Shown in pieces: positions 1 to 64,000 of a stretch of 64,000 nt of DNA; the stretch's first letter is position 1; the number at the start of each line of letters is the position of its first letter. The position numbers were made by a program, and so were the translations under genes. The notes beneath the pieces were generated by a model that saw nothing but the letters and a program-made list of their open reading frames with translations, was not told where the DNA came from and did not search any database. The DNA is from Styela clava (lineage: Eukaryota), in the NCBI RefSeq assembly GCF_964204865.1, contig NC_135262.1:12524001-12588000 (forward strand). The letters run 5' to 3'.

Positions 1-92
1 TATTGAGTGCTGGGACATCGACGTAGCCTACGTCTAGTTTGGATCCTAAATCAATCTGTAACTGCACATTATGCAAGTCAATGATAGCTCAC

Positions 93-699
93 AGATTTGA
101 AATTTTCTTTTGATGCTGGTGTATAATCCTTGTTTTTCCAATTATTAGGGACGAGTATTGTGACGTCTTTGAAGTAAGCTCTCCGTTTTGTAGCTGTAAA
201 TAGAGCAGCTGAAGCATCAGTCATCATGTTCTAAAATAAGAAGATAAAATGCTAAATACCGATACTAATATCGCAAATATTTGTTTGTCTCACCACGTGT
301 GCCAAACAATCGAGTTTCCAAACAAGCCTTAGTTTAACTACTACCTAAAATAGTTTTTATGGTTCCAATTGGTGCATGGATGCAACTCTATAGGGCTAGG
401 CCTACGTACCAATTGGGTAACCACGATTAACATTTTCACCGACAATTTATGTATGATGATGTAAGATAATATGTTCGGTTTAAAATACAGGTTTTTAATA
501 CAGCCGCTTCTTTTTCTAGTTCTCCATTCTTACTTACCTTAATGGAATCGATTATTTGTTCGTTCTCCGGGACATCAGGGTGAATCGCGACCACTAAATC
601 TGTAAATCCATTGTTTTTGAATTTGAGTAATTTTTTGTCTCCAAGACCAGTCTGTGATGCAATCGTCATCAATATTATTAATTCTTTTAATTTCACCAT
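93..699 (-). CDS. CLCA: Calcium-activated chloride channel regulator (CLCA family), first two coding exons; gene continues off the left edge
   Basis: Exon 1 (699..538) encodes MVKLKELIILMTIASQTGLGDKKLLKFKNNGFTDLVVAIHPDVPENEQIIDSIK with a GTAAGT donor. Exon 2 (230..93) encodes NMMTDASAALFTATKRRAYFKDVTILVPNNWKNKDYTPASKENFKS with a TAG acceptor and GTGAG donor. This matches the CLCA N-terminal pattern NNGYxxxVVAIxPxVPE...IKxMxTxASxxLFxATxxRxYFKxVxILxPxxW, preceded by a hydrophobic leader. Confidence 0.92.
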
Positions 700-1330
700 T
701 TCCAACAATTTTAAGTTGCAATGTTTCTATTTTACTTGCTGTGCTGTCACGTCATCATACCAAACGAAATAAAATAGAGTAGTTCACAGCAAGAATTGCA
801 ATGAAATATCACAAAGAAAAGGTTGGCGTTCAGAAGTTTGATGTACATTATATTTAAAATTTATTCTATATTTACAGTACTTTGAAGTCCTATTTTGAAA
901 TTGTTTTTACCTTCTGTCGGTACGCTTGTGGTTTTGTGGAATTTTATACGAACCCGGATTACCCGCCTGACTGAAAACGGCATTTACAGATATAAAGTAT
1001 CGACAAGGATGATCTAACATTCGTTACAATAACATCAGTCTTTTAAGTAAGCTTTATCTCATGATTTTTGTGGGGTTTGTTTACGCAAAAAGGAACTGTG
1101 TGAAACTGAAGTACGCAGATTGCGTTTCAAAACCCCTACAACCCCTTTACCATTGCCAAAAAGATCAACCCAAATAGAATTGCATGCACCGTCAACTCCT
1201 CATATATTTATATTAGAATATATTTAATTTTACTTGCCATAGTATTCATATGAAAATTATTTTTATGCTGCAATATTCTACGCTATACTTATTGTTCTAT
1301 AGTAGACATTATTCAAGTCGGATTAATATA

Positions 1331-1628
1331 AAAACAAGAATATCGGTCAGAGACCGAAGACTTATCGATCAAAAGTTAGGGGATCCCCAAAACAGCGCTC
1401 TTACTCCATAGTGACACCTTGTGTCCCATCACTAATTAATTAATACATCGCTAATTATACGACATAATTCATCTAAAATCAATAGGCTTCTGGTCCGACA
1501 TATGATGAAGGCACATGCAAAATCTGGAGCAGATTCAATCTCGCTTTCGTGAGATATCGCGTGCATCTAACAGACAAACAGACAAATACCTATCAACATA
1601 CTTACCGATTAAAATCGATAAGTAATAA
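1331..1628. mobile_element. Non-autonomous Helentron-type element (HINE/DINE-1-like)
   Basis: AACAAG end, then stem-loop TCGGTC-aga-GACCGA (1343-1357). Subterminal inverted repeats ACTTATCGAT (1360-1369) and ATCGATAAGT (1614-1623), with a partner ACTTACCGAT (1600-1609) forming a hairpin. Internal ACAG/ACAA microsatellite at ~1570-1585. Confidence 0.7.
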
Positions 1629-2620
1629 CAGGTAAAAAAAAATACCAAAACGTACATTTTAAAAATTTTGCACACGGGTCAATAAGTTATTACATATTTA
1701 GGAACCTTTTTTTAAAAAATGTTCGATTCTGCTATATTCTGGCAGTCTAAATTGGATTATAGGATTCAAATTTACAATATCTTAAGTAAACTGCAACATA
1801 TTTGTATCTCCTGTCCCTATAAAGAACTTCAATCAAGGCTCACAAACTTACATTTAAAAACTATTTGTCTTTCTATCAGCGGATATCGGACGGTCATGTC
1901 TTGAGTTTGAAAAAAAAAAATTGAAATAAACCATTCAAGTTTGTAGAACCGTGGCAAAATAATGAAAACGATACGTTCAAGTTTTATTTATTGTTGGGAT
2001 CAAAAATTTCCGGAATACTTGCGATATCTGTCTTTTAGTAGGATTTCAATTTTGAAAACGAGTTATAGTTTTCTGATACTAGAGCAGTTCTTTCCATTCA
2101 GAAGAGTTGGCATGCAACCAGATTTAACGAAGAAGAACCAGAAAAATACCAAACAATATTAACCCATCTAAACTCACTATTTTTCTTACGATAACATGAA
2201 GTTTACAAAGTGTGATTTCCGCAAATAATTCTATTCCAGTGTTAAATTGAAATAACGTACAGAAAATAGTTCCTATTCTTTCCTCAGAAAATGCAAATAA
2301 ATTCAATCATCTAATTTAAAGTTTGGACAAAATTGTTTATATTCCTGCACTATTTATAACAGACTAGTGCTATGCACATGACTTAAGTTACAATGACGCG
2401 ATAGAAGAAGCGATAGTCATACTTGCAAATGAGTTTATTGAATTCGAAAACTTCGGATTAGTAACTAGCCATTATGGTTGATAGAAGAAATTGTGCGCAC
2501 CTCTTTCTATTTCAACAAAACTCGACTCGTTATTTTACGGATTGGTCTGCGCGGTATGCCATGTTTTTGAAAGGGTTCTGCTACAATCTTCGAACATTTT
2601 TGAAAAAATATTGTTGTGTT

Positions 2621-2899
2621 TTCAAAATAACTCTTCTGAAGCAAATCAACAACAAACATGTAGTCTTCGCAATCCTCACTGCGAACATTTATGACAAGAC
2701 AGATTTATACATTATTTTTTGTACGTGAAATCTTCCGTTTTTGAATTCTCTTCAAAAATTTGAATTCTCTTCAAAATAACTCTTCTGAAGCAAATCAACA
2801 ACAAACATGTAGTCTTCGCAATCCTCACTGCAAACATTTATGACAAGACAGATTCATACATTATTTTTTGTACGTGAAATCTTCCGTTTTTGAATTCTG
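2621..2899 (+). repeat. ~130-bp tandem duplication with a short re-duplicated junction
   Basis: TTCAAAATAACTCTTCTGAAGC...GTTTTTGAATTCT occurs at 2621-2749 and 2770-2899 with 2 mismatches. The spacer re-copies TTGAATTCTCTTCAAAA. Confidence 0.9.
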
Positions 2900-3368
2900 T
2901 GTGGGTGTATAAATTGCGTTTTAATGTTCTGGGTATTCAAAAGCATCCATCCATGTTATTTGCGGAAGTTTTGTTGCCATTCAGACGTATCGAGCAAGAA
3001 AGACAAAAAATATCAGTTAAATGAATTGATAGCCCATGTAAATTTTACTGTGCTGGCTTCATATGTTTTACAATTTGAACGTTACCTTTATAGCATTTCA
3101 CGAAGAATACGACTATTCCATAAAGGTTGAAACTAAAACAAATTTTTTTCATTATCTCGTTTTAATTTGTCGAACCGTCGAGTCCACTGCATGATGTAAT
3201 CTCATTTGCATATAAATATTAGAAAGGATTTTCCACACTGTAGACAGGAATTTGGTGGTTTCAGAGAAAATATCCTTTCATTCTTGTGAATCGGACCACA
3301 GCCAATTTTGAGTTATTTCGGTTAGTAAAAGTACCTCATATTTCATCTAAATTATCTTGATTAAATAT

Positions 3369-4190
3369 CGTCACGCCAATAACCGAATTGCGTAAGTCAT
3401 TTTTAGCATTTTTGAGAAAAACGTAAAAAACTTCCTAATGATATTGTTATGCCATTGAGAGTCAATAATTTGCCATGGATCAATTTTTTGATCGTAGCCG
3501 GATTTAATTTAATTTGTATGACGCAGTTAACTGACGTCAAAATGGCGCACTGTGACTTAGGCAGAAATGTGTCTATGACTTGGGGACATACGCAATTTTG
3601 CAACTTTACTATATGCACCAGTCCTGAAAACTAAACATTCCAAAAACGAATGTAATTCTTAGTATCTACAATGTCTAATCCCCAAAATAGCTAATCAGTT
3701 CCAATTACATTATTTTTTTATGTTTAAAAATATATATTTCATCATTATAACACAATCTGCACACCCACCGAAATAAGACTAAGATTAAATATAATGAATA
3801 AAACAGCAATGCACCCAATATAAAAGCCAATCAAGGTGAATTGGACTCGGACAGTCAATATCACAAATGCACGTCTTCCTATACTGTAGTATAAATTCAA
3901 ATTAATACGTGCTAAGCTAGAATCCGAGATGCAAAAACTCGAAAATACTTCGCCGAGGTTATTTTGTCTTTGTGACGTCACAATAGTACTGCGTAACCAT
4001 GATAATTCATTATGACGGAACAATTGCACAAATGTGCATGTCATACTAAATCTCCATTTTCATGGGTTTCGGAATTCTTAAAATAAAATCTGAGTTAACA
4101 GGCAGGTGCGCAGCATTACATAAATACCTATTTTATAAAAAACTCAAAATCGCCAAAAATGACTTACGCAATTCGGTTATTAGCGTGACG
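3369..4190. mobile_element. MITE with ~40-bp TIRs (Sola-like ATAT TSD or Tc1/mariner-like TA TSD)
   Basis: CGTCACGCCAATAACCGAATTGCGTAAGTCATTTTT at 3369 matches the reverse complement of the right end (...AAAAATGACTTACGCAATTCGGTTATTAGCGTGACG, ending 4190) with 1 mismatch. ATAT flanks both sides. Confidence 0.85.
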
Positions 4191-5027
4191 ATATTGTGGT
4201 ATCCAAGCAACAAACTTGCTACATATGATTAAATTATATCCATTGTGGCAATTTGCATTGTGAACTGCTGCACCTTTATATTCTCATTGAAATTGCTGTC
4301 TGGTAATTATATTAAAACATTAATATATGACACGCCAGTGAGGTAACTTAATATAAATTTTGTAGCAATTTTCTGTTAACTGCAAATGTTTAGCGGAGGA
4401 TTGTCTGTAACTTATTCTACTTTCAGGATAACTTTCAACAACCGGAAATTTCAACATTAGTCTATTCTAAAGTTATTCTGAAGTATAGGAAGTCTAAATA
4501 TTAGAAAACTATCTAATAATTTTACTCGGCCCCCAAAATACGGTGTTGAATAGTAAAATCATTTATCGAAACAAACGGATCGCGGTCATTACTGAACTTA
4601 TAATTGTTTGTTTATCCGAGCGCCGACTGTCATATATCGGGGAGTTGTTTGTACCCCTCCAGTTTATGTATATATATATAGTCTTAATAATTGAACAAAA
4701 GTATTAACCGTATATATTTAATATCTTTATTCACGTTTATCCGCATAAATCAAAATGCAGTGGTAACATTTCGTTGCCATTGATCGTGCTTTCAAGTCGC
4801 TTGTAATTGAAATCTAACAATATTTTGTTAGTAATCAAACTTTGAAATATACGTGTTTCAAATTTTTGAACAGAATAAAATTTGGAAACAATATCTTTTT
4901 TGGGAAGGCGAAGATACCATATGCAGCCATAATTTTGCAAGCTTTAGTAAGTAATTTTTTTAGAAGAAACTTCCATAGTTCTGCTTTATATACCGCATGA
5001 TTGTTGAAAAGTAGAAAACTGTGACAA

Positions 5028-8000
5028 TCATGTTCGTTTTGCTAATGTCTTTGCAGCTAATGATACATTGTCTCTGTAAAATCTTGATGGTGATTTCAAG
5101 CAATCTTTGTATTCAGTTTTGTAGTACCAATTGTATAGAGATTTTACAGAACGAGGATATATTTTATCTGATATTAAAGGTCTTTCGTATGTCGACTCGT
5201 TGTAATTCGGATTAAACATGTCATCTACATTTATTCCGTGTAAAATACGACATAATTGACAGTATCGTATCTGACGTCCATATTCTGTCAATTTTTCCAA
5301 TGGCATCTGGTACCATCTATAAACAAATTATTAAAAATTAAGTTTGCTATTTTAAATTGTAGCTTTATTATAAAACAAACAATAAACCAGCCTATGGATG
5401 TTTATATGCTAATAATTTATATTTCTGTAATTTGAGTAATTTCGATTTATAATGTACTAAATGGACAAAATGTGAGAATATGATATACGCCAAACTTTCG
5501 AGGTAAATTTTCAGAAGATAGTACATGATTTTATTGCAAAGATGACGGGGAGAAATTAATAATCTGATTACCTCTGATTACTGAAACCTTCATTGGGAGA
5601 CTCACGTAAGCTTAGACAAAACTGTAATGACATTGGGCCAATTTGTTATTTAATTTCGATTACTGCATCACTAGTTATAAAAACAACTCAAAAATTACTA
5701 CGATATGATATGCAATTATGGAAAAAATTACTTACTTGAAATATTCCAGATATGCTGTGTCGTTTTTATCGAGGTAATTAATGTAGTTAATGAGTTCTTT
5801 CACTGTAGAAAAATCGTCTGCGTATATATAAGATCCAGGAGGAGCTATTGCGTCATAGTCTTGTTTTGTTGCTCCCCATACAATTGGTATTGCGCTTGCA
5901 TCTAGTCCATTTACAAAAAACTTTTCTGTTATGTAATCTCGACAGTGATAAGAGTTTTCAAACGCGAAATAAAATTTGTAAGTTTTTAATAGATCAGCAA
6001 ACTTCTTTTTTTCTAATTTCGGAAAAGTTGGAAATTTGAAGCATCCACCCAAGGTGTGTAAATTCATCCCTTCAGATTTGATATCTCGTACAAATTGTAA
6101 ACGAACGTTGGCTCCAGGCATGGTATGGCAGTTTGATATAACAGCCACAGCAACTCTACTTTTATTCTCCAAAATAAGGTTCAAATTTTTTTGATATTCC
6201 GACTTTTTCTTCTTCCAAAGTGATAAGTATGTACTTCCGTATGGATGATAAATATCAGCATCACGACTGCAAATATGAAATATCTTTATCACATTTTTTT
6301 CATGATTTGTTTAAATGTGAAAAAGTTTTGATATTATCTTTACCAAATTTTAGGTTTACTTATAGTGCAATACATTGATATACCGGAAACTTTGAGTTAA
6401 ATTAAATCCTAGCTTTTCTTCATATTGAAAATATCGTCGATGTAGATAAAGCAAAGCTGGTGGAGCTTCTCCAGTTTGCCAAACATAGAATTGATCTCTT
6501 CTCCTGTAACGAAATGTAATATCAGTTGTACTTTCACTGAGAAAAAATCAGTTATGAAGCCTGAAATATAATTTTGCTGAATTTTTCCAAGGAATTCCAT
6601 TACGCATCATAATAAAGATAAAATCGTTGTATCATTTTTTTTTCAATAAAATCCCTTCTAGCTTAGCTGTGAGGCTGAAATAGTTTAGATTTATGATACA
6701 TTATTGTAATGTTACCTTTTTTACTACCCATTGGGGTTTTGTGATTATCTCGATCTCAAATTTACTCACATTAAATTAAATCGACTAGTTCTGTTGTACT
6801 TAATTGTAATTAATTAATTAATTGCTGTTGTAATCCGAAAACATTTTAGTTTGATAAATATCGACGCCTCGATCCTTTGATTTTGATATGTTTAATATTC
6901 CATACCGATTGGAGTATATTGTGTTGCATACAACAAATTGATTATCCATTACAATGCTATGTTTTTTCTTGTGCAAAAGTCCTCACTAGTCAAGAGCCAC
7001 AGTTTTTACCGTAAATTATTGTTCTAACATATTATATTGCTTACCTGTTTCGTCGATCAGGCATTGTGTGGGCGAATATTTTTTTGTAATTGAATACGAC
7101 AGCTTTTGTGGCGTTATCATTGAGCTAAAAATATTATACATTTTTTTTGAAATATTTCTGGAAACGCTTTTGACTTCTGTGCTAAAGATAGGGGATCTTA
7201 AATTTTGCAGCATTGAAATAGTTGTTTGCTGCATGCACATATTATATTTTAGAAGAAGGTTACGTTACAATGGAGATTAATGCGGAACAAATGGGACTAG
7301 TACGAGACAAGCGGGACATGACATTTTAGAACTCTCCTAATACATCTATATGTTGCTAATACATCTTTCGCATAGAAGAAACTCAATGATACCAAACTTA
7401 CCAGCGATTTATCAGATGTTATCTCGCACAATCCGCATATACCCTGCAATCTGATTGTCTTGGGATTTTCCCCGTACCATTCAAGAATGATCTGAATGGC
7501 AAACAAAATGCAGACAAATTAATAAACAGGCTTATTATCAAACTTTAGTTTAATAATACAACATCAGAGATAAACAAAATGACATGCAAATTATTTTATT
7601 GTGATTTGTCAGCTTTCTTATTTCTGCTAGAATACTGTCATAGTTTTACAGTTGTAGTCTTGTCATTGCGGAGAAATGAATCGATACCATAAAGTTCGAT
7701 CAAATATTCGGGTTATCTCGAGATGAAAGCTATTTTAAAATTAATGGGTTCGCGAATGACGGGTGGTTTTCATTAGACTATTGTTTTAACGGAAGACTTA
7801 CCTTCTTAGTTGTTTGTGCCTTACGAAGAGCAGTATCTAATTCACTTTTTAAACTTTCACTTAAAAAGGTCGGTGCAAGGGAATTGAACTTTAATTTCGG
7901 TTTCAGATTTGAAATTGTGGTTGAAGAGTTTGATTGCTGTAAAGTTTCTGAAGAATTCTGAATGTTTGGGATGACTTGAACACGTTGTTGGTCTTGATTG

Positions 8001-8092
8001 TAGTAATGATTCGTCAGCAATATGAAAAGTATTGCTGCACATAAAAGTACGCCAAAGTATTTTCTCAATTGATGGATGTCCCTCAAATCCAT
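5028..8092 (-). CDS. Alpha-1,3/4-fucosyltransferase (GT10), type II membrane protein, 6 exons, 466 aa
   Basis: Exons 8092-7802, 7491-7402, 7124-7045, 6503-6384, 6266-5736 and 5316-5028 total 1401 nt, in frame, all GT-AG. N-terminal TM segment YFGVLLCAAILFILL. Motifs FNLTQSFRRDADIYHPYG, VISNC, and the GT10 signature YKFYFAFENSYHCRDYITEKFF-NGL-ASAIPIVWG...APPGSYI...YLDKNDTAYLEYFKW. Confidence 0.95.
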
Positions 8093-8962
8093 CAGCGAAT
8101 GAGTGGCAAATTACTCGTTTCTTATTAGTAGTGTAGGTATTCCCATCTCTATATGCTGATGTAAACTGTGAATCGCTTTACTAACACAATACTGAGAGAC
8201 CAATAAACGCACGCTGAGTAAAAGTCTAACAGCTGACTTCAAGTATCTTATTACCTTCTTATTACCTCAATGACTGCTGCCACAGAGTCAAGTTCTGTTA
8301 TAGTTTCAATTTGCCTAGGGCTATAAAAAATATTATCATATACTATAGCTACTGAATACTGATGTAAACAGAACGACAGCATACTTAGGTCGCATAAAAT
8401 CACTTATGAAGTATGTTATGAAATCAACTACAAATTGGTATTTGTCAGTTTCAGAAATATTTAGGTATTTTCAGGATGGTTTACGTTAGTGATAGTTCAG
8501 TTTAATCTTTTTCCTAACTCGACAATTATAGAAAAGGCTGACTATTTTTAATTTGACTAACCATTATCTATATTGTTTTTGCGTTATACGAAAAAGACAA
8601 ATCATAACTGTATTACCCTTTCAGGCCTGCAACTAACGCCTAAGTCATGGATAAGTTTAGTAGAATTTGAGCATCTAACTGTTAACTGGTTTGAAATTTA
8701 TCCAATAATCAAAACTTGCATAAGTGCATATAGTTACGAATCTACAAATTCTATTGAACCACCCATTTATAAAAAAAAAATCAAAACATATTTTGATATA
8801 TTGCTTGAAGTTTTATTTTTGATAAATGTCTTTATGCTTTGAAACATCCGAAAGATGGAGAAAATTGATATACATCCACATAAAAATCCAAAATAATGTG
8901 GGAACCAAATATTTAAATTGGAGAAATAAATCCATGTATGCAATTGACAATATAGCAATTGG

Positions 8963-11900
8963 TTAATTATCTTTTTTTGTCACCCATGTCTTCAGTTCTA
9001 GGCGATTTATTTTTCCGAATTTTGATTTCGGTATTTTGTTAACAAATTGGATTCCTCCTCTTAACTGTTTGTAATCGACAAGTTCATCTGGAATTAAGAA
9101 AGAAAGTAATATTCATAGATTAAAATTCCAAGTAAAGTAAATTTCAATATGTTTGTACTTTTAATTAGCGTTTGAAGTTCATCCGCTGTAAGTGATTCAA
9201 CTTTTCGAACAACAAACGCTTTCGGTAACTCTCCACAAGTAAGATCGGGGACACCAACCACCCCAGCATCTTCAACATCTGGGTGACTCAACAGCACATT
9301 CTCTATTTCAGCAGGAGCTACCTATATACGACAAAGTGAAATAAAAGTCATATTATGAAAACGGGGAAGACATGATAGGATTTTAATGGAAATTCAATAC
9401 ATTCGTAATAGAATGACAGCAAAATCATCAAAAAGTTATTGTAATATCCCTATGTTTTATTTTTGTGTTTCCACGTAAACAATTTTATTGATAGATTTGA
9501 ACAACATGGTTCTGCTATTTTGAAATGAATTTCAAAGCAACTCTGTCTGACTGATGTGCAACAAAAATGGGTGTTGGATGCTAGTGATCCTGGTCAAGTT
9601 ATCGATTTATGAATAGTAAACTATATAATCATATGGCTCACTTGTAGAGTTTTGTACTTGATAACTTCCTTCAGTCGACCAATCACATAAAGCTTTTTAT
9701 TCTTAATAACCCCGATATCGCCTGTACGAAGAAATCCATCCCTATTAATTGTTTGCTCCGTTGCTTCAGTATTTTTAAAATAACCAACGGTCACCTATTG
9801 AAAAAAGATACTCTATCATAATTTCAAAATCTAGTTATTTTTTTTTGTCAATTCATAACTTTTAAAAATATTTCAATTTTTTTGGTTTGAACCAAGATAA
9901 TAATGTTCAACTGGCTTGATTGTTTGAATGGTCGGTCTATTACTTGAAGGGGATTAAATTGTTTTTGTTCTTAATGAGTTTTTTTTTATAACTTAGTAGG
10001 TCGCATTGGAGGAAATATTATAACAAAGTCATAGTACAGTATTGTAGTGAAACGATGTATTTAACGACGGAGTTTATGTGCATTTTTAACGGATATTGTG
10101 TACTAATAAAAAAAGAAATATACTTGTGGCCCTTTTATCCAAATTTCTCCTTCCTGGTCAGATTTTAATTCTTTACCTGTATTCGGATCAACTATCTGAA
10201 AAACAAGAGTCAAGTATTGTTACAAATCAATTTTTTGTTAAAATCTGCCGTTTAATTGTCCCATTCATTATCCCCACGGCCCTATATAAGTTGGAATAAC
10301 TGTTATTAAAGCTATTTACTACAAAATGTCTTACTATTTCAGCATACAATCTTTGTTAATCCCACCAAAACATACTTACCATCAATTCTGAGTTAACACA
10401 GATGGAGCCAGCTGAATCAACGACTGAGTCGTCGTTATCCTTCCAAGATATAGGACAGCATTCCGTCATTGCGTAAACTAAACATGTTAGGTTATAAAGT
10501 AATTCACTCAATTTTGATTTGAGTGGTCGTAAAATGAAGCAAGTGCTTATGGTATAACCCATACTTGTAAATCGTTGATCCACGCACAGAAAGCAAATAA
10601 AGTCTGAGGCAAGTGTTTTTCCAAGGAAAGTTATACTTTGACTGAGTTTGTCATTTGAACGAATATCGAAATATTCGTTTCTTTACGTTAGGGTATTGAT
10701 ATTGTATTTGGTTCTGACGTCTGTATGCTTGAACAGTATGATCAACCAATACAGTGTGACAACTGACCTGGGAACAATTTAACATTGAAACGATCGATGA
10801 CTGATTTCATTACTGTTGTTGAAATAGATGCACCTCCCGTGAGCGCAGTTTTCCACGATGTTGTATCATATTTGTGATGCAATTCTGTCTGCGATAGTTG
10901 CAGCAAATTTGGTGGCACCACGAACATGTGATTTACCTAAGACATATAATTTGTCTATTTTTAGGCTGCATAATCAAAATAAATGATGAATAATTCAGGT
11001 AGATTTGGATGAATGAAAATTGAACAATATAGCTAGACCAGTAGGGACGCAAGGAAAAAACTACAAGAAAAACAAAAAATTCTTTTCGCAAAGATAGAGA
11101 CTTCAGTACTACGTTCAGTAGCAAAACAGCATTATCATTCATTTTATTATAACTGGTTTACTTATATTAAAATATGGAACAACACAATTGGTCGTTGATA
11201 GAATATTGGAGCATTCTATGTTGTACATAGGTATAGTAAGGGTAAGTTTTCAAATAAATCTACTTAGACTTTTACTTTAATGATAGCCTTGACTTGGAAA
11301 ACGACTTTTTGAGTAGACTTAACTTTGGTTATGCGTATTCTAGACCAGTGGTTCCCAAACTTTTTTGTACCATCGCCCCCCTAATTTGTGCAACTTCATC
11401 GGAACAGCGCGCGAAGACTGCGACAATTCGTGAACTCAACTCAGTCGTTTTATTAAAAGAAAAAAGGTTTCCGACTCCTGGGCTACGTGAACTACCTAAT
11501 TCTGACGCGACTATGCAATACATTAGATTTTTGCAAACTTCCAATAGAAATATTCAAATTTTCTGAATATAGATATCACGCAATATAGCAATCTTTTAAC
11601 AAGGTTTCAAAAATTTGGCATACCTTGTACTTTTGTATGGCTGATAATGTTTCTCCAACGTTAAACTCCTGATCCATAACTACACTTAGCCCTCCTTGCA
11701 AAACAGCCAACACTAACATGAAACCACCCCCGTGAAACATCGGTCTTTCGTTGTAATAAGTTTCTCCACGCTTGTATTGTGAATGATGCCTTGAAATTAA
11801 GACAAGTATTGCGTCTATTGTAACAATAGAAATCAAAAACTTTAGATTCATTTAGCAAGAACGAGCTGGAGCACTCTGACTGACCAGCATAGTATTACCT

Positions 11901-14900
11901 CTCGAATAGACATGTTGTAATATGTATGAACACGATACACAGAAGTCGAAGAAGAGGGCTATACACAGAAGTAAAAACAGTCGCGATAACATAGGTTTGA
12001 GTAGTATACTCGACTCGGTCATTATTGTAAATTTGTTAATTGGAAATTATTCTAATTTCCTATCTAGTTCAATTTAGCCAAGTAATTTTCTTTGTTTAAT
12101 AGCATTGCATTTTTTTGAAATATTAAGTTCAATTTCATTTTAAAAATGTTTTTCTTACCACAAACACAATATAATAGAAATCGTGCTATAATGAGTGTGC
12201 ATGACACATTTTGGCATTCCCGTTGTTCCGCTTGAATACGGTAATATGGCCAAAGTTTTTCTGGGTGATATTTTGCAATGAGGCACAAAGTTATCTAAAA
12301 AATAATGACACTCATGGGAAAATTTGCAAGCAATATATTTTTGCTAATAGACATGTATTTTTACCAATATCTTTCTTCAAGAGAATGACTTCATCCCAAG
12401 TTTTGAATTCACTACTTTTTCCAAGAACTATGATTTTCTAAAATACAATAATATAATTGTACATAATGCAAGATCGTGTCAGATGACATAACTAGATAAA
12501 TGTGTCACAAATCTTATAAAAATGAATCATATTTCTCGGGCAATTATCAAAAGTTATCTAAATTGTTATTGTTTAAAAAAACTGATTACTTTAACTTGAT
12601 TCTCTGAGTATTGTTTGAGAGCTTGCTTCACGTTATTGATGCTTTCGTCTGATACGATTAGCATTTTTGGCTCAGTGATTTTGAAGATGTGCTGCATTTC
12701 CCCCTACAAATAAATAAAGCAAGGAATGCGTGATAAGTTTAAAAGAGTTTGGCATGTTATTTAGATAAAATAGTAGTGTATATATGGATAGTTTGTATGT
12801 AGTTGAAAAGTCGAATGGGGCGATAGGGGGGCGATTTCGCAAAATCTGTTTTCGTTCGGCGCATCGTGCACTTGATTACTGTACTCTGCGTGCTTTCGTA
12901 GGTTTGAATCACGTAGGCAATTATCACACGCGAAAGGATTGTGTATCCAAGTGGTCGGCAAAGTACGGCCGGAGTAAAATAATCTGGCCAGGACGCTTCA
13001 CTGAATGGACCTTTCCCCGACATTTGACTCCGGAAAATTCTTCCTATATTTTACCACTAAATTTTCGGTGCTTATTTTAAGAGCGGTTTCGCGAGTTGTT
13101 GCTTGTAAAATGGGGTATTTGTTTCAAACTATTATTCTAATTCATACCATTCAACAATCTGATTTTTAAAAGTACCGGTAAAGAATTTTAGCCTAGTCTA
13201 CCACAGCTATTTCTACACTGATTTTTTGATTACTGTAATTAAACTAAAACTTCTAGAAAGACAAAGTCATCATTGACTTATATTTAAAATTCCGAAAAAC
13301 AACTAAAAACTAACGAATATAATTCAAAAACGCGAAAATGAGGTAATGTTCACGACCACACCTGAAAATCTGTTTGAGTGAGAAATGTGTCTGGCGGAAG
13401 CGAAAGGGACATTGTTACGTTTATTTTTACATCTTGCTGATTGGCCAATGTTACGAAGTGAACAAGGAAGTCTATGCCCGGGAAAACATCCAAACGGCGG
13501 TTTTGATGATGGATTAATTTTATTTATAATCTACGCTCGAGGAGTAAATTACATTTTTTTACGTAACAAAATGTATCGTGAGACACGTCTAGACTAAATT
13601 TTGTTATATCCTAAGGGTTCTATTGAACAGCAGTTACTCGTTTAACCAGCCTACAATTTAATTATAGTTAGACAAATGGAAACACGGAGAAAATTTGATG
13701 ATGAGCGCGGGTGTTCAATAGCGCAATAAATATTCTAATATATTGCAATGCAATAAGGAAATAAAATTCATATTCTATTCGAGAGATTCATCCCTGCTTA
13801 AATTTTGGAGGGAATGTATCTTCTTAACGAAAATCTTAATCAAAATTTCACAATGCGAAAATATTCACTTCGATGTTTGGAAGTACATATTTGTGCGAAC
13901 AAATATTTTTGAAAATGAACATTACAAAGAACAAGCAAAGAACTAGGATTAGTAATGCCCTTTTAGAAAATGTTCCAAAATGTTGGCGTTGTAAAGCTAT
14001 CAAGCGTGATGCAGCAAAAAGACAATGTCACATTTATTGTCATTGTAATTTTTTTTTTAATAAGACGACTGAGTTGAGTTCATTGTCTCAGTTTTTGCGC
14101 GCTGTTCCGTTTTAAACTTTCAAAAAATATATATGACCCGCAAAAGACTAGCAACCTTTAATTTTGTCCCGCGAGCGACGAAAAATTTGCCGACCCCTGG
14201 GCCGTAGCCGATAGTCGGTCACGGCTTCTTCCATATCCAAGTGCACGAATCCAAAACAAATGGTGATCGGACTGGAGGCCGTGGTAGGATGAGGAATCAG
14301 GGATGAATTTTACCGAAGACCGTTATATATCATGTACTTTGGTGCAGGTCATCAGGCTGTTGGGATGAATGAGATGTACGAAAATAATTATTATAAGTTT
14401 TGGAAATTTAACTTTGCTTTCATTATTTTAATGTGAAATGGGGTGAATTTAGGGAGTCAAATGCTAAAGGGAAGAGTACACCGCTATTAATGAATTTAAT
14501 AGTACTGTTAGATGTCCCATGCAGCGAATATTTATTTGGCTATTTTTCGTATGACTGGGATATTTTATAGAATATTAGCAATTGCTTCATTTTAGCTGAA
14601 AAGTTGATCAAACTTATTTGCTTGAGAAGAGAAATTCTACCAACTTTATTTCAGAAGTTGATCAAAGGCATATCTAGAGAATTATGATTTTGCTAAATAA
14701 CATCACTGAAGCTTGAATAGATAGATTTTACCTCCTTTGTATAATGGATTGCAAGGTGATATAGCTGCCCCACAAGATATCACTCCCATCATTGCTATTA
14801 TATATTCCACACAATTCGGAAGAACCAGGCCAACAACATCGCCTTCGCCTATATTTTGCTCCTGAAAATATTTTCCACAGGATTGTATTTGTTCGTAAAC

Positions 14901-15862
14901 TTGTTTGAATGTGAGTTGTTTTTCCTCGGTGACGCTATCAATCTGAATTTAAGCAAAGATTTTGAGAAACGAAAGATTCAGTCCGCGATACTATTGAACT
15001 TATAACAATGACACTTTTGTAAAACTCCACAAATTAATTTTTGAGTTGCTTATTTATCGACAATTATAACAAATGTTATTATAAATAAATAATATGATAC
15101 CAGAATATTAAGCAAAAATGGGTTGCAACTTGGAGATGAAGTGCTAGCCCCCAGTAGATGAGGGCATTAATATGGCATCATTAATAACACGTTATTGCTG
15201 ACATGCCCACGCCACGAACGCAAAAGCTTTGACACTTTAGAGGAGGGTGTGCGATATTTTGTCGACGGGCCATATAACCAGGTTCGGACAAATAGCTGGG
15301 CTACACAAAATATTTAGTTTTACCATGTACACAATGAATTAAAAAATTCTCACAATGCAAAATCTTATTTATTTAACATTTTGGTGGGACACTTGATATT
15401 TCGACTTCCTGCATAGTTTGTTAACATCAGCTTTGACGAAAGTTGTAGCAATTCTTCACTGACTAATCAAATGTTCTACATCTGCTTTTGAAAAAGGCAA
15501 ATGAAGAGAGTATGGCTATCGCTTAGCCGGGCAAAACGGTGAAATATTTAACGCAACGACAAGACCAAAAAACAATATTTATTTTTACCCATGTGAGCAC
15601 TTTTTAATGCTTGATTGGGAAAATCTGAGTGTTGAAAAAAGCCACTCCAAATAGCTTTTCGAGCCGGGTTGCAAAAACTTGCCTTCATCATAGTATACAA
15701 GTAAAAAAAAATATGAAAAGTATACAAACGTATAGCCTACAAGAATAAAACTCTACTTACCAAAGCAACTTCGCTACCATACTCCTTGATACGCGACAGA
15801 AAAAAATCGCTCAAAGATAATTCCGGTATATCAAAAGCCACATGTTTTGATTTTGTGGGCAT
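8963..15862 (-). CDS. Luciferase/4-coumarate-CoA-ligase-like ANL adenylating enzyme, copy 1; 12 exons, one +1 frameshift at the start of exon 3
   Basis: Exons 15862-15761, 14942-14732, 12703-12590, 12437-12365, 12294-12159, 11789-11624, 10936-10768, 10477-10380, 10195-10124, 9794-9642, 9321-9159, 9087-8963. Motifs [11 protein letters not shown] (A3), PMFHGGG (A4), VYAMTE (A5), [17 protein letters not shown] (A7), GRLKEVIKY (A8), VAPAEIE, PKSKFGKI (A10). Exon 3 is 114 nt against 113 nt in the paralogs. Confidence 0.88.
11346..11480. mobile_element. Short chimeric hAT (Buster/Charlie-like) MITE remnant in an intron
   Basis: It has CAGTGGTTCCCAAAC and ...CCGACTCCTG ends. Positions 11400-11460 are the reverse complement of ~14050-14108. 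No matching TSD. Confidence 0.6.
13860..14199 (+). mobile_element. hAT (Buster/GTF2IRD2/SPIN-like) transposon 3' fragment
   Basis: Encodes MFGSTYLCEQIFLKMNITKNKQRTRISNALLE, the hAT C-terminal dimerisation motif FGSTYxCEQxFS. Ends in the TIR TTTGCCGACCCCTG. Confidence 0.8.
14201..14310 (+). mobile_element. Degenerate fragment of the SINE family found at 19259-19549
   Basis: CCGATAGTCGGTCACGGCTTCTTCC...CCAAAACAAAT...GCCGTGGT aligns by eye with the SINE body. Confidence 0.55.
15241..15470 (-). mobile_element. hAT (SPIN/Buster-like) remnant
   Basis: The minus strand encodes RIATTFVKADVNKLCRKSKYQVSH, resembling the Buster-type transposase C-terminus QxSH. A TIR-like end lies near 15241. Confidence 0.5.
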
Positions 15863-18636
15863 TCTGACTCTATTGTGTAAAATTAAAATACACTTTTTCA
15901 AATCTGAAATTTATTATAGTCCAGTCATGTTAATATAAATATATGCTTGACAAATTCCATTCGTTAGGCATTCCGACCAGTACACAATATTTGCTCTGTT
16001 ACAATATACGTTGCTGCCTGTCGTTGTTTGCATAACTGAACAGGTCAGTGGGGCAGATAAAACGAATATGTAATGTTAATACGGGTTAAAAAAAAAGAGT
16101 TTAAAAGTACTCTGTCTGTGCATCGAAATATTTTAGAATCCGTTCATGTTCAATTCTAAAGGTTCAAATAGGAACAGCCATTTTCTGATGTATTTGGATA
16201 TATATATTAGTCCCTAGTGATTCAGATCTACATAAATGTTGAGTGATTTTTTGAAATAAATTAATATTGTATTTCAAACCCTCTTTGCTAAATTTTGTTT
16301 CTGAACACGACAGTTTCCCTTTACGCGTGCTACACATATACAGCCAAACATGGGCGCATACAGCTATAGGTAAGTATATATTTGGACATGTTGTTGGTTG
16401 TTCGTTCTCGAGAACGGATTCTTCTGACGTTACACGAAGTGCCTCCACTGCGAACTCCAAACCTTAGTCAGATACTTAACGATACAGTTTCTTTATTAGC
16501 AGCTCTCATCTTACACGTAATCAAACAGCGAATAAACACCAATGCATGGAAATGTACTAATCAGGTGTGGAACGGGATAAATTATATTGAAACTTGTTTT
16601 GGTGGCCGGGGGCTATTAAACTTAATATGCTTAAATATATAAATATGTACTTAGTCTACAGTGCGTTACGGGTTTCGAAAGTCTTCCGACTTTTGAATAT
16701 CACGGGTTCGCAATATCGAAATGAAAGGCACTCGCCACGCTTGGTAGAATAAATAGCGTGTTCTCATGACTAAATATGAAACAGTGAACTTTTGGGTGAA
16801 ATGTCGGATCTCGGGTGAAAGGAAATTTTAGGAATATTTAAATACGTGTCGGCTGTTGATTGGTCAAATGACGCGTTGGTCACGTTTTGATTTTAGGACG
16901 TCATTAAAATTTAGGCATTTAAAAATGTTGCAATTAGTAGCATCAGGATGTTTATAGAGTCGGAGTAGAAGTGACTGTTTTATCGCATCTATACATTGAT
17001 ATATTGATGATAGTTTTCTAGCCAAAAAAGCAATCTTTTAAAAATACGAACAAGTCGAACAACAACACAATAATGATAACAAAACGATCCATATGTACAT
17101 TTAAGGTCCAACCTCATTATTTATTTCATCTATGCAGAACATCAGTGTGAAGGCTGTCCGTGTTTATTGCAAATAAGTAAATCAATTCGAGGAGCGTTTT
17201 TAGACAGGCAAACAACACATTGTCTTCTGAGATTTCACACTTAGGCTGCAAAGCTGTGGATGTCACATTGTTGCGTCACAACAACGTAAGACCAGAGAAA
17301 TTCTACGTTGAGTTTCAAACGGCACGCATTTTCCCCTGGTAGTAAAGGATATTAAAAATAGCAACACATGAAAACTCAACTACCATCCAAGTACTCCTGG
17401 TCACCCTAAATGTTCACTTCAGGTTGAGAACCTCTAGTCTAAATGACCTGTTTTGATCTCGTTTTCTATCATTAATTCAATATACATCTACTATTGAGCT
17501 AAGTTTCAGTAAAATTTTACCAAATAACCAAATGATTCCTAAACGGCCAACTCAGGTACATATACAGCCAATGTCATTCGTACGTATATAAGCATTCAAG
17601 TGAGATACATAATAAGCTAATCCATTCTGCATGTACTCTATTCTACATAACAAATGCCGTTGCATCTATCTTAACTAATATGGCCATTTTTGCCTTCAAA
17701 ATTTTGTTATATACATTATAAATGGGAGATGGACAATTTATTTCAAAATCAAACATAGCAGTATAAAAATTTTGGCATCATATTATCACAAAATCCTGGT
17801 TACACCAATGTATGCAATGTTTCTTATAAGATATGTTGATGAAAAGAACATATTATCGTATATCAGTATCGGTAAAATCGACAATCTGAATGTCTTCAGA
17901 TTTACCCCTAATTCCGAATACGCCACAGATAATTTAGAATCGTATCCACGAACATTTGAGCAAGCGTGCCCAATACTATTTCTACCTTCCTACAACACCA
18001 ACGATACGGTCTCAATGCACCCAAAAACTTCACTTTTCAGCATTAACACATAATTGGATACATAAATGTAAAATGCAGCCAGTCATATCTGAATGCTTCC
18101 CCGACGTTAAGTTCCTTCAACTTTGTTAGCATGCTTCCACCGAATTCGAATCACAAACAATTGCATGTGTTTGAGTTGAGTGGATTAGGGTCGTCGTAAT
18201 AGATAGTTGTAAAGGGTGTAATTAGGTATGTAGGTTAGCAGGTAGGTTGAGAGTAGTGTGAACGAGTTGTATAGGTTGGGAAACGGATTGGAAGCTTAAT
18301 TTTGAGCTTGAAATTGAATACAGAACCTATGCCCTATAAAGATTGTTGATTGTAAGGTATTGAAAATCGTCACGGTGCGTTTAGTGGCAAAAACAAACGG
18401 GATTATCGAATGATGAATCACTAAAACTCTCTTTTGAACGAAAATGACAAGATGGACAATCAACAAGTTCAAAGCGAAATGAGCTCGGGCCGCGTTGAAT
18501 ACGATAAATCTACGAAAAATTCACATACCACTGGAAATAAATTGAGACAAAAGCATCGTCACGCCACGTACCTGGAGTGCATGTGGTCTCGGCTCATTCA
18601 CCCGTAGCCCTGAGACGAAGCTCGATAACTCTATAC

Positions 18637-19969
18637 CAGGGGTCACCAACGCGTTGCCCGCGGGCACCAAGTCGCCCGCGAAGACCATATGAATCGCCCG
18701 CAGGTCTGTTCCAAACTAAGCTTAATAACGGCTCTTATAAGTAAGCTACATCAATTAAATTTTGTCCTGCTATTTTAGTATAAATCACACTTATATGGAA
18801 CTGAGAATAACACTATATTGATTATTGTAACCATCAACTTTATTTTTATTTGACCCCAGTAATGTGACGGGTCAATTACCACTCTTCCAATTATGACATC
18901 ACACTGAGATCACTTTCCACGAACCTGCGCTTTTTCTTGTCCGTTGGTTAGCGTAGCAGTAATAATACAATTATTGATTCCAAAGAAAAATCCATCATTT
19001 TCACGATGAATGGTAGGTGGATATATTTATACCACCATAAAAACAGCCTGCGTGTGTCTCATTAGTGGGGCGATTTTAGCGACGGCAAAGCGGAGAGATA
19101 TTTCACATCTTGTCACGTAATCTTCCGCTCTAACTACCCACTGGTCAGCACAGTACGGACAGAAAAAGCTCGCGATTCAAATCATACAGCAATCCTATTT
19201 TACGAGACCATCGTTTGTTTCAACCTATCCTTTCGAATCAACATTTTTGACAAACTCAGGATAGGAGGAGATTTACATATTTATCCCGGATGAGAAGATA
19301 GCCGATAGGACGGCTTAACCATATGACAAACCACGGCTTTTCGCCGGTTACCATTCGATGTCGGGTATGGAATTATTTGTTTCCGGAAGCCTGGACTTGA
19401 TGGCGAAGGAAGCCTTAACCGACCAGCGGTTACCTGAACCACCCAACGGCGGCGAGGAGTCCAGCAATCCTTTCGCACATAACTATCCCCGCATGGGATT
19501 CTAACCTGCGAACCTAACGCTTAACACGATGGGCCATAGCGCCGCGACTCACTCCACCAGGAACAAACATGGAACACGCCTCACTGATGAAAATCTGCAA
19601 GACTCGGTCAGAGTTACAGTGTCAAGTTACACGTCGGAGTATAATACTATGCAACATTTGATAGTACAACTGTTAAGTCCATTTTATCTTCGACTTGTGC
19701 AGAGTGTTTGTAAATAATTCAAGTACATTGTTGTTTCCTATGAAAATCAATTCAACACTCAGTTTTGAAATACAAGTGTTATTGATGGAAATTTATTTAC
19801 AACGTTGTGATAATCGTTTGATTTCTTGAAGAATCCTAAAGTTTATTAATAATAATTGAAGCTTAATCGAGCAACTGATTTTTTTAGAAGTGTACGTTGA
19901 ACTGGTAGCCCGCAGCTTAATCTGTACCCTAAAAGTAGCCCTCGGCTTCGAAAAGGTTGGTGACCCCTG
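18637..19969 (+). mobile_element. Internally deleted hAT (Buster family) element carrying a SINE
   Basis: TIRs CAGGGGTCACCAAC / GTTGGTGACCCCTG and a perfect 8-bp TSD CTCTATAC (18629-18636, 19970-19977). Transposase relics FHDEW..CVCLI (~19000-19060) and NKHGTRLTDENLQDSVRV (~19560-19620). Confidence 0.92.
19259..19549 (-). mobile_element. tRNA-derived SINE
   Basis: On the minus strand there is an A-box-like TGGCCCATCGTG and a B-box-like GGTTAGAATCC, a GC-rich body, and a 3' TAAATATGTAAATC..TATCC tail. A second degenerate copy lies at ~14201. Confidence 0.7.
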
Positions 19970-21079
19970 CTCTATACCGTCCCCTCGGTCCCACATCCAA
20001 CGTTCATATCCGGTTCTGTTAAATACAAATCCTAGATCTGTTTCAAATGAGCTTCATACTCTGCTGCCACTACCATTCTATGTTTTACTTTACACGCTAA
20101 TATCTTACTAACCTCCTCATCCAGCCACTGGCTTCTGCATCGACGTATCTGAGTATAGCTAAACGGGGTAGTGAGCGTGATAAGCGGATTCCGGTTCGTG
20201 GATAGGTTTTGTAGTTGATAAAACAGAGTTGAGGTTATATTGGCGATTGGTAGAAAGGTAAGTCTGTTGAAAAACAAACAATATTTGATTTTGCATGACT
20301 TTTTGTTCTAAAACAGTTTATATATCTTATCGTATAGTTAGATTTTTTGTATAATTCATTGTATGTAGATCATCGACTTGTGGTTTGAATTTATTAAACT
20401 TTCGATAACGTTTCAGTAGAATTTTAAGATAGCGTTTCAGATTGAATCTGGACGAAGTTTATGTTTGCACTGCAACGGCTGTCATATTTTTTGATGATTT
20501 GTCATTCTTCATATTTGTCCGAATGTATAGTCAAAGGTATTTGTTTATAAGACATTGGTTCCAAAGCAAATTACTCTAAACATACCACGGCGCGACCTTA
20601 TAGAAAAAAGGTTTGATTTCGGGGATGGCATTCGACACTGAGAATTTCCACATGGTGCACTAGAAATTTGATGATTCATATGCACAAGCAATGAACTGCA
20701 AGACAGGCAGTCAAGCAGAGTGTCTCTAAACAGGTTCAATATGTCAATATATTTGGAATCAGTAATGCTATATTTCCCGGGTGTTATAAAACAAACGGGT
20801 ATTATATATTATGTAAATAAACCTACAACCTGCAGATATTTGTTTTTTCAAACATATATAAACTTGTCTGTAATTATACATGAGTTTTCTGCAAAATGTT
20901 TGGAGCACTTCAAACAAATCAGTGGTGCTCTGCCACAAGGAATTAAACTCTTTATTGTTGAGCTAGCTACGGTATTTAGTTAAAACCCTATATTTCCCAC
21001 CAATTTGAGCCCATTTTAACACCCTTAATTAAAATAGTCATTTCTCTTTGTTCAAACACGCTAGAAACATCACTTAGGT

Positions 21080-21701
21080 CAGTGCTTTTCAACAGGGGTT
21101 CCGCGGACCCTAGGGTTCAATAGTACATGCAGTGGGGTTCTGTGAGTTTATATGGTTCCTTAGGGGTTCCGCGTTTTTTTTTTTTTTTTTCAGGGGAAAT
21201 CATTTCTTGCTTCCAGCATGTTGATGCGTCATTATAAATATTCTTAGACCACCGCGTCGCATTCAAACTCCAAGTAGGCCAGTTCGTTAAACATGAGGTT
21301 TAGTCCCAGTGCAGTTAATAGACAAAACAGAAATATTCTCGGTTTTTGCGTCACTTTAGTCATTGTTATGGAACTAACAAGAACGCTATTGTTGCACCAT
21401 AGTTACATGATGTTCAAAATATGTAGATATTGCTCGAGACTAGAGAGAATATATACTAGAAACTAGAGCTGTTGTTCAGCTTTTGTTGGAATATATTATA
21501 AATAGTGTGAAACCCAACTTTCTAAAATTTAGTCAATACAGATGAAGCAAAATAGTATATTTTCTTATGTGAGGCGAAATAATAACAACGGTGACCTGCT
21601 CCTCCTCCGAAGCGAACCAAATGTAATTCAATTGCCAAAGTTAGAATTTTTTTTTTTAATTGGGGTTCCATAAAAAACGAAAAATTATATCAGGAGCACT
21701 G
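21080..21701. mobile_element. hAT MITE (Buster-like), shared by both duplicate copies
   Basis: CAGTGCT...AGCACTG ends with 8-bp TSD ACTTAGGT (21072-21079, 21702-21709). The counterpart is at 46037-46855. Confidence 0.9.
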
Positions 21702-23061
21702 ACTTAGGTATCTCTAAAAAGATTGTTTTGTACGTATTCTGGCAACCGTTGCTTAAAATACGTAACCGGTCCCTCTAATATACATACGAACATACATGAA
21801 ACTTTACAAAATTTGTACACATAAAAATCACACTGTTGTAAAAAAATAGATAAATATATACAAAGGTAACACGAAGTTTTTATCTCCAATATTCCACTTT
21901 CTTGCGGTAATCTTCAATTCAATTTTTGCGAGTTACTGATACACGTCACTTTCAACGCAAATGATCGTGCTTCGCGAAACCTTCGTACATTTTTGTTGAA
22001 AGAACGTCGGCCGCCGATTCTATATCTGAAATATGGAAAACAACATGTAAAACATGTGCATTCGCATATGTTATGAATACTTTCAAAACCAGTAGAGTTT
22101 CAAAACCGAATCTTGCTTTGTCGGTTCCTCATCTCATAATGACACATCGTTGTCATCGTAATTTTACCCCTCCACGTCAGACCGAAATACGGCTCAAAGC
22201 TTCATCGGCATCGAACTCAACTCGTAATCGCCATTTTTCCATATTTGGTTTTGTTTCAGTGAAAAGTTATGCGGACACTAAAACGCACTTGGTATAATCG
22301 GATATGCTTGTTTGACCTTTCTTTTCTCGTCGAATGTTTCCCACAGCGCGAATGATATAGCCCTGACATGACATTGTTATACGCAGCGAGAGAAATATAA
22401 GCGCAAATATACGCATGATATGTCATCTACATCGACAAGGAAAACAAACACAAAAAAAGCAATGACAAACTCGTCGCCGGACTCTAACTTGCAACAAGGA
22501 TGGGCCAAGAATGAACCAAGGATAAACACACACTACAACGCTGTTGTAGGTCGGACGACTCTGAAATACTTTTAACATTCCAAAAAACAATAAGTTAGCA
22601 ACCTATAGCTAGATTATGGCTTGGAATAACGTGCTCATCTATAATTCACTTTCTGGAACAAAAAAGAACTGTTTAGCGCTGTTTTGATGAATGATGATTC
22701 CCGGTATACAAATTGGATATCTAAAACATTTAAAACAGGTTTTGTACCATACCGTAAATAACATCTACCGAAACATGTTTGAATACACATCCCTTCAGGC
22801 AGAATACTGTTCCAGTCGTTTTTGAGTAAACAGTAAAGAAATAGCAAACACATGTAAGTTCGGAGCCTAACTTGACTTGATAAGATTGTTTACTAATCTG
22901 GTGGATTAACCTACAATATTCGTAGCAAGCAAGTAATGAGTATGTTACATCAAAAAAAAAAAAACAGTGGGCTGTATAAACATATCTTGAACTGACAAGG
23001 TTTAAAAATTCCATTTGCTAACTATTGGCATTTGGATATAGTGATAAGCATCACAAGCAAA

Positions 23062-26000
23062 ATGCCTTTGAGATCGAAGCATGGAAATTTTGATATTCCA
23101 GAAATATCGTTGAGCGACTTTTTTCTCGAGCGTATAAAAGAATATGGTGACGATATTGCTCTGGTAAGTACCATAATTGTATTTGCTTGTATATTTCTAA
23201 ACTTGTGCCGCATGCGGATTGTATATATATTATAATTTTTATATAATGTTGATCAAACCCCACAATTATGCAGAATTGAGGTGTCATCTCTACACCCTGA
23301 ACAATGAAATTGATTTATTACCCAAATACATAGTATATCTAATATATATATATGTAAATTTCACAATAGGTCAGTTGAGGCACAAAAGTCGCTTACTTTC
23401 TACATGATTCTGATCAATCGATTCTCGGAATCTGCACAAAAAAATCATCTGTTCTGAGACAGTTGTAACTTCATTTTTAGTTGCTTCACAAAAAAAAAAT
23501 TAACGTAGCAATGAAAGGCAAAAACCGCTTGTTTTGTGTAATTGTTTAGACACATTTTTTTAATATTTCCTTTTTAATTCAGATTGACAACACCAACGAA
23601 GAAAAACAGCTTACTTTTAGACAAGTTTACGAACAAATACAATCCTGTGGGAGATTTTTTCAAAAGCAAATGATAGGCAAGGGAGATGTTGTGTGTCTGA
23701 TCACTCAGAATTGTGTAGAATATATAGTGGCAACGGTTGGTGTGGTATCTTGTGGGGCGACCATATCACTTTGTAATCCGTCGTACAAAGAAGGTAACTC
23801 TTTTTCGTTGAATATTTATTAGCTTCAACATTATGATAGATATGACTGATGAGGGATTGTTTCAGTCAACTATTTGTTCTCATTGACTTGTGGGGTATTG
23901 TATGCTACGAGTGCTACTCCTGAATGAGGAGGCTTCGTTGGTCTGTATGCCCGGAAAACAAATTGGAACAATTACTTCACCAATGGTTAATTCTTTTGCT
24001 TGAATTGTATTACTTCAATGGTCAGGTTGAGAATTTGATTATGAGAATGCTATTCGCACAGTTCGCTCTGAACAAGGCTATGCGGAAACATTCACTGATA
24101 TTGAATAATAAGTAAGGAAATACAATTCTATTAGAAGGACCGGAATATTTCGGGTTCGGGATTGCCGCCTGATTTATTATAACTCGGGTGAGGTGGTGGA
24201 ATGAAGCTATATGACCGAAAAATATTCAAATTCGAAGTTGGGAGCCGAATTGAAGATATCTGTCAATCGTATACAGTGTAGACGTTCTGATGGACAGAAG
24301 GATGTTACCTGCGCGAGACCATGAAGCGCAATAAAGTTCCGTTTGTGTGCTTTGGATTTAGACCGATATTTGAACAAACGAACACAATGGTTTTGTTCAA
24401 AGTAGAATCATTTCATTGATATGAGTTCTTTCACGAGTTAATTTTGAACAATTTTTTTTGTTTTGCAGGAGAAATACAGCATATCTTCAAAATCACCGAA
24501 CCAAAAATAGTTATCGCATCTGAAAAAAGCATCGATACTATAAAGCAAGTACTCAATAATAACCCAGAGAATCAAGTTCAGGTATCCTGATTTTTAAATT
24601 ATAGATATTATTAATAATAAAATACAAGATCTTTTATATTGTCCATGTATTTATTCTATTTTAAATGTGTTAAGAGGCAAATTCATTGACTTAGAATATC
24701 GATCGCGGTTGTTTGAGCGTACTGTGTAAACACAATTTTCACTTTTAGAAAATCATAGTCATTGGAAAAAGTAATGAATTCGAAACTTGGGATGACATTA
24801 TAATCTCAAATAAAAATAACAGAGGTAAGAAATTATTTCTAATTGTAAAAAATATTGATTTCAAATTTTTCTTGATTCAATAATTTTTCTAGAAAACATT
24901 GTTCCGACTTGCAAAATATCACCAAAGAAAGATTTAGCGTTCCTACCATATTCAAGTGGAACTACAGGAATGCCGAAATGTGTTATGCACACTCATTATG
25001 GTACGATTGCGATGATATTAGCCAGTTGGTAAGAAGAACTTTTCTGATATCGTATCGTTATTCTGCTTAAACCAAAGCACGGAAAATCACTTTATAACAA
25101 TTAAATTCATTACGTTTGGAAATTTCAATACAATATTTATTAATATACATAAACTATCTCATACAATATATTTGAAATGTGTACTTGTAAGTCATTTTTC
25201 AATAAACCTTCGCACAAAATGTTGATGCCAAAGTATTGCTTAGTCGCTTCATTTCGCAAAACTAGATATAAGTATGGATAATTGCATCTTTAACTCAGAC
25301 AAGTTTTAGTATTTTGTATATAAAAATTTATATGAATAGAAAACGTATTCCTAACTTATGAGCATATAAGATATTTTTAGTTGAGTGATATGTCATTTAC
25401 TTCATTTTTGGTGTTACAAAAACTATTTCAAAACTTGATATGGATTATGGCAGCGTGGTATGTATCTTTCGCGACGCACGATTGTAAGTCGATGTGATAT
25501 GTCTAAACATTTTGAATTCTTTTGAGGCACCATTTAAACTATCAACGCGGAGATGTGTTCTACAACGAACGGCCTTTGTATCACGGAGGTGGTTATTTTT
25601 TCTTACTTGTTGCACTGCAAGGCGGGTTATGTGTTATCATGGATCAAAAGTTTGACGTTGAAGGTACACTGGCTGCGATACAAAAATACAAGGTAAAAAT
25701 ATCTTTTACCATATACCATTCGTTTGCTATATTATTTACTCTGGTGATAGTAATATGATATTGTAGCGATTTCAAAATCAGACTTCAATGTGCCAGTACA
25801 TGACCACATATTTGAACGTCGGAAAACATTTGAAAAATTTGGTTTTCATTTGATGGGTATTTGATGCGGATGTATACGTGCATGTTTTCCAACTAAGATC
25901 TTTTTACAGTATATTTGGTTTTCATTGAACGCTTCGTCGGACACCAAGGCTTCCAAGGTTACATTATGTTGGAGGAAGAATAATTCTCGCTGCAATTTAT

Positions 26001-28504
26001 TCATATTTTTCTTTATATTCATTCATGTCGTCAAGGCAAATCATATGCTTCTGGTGCCACCAAATTTGCTAAAACTGTCCCAGACAGAGTTACATCACAA
26101 GTATGATACCTCGTCGTGGAAATCGTCATTTATTGGAGGTGCATCAATTCCACCCACAGCATTGAAAGAAGTTATCGATAGGTTCAACATTAGAATATTT
26201 CCATGTTAGTTGACAAATTTTTATAAACTTTTATAGTAAAGGTGAAAAACAAAGTCTAACTTTATCCAATCAGGTCGGCAGGCAACGTTTCAAGCCTAAA
26301 ATGGAATGAATTGAGTATTTGGAATAACTCGATAAACGACCGTTTATTACCTTTGGCAGCTTGTGTAATTTGTAGGTTCAACATTAGAATATTTTCATGT
26401 TAGTTGACAAATTTTTATAAACTTTTATAGTAAAGGTGAAAAACAAAGTCTAACTTTATCCAATCAGGTCGGCAGGCAACGTTTCAAGCCTAAAATGGAA
26501 TGAATTGAGTATTTGGAATAACTCGATAAACGACCGTTTATTACCTTTGGCAGCTTGTGTAATTTGTTTTATAAAATCGTTTACTATTATTTTGGAAATA
26601 GATATTATTTTAAACATGAACCCGAGCTTAAAGTACAAGTTTGTCTTGGACATAATAGCTGGCTGTTACTGGCGACATTCATTCTTAATTTGAAACTACC
26701 TGTCCAATATCACGCTCGTTCTTCTTGTATTTCATCTTGTATGTACATATATCAATTCCAATTCATATATCACCAATTCCGATGCATTCCTAACTTTGCA
26801 AGTAGATATGTACCTAAATCATTTAATTTTTAACGTGTTGGTATTTCAGGTTATGGGCAGACTGAATGCTTTCCTGTATCTTGGAATGACAAAGTAGATC
26901 AATTCATTGATTCAGCTGGTTCAATTGCAGTCAATTCTGAAATTATGGTGAATTAATTTAACGATTTTTGTAATACAAAAATAGAGTTATATAAAATTTA
27001 CGTTATATAAAGTAAGACAAAAACTTGAAGATTTTGTTTATTCATTTTAAAATCCTTTGGGCTCTATGTGATTCGTTTTTCAATTCGAAATTGTGCTACC
27101 TTCCTATTACGCTTTGAAGTATTTTGACGGTACTGGTATTGTACAAGGTAAAGTAGACTACTGGTCTTCGTTTTCATATATTTGAGCATCGCTGTCTTGT
27201 TTTGTATGCGATGACGTCATCAACATTAAAAATTTCACACTGCGTTCGCGTTCGTTGCTATCTGGGGGTCAGGGGAAGTCGTTAAGACTACGGTACCGGT
27301 AATCTAAGCAGATTGCTTACCCGTACTAGTTCATTTTGCTCTTCGTGTCCATATATTTAAACAGAGCTCTTTTGTTTGACTCTTAAATGTTTTACAGATT
27401 GTTGATCCAAATACGGAAAAAGAGTTGAAATCTGGCGAAGACGGCGAAATTTGGGTCAAAAGTACACATGTAAGGCATGAGATTCTTTCGTCAATATTTT
27501 ACCACATTTTCTGTAGAATAAATTAGTAGAAGATATATTCACACATTTTAATCTAAATGTATATAGGTAGCGATTCCAATTCAACTGTTAACAACATTTG
27601 ATCGTAACGATCATCCTTAGAATCAACAAAGACATTGAGAATCAAAGCAATCATTCCAAACTATCTTATATACGTTTTGCTAGATGGCTGCTGGATATTA
27701 TAAAAATTCGGAAGCAACAGAACAAGCAATAAATAAAGACGGATTTCTTCGTACTGGCGATATTGGACATATTGAAAATGAAATGCTTTTTGTGGTTGGC
27801 CGGCTCAAGGAAGTTATCAAATATAACACGTTCCAGGTAAAAAAAACAAACTTTCAATCACATATTTACCCGCCAATGTACGTTTTGATTTTCAAAAAAA
27901 AAAATTCGGTTTTCTTCAGAATAGTTTTTTTTTTTTAAATACGTTATTTATCTAAGTTAGTTCTTATGTTGAATTTTATGACTTCTCGATATATATCAAG
28001 ATATATTTATGATCGTGTTTAAATTGTTTCGCCTTGTTTTATACTATGACATGTTTAATCATTAATATATTGTTAACCCACTGTTACTTAGAAGATTCGA
28101 CACTTTGAATTTCTAACTATTTCATTTTTTTCTTCATGTTCAGGTTCCACCTGCAGAAATAGAGCATGTACTTATGAAACATCCTGGTTTAAAAGATGCT
28201 GCAGCGGTTGGTGTGCCAGATGAAGCATGTGGGGAGTTACCAAAAGCATTCGTTGTACGGAAAATGGAATCGGTCACAACAGATGAACTGCATGAATTGA
28301 TTAAAAGTACCAACTACATATAAATTTTACTTTATTCCACATGTTCTGTAATAAAAGTACAATTTTATTTTTCTAGATGAACTTGTCGATTACAAACATC
28401 TTCGTGGCGGGATCCAATTTGTCAATCATATTCCGAAATCTATACTTGGCAAAATAGATCGCATAGAATTGAAGAAATGGGCGATGAAAAACGAGAACCT
28501 ATAG
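23062..28504 (+). CDS. Luciferase/4CL-like ANL adenylating enzyme, copy 2 (intact, 528 aa)
   Basis: Exons 23062-23163, 23583-23793, 24469-24581, 24749-24824, 24893-25028, 25527-25692, 26036-26204, 26850-26947, 27398-27469, 27684-27836, 28144-28306 and 28377-28504 total 1587 nt, open. Motifs [62 protein letters not shown]. Ends AMKNENL. Confidence 0.95.
26179..26566 (+). repeat. 194-bp tandem duplication spanning the exon 7 donor (copy A only)
   Basis: Units at 26179-26372 and 26373-26566 differ by 1 mismatch. Copy B has a single unit (~51118-51275). Confidence 0.93.
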
Positions 28505-31091
28505 CAATGTCCCTCAAGAGATAATTTGAACCCCCAAATGCAAAAATGAAATTTTCTGTAATATTGCCGTAATTTATAATATTAGGATGATTTTGATTTA
28601 CTACTGAGTATTTTGAAAAAAAGTTTCGAACAAGTAATTAAAATTGTTCATATTATTAATAAACTAGGTTGCATGCATTTTGTTCACTTTTCTTAAGCAA
28701 CTCATATTTTTGTTTGTATGTTTGAGAAAATAACTGAAGGTGATGAATTTCAAAATCATGGTCAGAAATATTGATTTCAATGCAAACTCGTATATATACT
28801 GTTGAATGCGTGTTCAAATGTACTGCGACGCGATCGACCGCGGAACAGATGAAGAAACTATTCAAAATTAGTCGCCGAATGAGAATCTACCAAGATATTA
28901 GTATTATAGTCTGTAGTCATATTAGTCTGGTTCTGGGTCACTGGATGAATACGACTTACATTAAAGGATTTCATGGACAAAAAACAATAATCAAACTAGA
29001 CGTTAAAATCGATGTTCAATCAACATTTCAATATAAATTGTAAATAAAATTATATATGAACAGGTACTGGAAAATGAAAACGTAAATATCAAGCTTGCAA
29101 GAGTATGGTATTCCTAAAATGTAAGTATTACAAGGGAACTGTCGACCTAATTGGCGATTTGGGAACCAATCGTTTCTCAAACACAGTCCGCGAATAAGTT
29201 GATTGTCTTTATTCTCTGCTAGCGTAACCGCTTGGTTATCGATAGCTATGGTGTTACCGAAAACTCGAAGTTGCGAAGCGCAATGAGACGTTTTATTCTA
29301 TGTCTTCGAATTGGGTGTTGGACATTGTTTGTTCTTGTTCGACCGCATACATGAAGTCTCTAAAATAATCTACGCGTTTAATCTAGTCCAAACTCGCACA
29401 AAAATGGTAATTTTATAACTAACGATACAGTAAACGTATTATCGGAACTGCATGACAAAGAAAATATTTCAAGAAACAAAAAACAATAGTATGAAGCTTG
29501 TATATTCACCATTTTTGATTAACACAGTACTAACATAAGTATCTGAGTACTAAATAAAACATATAACATCCTCGTGAAGTACATGTTCACAAATATAATT
29601 TAGACATACCGGTATATACTTCGAGAAAAAATATTTGCTTTGAAATTACTATAACTTGAACTCGACCGAATTGCTTATCGTGGATTTGTTTGTTCATGCT
29701 TGACGTTAAATAGTTGGTTGACTGGAAAATAGAAGACATCCATCTCTTTTTTTATATATTTACCAAAATGGTTTAGTTCGTAAAATTGGCCTATATACCT
29801 GAAATATTTATTAACCACAATCATAAATTCTGAGCGGGAATTACCTGCAGTGTAAGCAAAGAATCGGTTATGAGAAAACTTTAGGACTGAATCATCAGCC
29901 TCACTATCATATCAACCTTATGTTATTTCTATAATTATCCCTTATAATCCCGTTGCTTTCATACTATTCAACATTGAAGTTCGAAGACATTATCAAATCG
30001 TATTATCTACTAGCAGTATAATGGCTTTCCCGTGTAAAAGCAGTCGTGCTTTAAAGACGCACGCAATTACATGTGATTACACGATATGAAGTAATTTATA
30101 GCTTTCTTTTTAGGCATCATTTTTAATTTTTTCCCGATGATTTTTTGAGACAATGTTACGGTAAATAGCTATAGCGTGGACACCGCAGCGTTGGTAGTCA
30201 GACTTTCGAACTTCATAACATCTTAAATAGTGTCGTGATATTGCATTGAATATACACTATACACTTAATTTCAAATGGATACTTGAATTATAGCAAATAA
30301 GAATAAGGATTCTTCTTTTTGTATTAAATATATTTCTTTCTAATTAATCATAAAAAGTTGAATACAGATTGCGAACGACACGGTTAACGATGTTGAATTA
30401 GGTTCGTAGAAGATATAGCAAATCATCAGAGTAAAATATGCTTGAATACCCAAAAATATTTTAGTGCTCATAAAGTTGAACCATGTATAATTGTTGATAT
30501 TCAATTAATTATAAAAAATCTATCACGGAACCACGCAGAAATATTCACGAAATGAATCTAATTATTCGTAGCGCTATGAGGTCAAATATGGAAACATGAC
30601 CAATCGGAGTAGTTCAACAGCTACCTATAACCATACGATTTACACGTACGCGTTTTTGCTTCTTCCATCACGGACGTCACGGACTTGAGAAATTGGTTTT
30701 TAGTCCTTGACATATCATCCAGATTTCTTGAATCAATATAAAATTGAATTGGCCCCATCTCTGAAGAACCATCGCGGTGATCATTCAAAAATTCAGAATC
30801 AAGCAATAGTAATATAGATTTTGATTCAACTCAAATTGTTTAAAGTCATTGAAAGCATGGTGCGAATAACAGTGCATTTAAAGTTTGAACACGAAAGCTG
30901 AGGATTATTCTAATGACAGTTTACGAGTTCACACGTCTGTCTCTCACATGCTTTTTGCGGCTTGAGTGATTTATATCAATGTTCCTTTACATTCCTATCA
31001 CATCATATTCATGTCCGGTATCCGATATGTGCACGTACCCAATGACTAGAATTCGAAGTGATATAAATTCACCGAAACAACTTATTTACAG

Positions 31092-32374
31092 TTTATGCAA
31101 TGACCGAATGTTGTCCCATATCATGGACGGATAAAGCTGATACATTCACGGATTCAGTTGGCTCTGTTCTGCGTCAATTCGGAAATTATGGTAATGTTTT
31201 AATATGAGTGTGAATTATCATCAGTGAAGAAGATGTAGATAATAACCAGCACACAGACAAAATGACAAAAACTATTTTTCACTATCGAAATAATGTTTGA
31301 TAATGTTTTACAGATTGTTGATCCAAATACAGAGGAAAAAATGAAACCTGGTCAAGACGGAGAGATTTGGGTCAAGGGACCACAAGTAGGCGAACTTTTT
31401 GTACGATGTACACAAGTCCATGTGTTTTGAAATACTATTAATGGCAATTTGCTCTCTTTATTTCTTTTTGAAAGAAAATAATTAAATTGAAAAAATCAAT
31501 TACAATACATTTAATCAAAGAGATAATCGTCAGTCATGCAATCAAGGAGTCGATCATTTCGAAGTTGCAACTAAATTGAGAAAATGTGACAAAGTCTATA
31601 TTTCAAAAGTAATTCCTAGTTGTGCCATTTACTAGATGAACGTTGGATATTATAAAAATGCCGAAGCAACGATGAAGTCAATCAATAAGGATGGATTTCT
31701 TTGTACAGGCGATATCGGAGTTGTTAAGAATGAAAGGCTATATATATGTTATTGGCCGATTGAAGGAAGTTATCAAGTATAACACATTCCATGTATCTGT
31801 TCTATATGGAAATGGGTCATCTAGACTAGACACATAAGTTAATTGAATCCATCAATCAGACAGTTTACTGGGCGTTCATATACGATAAGAAACATGTTTC
31901 ATCAATAACTGACTAGCAAAAGAAGATTCTTACGACATTGTAAAAATATGAGGCCGATTTTTTTTTACCCACAGGTTAAATTGATTCGTGTAGCGATTAA
32001 TTCGTATACTGTCTGTTTAGGTACCACCTGTCGAAATAGAAAATGTACTTTTGCGTCACCCTGGTGTTAAAGATGTTGGAGTGGTTGGTGTTCCAACCCC
32101 GTTTGTGGAGTGTTACCAACGTTTGTTGTAAAAAAAATCTTGAATCGGTCACAGCGAACGAACTTCAAACTCTGATAAAAGGTGAAAAAAAGTATATTAG
32201 TTTTACTTTAATCTACGTGTTCAATTAATATTATTCAAAGTATTTAGTTCAATTTCAGATGAGATTGTCGATTATAAACAGTTGAGAGCAAGTATCCAAT
32301 TTGTCAATATGATACCAAAATCAAAACTCGGAAAAATTGATCGCATAGAATTGAAATAATGGGCTATGAAATAG
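31092..32374 (+). pseudogene. 5'-truncated ANL ligase pseudogene (exons 8-12 only)
   Basis: Recognisable YAMTECCPISW, IVDPNTEEKMKPGQDGEIWVKGPQ, DGFLCTGDIG, PPVEIE and IPKSKLGKIDR. Frameshifts in exons 8, 10 and 11 and a premature TAA in exon 12. No exons 1-7 were found upstream. Confidence 0.92.
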
Positions 32375-33880
32375 GCGAACTAAACTACACAATCACTGTA
32401 TGCTCAATTACAAATTCACGTCATCTTATCAAGTTTCAATTTATACAGTGATTTCAAGTAGATTTAAGAATGTGTATTAATTTAGGACTTTGTCGAAATC
32501 TCTATTTTATTGCATGCAAACAAAGAACAATGTCGTACATGGAGAACAACATTGAGCTCTAACGATAAATCTAGTTTCCCGAGAGTAAAATTACCCAATA
32601 AAGCATTATTAACATGACTAATAGCTAATTGTCTTTATTGGTGTTGAAAAAACTGCATTTTCATAAGCCGGAAGTACAAATAAAAATATCATCAAATTCC
32701 CTTTGTAATATTATTTATTAACAAATCATTATTATTATTAAATATAACATATGCCTGGGATGAGTATAATTTTCTGCATTCATTTCGGAGTTTGCCTACA
32801 TTTATCATATAGTTGCTACTCATATAATTTTGTCATACTTGTATTATTTTATTTATATTCCTGTTAATTTGACAAGCCTCATCCAAAGATTGGCAACAAA
32901 ATGAACATACGTTTAAAGCTATTCTTCCCTTTACCCGTGCATAATGCATGCTTTATAAAATACCATTTATATTGAATAATTTTAGTCCAGTCCGCAACTG
33001 CTTGGTTGAATACTTAGATGTGTTTCAGAGTTTTATATTAAATTTGGGTGTAAACATATATTTGTAAATGAATTGAGCATTGCTCGAATTTTTTGACACT
33101 ATGCATTCGCGAGAGTTAATTCTGGAAATAAATTAGATTGTAAAGAGTAAAACGGCTTTGAGCCATCAGACGTTTAGAATTTTATGTTAAATATTTACTA
33201 GTCGTTTCAAATTAACTCGCGGTATTTTGCGAAGGACTGCAACTCACGAAAAAAAGTTTACGAGGTTACAGTCGGGCGCATTCCCTTGTACTTTTGATCT
33301 CACACAAAAATAAAATCCCAAGTATCCAAAGCGGGGAAAATATAATCTTTAAGCTCCAAATTTCAAACAATTGGTTCATTAGTTACGCAGAAACCTTTTT
33401 TTTAACAATAAAAAGGAAAAAGATACCACCAACAACATAATAACAGAACGGTCGGTCCATAGGTCTTTTCGTGTCGAAATAAATGAAGCAAATCACCTAA
33501 AAGGGATTCGATGAGATTATTTATTGATTTCGAAGAAACAAAAGACTATATTAAAAGACTATTGCAGACTATATTAAAAATTATAAATAAGTTTTGCCAA
33601 ATGCTGCACCTGTATGTGGCTGGGTTCTTCAAGTCGTCAGGGGTTTTGTCTATTTGCGATTGATTAAGCATCCCATAAATGTAAATTTTAGAATTAGGTA
33701 AAATCTTCAGATGCGCATCAGTCAATAAAACAAAATTAATGTTATTTCACTTTTTAACTTAGGTTGTGAAACATGTTCAACAAAACGCATCGATATGCGT
33801 TATTGAAGGTCCCACGCTTTATCAGTCTTAGCCTAAAATAATAGATCGGTAAGACAGACAACAAGCAGCCTTGAGAAAAA

Positions 33881-34209
33881 GATTCCAAGGAATATATTAC
33901 AAGCACGTCGTGGTGTCCGAAACAAAGAGGAGCGGAACTACGAAGGCCTTTCAAATCGATGATTTACCAATTCTGTTGAATAGACACGCAGGAGGCCCTT
34001 CAGGTACATGAAAAGAAATTCCTATTGCTACGCGTTGCATCATGTTGACATTGTAGAATTTGTGTAATTTGATTCCAAGGAATACATTACAACCACGTCA
34101 TGGTGTCCGAAACAAAGAGAAGCGGAACCATGAATGTCTTTCAAAATCGATGGTCTATAAATTCTGTCGAATAGACCCGCAGAAGATCCTTCAAGTACAT
34201 GAAAAAAAA
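33881..34209 (+). repeat. Diverged direct repeat (~138 bp x2) upstream of the LRR-like gene
   Basis: GATTCCAAGGAATA(T/C)ATTACAA...GTACATGAAAA at 33881-34018 and 34071-34209. Also present in copy B (~59425-59752). Confidence 0.85.
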
Positions 34210-34576
34210 ACCTAAATTTAACAGAATGCTGATTGCTGACGTCTTGAAAAATTCTTGTTTAAAAGCATATTTTGTCGGTTGTGGTGATGAATTCTCTTTT
34301 TTTTTCAACTTGTGATAATAGCCGCAAACTTATTCTCAATTAGGTCTAATATCCGAAAGGAACAATAAAAACATAGTTATTATATTGGTTAGGATTGGGG
34401 GAGGTAGGTGATTGATATCACAATCATATGTACCCACTAAGTGACAAGCGTCTAGATCTCTTTATAAATAGGACGCACATCCATCGTTTTTGAGAAACAT
34501 TAGTTTGAGTTCTAATTTTCATTTTGTATTTATGTTTAAACTTTAGTGGTCAGAAATATTAATTGCAGCTCTCATA

Positions 34577-37500
34577 ATGTCGACAAAAAAACTGGTCTCA
34601 AAAGAAATTAAAAGCTCCAAAGATTTGGAAAAAATCAAAAAAGATTTGAATAAAATTAAGCAACCGTTTTTTCTCAAAGTCATCAAGTTGGATCGTATTG
34701 AATATCCAGAGTTAATTCTGCTGATTAATTTGATGAAAAGAAATCGACTGCAGGAAATAAGTGTACGAGAATGCTGTGAAACTGCGGATGATCTGGCAAG
34801 ACTACTTCAGGCTATTTCAAGCAACCCGTACGTTGACACAACGGTGAGTAGTGATATTCGTTTAATTATTTCATTGTGTACAATTTCCCTTCAGAATCGT
34901 ATTTATTCACACTGATCCTATTCCATGAAATTTCCATCTGCAGTATGAAAATGTAATCTTTTTTTCAAACAACAAAACAGCCGTTGTCATTGGATATCAG
35001 GGAAAATCAATGTGATGGTAGATGTGTCGAACTTCTCCGTGACATGATTGACCGAGGGATTATAGCAAGTTTGGAGCTTCCGTCGAAGCAGAAAGAAAAT
35101 CACATTTTCACGTTATTGCGTTCCATTCGTTACTGCGAAAGTCAGGTTATAAAGTAATTAGTTGTTAAACGTGCGTAAACACTAGCTATCTATATGTATT
35201 CCCTACATGTATTCTTCTATTTGCAACAGATGCAACTACTTAATATAAATGACAATGTTATTGATGAAAAAAGTTTTGAATTACTGATGAATATCTTGAT
35301 GGAAAATAAAGTTCAGAAGAAACTTTACTTGAAAGATTGTAGAAAACCCAAAGAGCAGTTTACTGAAGCAGACAAACAATCGCTGCAACAAGCACAATCT
35401 TCAAAGGTAGTGATACAAATTGAAACGTTTTAGATTCTTACCTTTATTATCTTTTCTAATGTACCAAAAGTCGTATCGACAAGTTATCCTGTCAGCGACA
35501 TCTTTTGTAAATGGTCGAAGATCTAACTACAACCAAAAAAATTTCAGAAATTAGCGATCAAATGGTTCAAGACTAAGCCTGCAGTGAACAGCTCACTCAT
35601 AGCATATCAGGTTTGTGGATTCAATGATGATTTTATATATCTGGCTAGGATAAGCATTTGCCAGTAACATCCGTATATAAAATACGTTTGGAAGTACAGA
35701 GCCACAAAATGGGTTTTACACTTTTTTAAACTTAAGCTGCAAGAAAAAGTCAGTAAAAAATCAAATAAGTGGGATACTGAATAACACATTTCAACGTTTT
35801 GAACAAATTCAAAATTTTTAACAATATTAGATTTGTTTTCCAGAAATCGAGATTTATTATGATTTTAATAAAATACTGTAATAAATTTATCATTAAGCAC
35901 AGGTAAATGTATTTTCAGGATGGAAATAGATTACTTAGAAGAGTGACTGATAGATTGTTGTCATATGTACCTGAAAGTCACCGGGAAGCCGCAAAACTTT
36001 CAATTTCTAACCAATTCCGTCCAAAAGTATTAATTTAATTTTGTTATTCGAGCGACTATACTATACTATTTGTTGGCATTTATTGCGCTACAAAATGTTT
36101 ATATATCCTCAAAGTGCAGTCACCATAGCAACTTCTTATTTTGAACAAAAGTTCCTATACAATTTCACACAAACCAAATATTTTGCCGTTTACACTCAGC
36201 TTAGAGATAAAGTTTAAATATACTTTATAATATGGCAATTATATAGATTACCATTCTTAAAATATTCATCCGATTTATCAATTCGGAGTACGCCATGTAA
36301 AAAAGTGGTTTGGAGTCGATATATTATGATGTTCCGTGGCTCACATGTTTAGATTTGATTATTATGAATAATACGTATAAATAAATGAAACAATCTGACT
36401 CTGACGTGCTTACATAGTCACATTTATGTACATTTCGTCTAATGCTAGTTGTAGATATGGATGTAAAGTGCGTTCATTTTTAGAAAAAACGCAACAAACA
36501 CAGATATCCAGTTTATCAAGTAAGGTTTTTATTTATTTTTTCTATGTATGTGTGTAATATGAAATGCAATAAGCAATATTACATTTAAATTTTATAATTA
36601 TTAAAGTGAAAACGATGCAGAAAATTAGAATTTTTATAAAATAAAAGTGTTTAAAACTTTCATTTCTAGTATTCAAGTACTTACCTATCGTAGTTATACT
36701 TGATTGAAACCGAAAAGATTCAAAATTTTCAACAAAAAAAAAACGATACAGAGAAGCAGTATTGTATTTCCTATTTATTACAGGACGATATTTCGTCAAG
36801 TGAAGATCAGTATTGTTCGGAGGACGAAGAAATGATCGATAATTGTATGTACCGATTACAACTAATTACCATATTTCTTTGTGAATAATACGCACCTGTG
36901 GATAATACGCACCCAGGTTTTAGTACATTTTTAACGAGAATTTTCCATGCACTCCATGTATGATACGCATATCAAAATTCCGTCCTCTCTTGCCTTGTAG
37001 GTATTTTTATATATATATATGGTAATATGTTTATTGTATTTGCCTGTGGAACATCTGCCAATCATGATGTGATGTTATTTGACATTAAGTATCTTGTAAA
37101 GTTATTTGTCCCTCCCCTTTATACGCGGAGAAATACGGTATTTTTGAAGTGCCCCATCACCGTAAGAAACTAGGTTTTAAGTATAAGGTCACTTACGTAG
37201 GCGTAAAATTACCGAAGCTTACCTGCAAATTTAAATAATTACTGGAAAAAGCTTAAAAAAATTAATGTGAGTGTAATATTAAACTTAAACTAAACAGTAA
37301 TGAATTATTGTATTGTCTTGATTTGTTGAAGTTTGTCAAAATGAACACATTGCGACGACTCTCGCTTGTTCTCTTTACGGTTTTTTAAGAACGGTGTTCT
37401 GATATATTTTTATTATATCCAAAATTATATAAATTTAGCTTTTTGGTATGTACCGGTTTGGCTTGCACTCCTTTTTGCTTTTTGTTGTTACAATAGATGC

Positions 37501-40500
37501 TAATTAGTTTACCACATTATTTAATTCAATTTTTTTTTATTTATATGATAATCATTTTACTTCATTTAAATTTTTATACAAAAGGTCCCACTGACAGTGA
37601 AGACATGGATACTTCATCCGCCATTGATGCTTTAACAACGCCGAGATTTGAAGGTGGCTTAATATTATTGTTACCAATACCAAAATAATATAAAAAACGA
37701 ATAGTCAAAACGTGAATTCCTATATATGAATGTTATTCAGTTTGAAATCTTCTGGTCTGGCATGACTTTATCTTACAAATTTCGACAATATTCATTGTCA
37801 AAAAATGTGAGAATAAAATCGTCAAATTAAATAACCATACAGAAAATATGAAGATAGCAGACTCCCAAAGAAAATAGTCAATTTGTAAGCCCTTTGGCTA
37901 CTATTAACGCATCTGACATGATTATTTGATACGCTTTTCTGCTCTTTGAAATTCATTTTCGATTTGATTTTGCGTAGCGAATGAAAAATACCACTAATAC
38001 CGAAAATATTCAAACACAAATAATATTAACACATCATAGTAAGAAAAAGTAACTCGTGTGTGAGTCTGGACAAATAATCTGATTATTTAGAAGTGACATA
38101 AAATATTTTGGGTGCAGCGCGAATTGACAAATCCAACGTAAATAAATTTTGATTTTTATAGAAGGGTACCCAATAAAAAATGACATTGGAAAGAACAACA
38201 GCAGAAGATGGCCAATGAATTACGGAGAAATGTATTATACGCCCCTAGGTAGGTCTGTCACATAACCTGGTACATAAATTTCCTATGATTATTATTACTA
38301 TTTTTTATGTACTTTGTTCTCAAAAGCGGGTTCTCATGAGGGTTTTCATATCTCTCATGAGGGTTTTCATATCTCTAGAGAGTCCAGACACAGACTTGAT
38401 CTCCGTGGGCACAACGAATACCACATAAACCATTTACTTTTTTAACATATGAATAAGAACAATCACGAGGAATATTAGAACAATCGTAAATATCCCACAT
38501 GATGAATATTTATCATCATATTTTACTAAAAATTGCATTTTAATAAAACCATATATTTTTTTCCATATTTTCTTGGCGTGGTTCCTAAATTCAGTATACA
38601 TTTCAAGTATATTATACGTTGACAGATGATCGTCAAGAAAAAACATTTTCAAGAAAATCCAGAGCTGGTATTTTTACAAACAACCCAGTCTATCCGAATT
38701 CGAACCAAGGTTGGTATCTAAATATGATTAAATATAATGTGAGTATTTGGATTTCTGCTTGGCAATTTTTACGTGTCATTCATATTGTACCGCGAATTTA
38801 AAATATTTTCCAACGTCTCTTTTAAAATCCTTTGACTTTTATTATTAATTTGAAAGGCTTTTGCCAGCGATTGGTGGGTTTCATTGATCTCATCTAATCT
38901 ATTTACCCTGACTAGTAGTGGTCATGGTCGCAAAATAGATGTCTACGACGACTCAACATAGTTTAATCTCTAATTTATGATTGAACATTTTAACACAATT
39001 TTATAGACACGTACTCACACGAAAACATTAATATTTGCAGGTGAACAATATACGAACCAGCAACTACACTCGTCGTCGAAAGGTTAGTGGTTTGAAACAT
39101 AAGAATTGTATCCCTGCGACGTAACACGCTTGTCACAAACATAATATACTGAATTATACACCAGATTGGGTAGTACAACAATTTCATTTTTTAACGCTTT
39201 ATAATTCAGTTCAAGAAGAACCGAATGCTAGATATGTGCATCAACAATACTCTGATTACAATCAAAGCGAAGAGTACCGACGGAATCAATACGTTGCGAG
39301 AACAGGTGCGGGGAGATATTCAATGCCTTTACTTTTAGAACATAATAGCTTTTTATAATTTCACTCCGCTTGTATAATCATCCTTTTGGGAAGCATGACA
39401 ATGAAGCAATAATGAACTTGTTTCATCAATAGATAGTCAATTATCTTCGCACTGAATTTGAGAACTCTGCTCAAAATTTAGCGTTGTATACCAATTCTTT
39501 ACAAAAGAGAAAATGGGTCAAAAAATATGGCAGTACCTCAATTTATCATTGTATATTTACAGAATTTGATGCGCATGAAAGACAGTTTCCTGGATATCGT
39601 ATTTCAAGTGGTATGTAAAATATAATGGTTGTATTTCTGTCAAATAGAATTAAGGAATTTATTTGTACCCTTTGTCTTCGCTTCAGACCCCCTCGTTCGA
39701 ATTGTTATTCTGTTAAGTATAAATAAAATTAATACTCATACTATGTACCCAAGTTGTGATAAATATTGTCAAGTCGTCATAAAAATAAAAAGTAAATTGA
39801 TGCCATATTGTTACAGTAGAATTTGAAAAGCTAGCAAAAGTGCGACAGATGTTTGCTTTTTTACGAATGTGATCAAACTGTTACATCACCATAACAAACA
39901 CATTTTAATTTACTGATACGGCATCGATTTTTAACAGGTTTTCTAAATCTGTTAAGAGATTTTGAGAAAAAATTTTGGTTGAAGAATATGCTCAACGTAG
40001 AATCGTAGATAACAGTTAAGCGCACAAAAAGGAATAAGTCAAAATTTATTTTCAGTTTCTCCCGACTACCGCCAGGAGATGAGTCGTATTCCACCTCCCA
40101 CCGCAGACTACACTGTGCCCCCAACAGTTGCATATCCATCAACTGACGGACCTGGTTAGATTATTTCATTTCTTACAAATTAATATTTCCATAAGTATAA
40201 TCAAGTACAAAAAAATGGGTCTTTGATACGATTAAAACATTTTAGCGCGGGGATGGGGTAAATGAATCGAATATTTTACTCTATAATAGGTAGAACCATT
40301 GTGATGTAGCTGAATTCTGCCTACATCTATCGAATCACATACTCACAAGTTTATTTGAAAATGTAAGAGTTGAAGATTATGAGATATCCCATGACAAAGA
40401 AGTATTTAGGAATCATGTAATAGTGACAACAAAAAGATTTTATTTTCATATTGTGCCTGTATCTTATCAGTAACGGCATGACATTGTTCTATTTGATACC

Positions 40501-40936
40501 AAAATATTTCCCACCTCAGGTCCAAAACGAGGAACTCATCGGAGGAGACAAACTAGAGAACGCCACCATCCACTTGGTTGGTAATTCAATCTACTCCTCG
40601 AATTTATAAAATCATTATATGCATAAATAAATAAACACGTATTCTAACGCAGATCTATAGTTACATTTCCCTGTATTCAGCTTTTTATAATACGCCGTTT
40701 CTATAAGATCCTATGAACTGCATTATCAATGTGTGTGGACCAACTTATTATTACCTACTAAATCGTCGAACATAGCTCAACAAAATGTAGTCGGATACTT
40801 TTGATATCCACAATAAAATTAGAAAAGCAAATTTTACATTCTTGATCTATTCAATCTAGAGGATGGACACAACAGAGGAAGACGGGAAACACTAATGACA
40901 ATGAGATTCGACGTTTCCAACAATGACAATGGATGA
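34577..40936 (+). CDS. Uncharacterised protein: N-terminal RNI-like LRR-type region plus a low-complexity tail; ~14 exons, ~485 aa
   Basis: Exons 34577-34843, 34981-35145, 35230-35406, 35548-35610, 35919-36026, 36784-36844, 37585-37653, 38162-38248, 38626-38709, 39210-39305, 39563-39610, 40056-40154, 40520-40576 and 40860-40936 join in frame (1458 nt) with GT-AG sites. LRR-like segments: LQEISVREC, LSLDIREN, MQLLNINDN, KLYLKDC. Linkage of the 3' exons is inferred from phase compatibility only. Confidence 0.62.
36869..37138. mobile_element. pogo/Tigger-like MITE (TA TSD), internally deleted; a longer version appears to start at ~62547 in copy B
   Basis: TA|CCATATTTC...GCGGAGAAATACGG|TA ends and repeated TAATACGCACC subterminal motifs. 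Confidence 0.65.
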
Positions 40937-42049
40937 AAATTTTTTTAAAAGGAATAGACTGCTGAAAGAATGTTTTCCCGCTGTACATATATATATACTT
41001 CTTATTATAATGACATTCATTAACATAGCATACTTCGACTGTGAAAGCATTTTGAATTGGATTGTAAATAAGACTTGAATTAAGATTGAATGGGATAATG
41101 AGAAAATAATTCAAAACCATGTATGTCGACAATATATTGTTATGCGCAAAAACATGTAAGAACATCTACTTTAAAACTGTTAATTTATCATTTCAATGAA
41201 TTGTCGTTTTGTAGTTTCTGTTAACGAAAAAACACTACCATATTTTGTCTATTAGGATAGCTAAATAGCGCATTATCAATGGAAACCCAAAAGTTACCCA
41301 AAATCGTTAAAAACTATTTATCTTTGTCATGAACGAATTATGCAATAAATTTAATTTCAACCATTTTGGCAAGCCGACTTCAACGAAACTAATATTATCC
41401 CACAATAGAATGTACATTTCCATGGCTACGACTTAAATAATTACTTTTCAATTAACCCATAATAGGATTTGTAGAATTTGTGTTGATGATCGTAAAATCA
41501 AAAATTGTCAGAAATGTATCAATGAAGCGAATTTACGATATCATGTTTGTTTTTAATAATTTGAGGTCGACGTAAATGGATATAATTTGCAATTTTTTTA
41601 TTTTATTTTTTATAGTGTTAGTCATTGTAGGCATAGAGCGTTTTGATTGGAGTTTTGTATATACTATTCGAAATCTAAAATAAAATCAATGAAGGTGTCT
41701 TTGTCTACACTGTAAAAAATATTAAGGGCGATTTACAACCAAACGCGCGGCAGCAGCGATGCCATGCACTTCGTTGTGAACACAATATACAACTTCAGAT
41801 GTATTGTATCGTTGCAAGCGCTTGTAATTTTACAACCAAATGTATGTACTAGGCAAAAGCAGTGGGTTGGATGTCTCCGATTTTTACAGCCGTAGCGATG
41901 CTAACCTTAACTACAAGAAGAAGTTGTAAAACTAAACAACATCCGCAAAGTAACTCGATTAACCCTCATGCCAGCACTTGAAGAAATGAAATACAATTGA
42001 AAAGAAATCACTTTTAATAAAATATGTGATCAAATATCAGCAACGAAAT

Positions 42050-43998
42050 CATAGGCGTAGCCAGGGGGGGGGGGGCCAGAGGGGCCATGGCCCCCCCCAA
42101 AATTTTCAAGAATTCCATTCCTAATCCACCAGTTTTGTGGCATCTCGTCTCGTCACGCTTGTTGATTGTCATTGTTACGTCACAAAGACTTGACCGTTCG
42201 CTCTTATGAGCAGTATGGGAAAGACTGTTTCGCAAGCTTTCGGTCAGTTGCTCGGTCTTGATTTGTTCTCGCCGGATTTTTATTCGAAACGCTTGAATTT
42301 TGATGACCAAATTACTTCGATCAAATTACAAAATGAAATTCTCAAGGTAGCAAGCAACATGATAGTGCAAGATATCGTTATGGAGGCTAATAAATCGTTT
42401 GGGTCCGTAATAGCCGACGAATCATGTGATATTTCTGGGAAAGAACAACTAAGCATCGTTTTGAGGTATGTGAAAGGTGGTGAAGTGTGCGAGCGCTTCA
42501 CAGGATTAGTGGAAATGGATTCTGTTTCTGCCGAATCAATTTCCTCAAATATTTTGACCCACCTCTCTGGTATAGGAGTGGATGTGCAAAAACTTGTGGG
42601 GCAAGGCTATGATGGTGCAACGACAATGGCAGGTCACGTCAGCGGTGTGCAAAAACGCATTCGTGATAAATATCCGCGCGCAATATTTGTGCACTGCGCT
42701 TCTCATTGTTTGAATTTGGTCATAAATGACCAAAGTAAAGTTGCAATCATCAGAAGCACCTGTGATATCATTCGTGAGACTATTCGTTTTTTCAGGGAGA
42801 GCCCTAAAAGGCGCGCGGGTTTAAGAATTAACATCCCTTTGTTCTGCCCCACCAGATGGTCTGAGAAGTACAAGAGCATCCGAATCTTCAAATGCAACTT
42901 CAAACGAGTACTTGAGGCTCTTGATTCTTTGGCGAGAGATGCTAACAGTGAGACGCGGGCGAAGGCTTTTTCTCTGAAATCTGCTCTAGAAAAGTCGTCG
43001 GTTATCTACGCCGTATGTTTGATTGGTCGATATTCGGCACTAATGGAGTCACTAGCGCGCGCACTTCAGGCGGTCGGAGTCAGTGTGCCGTCAGTAAAGA
43101 ACCTCACATCCTCTCTTCAGAGCGTTATCGCTGAAGAACGCAATGACTCTGAAATCGCATTGAATATTTACAAAGAAGCTTGTGAAATAGCTGGCTTGAA
43201 AGAGTTGACAATACCCAGAGTAGTCGAAGTACAAGTGTATCGCGACAATGTCTGTGCTGATTCAGCATCCCAGTATTTTAAACGTTCCGTATATCTCCCA
43301 TACGTCGACGGCTTGAGCTGCTCTATTCGGGAACGCTTCATTGACAACCCATCATTTTTTTCATTGCTATCAATTCTTCCACCGAACAAACCAGTTCACG
43401 TGGATGAGGTAGAGCATCTGTATTTATTGGATAACCTCCAGAATGAAGTGAGACTGTGGAGAACTTTTTTAAGTTCCGACGTTGACGACGAATGTTTGGA
43501 GGGGCTTCTTCTGAGCTCTCGAGATTATCCAAGCGTGTACACCGCAATACAGATCGTTATGACGCTACCAGCAACCATCGTTGAGGCTGAGCGGTCTTTC
43601 TCCTGCATGAAACGGGTAAAGACATGGCTGCGCTCATCAATGACGTCCAATCGCCTTTCTGATTTGTGTGTGCTTCACTGTCACCGTGAAATGGTCACCG
43701 AGGAGAAAATTAATCGAGTTGTGTCGAGCATAGTTATCGGGAAGCGAAGGATGGACTTTTAATCGGGGCGATGTATTTTACTTATTTAAATTGCGTTGTT
43801 AATATTTGTTGTTTCAAATAAAAAATTGTTTATTAATGGATTTTGTATTCACAATATCCAGCTGAGTAATTGAATCAGTTTGCTTGTTGACCAACTGTTG
43901 TTGTTTTGCGCTTGAAGAACGGGTGTTTTAAACTCAATATAATTTCTAAAATTTTCAAATTTGGCCCCCCCCAAAATTTTGGGCTGGCTACGCCACTG
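42050..43998 (+). mobile_element. hAT DNA transposon, 1949 bp
   Basis: TIRs CATAGGCGTAGCCAG / CTGGCTACGCCACTG, subterminal GGCCCCCCCCAAAATTTT at both ends, and a perfect 8-bp TSD AACGAAAT (42042-42049, 43999-44006). Confidence 0.96.
42206..43762 (+). CDS. hAT transposase (PRKRIR/ZMYM1-like clade), intronless, 518 aa, apparently lacking the N-terminal DNA-binding region
   Basis: Motifs IADESCD, QGYDGA, HCASHCLNL (CxxH), PTRW, VEAERSFS and KTWLRSSM. The DDE triad and C-terminal dimerisation domain are intact. Confidence 0.93.
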   Translation: MSSMGKTVSQAFGQLLGLDLFSPDFYSKRLNFDDQITSIKLQNEILKVASNMIVQDIVMEANKSFGSVIADESCDISGKEQLSIVLRYVKGGEVCERFTGLVEMDSVSAESISSNILTHLSGIGVDVQKLVGQGYDGATTMAGHVSGVQKRIRDKYPRAIFVHCASHCLNLVINDQSKVAIIRSTCDIIRETIRFFRESPKRRAGLRINIPLFCPTRWSEKYKSIRIFKCNFKRVLEALDSLARDANSETRAKAFSLKSALEKSSVIYAVCLIGRYSALMESLARALQAVGVSVPSVKNLTSSLQSVIAEERNDSEIALNIYKEACEIAGLKELTIPRVVEVQVYRDNVCADSASQYFKRSVYLPYVDGLSCSIRERFIDNPSFFSLLSILPPNKPVHVDEVEHLYLLDNLQNEVRLWRTFLSSDVDDECLEGLLLSSRDYPSVYTAIQIVMTLPATIVEAERSFSCMKRVKTWLRSSMTSNRLSDLCVLHCHREMVTEEKINRVVSSIVIGKRRMDF

Positions 43999-45367
43999 AA
44001 CGAAATAGTATCAAATACACTCGAGAAGTGATCGTCTCCGCCAGCAAAATAGTTCATTTCATCTCTTCAAATAGGTGGAAACCATCTAAAAGATTCAACA
44101 TTGCAGTGGCCCTCTGTCACTTTTTCTTGCACAGGCTGTTTATCTTGGCAATTCGGCTGAAAAAAAAGGGCATAGCTGGTATAAAATGTAAGTAGTTGAG
44201 TGAGAAGTCAACATATTTACATATGTTATAACTTGATCTGCTGGGGTAAAATGATTCCATTAGCAAAGTGGTAGATTCATAGTATATTCAATGCTCAGAA
44301 GAAGTTAAATTTATTATAGGCTATATCATTTCTGAAGCTCGCAATTATATCATTATTTCTCCAAACAATGAAAATTGTTATATAGAAAGACAAAAAACTA
44401 TATTTGAATTTTTTTGTCTATTCATTGCACAAAAATCAACTTAGTGCAAGGAGGCTCACTATATACAGGTCAGTAACATGATGCTCATATTTATAAGCAA
44501 GGCTTTTTTTATTAAACAGTTAAGTCCATACCATTGCCATCGAAAAAAGAAACACCAATAGGCTACCAGTTCCTCATCTTTCCAGAAATTCTTTTGTAGT
44601 GTTGATACAATGACAGACTTGATAAGGGCCAAATGTGAATGCCCCAGAGGTAAAATGGCAGAATATGTTTGTCCACTTTCGAACTGAAAAGAATTAGCAG
44701 ATTGAAGATGTATGAAAATGATATAGGCATGAAAAGTTCATGACTGTCTACTGCAGTAGCTAATCTTGCAGTTTCACTAGAGATGTCTTTCCAGATGCAT
44801 TTTATTTTAGATTAGTCTAGTTCAAATCTCGAATCAGTCATTTCAAATCGCAGGGTAACTGAAATTACAATTTTACCAGTCTGCTAATAGGCTATTGTAA
44901 ATCCTTTTCTGCTTTTTAAGAATTAGGCTAACATTGTCTGAAATTTTTAAAAAATAAGAGACCTTTCTGCATTGGTGTAGACTACCTTGGTTTAGAACTC
45001 CAATAAATAGAATACCGGTAACAAAGATTAAACATGAGCAATTAAAAGTAAAACAACAGAATATGGTACAGTACAGCAGTAGGCCTACAATAGCTCATTG
45101 TCTAAATGCAGGGATGGGACATCTAGTACGGCAATGCTGTAGTTAACAGGCCAATCCAATTAATGCAAAATTGATTAATAATGACAGATGTGGCATAAAT
45201 TAACTCACCTTCCAAAACCTGAAGATCTACCGGTAGTCTACAAGCACCAGTAGTCCAGAGTTTACAACCTAGGTAACGGTACTTCTTTCTCCATACTTTC
45301 TGTTTTACAACCTTCAGATTCGCCAGTAGTTGGAGTCGTGACTGCCGTTTGAGAATGAGTGCTGTCA

Positions 45368-45405
45368 GTTGAATCAGAGCCATTATATAATGGCTCTGGT
45401 TGAAT
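45368..45405. other. Probable transposon excision footprint: 24-bp perfect palindrome between 7-bp direct repeats
   Basis: GTTGAAT-CAGAGCCATTATATAATGGCTCTG-GTTGAAT. Confidence 0.7.
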
Positions 45406-46036
45406 CACCAGTTTACATGATGCCTAAAATAAAATATCCTTCCACTCGATATAATATTAAGTGCAATATTAGGATTTTTTTTTATCGTAAGCTATAAATT
45501 CTATGTGGAGATGACATACGAAGCCGCAGGTTTACGTAGCATTGTATGACTTGCGCCTTATGACGCGAAGCCAAATTTGTATCAGTTTGGAACCAAATTC
45601 GTCGCACCAATGTATTTTTTATTGGCATGCATTTTGCTGATAATATGTGGAAGACTGTCTTCTGAGCTCTATGCTTTTGATTACTACCAAGTGGACTTAT
45701 TTTAACATAACCGCGAGATAGCTGTTTTCAGTACAGCCGTTTTTGTATGTTACGTATAATTCATTGTATATTTAACAACCGTATGTTTGTTTTATGATTA
45801 TGCAACAGTATATGTAATTTTACATCGTACAAGCGGTGAAATTACAACACGATGATGTAAAAATACGTATAAATAGTTGCTCGTCCAAAATACTGCCAAA
45901 CCATCGTATTTTTTACAAAGAAATGGCTGTAAAATTACAAAATTTTTTACAGTGCACCAATTTGAGCCTATTTTAACACCCTTAATTGAAATAGTCATTT
46001 CTCTTTGTTCAAACACGCTAGAAACATCACTTAGGT

Positions 46037-46855
46037 CAGTGCTCTTCAACAGGGGTTCCGCGGACCCTAGGGTTCCATAGTACATGCAGTGGGGTTCTGT
46101 GAGTTTATAGGGATCCCTAGGGGTTCCGTGTTTTTTTTTTTCAGGAAAAATCCTTTCTTGCTTCCAGCATGTTGTCCAAGTCCAAGTAGGCCAGATCGTT
46201 AAACATGAGGTTTAGTCACAGCGCAGTTAATGGACAAAACAGAAATATTCTCGGTTTTTGCGTCACTTTAGTCATTGTTATGGAACTAACAAAAACGCTA
46301 TTGTTGCACCATAGTTACACAATGTTCGAAGTATGTAGATATTGCTCGAGACTAGAGAGAGTATATACTAGAAACTAGAGTTGTTGTTCAGCTTTTGTTG
46401 GAATATATTATAAATAGTGTGAAACCCAACTTTTCAATATTTAGTCAATACAGATGAAGCAAAATAGTATATTTTCGGGGCTCCCGAAGTATGCGAACCA
46501 AGATGGCGGACATCGGAATGTAATATGTGTACTAGGTTAGGGTTAGGCCATAATTTTAGGTATAAATACTACGGGAGGCTCTTGGCTAGTCTTTGAACTG
46601 ATAATAGGACTAAAATAAGAAAAATTGGAAAAAAATTATCGCCTAACCCTAACCTGTTACCCATGTTACGTTCCGATGTCCGCCATCTTGGTTCGCATAC
46701 TCCGGGAGCACCATATTTTCTTATGTGAGGCGAAATAATAACAACGGTGACCTGCTCCTCCTCCGAAGCGAATCAAATGTAATTCAATTGCCAAAGTTAG
46801 AATTTTTTTTTAATTGGGGTTCCATAAAAAACGAAAAATTATATCAGGAGCACTG
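46037..46855. mobile_element. hAT MITE (copy B of 21080-21701) with a nested insertion
   Basis: TSD ACTTAGGT at 46029-46036 and 46856-46863. Confidence 0.9.
46477..46712. mobile_element. Palindromic MITE with GG termini and 8-bp TSD (Merlin-like), copy B only
   Basis: ~70-bp imperfect TIRs GG(G/T)GCTCCCG(A/G)AGTATGCGAACCAAGATGGCGGACATCGGAA...GGTTAGGGTTAGGC. TSD ATATTTTC (46469-46476, 46713-46720). Empty site in copy A at ~21557-21564. Confidence 0.9.
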
Positions 46856-48210
46856 ACTTAGGTATCTCCAAAAAGATTGTTTTGTACGTATTCTGGCAAC
46901 CGTCGCTTAAAATACGTAACCGGTCCCTCTAATATACATACGAACATACATGGAACTTTAAAAAATTTGTACACATAAAAATCACACTGTTGTAAAATAG
47001 ATAAATATATACAAAGTTAACACGAAGTTTTTATCGCCAATATTCCACTTTCTTGCGGTAATCTTCAATTCAATTTTTGCGAGTTACTGATACACGTCAC
47101 TTTCAACGCAAATGATCGTGCTTCGCGAAACCTTCGTACATTTTTGTTGAAAGAACGTCGGCCGCCGATTCTATATCTGAAATATGGAAAACAGCATGTA
47201 AAACATGTGCATTCGCATATGTTATGAATACTTTTAAAACCAGTAGAGTTTCAAAACCGAATCTTGCTTTGTCGGTTCCTCATCTCATAATGACACATCG
47301 TTGTCATCGTAATTTTACCCCTCCACGTCAGACCGAAATACGGCTCAAAGCTTCATCGGCATCGAACTCAACTCGTAATCGCCATTTTTCCATATTTGGT
47401 TTTGTTTCAGTGAAAAGTTATGCGGACACTAAAATGCACTTGGTATAATCGGATATGCTTGTTTGACCTTTCTTTTCTCGTCGAGTGTTTCCCACAGCGG
47501 GAATGATATAGCCCTGACATGACATTGTTATACGCAGCGAGAGAAATATAAGCGCAAATATACGCATGATATGTCATCTACATCGACAAGGAAAACAAAC
47601 ACAAAAAAAGCAATGACAAACTCGTCGCCGGACTGTAACTTGCAACAAGGATGGGCCAAGCCTGAACCAAGGATAAACACACACTACAACGCTGTTGTAG
47701 GTCGGACGACTCTGAAATACTTTTAACATTCCAAACACAATAAGTTAGCAACCTATAGCTAGATTATGGCTTGGAATAACGTGCTCATCTATAATTCACT
47801 TTCTGGAACAAAAAAGAACTGTTTAGCGCTGTTTTGATGAATGATGATTCCCGGTATACAAATTGGAGATCTAAAACATTTAAAACAGGTTTTGTACCAT
47901 ACCGTAAATAACATCTACCGAAACATGTTTGATTACACATCCCTTCAGGCAGAATACTGGTCCAGTCGTTTTTGAGTAAACAGTAAAGAAATAGCAAACA
48001 CATGTAAGTTCGGAGCCTAACTTGACTTGATAAGATTGTTTACTAATCTAGTGGACTAACCTACAATGTTTGTAGCAAGCAAGTAATGAGTATGTTACAT
48101 CAAAAAAAAAACACAGTGGGCTGTATAAACATATCTTGAACTGACAAGGTTTAAAAATTTCATTTGCTAACTATTGGCATTTGGATATAGTGATAAGCAT
48201 CACAAGCAAA

Positions 48211-51200
48211 ATGCCTTTGAGATCGAAGCATGGAAATTTTGATATTCCAGAAATATCGTTGAGCGACTTTTTTCTCGAGCGTATAAAAGAATATGGTGAC
48301 GATATTTCTCTGGTAAGTATCATAATTGTATTTGCTTGTATATTTCTAAACTTGTGCCGCATGCGGATTGTATATATATTATAATTTTTATATAATGTTG
48401 ATCAAACCCCACAATTATGCAGAATTGAGGTGTCATCTCTACACCCTGAACAATGAAATTGATTTATTACCCGAATACATAGTATATATATATATATATG
48501 TAAATTTCACAATAGGTCAGTTGAGGCAATAAAGTCGCTTACTTTCTACATGATTCTGATCAATCGATTCTCAGAATCTGCACAAAAAAAATCAACTGTT
48601 CTGAGACAGTTGTAACTTCATTTAAGTTGCTTCACAAAAAATTTAACGTAGCAATAAAAGGCAAAAACCGCTTGTTGTGTGTAATTGCTTAGACACATTT
48701 TTTTAATATTTCCTTTTTAATTCAGATTGACAACATCAACGAAGAAAACCAGCTTACTTTTAGACAAGTTTACGAACAAATACAATCCTGTGGGAACTTT
48801 TTTCAAAAGCAAAAGATTGGCATGGGAGATGTTGTGTGTCTGATCACTCAGAATTGTGTAGAATATATAGTGGCAACGGTTGGTGTGGTATCTTGTGGGG
48901 CGGCGATATCACTTTGTAATCCGTCATACAAAGAAGGTAACTCTGCTTCTTGAATTGTATTATTTAATGGTCAGGTTGAGAATTTGATTATAAGAATGCT
49001 ATTCGCGCAGTTCGCTCTAAACAAGGCTATGCGGAAGCGTCCACTGATATCAAATAATAAGTAAGGAAATACAATTCTATCAGAAGGACCGGAATATTTC
49101 GGGTTCGGGATTGCTGCCTGATTTATTATAACTCGGGTAAGGTGGTGGAATAAAGCTATATGACCGAAAAAACGAAAAATATCCAAATTCGAAGTTGGAA
49201 GCCGAATTGAAGATATCTGTCAATCGTATACAGTGTAGACGTTCTGATGGACAAAAGGATGTTACCTGCGCGAGACCATGAAGCGCAATAAAGTTCCGTT
49301 TGTGTGCTTTGGATTTAGACCGATATTTGAACAAACGAACACAATGGTTTTGTTCAAAGTAGAATCATTTCATTGATATGAGTTCTTTCACGAGTTAATT
49401 TTGAACAATTTTTTTTTGTTTTGCAGGAGAAATACAGCATATCTTCAAAATCACCGAACCAAAAATAGTTATCGCATCTGAAAAAAGCATCGATACTATA
49501 AAGCAAGTACTCAATAATAACCCAGAGAATCAAGTTCAGGTATTCAGGATTTTTAAATTATAGATATTAATAAAAAAAAAATACAAGATAATTTTTATTG
49601 TCCATGTATTTATTTTATTTTATGTGTGTTAAGAGGCAAATTCATTGACTTAGAATATCGATCGAGGTTGTTTAAGCGTACTGTGTAAACTCGTATTTTC
49701 TTTTTAGAAAATCATAGTCATTGGAAAAAGTAATGAATTCGAAACTTGGGATGACATTATAATCTCAAATAAAGATAACAAAGGTAAGAAATTAATTCTA
49801 ATTGTAAAAAATATTGATTTCAATTTTTCATGATTGTCAATAACGTTTTAAGGAAACATTGTTCCGACTTGCAAAATATCACCAAAGAAAGATTTAGCGT
49901 TCCTACCATATTCAAGTGGAACTACAGGAATGCCGAAATGTGTTATGCACACTCATTATGGTACGATTGCGATGATATCAGCCATTTGGTAAGAAGAACT
50001 TTTCTGATATCGTATCGTTATTCTGCTTAAACCAAAGCACGGAAAATCACTTTATAACAATTAAATTCATTCCGTTTGGAAATTTCAATACAATATTTAT
50101 TAATATACATAAACTATCTCATACTCGCTATATTTGAAATGTGTCGTTGTAAGCCATTTTCCAATAAACCTTCGCAAAGAATATTGATGCCAAAGTATTG
50201 CTTAGTCGCTTCATTTCGCAAAACTAGATATAAGTATATGGATAATTGCACCCTTAACTCAGACGAGTTGTAGTATTTTGTATATAAAAATTTATATGAA
50301 TAGAAAACGTATTCCTAACTTATGAGCATATAAGAATATTTTAGTTGAGTGATATGTCATTTACTGCATTTTTGGTGTTACAAAAACTATTTCAAAACTT
50401 GATATGAATTATGACGACGCACGACTGTAAGTCGATGTGATATGTCTCAACATTTTGAATTCTTTTGAGGCACCATTTAAACTATCAACGCGGAGATGTG
50501 TTTTACAACGAACGACCTTTGTATCATGGAGGTGGTTATTTTCACTTACTTGTTGCACTGCAAGGCGGGTTAAGTGTTATCATTGATCAAAAGTTTGACG
50601 TTGACGGTACACTGGCTGCGATACAAAAATACAAGGTATTGGAAAAATATCTTTTACCATATACCATTCGTTTGCTATATTATTTACTCTGGTGATAGTA
50701 ATATGATATTGTAGCGATTTCAAAATCAGACTCAAATGTGCCAGTTCATGACAACATATTTGAACGTCGAAAAGCATTTGGTTTTCATTTGATGGGTATT
50801 TGATGCGGATGTATACGTGCATGTTTTCCAACTAAGATCTTTTTACAGTATATTTGGTTTTCATTGAACGCTTCGTCGGACACCAAGGCTTCCAAGGTTA
50901 CATTATGTTGGAGGAAGAATATTTCTCGCTGCAATTTAATCATATTTTTCTCTATATTCATTCATGTCGTCAAGGCAAATCATATGCTTCTGGTGCCACC
51001 AAATTTGCTAAAACTATCCCAGACAGAGTTGCATCACAAGTATGATACCTCGTCGTGGAAATCATCATTTATTGGAGGTGCATCAATTCCACCCACAGCA
51101 TTGAAAGAAGTTATCGATAGGTTCAACATTAGAGTATTTCCATGTTAGTTGACAAATTTTTATAAACTTTTATAGTAAAGGTGGAAAACAAAGTCTAACT

Positions 51201-54200
51201 TGAAAGGAAATGAATTGAGTATCTGGAATAACTCGATAAACAATCGTTTATTACTTTTGGCAGCTTGTGTAATTTGTTTTATAAAATCGTTTACTAATAT
51301 TTTGGAAATAGATATTATTTTAAACATGAACCCGAGCTTAACGTACAAGTTTGTTTTAGACATAATAGCTGGCTGTTACTGGCGACATTCATTCTTAATT
51401 TGAAACTACCTGTGCAATATCATGTTCGTTCTTCTTGTATTTCATCTTGTATGTACATATATCAATTCCAATTCATATATCACCAATTTCGATGCATACT
51501 TATTTTTGCAAGTAGATATGTACCTAACTCATTTAATTTTTAACGTGTTGGTATTTCAGGTTATGGGCAAACTGAATGCTTTCCTGTATCTTGGAATGAC
51601 AAAGTAGATGAATTCATTGATTCAGCTGGTTCAATTGCAGTCAATTCTGAAATTATGGTGAATTAATTTAACGATTTTTGTAATACGAAAATAGAGTTAT
51701 ATAAAATTTACGTTATATAAAGTAAGACAAAAACTTGAAGATTTTGTTTATTCATTTTAAAATCCTTTGGGCTCTATGTGATTCGTTTTTCAATTCGAAA
51801 TTGTGCTACCTTCCTATTACGCTTTGAAGTATTTTGACGGTACTGGTATTGTACAAGGTAAAGTAGACTACTGGTCTTCGTTTTCATATATTTGAGCATC
51901 GCTGTCTTGTTTTGTATGCGATGACGTCATCAACATTAAAAATTTCACACTGCGTTCGCGTTCGTTGCTATCTGGGGGTCAGGGGAAGTCGTTAAGACTA
52001 CGGTACCGGTAATCTAAGCAGATTGCTTACCCGTACTAGTTCATTTTGCTCTTCGTGTCCATATATTTAAACAGAGCTCTTTTGTTTGACTCTTAAATGT
52101 TTTACAGATTGTTGATCCAAATACGGAAAAAGAGTTGAAATCTGGCGAAGACGGCGAAATTTGGGTCAAAAGTACACATGTAAGGCATGAGATTATTTCG
52201 TCATTATTTTACCACTTTTTCTGTAGAATAAATTAGTAGAAGATATATTCACACATTTTAATCTAAATGTATATAGGTAGCGATTCCAATTCAACTGTTA
52301 ACAACATTTGATCGTAACGATCATCATTAGAATTAACAAAGACATTGAGAATCAAAGAAATCATTCCAAACTATCTCATATACGTTTTTCTAGATGTCTG
52401 CTGGATATTATAAAAATTCGAAAGCAACAGAACAAGCAATAAATAAAGACGGATTTCTTCGCACTGGCGATATTGGACATATTGAAAATGAAATGCTTTT
52501 TGTGGTAGGCCGGCTCAAGGAAGTTATCAAATATAACACGTTCCAGGTAAAAAAAAACTTTCCAATCACATATTTACCCGCCAATGTACGTTTTGATTTT
52601 CAAAAAAAAAAAATTCGGTTTTCTTCAGAATAGTTTTTTTTTTAAAAAATACGTTATTTAAGTTAGTCCTTATGTTGAATTTTATGACTTCTCGATATAT
52701 ATCAAGATATATTTATGATCGTGTGTAAATTGTTTCGCCTTGTTTTATACTATGACATGTTTAATCATTAATATATTGTTAACCCACTGTTACTTAGAAC
52801 ATAGGTTCTCAAAGTGCTCCGTACGGAGCCCCAGGGCTCCGCGAGAGGAACCCAAGGGCTCCGCGAGCTATTCGATTACTTTTTAAAATACTGGCTAATT
52901 TTGTAACTGTTCAAAGAAGCAAGAACAGCTTTGATAAAATTTGACAATAATATAGCCTTGAAATATGGTAAAGATGCGGAATTAAAAATGACGTTATTTA
53001 TGAGCTGGAGCGCAGTCAGGTTTCTTGAAAGGGTTCAAAATTGAAATCGGAAATTTCCGCGCAACATCATTTAGCAATTGGAAAAAAACGGATAACGAGA
53101 TTTCTGTTGCGTAAAATATTCATTGCATGACGATGCGAGTATTTAAAGTGTCTTGTCGTAATAATTTATTTCTGCTCAACTTTACTCACGTTTCATTCGA
53201 AATTACTATTAGGATTGCTAAAAGGAAAGAATACTTTTCTAAAATAACATAAAATACGTGATAAACTGCCAACTATGAATAAATTGGAGTTGTATTTTTG
53301 CGATTTGTCAAACTTGATTTGTTTTTTCGCACTCGAGATTATTTTTAAGCAAGATAAGATCGCTGTTTGAAAAATCACAAGATCTGGGCAAAATACGAAT
53401 GATTGAAATTTATTTTATTGCATGCGGCTCCGTTGGTAGTTTCAGAGTGAAAAAAGTTACACCATGCGTACAATTGACTGTGTTTCAATTTCGCAGTTAC
53501 TACGATGAATAACCAATAAAAAACTAACAAAACATCAAATTTTGTGATTTACAATGCCTATAAAAGCATTTTTAATCTGACATGAGTCTGCTGAAACTAA
53601 ACTTATAGTGTGATTTTCCATTTCAAGTTTTAATATTTTAGAATACCGTTTTTCAATCAAGAAATTTGAGCTGCGGATTTACCTCTTTAATAATTATTAT
53701 CTTTAGCATTTCGTCGCAGATGACTATAATACGGTAACATGTTTTTCACATTGAACTCATAATTCCCCACGAGAACAAATAAGCAATTATCGTCGTCATT
53801 GTAGAACAATACATGTATATATATGCCGAAGGAAATTTTTGATTTAGGGAGAATAAACACCGACGTAAAGATGTTTAAAAACACGCCATGCTGACGAAAA
53901 CAATCGGCGATTGTAACAAAATGCAATCGCGCACATTATTAGTGGCCTTTCAAGTCCTCCGAAAATGTCAAAAAGTAAAAGATTCGACCCCCCAATTTAT
54001 TAATATGTTTGTCAAGTGTCAAATTTACAGCTTTAGTATATTTAATTTATTTTTGAAATTGACATTTATATATGACTTGTATTACCCTATTAAAAAGGTT
54101 TAGCATTTAAGTTAGGTAAAGTACGTTTAACTTACTCAGGAATATTAATCGGAAAGTAACAATTTTAACATTTATTTTGGGGCTCCGTGAATGATAGTCA

Positions 54201-54654
54201 ACTCTTCAAGGGCTCCGCAACACCAAAAGTTTGAGAACCCCTGACTTAGAAGATTCGACACTTTCAATTTCTCACTATTTTATTAATTTTTTTCCCCATG
54301 TTCAGGTTCCACCTGCAGAAATAGAGCATGTACTTATGAAACATCCTGGTGTAAAAGATGCTGCAGCGGTTGGTGTGCCAGATGAAGCATGTGGGGAGTT
54401 ACCAAAAGCATTCGTTGTACGAAAAATGGAATCGGTCACAACGGATGAACTGCATGAATTGATTAAAAGTACCGACTACATATAAATTTTACTGTATTCC
54501 ACATGTTCTGTAATAAAAGTACAATTTTATTTTTATAGATGAACTTGTCGATTACAAACATCTTCGTGGCGGGATCCAATTTGTCAATCATATTCCGAAA
54601 TCTATACTTGGCAAAATAGATCGCATCGAATTGAAGAAATGGGCGATGAAATAA
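48211..54654 (+). CDS. Luciferase/4CL-like ANL adenylating enzyme, copy 3 (intact, 524 aa)
   Basis: Exons 48211-48312, 48726-48936, 49427-49539, 49708-49783, 49853-49988, 50470-50635, 50975-51143, 51560-51657, 52108-52179, 52394-52546, 54306-54468, 54539-54654. Same motifs as copy 2. Ends WAMK. Confidence 0.95.
52800..54243. mobile_element. Non-autonomous hAT (Buster-like) in intron 10, copy B only
   Basis: CATAGGTTCTCAAA / TTTGAGAACCCCTG TIRs, GGGCTCCG subterminal repeats, and TSD ACTTAGAA (52792-52799, 54244-54251). Empty site at 28086-28093. Confidence 0.93.
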
Positions 54655-55129
54655 GAGAACCTATAGCAATGCAAGCAATGTCCCCCAAGAAATAATTTGA
54701 ACCTCTAAATGCAAAAATGAAATTTCCTGTAATATTGCCGTAATTTATATTATCAGTATGATTTTGCTTTACTACTGAGTATTCTGAAAAGAAGTTTCGA
54801 ACACGTACTTAAAATTGTTCATATTATTAATAAACTAGGTTGCATGCATTTTGTTCACTTTTTATAATCAAATCATATTTTTGTTTGTATGTTCGAGGAA
54901 AAAAGTGTCAAATTTTAATTTCATTATTAAAAATGTTGATTTCAATGCAAACTCATATATGTATACTGTTTAATGCGTACTGTATCTTCGTCATCTTCTC
55001 TTATTCTAAATATAGCTGCACAACTGACCTTATTTTTGGTTAGAGATCGCAACAAATATCCACCAATACACAATTACCGAAACATCAGCTACCGAAGCAT
55101 CAGCTAATTACCTATCAGCTACTTCTATT

Positions 55130-55490
55130 AGGCCTGGCATATCCATTTTTGCATATGTTATTTGTAACTCGCACCTGACTAAGTCATCCAAAAATTACGT
55201 CACTACAAAGTCACAGTGTCGAGATAAGGCTTAAAATGTACGGATTGTCGTCTGAAACGCGCAGACGATCACCCGAAATCAAGCAAGCTATTTCTCATGT
55301 TTCTCGTCGGAACAGTTCCTATATGAGAGAGATTGCTGGCGTTGGCTTTTATTGCGGGCGATCGTAACTTTTTTTGGCAAGCTCTATACGTGATTGGGAC
55401 GTTTCAGTGACGTAATGTTTGGATGACCTACCTAGTCAGGTGGGAGTTAGGAATACTAAATGCAGCAAAATTTGTGCCATGCTAACTAGA
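55130..55490. mobile_element. Degenerate foldback/MITE
   Basis: TAACTCGCACCTGACTAAGTCATCCAAAAATTACGTCACT (~55165) is the inverted partner of AGTGACGTAATGTTTGGATGACC..TAGTCAGGTGGGAGTTA (~55406-55449). Confidence 0.6.
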
Positions 55491-56220
55491 AGTACTTACA
55501 GCGTTTAGTGAACATGCATGCGCCTTCATTTTTGATAATGAAAAAGCTATCATGAGGCGAATTCAATTTTACATGGATTCACAAATCAAGATAATATGGC
55601 AAGGACTAAAATTGAATCTTTCCAGTCTAAAACAGCAAGACCGCGTATCGGGTAAAACGTTTGGCTGACTATTGGTAGCTGCTGAACTACTTTGATCGGT
55701 CATGTTTCCATATTTCCAACCTCATAGCGCTACGAATATTTAGATATTTTTAGATTCATTTCGTGAATATTTCTGCGTGGATCCCCCCTCTCTGAAGGGC
55801 TATCACGTTTTTCATTCAAAAAATCAGAATCAAGCAATAGTAAATCGGCAGATTTTGGTTCAACTCAAAATGTATAAAGCAATTGTGTTACAGCAGTTAC
55901 GAAAACTGGAAGCATGGTCCGAATCACGTGGCATTTAAATTTGAAAACGGAAGCTGAGAACTAACCTAGTATATTCTGACACCAGTTTTCAAACTCAAGT
56001 TTCGTGTTTTTTTCATGTGCAGAAGTTGGGATCGGGTGTCAGTTTTCGAGTCTCACACGTCTGACTCTTACATGATTTTTGTGGCTTGGGCGATACATAT
56101 TAATGTTCACTCTGCATTCCCATCACAGCATATCCATGTCTGGTATCCGATATTTGCATACACAATAACTTGAATTCAAAATGATATGAATTAACCAAAC
56201 CAATCGTAGGCTATTTATAG

Positions 56221-58267
56221 TGAATGCAATGACCCAATACTGATTCATTCACCGATTCAGTTGGCTCTGTTTGCGTCAATTAAGAAATTATGGTTATAAA
56301 ATTAGGATTTTATTATCAGTGTGAAGTTAAATAATAATAAGGACATGCTCTGGAGGAAGCTGTAACTAGTAACCAGAAAACAGACAAAATGAGTAACAGT
56401 TTTTCATAATCGAAATATTGGTTGGTATTTGGATGCTGTTTTACAGATTGTTGATCCGAATACAAAGGAAAAAATGAAACCTGGTCAAGACGGAGAAATA
56501 GGGGTCATGGGACCACAAGTAGACAATCTCTTTGTGCAATGTACACAATATGAACTGACATAAATGAATATTAAAATTCTATGTGTTATGTTATACTTTT
56601 AATGGCAATTTACTATTTATTTATTTTTGAAAAAAGAAATTGAATTAATTAAAAGAATCTCAGTACATTTTTCAAAGCGACATTCATACAATAAAGGAAT
56701 TATCAATTTGTAGTTGCAACTGAATAAGAAAATGTGACAAAGTCTATATTTCAAAAGTAATTCCTAGTTATGCCATTTACTAGATGACCGTTGGATATTA
56801 TAAAAATGCCGAAGCAACGATGAAAACAATCAAATAAGGATGGATTTCTTTGTACAGGCGATATCGGCGTTGTTAAGAATGAAAGGCTATATGTTACTGG
56901 CCGATTGAAGGAAGTTATCAAGTATAACACATTCCAGGCGAGCAGCATGTTTATCGTTTTTTCCTCCAGTACGTACTTAGACTCAAAGCGACAAAGCTGT
57001 TTAATGACAGAAATACTTGACTGACACATCTGGACATGGGGATTTTCTAGAACTTGATGATTTAAGAATTGAATAGAATATTTTTTATCAAATTAAATTG
57101 AATCTTCTCGAATACTGTTCAAGACGTGTAATTGTATCTGTTTCATATGGAAATGGGTCTACTAGACTAGACACACAAGTTAATTGAATCCATCAATCAG
57201 ACAGTTTACTGAGCGTTCATCTACGATAAGAAACATGTTTCATCAATGACTGACTAGCAAAAAAGAGAAAATTCTTACGACATTGTAAAAATATGGTTGA
57301 GGCTGAATTTTTTTACCCGCTGGTTAAATTGATACGTGTAGCAAATATTGCGTATATTGTCTGTTTAGCTACCACCTGTCGAAATAGAAAATGTACTATT
57401 GCGTGTTAAAGATGTTGGAGTGGTTGGTGTTCCGATTCCGTTTGTGGAGAGTTACCAACGCCTGTTGTAAAAAAAAATCTTGAATCGGTAACAGCGAACG
57501 AACTTCAGACTCTGATAAAAAGTGAGAAAAAGTATATTAGTTTTACTTCAATCTACGTCAGGGGTCGGGAACCCATGGCTCGCGAGCCATATATGGCTCT
57601 TTTGGTGACGGCATATGGCTCTCAGAAAAATCTAATATTCTAAGACTAAGCTTACTATTGTTACGAGATCCCAAACTCTTTTATAGCCGAATTTGGCAGG
57701 AAATTCCCAATACGTTTTAAAACACGCGTCCAGCACATGTCTATGTTATGTAAGATATGTACTAGAGAGGCATTGAGACAAACAAGGGGATTCTGGAACA
57801 TATATTGTGACATCACAAAGCGATATAGTTTAAAAACACTACGGAGATGTCTAAACGAAAAAGGGTGATGAGTATCGTAGATTTCTACATTGGGCTGCAG
57901 GTGAGCAACCGTTCAAGGCCCGCAGCGCCTACATGCAGCATCAGAAATCACATTAAATGTATATTGACATTGTATGTGTTGACTTTCGAGTAAACATTTC
58001 AGGTCTGATTAATTGAAGAAATGTTATATGGCTCGCACGGAAATGCAATTGAAAATATGTATATTTTATGGCTCTCTTGACCAAAAAGGTTCCCGACCCC
58101 TGATCTACGTGTTCAATTAATATTATTCAAAGTATTTAGTTCAATTTCAGAAGAGCTTGTCGATTATAAACAGTTGAGAAGAAGTATCCAATTTGTCAAT
58201 ATGATACCAAAAACAAAACTCGGGAAAAATTGATCGCATAGAATTGAAATAATGGGCTATGAAATAG
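56221..58267 (+). pseudogene. 5'-truncated ANL ligase pseudogene, copy B
   Basis: Exon 8-12 remnants ([46 protein letters not shown]) with deletions, frameshifts, and the same premature TAA as at 32357. Confidence 0.9.
57559..58102. mobile_element. hAT MITE (Buster-like), copy B only
   Basis: CAGGGGTCGGGAACC / GGTTCCCGACCCCTG TIRs and TSD ATCTACGT (57551-57558, 58103-58110). Empty site at 32211-32218. Confidence 0.94.
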
Positions 58268-60120
58268 GCGAACAACATGGAGCTCTAACGATAAATCTAA
58301 TTTCCCGAGAGTAAAATTACCCAATAAAGCATTATTAACATGACTAATTAGCTAATTGTCTTTATTGGTGTTGAAAAAAATGCATTTTTATAAGCCGTAA
58401 GTACAAATGAAAATATCATCAAATTCTCTTTGTAATATTATTTATTAACAAATCATTATTATTATTAAAGATAACATATGCCTGGGATGAGTATAATTTT
58501 CTGCATTCATTTCGGAGTTTGCCTACATTTACCATATAGTTGCTACTCATATAATTTTGTCATACTTGTATTATTTTATTTATATTCCTGTTAACTTGAC
58601 AAGCCTCATCCAAAGATTGGCAACAAAATGAACATACGTTTAAAGCTATTCTTCCCTTTACCCGTGCATAATGCATGCTTTATAAAATACCATTTATATT
58701 GGATAATTTTAGTCCAGTCCGCAACTGCTTGGTTGAATACTTAGATGTGTTTCAGAGTTTTATATCAAATTTAAGTGTAAACATATATTTGTAAATGAAT
58801 TGAGCATTGCTCGAATTTTTTGACACTATGCATTCGCGAGGGTTAATTCTGGAAATAAATTAGATTGTAAAGAGTAAAACGGCTTTGAGCCATCAGACGT
58901 TTAGAATTTTATGTTGAATATTTACTAGTCGTTTCAAATCAACTCGCGGTATTTTGCGAAGGACTGCAACTCACGAAAAAAAGTTTACGAGGTTACAGTC
59001 GGGCGCATTCCCTTGTACTTTTGATCTCACACAAAAATAAAATCCCACAAAGTATCCAAAGCGGGGAAAATAGAATCTTTAAGCTCCAAAAGTTCAAACA
59101 ATTGGTTCATTAGTTAGGCAGAAACCTTTTTTTTAACAATAAAAAGGAAAAAGATACCACCCACAACATAATAACAGAACGGTCCATAGGTCTTTTCGTG
59201 TCGAAATAAATGAAGCAAATCACCTAAAAGGGATTCGATTCGAAAATCTTCAGATGCGCATCAGTCAATAAAACAAAATTAATGTTATTTCACTTTTTAA
59301 CTTAGGTTGTGAAACATGTTCAACAAAACGCATCGATATGCGTTATTGAAGGGCCCACGCTTTATCAGTCTTAGCCTAAAATAATAGATCGGTAAGACAG
59401 ACAACAAGCAGCCTTGAGAAAAATATTCCAAGGAATATATTACAAGCACGTCGTGGTGTCCGAAACAAAGAGGAGCGGAACTACGAAGGCCTTTCAAATC
59501 GATGATATACCAATTCTGTTGAATAGACACGCAGGAGGCCCTTCAGGTACATGAAAAGAAATTCCTATTGCTACGCGTTGCATCATGATGACATTGTAGA
59601 ATTTGTGTAATTTGATTCCAAGGAATACATTACAACCACGTCATGGCGTCCGAAACAAAGAGAAGCGGAACCATGAATGTCTTTCAAAATCGATGGTCTA
59701 TAAATTCTGTCGAATAGACACGCAGAAGATCCTTCAAGTACATGAAAAAAAAACCTAAATTTAACAGAATGCTGATCGCTGACGTCTTGAAAAATTCTTG
59801 TTTAAAAGCATATTTTGTCGGTTGTGGTGATAAATTTTCTTTTTTTTTCAACTTGTGATAATAGCCGCGAACTTATTCTCAATTAGGTCTAATATCCGAA
59901 AGGAACAATAAAAACATAGTTATTTATATTGGATAGGATTGGGGGAGGTAGGTGATTGATATCACAATCATATGTACCCACTAAGTGATAAGCGTTTAGA
60001 ACTCTTTATAAATAGGACGCACATCCATCGTTTTTGAGAAACATTAGTTTGAGTTCTAATTTTCATTTTGTATTTATGTTTAAACTTTAGTGGTCAGAAA
60101 TATTAATTGCAGCTCTCATA

Positions 60121-62521
60121 ATGTCGACAAAAAAACTGGTCTCAAAAGAAATTAAAAGCTCCAAAGATTTGGAAAAAATCAAAAAAGATTTGAATAAAAT
60201 TAAGCAACCGTTTTTTCACAAAGTCATCAAGTTGGATCGTATTGAATACCCAGAGTTAAATCTGCTGAATAATTTGATGAAAAGAAATCGACTGCAGGAA
60301 ATAAGTGTACGAGAATGCTGTGAAACTGCGGATGATCTGGCAAGACTACTTCAGGCTATTTCAAGCAACCCGTACGTTGACACAACGGTGAGTAGTGATA
60401 TTCGTTTAATTATTTCATTGTGTACAATTTCCCTTCAGAATCGTATTTATTCACACTGATCCTATTCCATGAAATTTCCATCTGCAGTATGAAAATGTAA
60501 TCTTTTTTTCAAACAACAAAACAGCCGTTGTCATTGGATATCAGGGAAAATCAATGTGATGGTAGATGTGTCGAACTTCTCCGTGACATGATTGACCGAG
60601 GGATTATAGCAAGTTTGGAGCTTCCGTCGGAGCAGAAAGAAAATCACATTTTCACGTTATTGCGTTCCATTCGTTACTGCGAAAGTCAGGTTATAAAGTA
60701 ATTAGTTGTTAAGCGCGCGTAAACACTAGCTATCTATATATGTATTCCCTACATGTATTCTTCTATTTGCAACAGATGCAACTACTTAATATAAATGACA
60801 ATGTTATTGATGAAAAAAGTTTTGAATTACTGATGAATATCTTGATGGAAAATAAAGTTCAGAAGAAACTTTACTTGAAAGATGTAGAAAACCAAAGAGC
60901 AGTTTACTGAAGCAGACAAACAATCGCTGCAACAAGCACAATCTTCAAAGGTAGTGATACAAATTGAAACGTTTTAGATTCTCACCTTTATTATCTTTTC
61001 TAATGTACCAAAAATGTACCAAAGTTATCCTGTCAGCGACATTTTGCTACTGAACCATATTGCACCCCAAAAAAACCTCATAGACCGAAAAAGCCAAAAT
61101 ATATTAATGAATAGTAGTAATATATGGATATTAAATATATGTAAAATGCAAAATCATATTGTTGAATATATAAATAGATATTGTAGAACGTTTGTAAATG
61201 GTCGAAGATCTAACTACAACCAAAAAAATTTCAGAAATTAGCGATCAAATGGTTCAAGACTAAGCCTGCAGTGAACAGCTCACTCATAGCATATCAGGTT
61301 TGTGGATTCAATGATGATTTTATATATCTGGCTAGAATAAGCATTTGCCAGCAACATCCGTATATAAAATACGTTTGGAAGTACAAAGCCACAAAATGGG
61401 TTTTACACTTTTTTAAACTTGAGCTGCAAGAAAAAGTCAGAGAAAAATCAAATAAGTGGGATACTGAATAACACAATTCAACGTTTTGAATAAATTCAAA
61501 ATTTTTACCAATATTAGATTTGTTTTCCAAAAATCGAGATTTATTATGATTTTAATAAAATACTGTAATAAATTTATCATTAAGCACAGGTAAATGTATT
61601 TTCAGGATGGAAATAGCTTATTTAGAAGAGTGACTGATAGATTGTTGTCATATGTACCTGAAAGTCACCGGGAAGCCGCAAAACTTGCAATTTCAAACCA
61701 ATTCCGTCCAAAAGTATTAATTTAATTTTGTTATTCGAGCGACGATACTATACTATTTGTTGGCATTTCTTGCGCTACAAAATGTTCATATATCCTCAAA
61801 GTGCAGTCACCATAGCAACTTCTTATTTTGAACGAAAGTTCCTATACAATTTCACACAAACCAAATATTTTGCCGTTTACACTCAGCTTAGAGATAAAGT
61901 TTAAATATACTTTATTATATGGCAATTATATAGATTACCATCCTTAAAATATTCATCCGATTTATCAATCAAGAGTACGCCATGTAAAAAAAGTGGTTAG
62001 GAGTCGATATATTATGATGTTCCGTGGCTCACATGTTTAGATTTGATTATTATGAATAATACATATAAATAAATGAAACAATCTGACTCTGACGTGATTA
62101 CATAGTTACATTTATGTGCATTTCGTCTAATGCTAGTTGTAGATATGGATGTAAAGTGCGTTCATTTTTAGAAAAAACGCAACAAAAACAGATATCCAGT
62201 TTATCAAGTAAGGTTTTTATTTATTTTTTCTATGTATGTGTGTAATAAGAAATGCAATAAGCAATATTACATTTAAATTTTATAATTGTTAAAGTGCAGA
62301 AAATTAGAATTTTCAAAATAAAGATGTTTAAAACTTTTATTTCTAGTATTCAAGTACTTACCTAACGTAGTTATACTTGATTGAAACCGAAAAGATTCAA
62401 AATTTTCAACAAAAAAAAAACGATACAGAGAAGCAGTATTGTATTTCCTATTTATTACAGGACGATATTTTGTCAAGTGAAGATCAGTATTGTTCGGAGG
62501 ACGAAGAAATGATCGATAATT
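60121..62521 (+). pseudogene. LRR-like gene, copy B (exons 1-6 in window), frameshifted in exon 3
   Basis: Same exons as from 34577. Two 1-bp deletions at ~60883 and ~60892 (GATTGTAGAAAACCCAAAG becomes GATGTAGAAAACCAAAG) produce a TGA at 60908-60910. Confidence 0.7.
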
Positions 62522-64000
62522 GTATGTACCGATCACAACTAATTACCATATTTCTCTGTGAATCGCACCTGTGGATAATACGCACCCAGGTTTTAGTACA
62601 TTTTTAACGAGAATTTTCCATGCACTCCATGTATGATACGCATATCAAAATTCCGTCCTCTCTTGCCTTGTAGGTATTTTTTCCGGACGTTTCAGGCATT
62701 CAGGCCTTTTGTTAACTATATATATATATATATATATATATACATCTATTTGCTGCATTTCGGTCACATGTTATTTTTTGCTGCAGTTGGGCTACTCGTT
62801 TTCTGTGGCATATGGTGAGCCACTCACAGCGTTATTTTTAGCGGTTTTCAATAAAAAATGGTATGACGAAATTTCACGCAAGTAATACAGTTCGTTTTAA
62901 ATATAGTGGAGTTGGTGCCCAATCGTCGTCGCCCAATTCCGAGGGACTACGTTATTTAGCCTATTTGCGGGAATGAGGAACATCATTGGATATGGTCGAC
63001 ACCGCGAGCTGGCTATTTAATCATAGTCCATTATTAAAAACGTTCGCGCTTCCCCTAAATGCTTTGATTGTAAGCCACTGCCCACCCCGTTGAATATATT
63101 TGTGAAAATATAGTCTGCAAAACGCTCTGCCCGGAAACAGAGCTCAATGACCTGTAAACATTGAAATCACTCGAGTGTGACTAGATTGACGGGTACTCGC
63201 ATCCGAGACCCAAAAACCCGATTTTGCAAAAAAAAAAAACTCTTCCTTTGGCCTGATCACTTTTGTGGGTTTTGTAGACATCGTGACAGACCTTCTTGCC
63301 AAGTTTGGCACGGATTAGTTCCCTGTAAAATGTTCGTTTGTTCCCGAAACCCCGAATATACTTTCGTATCAAGTTTCTTCGTGCGTAACGACATCTGACT
63401 CCGACTGCGCTTTCGAACTGAAGTGCTCTCGGTTGCCTAATCATAAATAACCATAAATTCTCGTGTAACAGACGATATTAGACCATGCACATGAAAATAT
63501 GAGACTACTCATTTAATTATTTTTATACTCGTAATAGATGACACACATGGAAAAATAATAAATTGACAGTATACATACTGAAAAGTATTGTTCAGGAATT
63601 GTTCAGAACTAAAATCTCATCGTCTACAAAATTATATTTTGCGAAGTAATTGCAATTTCAAAAATAGAATAGACTATTTTATTGAGATCAAAGTGTAACC
63701 TGAAAAGAGATCTAATAGCGATTTTTTGAAAGTTGTTCATAGTGGAGTTTTGAATACCACATGACAAAATTTCCATAATTTCATAAATTGGATTATCTGT
63801 TAAATGACTTATTGCTGAAAGTTACGAAGTCGTGAGTTGAACTTCAAACACATATAAATGAGCGAATTTTCAGTCAAACTTAATTTTTTTTTGCATTAGT
63901 CGATGTGGGAATTTTATATTTATATCTTTATATTTGACCTCGGACTCCAAAATGGAAAATTTGTTCTATTGCATTTGGATTAAAATTTTTAGTATATTCG

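Follow-up and report, generated by a model that had tools for sequence, protein, structure and literature searches.

Styela clava carries, within a 64,000-nt stretch of chromosomal DNA (the window analyzed here), three twelve-exon genes and two 3' pseudogene fragments that belong to the ANL (AMP-binding) superfamily; all five encode Thr at the Gly position of motif A8. They appear to belong to a Styela-lineage subfamily of 4CL/luciferase-like proteins, amplified by duplication and without a PTS1, and we lean, by a modest degree, towards their still being cytosolic acyl-CoA ligases in which the Thr is tolerated or compensated, with no switch of acceptor. From its sequences the subfamily is probably lineage-specific and cytosolic, with a remodelled pocket. 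The observation that prompted the initial annotation is confirmed; its interpretation is supported in part, though nothing in the analysis shows that the acyl-adenylate is passed on to a non-CoA acceptor.

Membership of the ANL superfamily is evident from both domains. RefSeq protein P0154 (524 aa, '4-coumarate--CoA ligase 1-like isoform X1'), to which the exon cores of gene D are near-identical, scores 258.3 bits for AMP-binding (PF00501, E 1.3e-76) and 66.8 bits for AMP-binding_C (PF13193, E 3.3e-18), and for P0159 the corresponding scores are 259.9 and 67.0 bits; all four exceed the curated Pfam cut-offs. As motif criteria we used the A3 P-loop (S/T)SG(S/T)TGxPK, TGD of A7 and the catalytic Lys of A10; genes A, B, and D carry a matching stretch of 12 residues as well as PKSxxGK. 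In a six-frame motif scan of the window SSGTTGMPK (A3) occurs three times (12209 on the minus strand, 24952 and 49912 on the plus strand) and PKSxxGK (A10) four times. The full two-domain architecture is thus accompanied by the step-1 residues (P-loop A3, A5, A7 Asp, A10 Lys), and the motif scan and PDB alignments agree with the earlier statement that the adenylation motifs of A, B, and D are intact. The alteration of A5 from GYG to CYG or VYA is likewise seen in the spliced junction peptides, which read FP-CYGQTE in B and D and FP-VYAMTE in A, and the residue after the P-loop PK is Cys in place of Gly in all three genes.

The family had been called undescribed. At the level of gene models this does not hold, since RefSeq already names the genes in the window '4-coumarate--CoA ligase 1-like'; one Styela member is named 'luciferin 4-monooxygenase-like'. 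In the literature searched we found no earlier description of a Styela or tunicate 4-coumarate-ligase-like or acyl-CoA-synthetase family, and the paper describing the S. clava genome mentions no AMP-binding, acyl-CoA, luciferase or ligase genes in its main text; the supplementary Table S8 (expanded families) may list the family.

Table 1. ANL genes, pseudogenes and duplicated blocks in the window (positions in nt of the window).
Feature	Position	Strand	Description
Gene A	8963..15862	-	12-exon ANL (4CL/luciferase-like) gene; A8 KYKTLQ; Thr codon ACT 9648-9650; ends KKDN; stop 8963-8965
Gene A, exons 1-6	15862-15761, 14942-14732, 12702-12590, 12437-12365, 12294-12159, 11789-11624	-	
Gene A, exons 7-12	10936-10768, 10477-10380, 10195-10124, 9794-9642, 9321-9159, 9087-8966	-	
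Duplicated block, copy 1	21263..37008		gene B, pseudogene C and start of downstream LRR-like gene
Gene B	23062..28504	+	12-exon ANL gene; A8 KYNTFQ; Thr codon ACG 27828-27830; ends WAMKNENL; stop 28502-28504
Gene B, exons 1-6	23062-23163, 23583-23793, 24469-24581, 24749-24824, 24893-25028, 25527-25692	+	
Gene B, exons 7-12	26036-26204, 26850-26947, 27398-27469, 27684-27836, 28144-28306, 28377-28501	+	
Pseudogene C	31079..32371	+	3' fragment, ~aa 321-524; A8 KYNTFH; Thr codon ACA 31784-31786; tblastn pieces
Duplicated block, copy 2	46175..62681		gene D, pseudogene E and downstream LRR-like gene
Gene D	48211..54654	+	12-exon ANL gene; A8 KYNTFQ; Thr codon ACG 52538-52540; ends WAMK; TAA 54652-54654
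Gene D, exons 1-6	48211-48312, 48726-48936, 49427-49539, 49708-49783, 49853-49988, 50470-50635	+	
Gene D, exons 7-12	50975-51143, 51560-51657, 52108-52179, 52394-52546, 54306-54468, 54539-54651	+	
Pseudogene E	56242..58264	+	3' fragment, ~aa 341-524; A8 KYNTFQ; Thr codon ACA 56929-56931; tblastn pieces

The count of three full-length genes and two pseudogenes stands (Table 1). Every intron of genes B and D is GT-AG, and gene B has no in-frame stops; its own stop has moved four codons on, giving the NENL tail. For gene A, whose exons are each about 88-98% identical to P0159, spliced RNA contigs (runs X1-X3) confirm each of the 10 introns that follow exon 2, and the DNA run X7 contains none of these splice joins. 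The assembly allele of gene A has a surplus G at 12703 (12700-12703), at the exon-3 acceptor, which breaks the frame for a GT-AG splice. No in-frame GT-AG splice between exons 2 and 3 was found in the assembly sequence; the in-frame join is present in RNA contigs of other individuals. In both pseudogenes a frameshift interrupts the A7-A8 exon and a stop lies between ELK and WAMK. Pseudogene C also has stops in the exon-11 region; in pseudogene E exon 11 is broken, the exon-8 piece contains a stop and the A10 motif reads PKTKLGK.

The A8 motif GRLKEVIKY(N/K)T(F/L) was found by the six-frame scan at exactly five sites, 9657-9680 on the minus strand and 27798-27821, 31754-31777, 52508-52531 and 56899-56922 on the plus strand, with Thr in 5/5 window copies, as first reported. 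An alignment to ANL structures, which the initial annotation had proposed as a check, places this Thr on the A8 Gly: in phmmer searches of PDB chains it pairs with Gly444 of tobacco 4CL2 (5BSM) and Gly446 of firefly luciferase (1BA3), the Gly of KYKGFQ/KYKGYQ. The canonical 4CL/luciferase hairpin (Lys441, Gly444 and Gln446 in Nt4CL2 numbering) is thus kept except for Gly444, which is Thr, and in 35/35 readable exon copies IKY retains its Lys and FQ its Gln. K438 and Q443 of Pt4CL1 and K443 of luciferase have assigned roles, and in the second conformation the hairpin's Lys and Gln are turned towards the active site. Because the five window copies are paralogs, the shared Thr represents one inherited change and not five events. 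The change of Asp to Gly at the start of A8 was considered and rejected as meaningful, since Gly occupies that place in many ANL enzymes (GR... occurs frequently). By alignment, about 65 otherwise conserved positions carry clade-specific replacements, the Thr among them, so that it is not the sole diagnostic change; other replacements, at near-invariant positions, turn PKG of the P-loop into PKC, THxN into THxS/G, and QGYG into PCYG/PVYA.

Across the Styela genome we examined 36 copies of the A8 exon, leaving out 8 of 44 search rows (7 weak matches to other ANL genes, E 3e-5 or worse, and 1 second piece of pseudogene C). One copy, L033, was too degenerate to read; the other 35 have Thr (17), Gly (9), Ser (7), Asn (1) or Ala (1), so that Gly is lost in 26/35. 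All four ACN codons are used for Thr (ACT in six copies, ACG in five, ACA in four, ACC in two). At least 13 of the Thr copies look intact, with more carrying Ser, Asn or Ala. In our sample from outside Styela, 30/222 relatives are without the A8 Gly and have Ala, Ser, Asn, or rarely Thr; in one survey of relatives, 26/150 representatives had no aligned residue at this site. Some of the non-Gly relatives carry PTS1-like tails (SKL, SRL, ARL). The preceding turn residue is N or D in 20/30 non-Gly relatives compared with 11/192 with Gly (Fisher p 1e-13, kinship not corrected for), a coupling that suggests compensation within the hairpin turn.

The description of the family as expanding is well founded. 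Copy 1 and copy 2 of a duplicated block of about 16 kb align by self-blastn in ten colinear pieces of 77-98% identity, exons identical to the A7-A8 exon of gene D lie outside the window 123 and 225 kb away (C17:12699177 and C17:12801623), and additional clusters are found on other chromosomes. In a tree built without the mite proteins P0173 and P0018 and without the eukprot row, the 12 Styela proteins with Thr, Ala, Ser or Asn form a single Styela-only clade (SH-aLRT 100), with the Gly-bearing P0168 as sister, and Gly is never regained within it. The reported lack of a PTS1 also extends beyond the window proteins, which end in KKDN (A), NENL (B) and AMK (D): an SKL-type tripeptide is present in 0/17 Styela proteins. 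Homologs from Clavelina and Owenia end in SKL.

Several known ANL systems can be compared. The best PDB sequence match of P0154 is Nt4CL2 (PDB 5BSM/5BSR/5BSW; E 2.6e-73 to 5.7e-73, residues 4-519 of 524). The Styela proteins have its motifs A3, A7, and A10 and, in the frame of the A8 hairpin, its Lys441, Tyr442, and Gln446. They differ from it by Gly444 to Thr, Lys443 to Asn in B and D, and Asp to Gly at the start of A8; by PKC for PKG and CYG or VYA for GYG; and in the acyl pocket by Gly for Tyr239 (HGGG for FHIY), GGASI for GAAPL, and a specificity loop after A5 that is shorter by 5 residues. The context, too, is that of an animal and non-phenylpropanoid. Tyr239, in a source passage on Nt4CL2, is given as a coumarate contact, and the Tyr239-type hydroxycinnamate residues of plant 4CL are absent from the HGGG segment. 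From this rebuilt pocket (Tyr239 to Gly, GGASI, shorter loop) it would follow that the acid substrate is not a hydroxycinnamate. Firefly luciferase and the Drosophila acyl-CoA synthetase CG6178 (7KYD; E 9.3e-71 with P0154) have the animal-type ANL clade in common with the Styela proteins; their hairpin is IKYKG(Y/F)Q and they keep Gly446, whereas Thr replaces it in the Styela proteins, which lack a PTS1. Both of the former are peroxisomal, with SKL-type tails.

Under the reading that we prefer, the enzymes would first adenylate a carboxylic acid with ATP, using A3, A5, the Asp of A7, and the Lys of A10. The C-terminal domain's rotation about the A8 hinge (GRLKE) would then bring Lys and Gln of the hairpin into place for step 2, and the change of the turn pair from Lys-Gly to Asn/Lys-Thr may narrow or reshape the pantetheine channel. 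The substrate would be some fatty, aromatic or xenobiotic acid, handled with altered kinetics or specificity.

The initial annotation held that the A8 Gly lines the CoA tunnel and that bulky residues there impair the CoA step. Like the initial annotation, we take the position of the Styela Thr in motif A8 to be that of Gly524 in Salmonella Acs, which belongs to a distant ANL subfamily and differs in its hairpin sequence. According to a paper citing work on this enzyme, the position lines the CoA site, G524S and G524L block CoA addition and spare adenylation, and G524A is tolerated with CoA-ligase activity kept (PMC8511477). The claim stands in so far as Gly is near-invariant in the ANL structures viewed (5/5 PDB alignments examined) and Acs responds as described there; it is weakened by the non-Gly minority among the relatives. 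The sources examined contained no characterized CoA ligase in which the A8 Gly is replaced by Thr, Ser or Asn. The activity of G524A, the N/D coupling, the non-Gly relatives with PTS1 and the retained Lys and Gln together make a tolerated or compensated hairpin-turn change the most likely explanation of the Thr. On the other side, Ser at Gly524 is already reported to block CoA addition, and Thr is bulkier than Ser; the further changes at near-invariant positions could point to a different chemistry; and loss of the PTS1 would take the enzymes out of the usual compartment of the clade.

These same points feed the proposal of the initial annotation, that the pantetheine channel is closed by Thr (in sister copies by Ser, Asn or Ala) and that the adenylate is passed to a smaller non-CoA nucleophile, an amine or alcohol, in a cytosolic ascidian pathway. 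We consider this rather unlikely. Beyond the Acs mutants, the loss of Gly from most readable copies with no return in the 12-protein clade, the lost PTS1, and the many changes at conserved active-site positions, it has a precedent in the ANL amide bond synthetase McbA (6H1B/6SQ8), a bacterial, distantly related enzyme of the same fold (PDB match E 6.8e-38). Excerpts on McbA describe amidation in a rotated 'thiolation-like' conformation, where an amine and not a thiol attacks the adenylate, and give as hallmarks the absence of basic CoA-phosphate contacts, an acidic entrance, and an amine acceptor (PMC6282839). For Styela, however, nothing points to an acceptor, a partner gene or a product; the neighbors in the window are a gene for a fucosyltransferase, one that is CLCA-like, and LRR-like genes. 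The A8 Gly site also varies in relatives that keep PTS1 tails, and the coupling of N/D-X substitutions in the turn suggests compensation at the structural level. A more specific version, in which a cytosolic clade of stolidobranch ascidians abandoned CoA ligation through GGC to AGC (Ser) to ACC (Thr) and its acyl-adenylate acylates an amine or other small acceptor, seems to us unlikely.

Degeneration is another possibility: relaxed constraint after massive duplication would have left the Thr and the motif changes as decay, with many copies weak or inactive and heading to pseudogenes. The broken fragments that hold 4/17 Thr-type copies (C, E, L017, L035), the frame-breaking G in the assembly allele of gene A, and a dN/dS of 0.385 in the young pair B/D (519 codons, dS 0.047, from 37 changes only) are consistent with it. 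We nevertheless judge it improbable, as long-term dN/dS is low (0.167 for A and D, 0.164 for A and B; 457 codons, dS about 1.1), Thr has been kept through synonymous codon turnover, the adenylation catalytic motifs are all intact in A, B, and D, and gene A is expressed and correctly spliced. A luciferase-like action, with the substrate adenylated and then oxidized by O2 without ligation, would fit the similarity to beetle luciferases (about E 1e-61 to 1e-69) and the RefSeq name of one member, but is very improbable, as 4CL and the Drosophila acyl-CoA synthetase are no less similar, luciferases keep the A8 Gly, and Styela is not known to be luminous.

The A8 Gly is among the most constant residues of ANL enzymes, and an animal clade that lacks it, yet is expressed and under selection, amounts to a natural experiment on its role. 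Should the Styela enzymes still form CoA esters, the rule derived from the Acs mutants would not be transferable to the 4CL/luciferase branch. If they make none, ascidians would own an unrecognized class of cytosolic acyl-transfer enzymes, which bears on the origin of tunicate natural products; were the non-CoA reading true, the animal itself, and not its symbionts, would have a rapidly diversifying toolkit for forming amides or esters in small-molecule biosynthesis or detoxification. Either way, '4-coumarate--CoA ligase' is the wrong name for the Styela genes in the public annotation.

In the window, the family of 4CL/luciferase-like (ANL) genes proposed in the initial annotation is recovered as three full-length genes (A, B and D) and two 3′ pseudogene fragments (C and E), all with Thr in the A8 hairpin where luciferase and 4CL have Gly. 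A six-frame scan located five copies of the motif G-R-L-K-E-V-I-K, each continuing as Y-(N/K)-T-(F/L), and exons were placed under the guidance of proteins from database searches (see table). Exon alignment with PDB chains puts the Thr on the Gly of KYKGFQ/KYKGYQ, equivalent to Gly444 of 5BSM and Gly446 of 1BA3. The remaining features ascribed to these genes were also borne out: the adenylation motifs A3, A7 and A10 are intact (motif scan and PDB alignment), A5 is altered to CYG in B and D and to VYA in A (across spliced junction 7), and the tails KKDN (A), NENL (B) and AMK (D) lack an SKL-type PTS1. Gene B runs longer than D because it reads through the position of D's stop codon. The sequence, which is 34% G+C and free of N runs, also contains a duplicated block of ten colinear pieces with 77-98% identity (self-comparison). 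As C and E have the ELK*WAMK stop in common, both were already broken by the time their block was duplicated.

Features of the Styela clava window, in window coordinates
Feature	Position	Strand	Description
CLCA-like match	81-726	minus	two open pieces, Pfam CLCA, E 7.3e-13 and 6.7e-07
Fucosyltransferase-like open frame	5735-6310	minus	192 aa; Pfam Glyco_transf_10 (C-terminal), E 5.8e-43
Gene A	8963-15862	minus	12-exon plan as in B and D, 526 codons
A8 motif	9657-9680	minus	six-frame scan
High-depth stretches, gene A introns	11160-11560, 12760-14560
Duplicated block	21263-37008, 46175-62681
Gene B	23062-28504	plus	12 exons, all introns GT-AG, 524-codon reading length plus 4 more codons
Repeat in gene B intron 7	26179-26567		194-bp unit, two copies, 99% identity
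A8 motif	start 27798	plus	six-frame scan
Pseudogene C	31079-32371	plus	only about residues 321-524; frameshifts and stops
A8 motif	start 31754	plus	six-frame scan
Downstream gene of block	33700-37008, 59243-62681		96-98% identity
Gene D	48211-54654	plus	12 exons, all introns GT-AG, 524 codons
A8 motif	start 52508	plus	six-frame scan
Pseudogene E	56242-58264	plus	only about residues 321-524; frameshifts and stops
A8 motif	start 56899	plus	six-frame scan

The block extends beyond the pseudogenes into a downstream gene, whose open frame at 60091-60456 had no Pfam match at E 0.01. Gene D is without the repeat of gene B intron 7, and the B-D alignment is interrupted at 26262/26493. The CLCA-like match corresponds to the N-terminal domain of calcium-activated chloride channel regulators, and that gene continues beyond the window start.

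The only close relatives, at 65-100% identity, are S. clava RefSeq proteins named '4-coumarate--CoA ligase 1-like' or 'luciferin 4-monooxygenase-like', both when a single exon was searched against 1.84 billion cluster representatives and in a word-index search with the database protein P0003. From the window itself one exon served as query, and database proteins recovered with it represented the full length. P0154 (524 aa) is nearly identical to gene D within exon cores, and P0159 (530 aa) corresponds to gene A, from which it differs at scattered positions; both contain Pfam AMP-binding and AMP-binding_C. In a PDB-chain search, residues 4-519 of P0154 align with tobacco 4CL2 (E 2.6e-73), the Drosophila long-chain acyl-CoA synthetase CG6178 (E 9.3e-71) and beetle luciferases (E about 1e-61 to 1e-69). 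A literature search of main texts found no paper describing the Styela family.

The substitution is real and reaches well past the window, which covers 12.524-12.588 Mb of a 20.3-Mb chromosome. The A7-A8 exon has 44 matches across the S. clava genome, 36 of which were taken into a census (30 + 5 genomic loci, plus pseudogene C); with L033 unreadable at the site, 35 copies remain. Thr is present in 17 (four of them broken fragments), Gly in nine, Ser in seven, and Asn and Ala in one each, while the hairpin Lys and Gln are conserved in 35/35. The Thr copies, with codons ACT, ACG, ACA and ACC, comprise a cluster on the window's chromosome (12.53-12.92 Mb), one on chromosome C1 (10.70-10.75 Mb) and two singles; the Ser copies are on chromosome C9. 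Together with the 16-kb-scale duplication, exon copies clustered on several chromosomes agree with the expansion suggested initially. A second tandem cluster, on C9 at 3.89-4.00 Mb (L022-L032, with degenerate L033), holds about 12 copies of the exon. Its neighbours have GGC (Gly), AGC (Ser) and ACT (Thr) side by side, so that a path of single-base steps between these residues was available. In contrast to the 12-exon genes, members of other AMP-binding subfamilies (C3:12162197-12169657, C2:20430352, C9:2493748 and C14:7247381) appear intronless, since their open frames of 678-708 aa are uninterrupted.

The alignment of the nearest 150 cluster representatives covers the site in 124 of them (100 Gly, 10 Ala, 5 Asn, 4 Thr, 4 Ser, 1 Val), and 20/120 full-length matches are non-Gly, 14 of them from S. 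clava. Outside Styela, the carriers include a palm and an acorn worm with Ala, a sand fly with Asn and a nematode with Ser. Where the hairpin aligns in register, Gly is absent from 30/222 proteins outside Styela, and Asn or Asp precedes the site in 20/30 non-Gly vs 11/192 Gly proteins (Fisher p 1e-13, which ignores shared ancestry). This coupling looks like a compensated change of a two-residue hairpin turn.

In quick IQ-TREE searches of 32 and 46 proteins, with SH-aLRT as the only support measure, the 12 S. clava proteins that carry T/A/S/N at the site together make up one clade (support 100), on a stem roughly 0.45-0.5 substitutions per site long. Its sister, P0168, has several of the clade's changes yet retains Gly, and Thr therefore arose late. 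A wider clade (support 100) unites every Styela member but P0170 with four transcriptome proteins, and within it Gly was lost at least three further times (P0166 Ser, P0169 Thr, P0023 Thr). SKL-type ends are absent from the Styela proteins of either tree and present in Clavelina and Owenia homologs.

Exons 2-12 of gene A are all joined in RNA-derived contigs from three runs of one study, with borders CT..AC (minus-strand GT..AG); no such joints occur in contigs of the DNA run matching the assembly. Among the contig rows listed, no difference is reported at the Thr codon (9648-9650). In RNA the exon 2/3 join is in frame. The exon-3 acceptor of the assembly (12700-12705, minus) has four G after the AG instead of the three required for an in-frame splice, and because of the extra G (12700-12703) this join cannot be GT-AG in the assembly sequence. 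DNA-run contigs agree with the assembly here, and the RNA contigs derive from other individuals, with SNPs; the extra G could represent an allele that disrupts the frame or else a homopolymer error. In the high-depth stretches of the gene A introns, summed DNA-run contig depth rises from about 50 to 4,000-190,000, and loose ends and odd joints are numerous; the stretches consist of high-copy repeats (transposable elements). Exon-by-exon Nei-Gojobori dN/dS is 0.385 for B vs D (519 codons, dS 0.047, only 37 changes), and 0.167 for A vs D and 0.164 for A vs B (457 codons each, dS about 1.1, near saturation).

That the enzymes still ligate CoA is somewhat more likely than not. Transfer of the adenylate to a non-CoA acceptor such as an amine, as the initial annotation proposed, is less likely. 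In its favor, an engineering paper describes G524 of Salmonella Acs as lining the CoA site, with G524S and G524L reported to block CoA addition and G524A tolerated (PMC8511477), McbA is described as an ANL enzyme that uses the rotated conformation for amide formation (PMC6282839), and a plant 4CL preprint counts Tyr442 and Lys443 among the CoA-pocket residues; few hydrogen bonds reach CoA, and Lys443 is said to give one of them. The preprint also reports minor effects of K443A and a Y442H-K443N pair in some plant clusters. Against a changed acceptor, the site is variable within this branch (24/124 aligned representatives non-Gly), some non-Gly proteins have SKL, SRL or ARL ends, the Asn/Asp-coupled turn appears compensated, and the hairpin Lys and Gln are retained in every readable copy. 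Moreover, Thr is one among about 65 positions at which the T/A/S/N clade departs from a residue shared by 85% or more of 98 other relatives; others of these include PKG (here PKC), the Asn of THxN, FHIY (here HGGG) and GAAPL (here GGASI). Drift of the subfamily towards loss of function is improbable.

The genes form a lineage-specific, expanding, PTS1-less 4CL/luciferase-like acyl-activating subfamily, expressed as judged by RNA for gene A, in which the acyl pocket has been remodelled and the A8 turn has changed.
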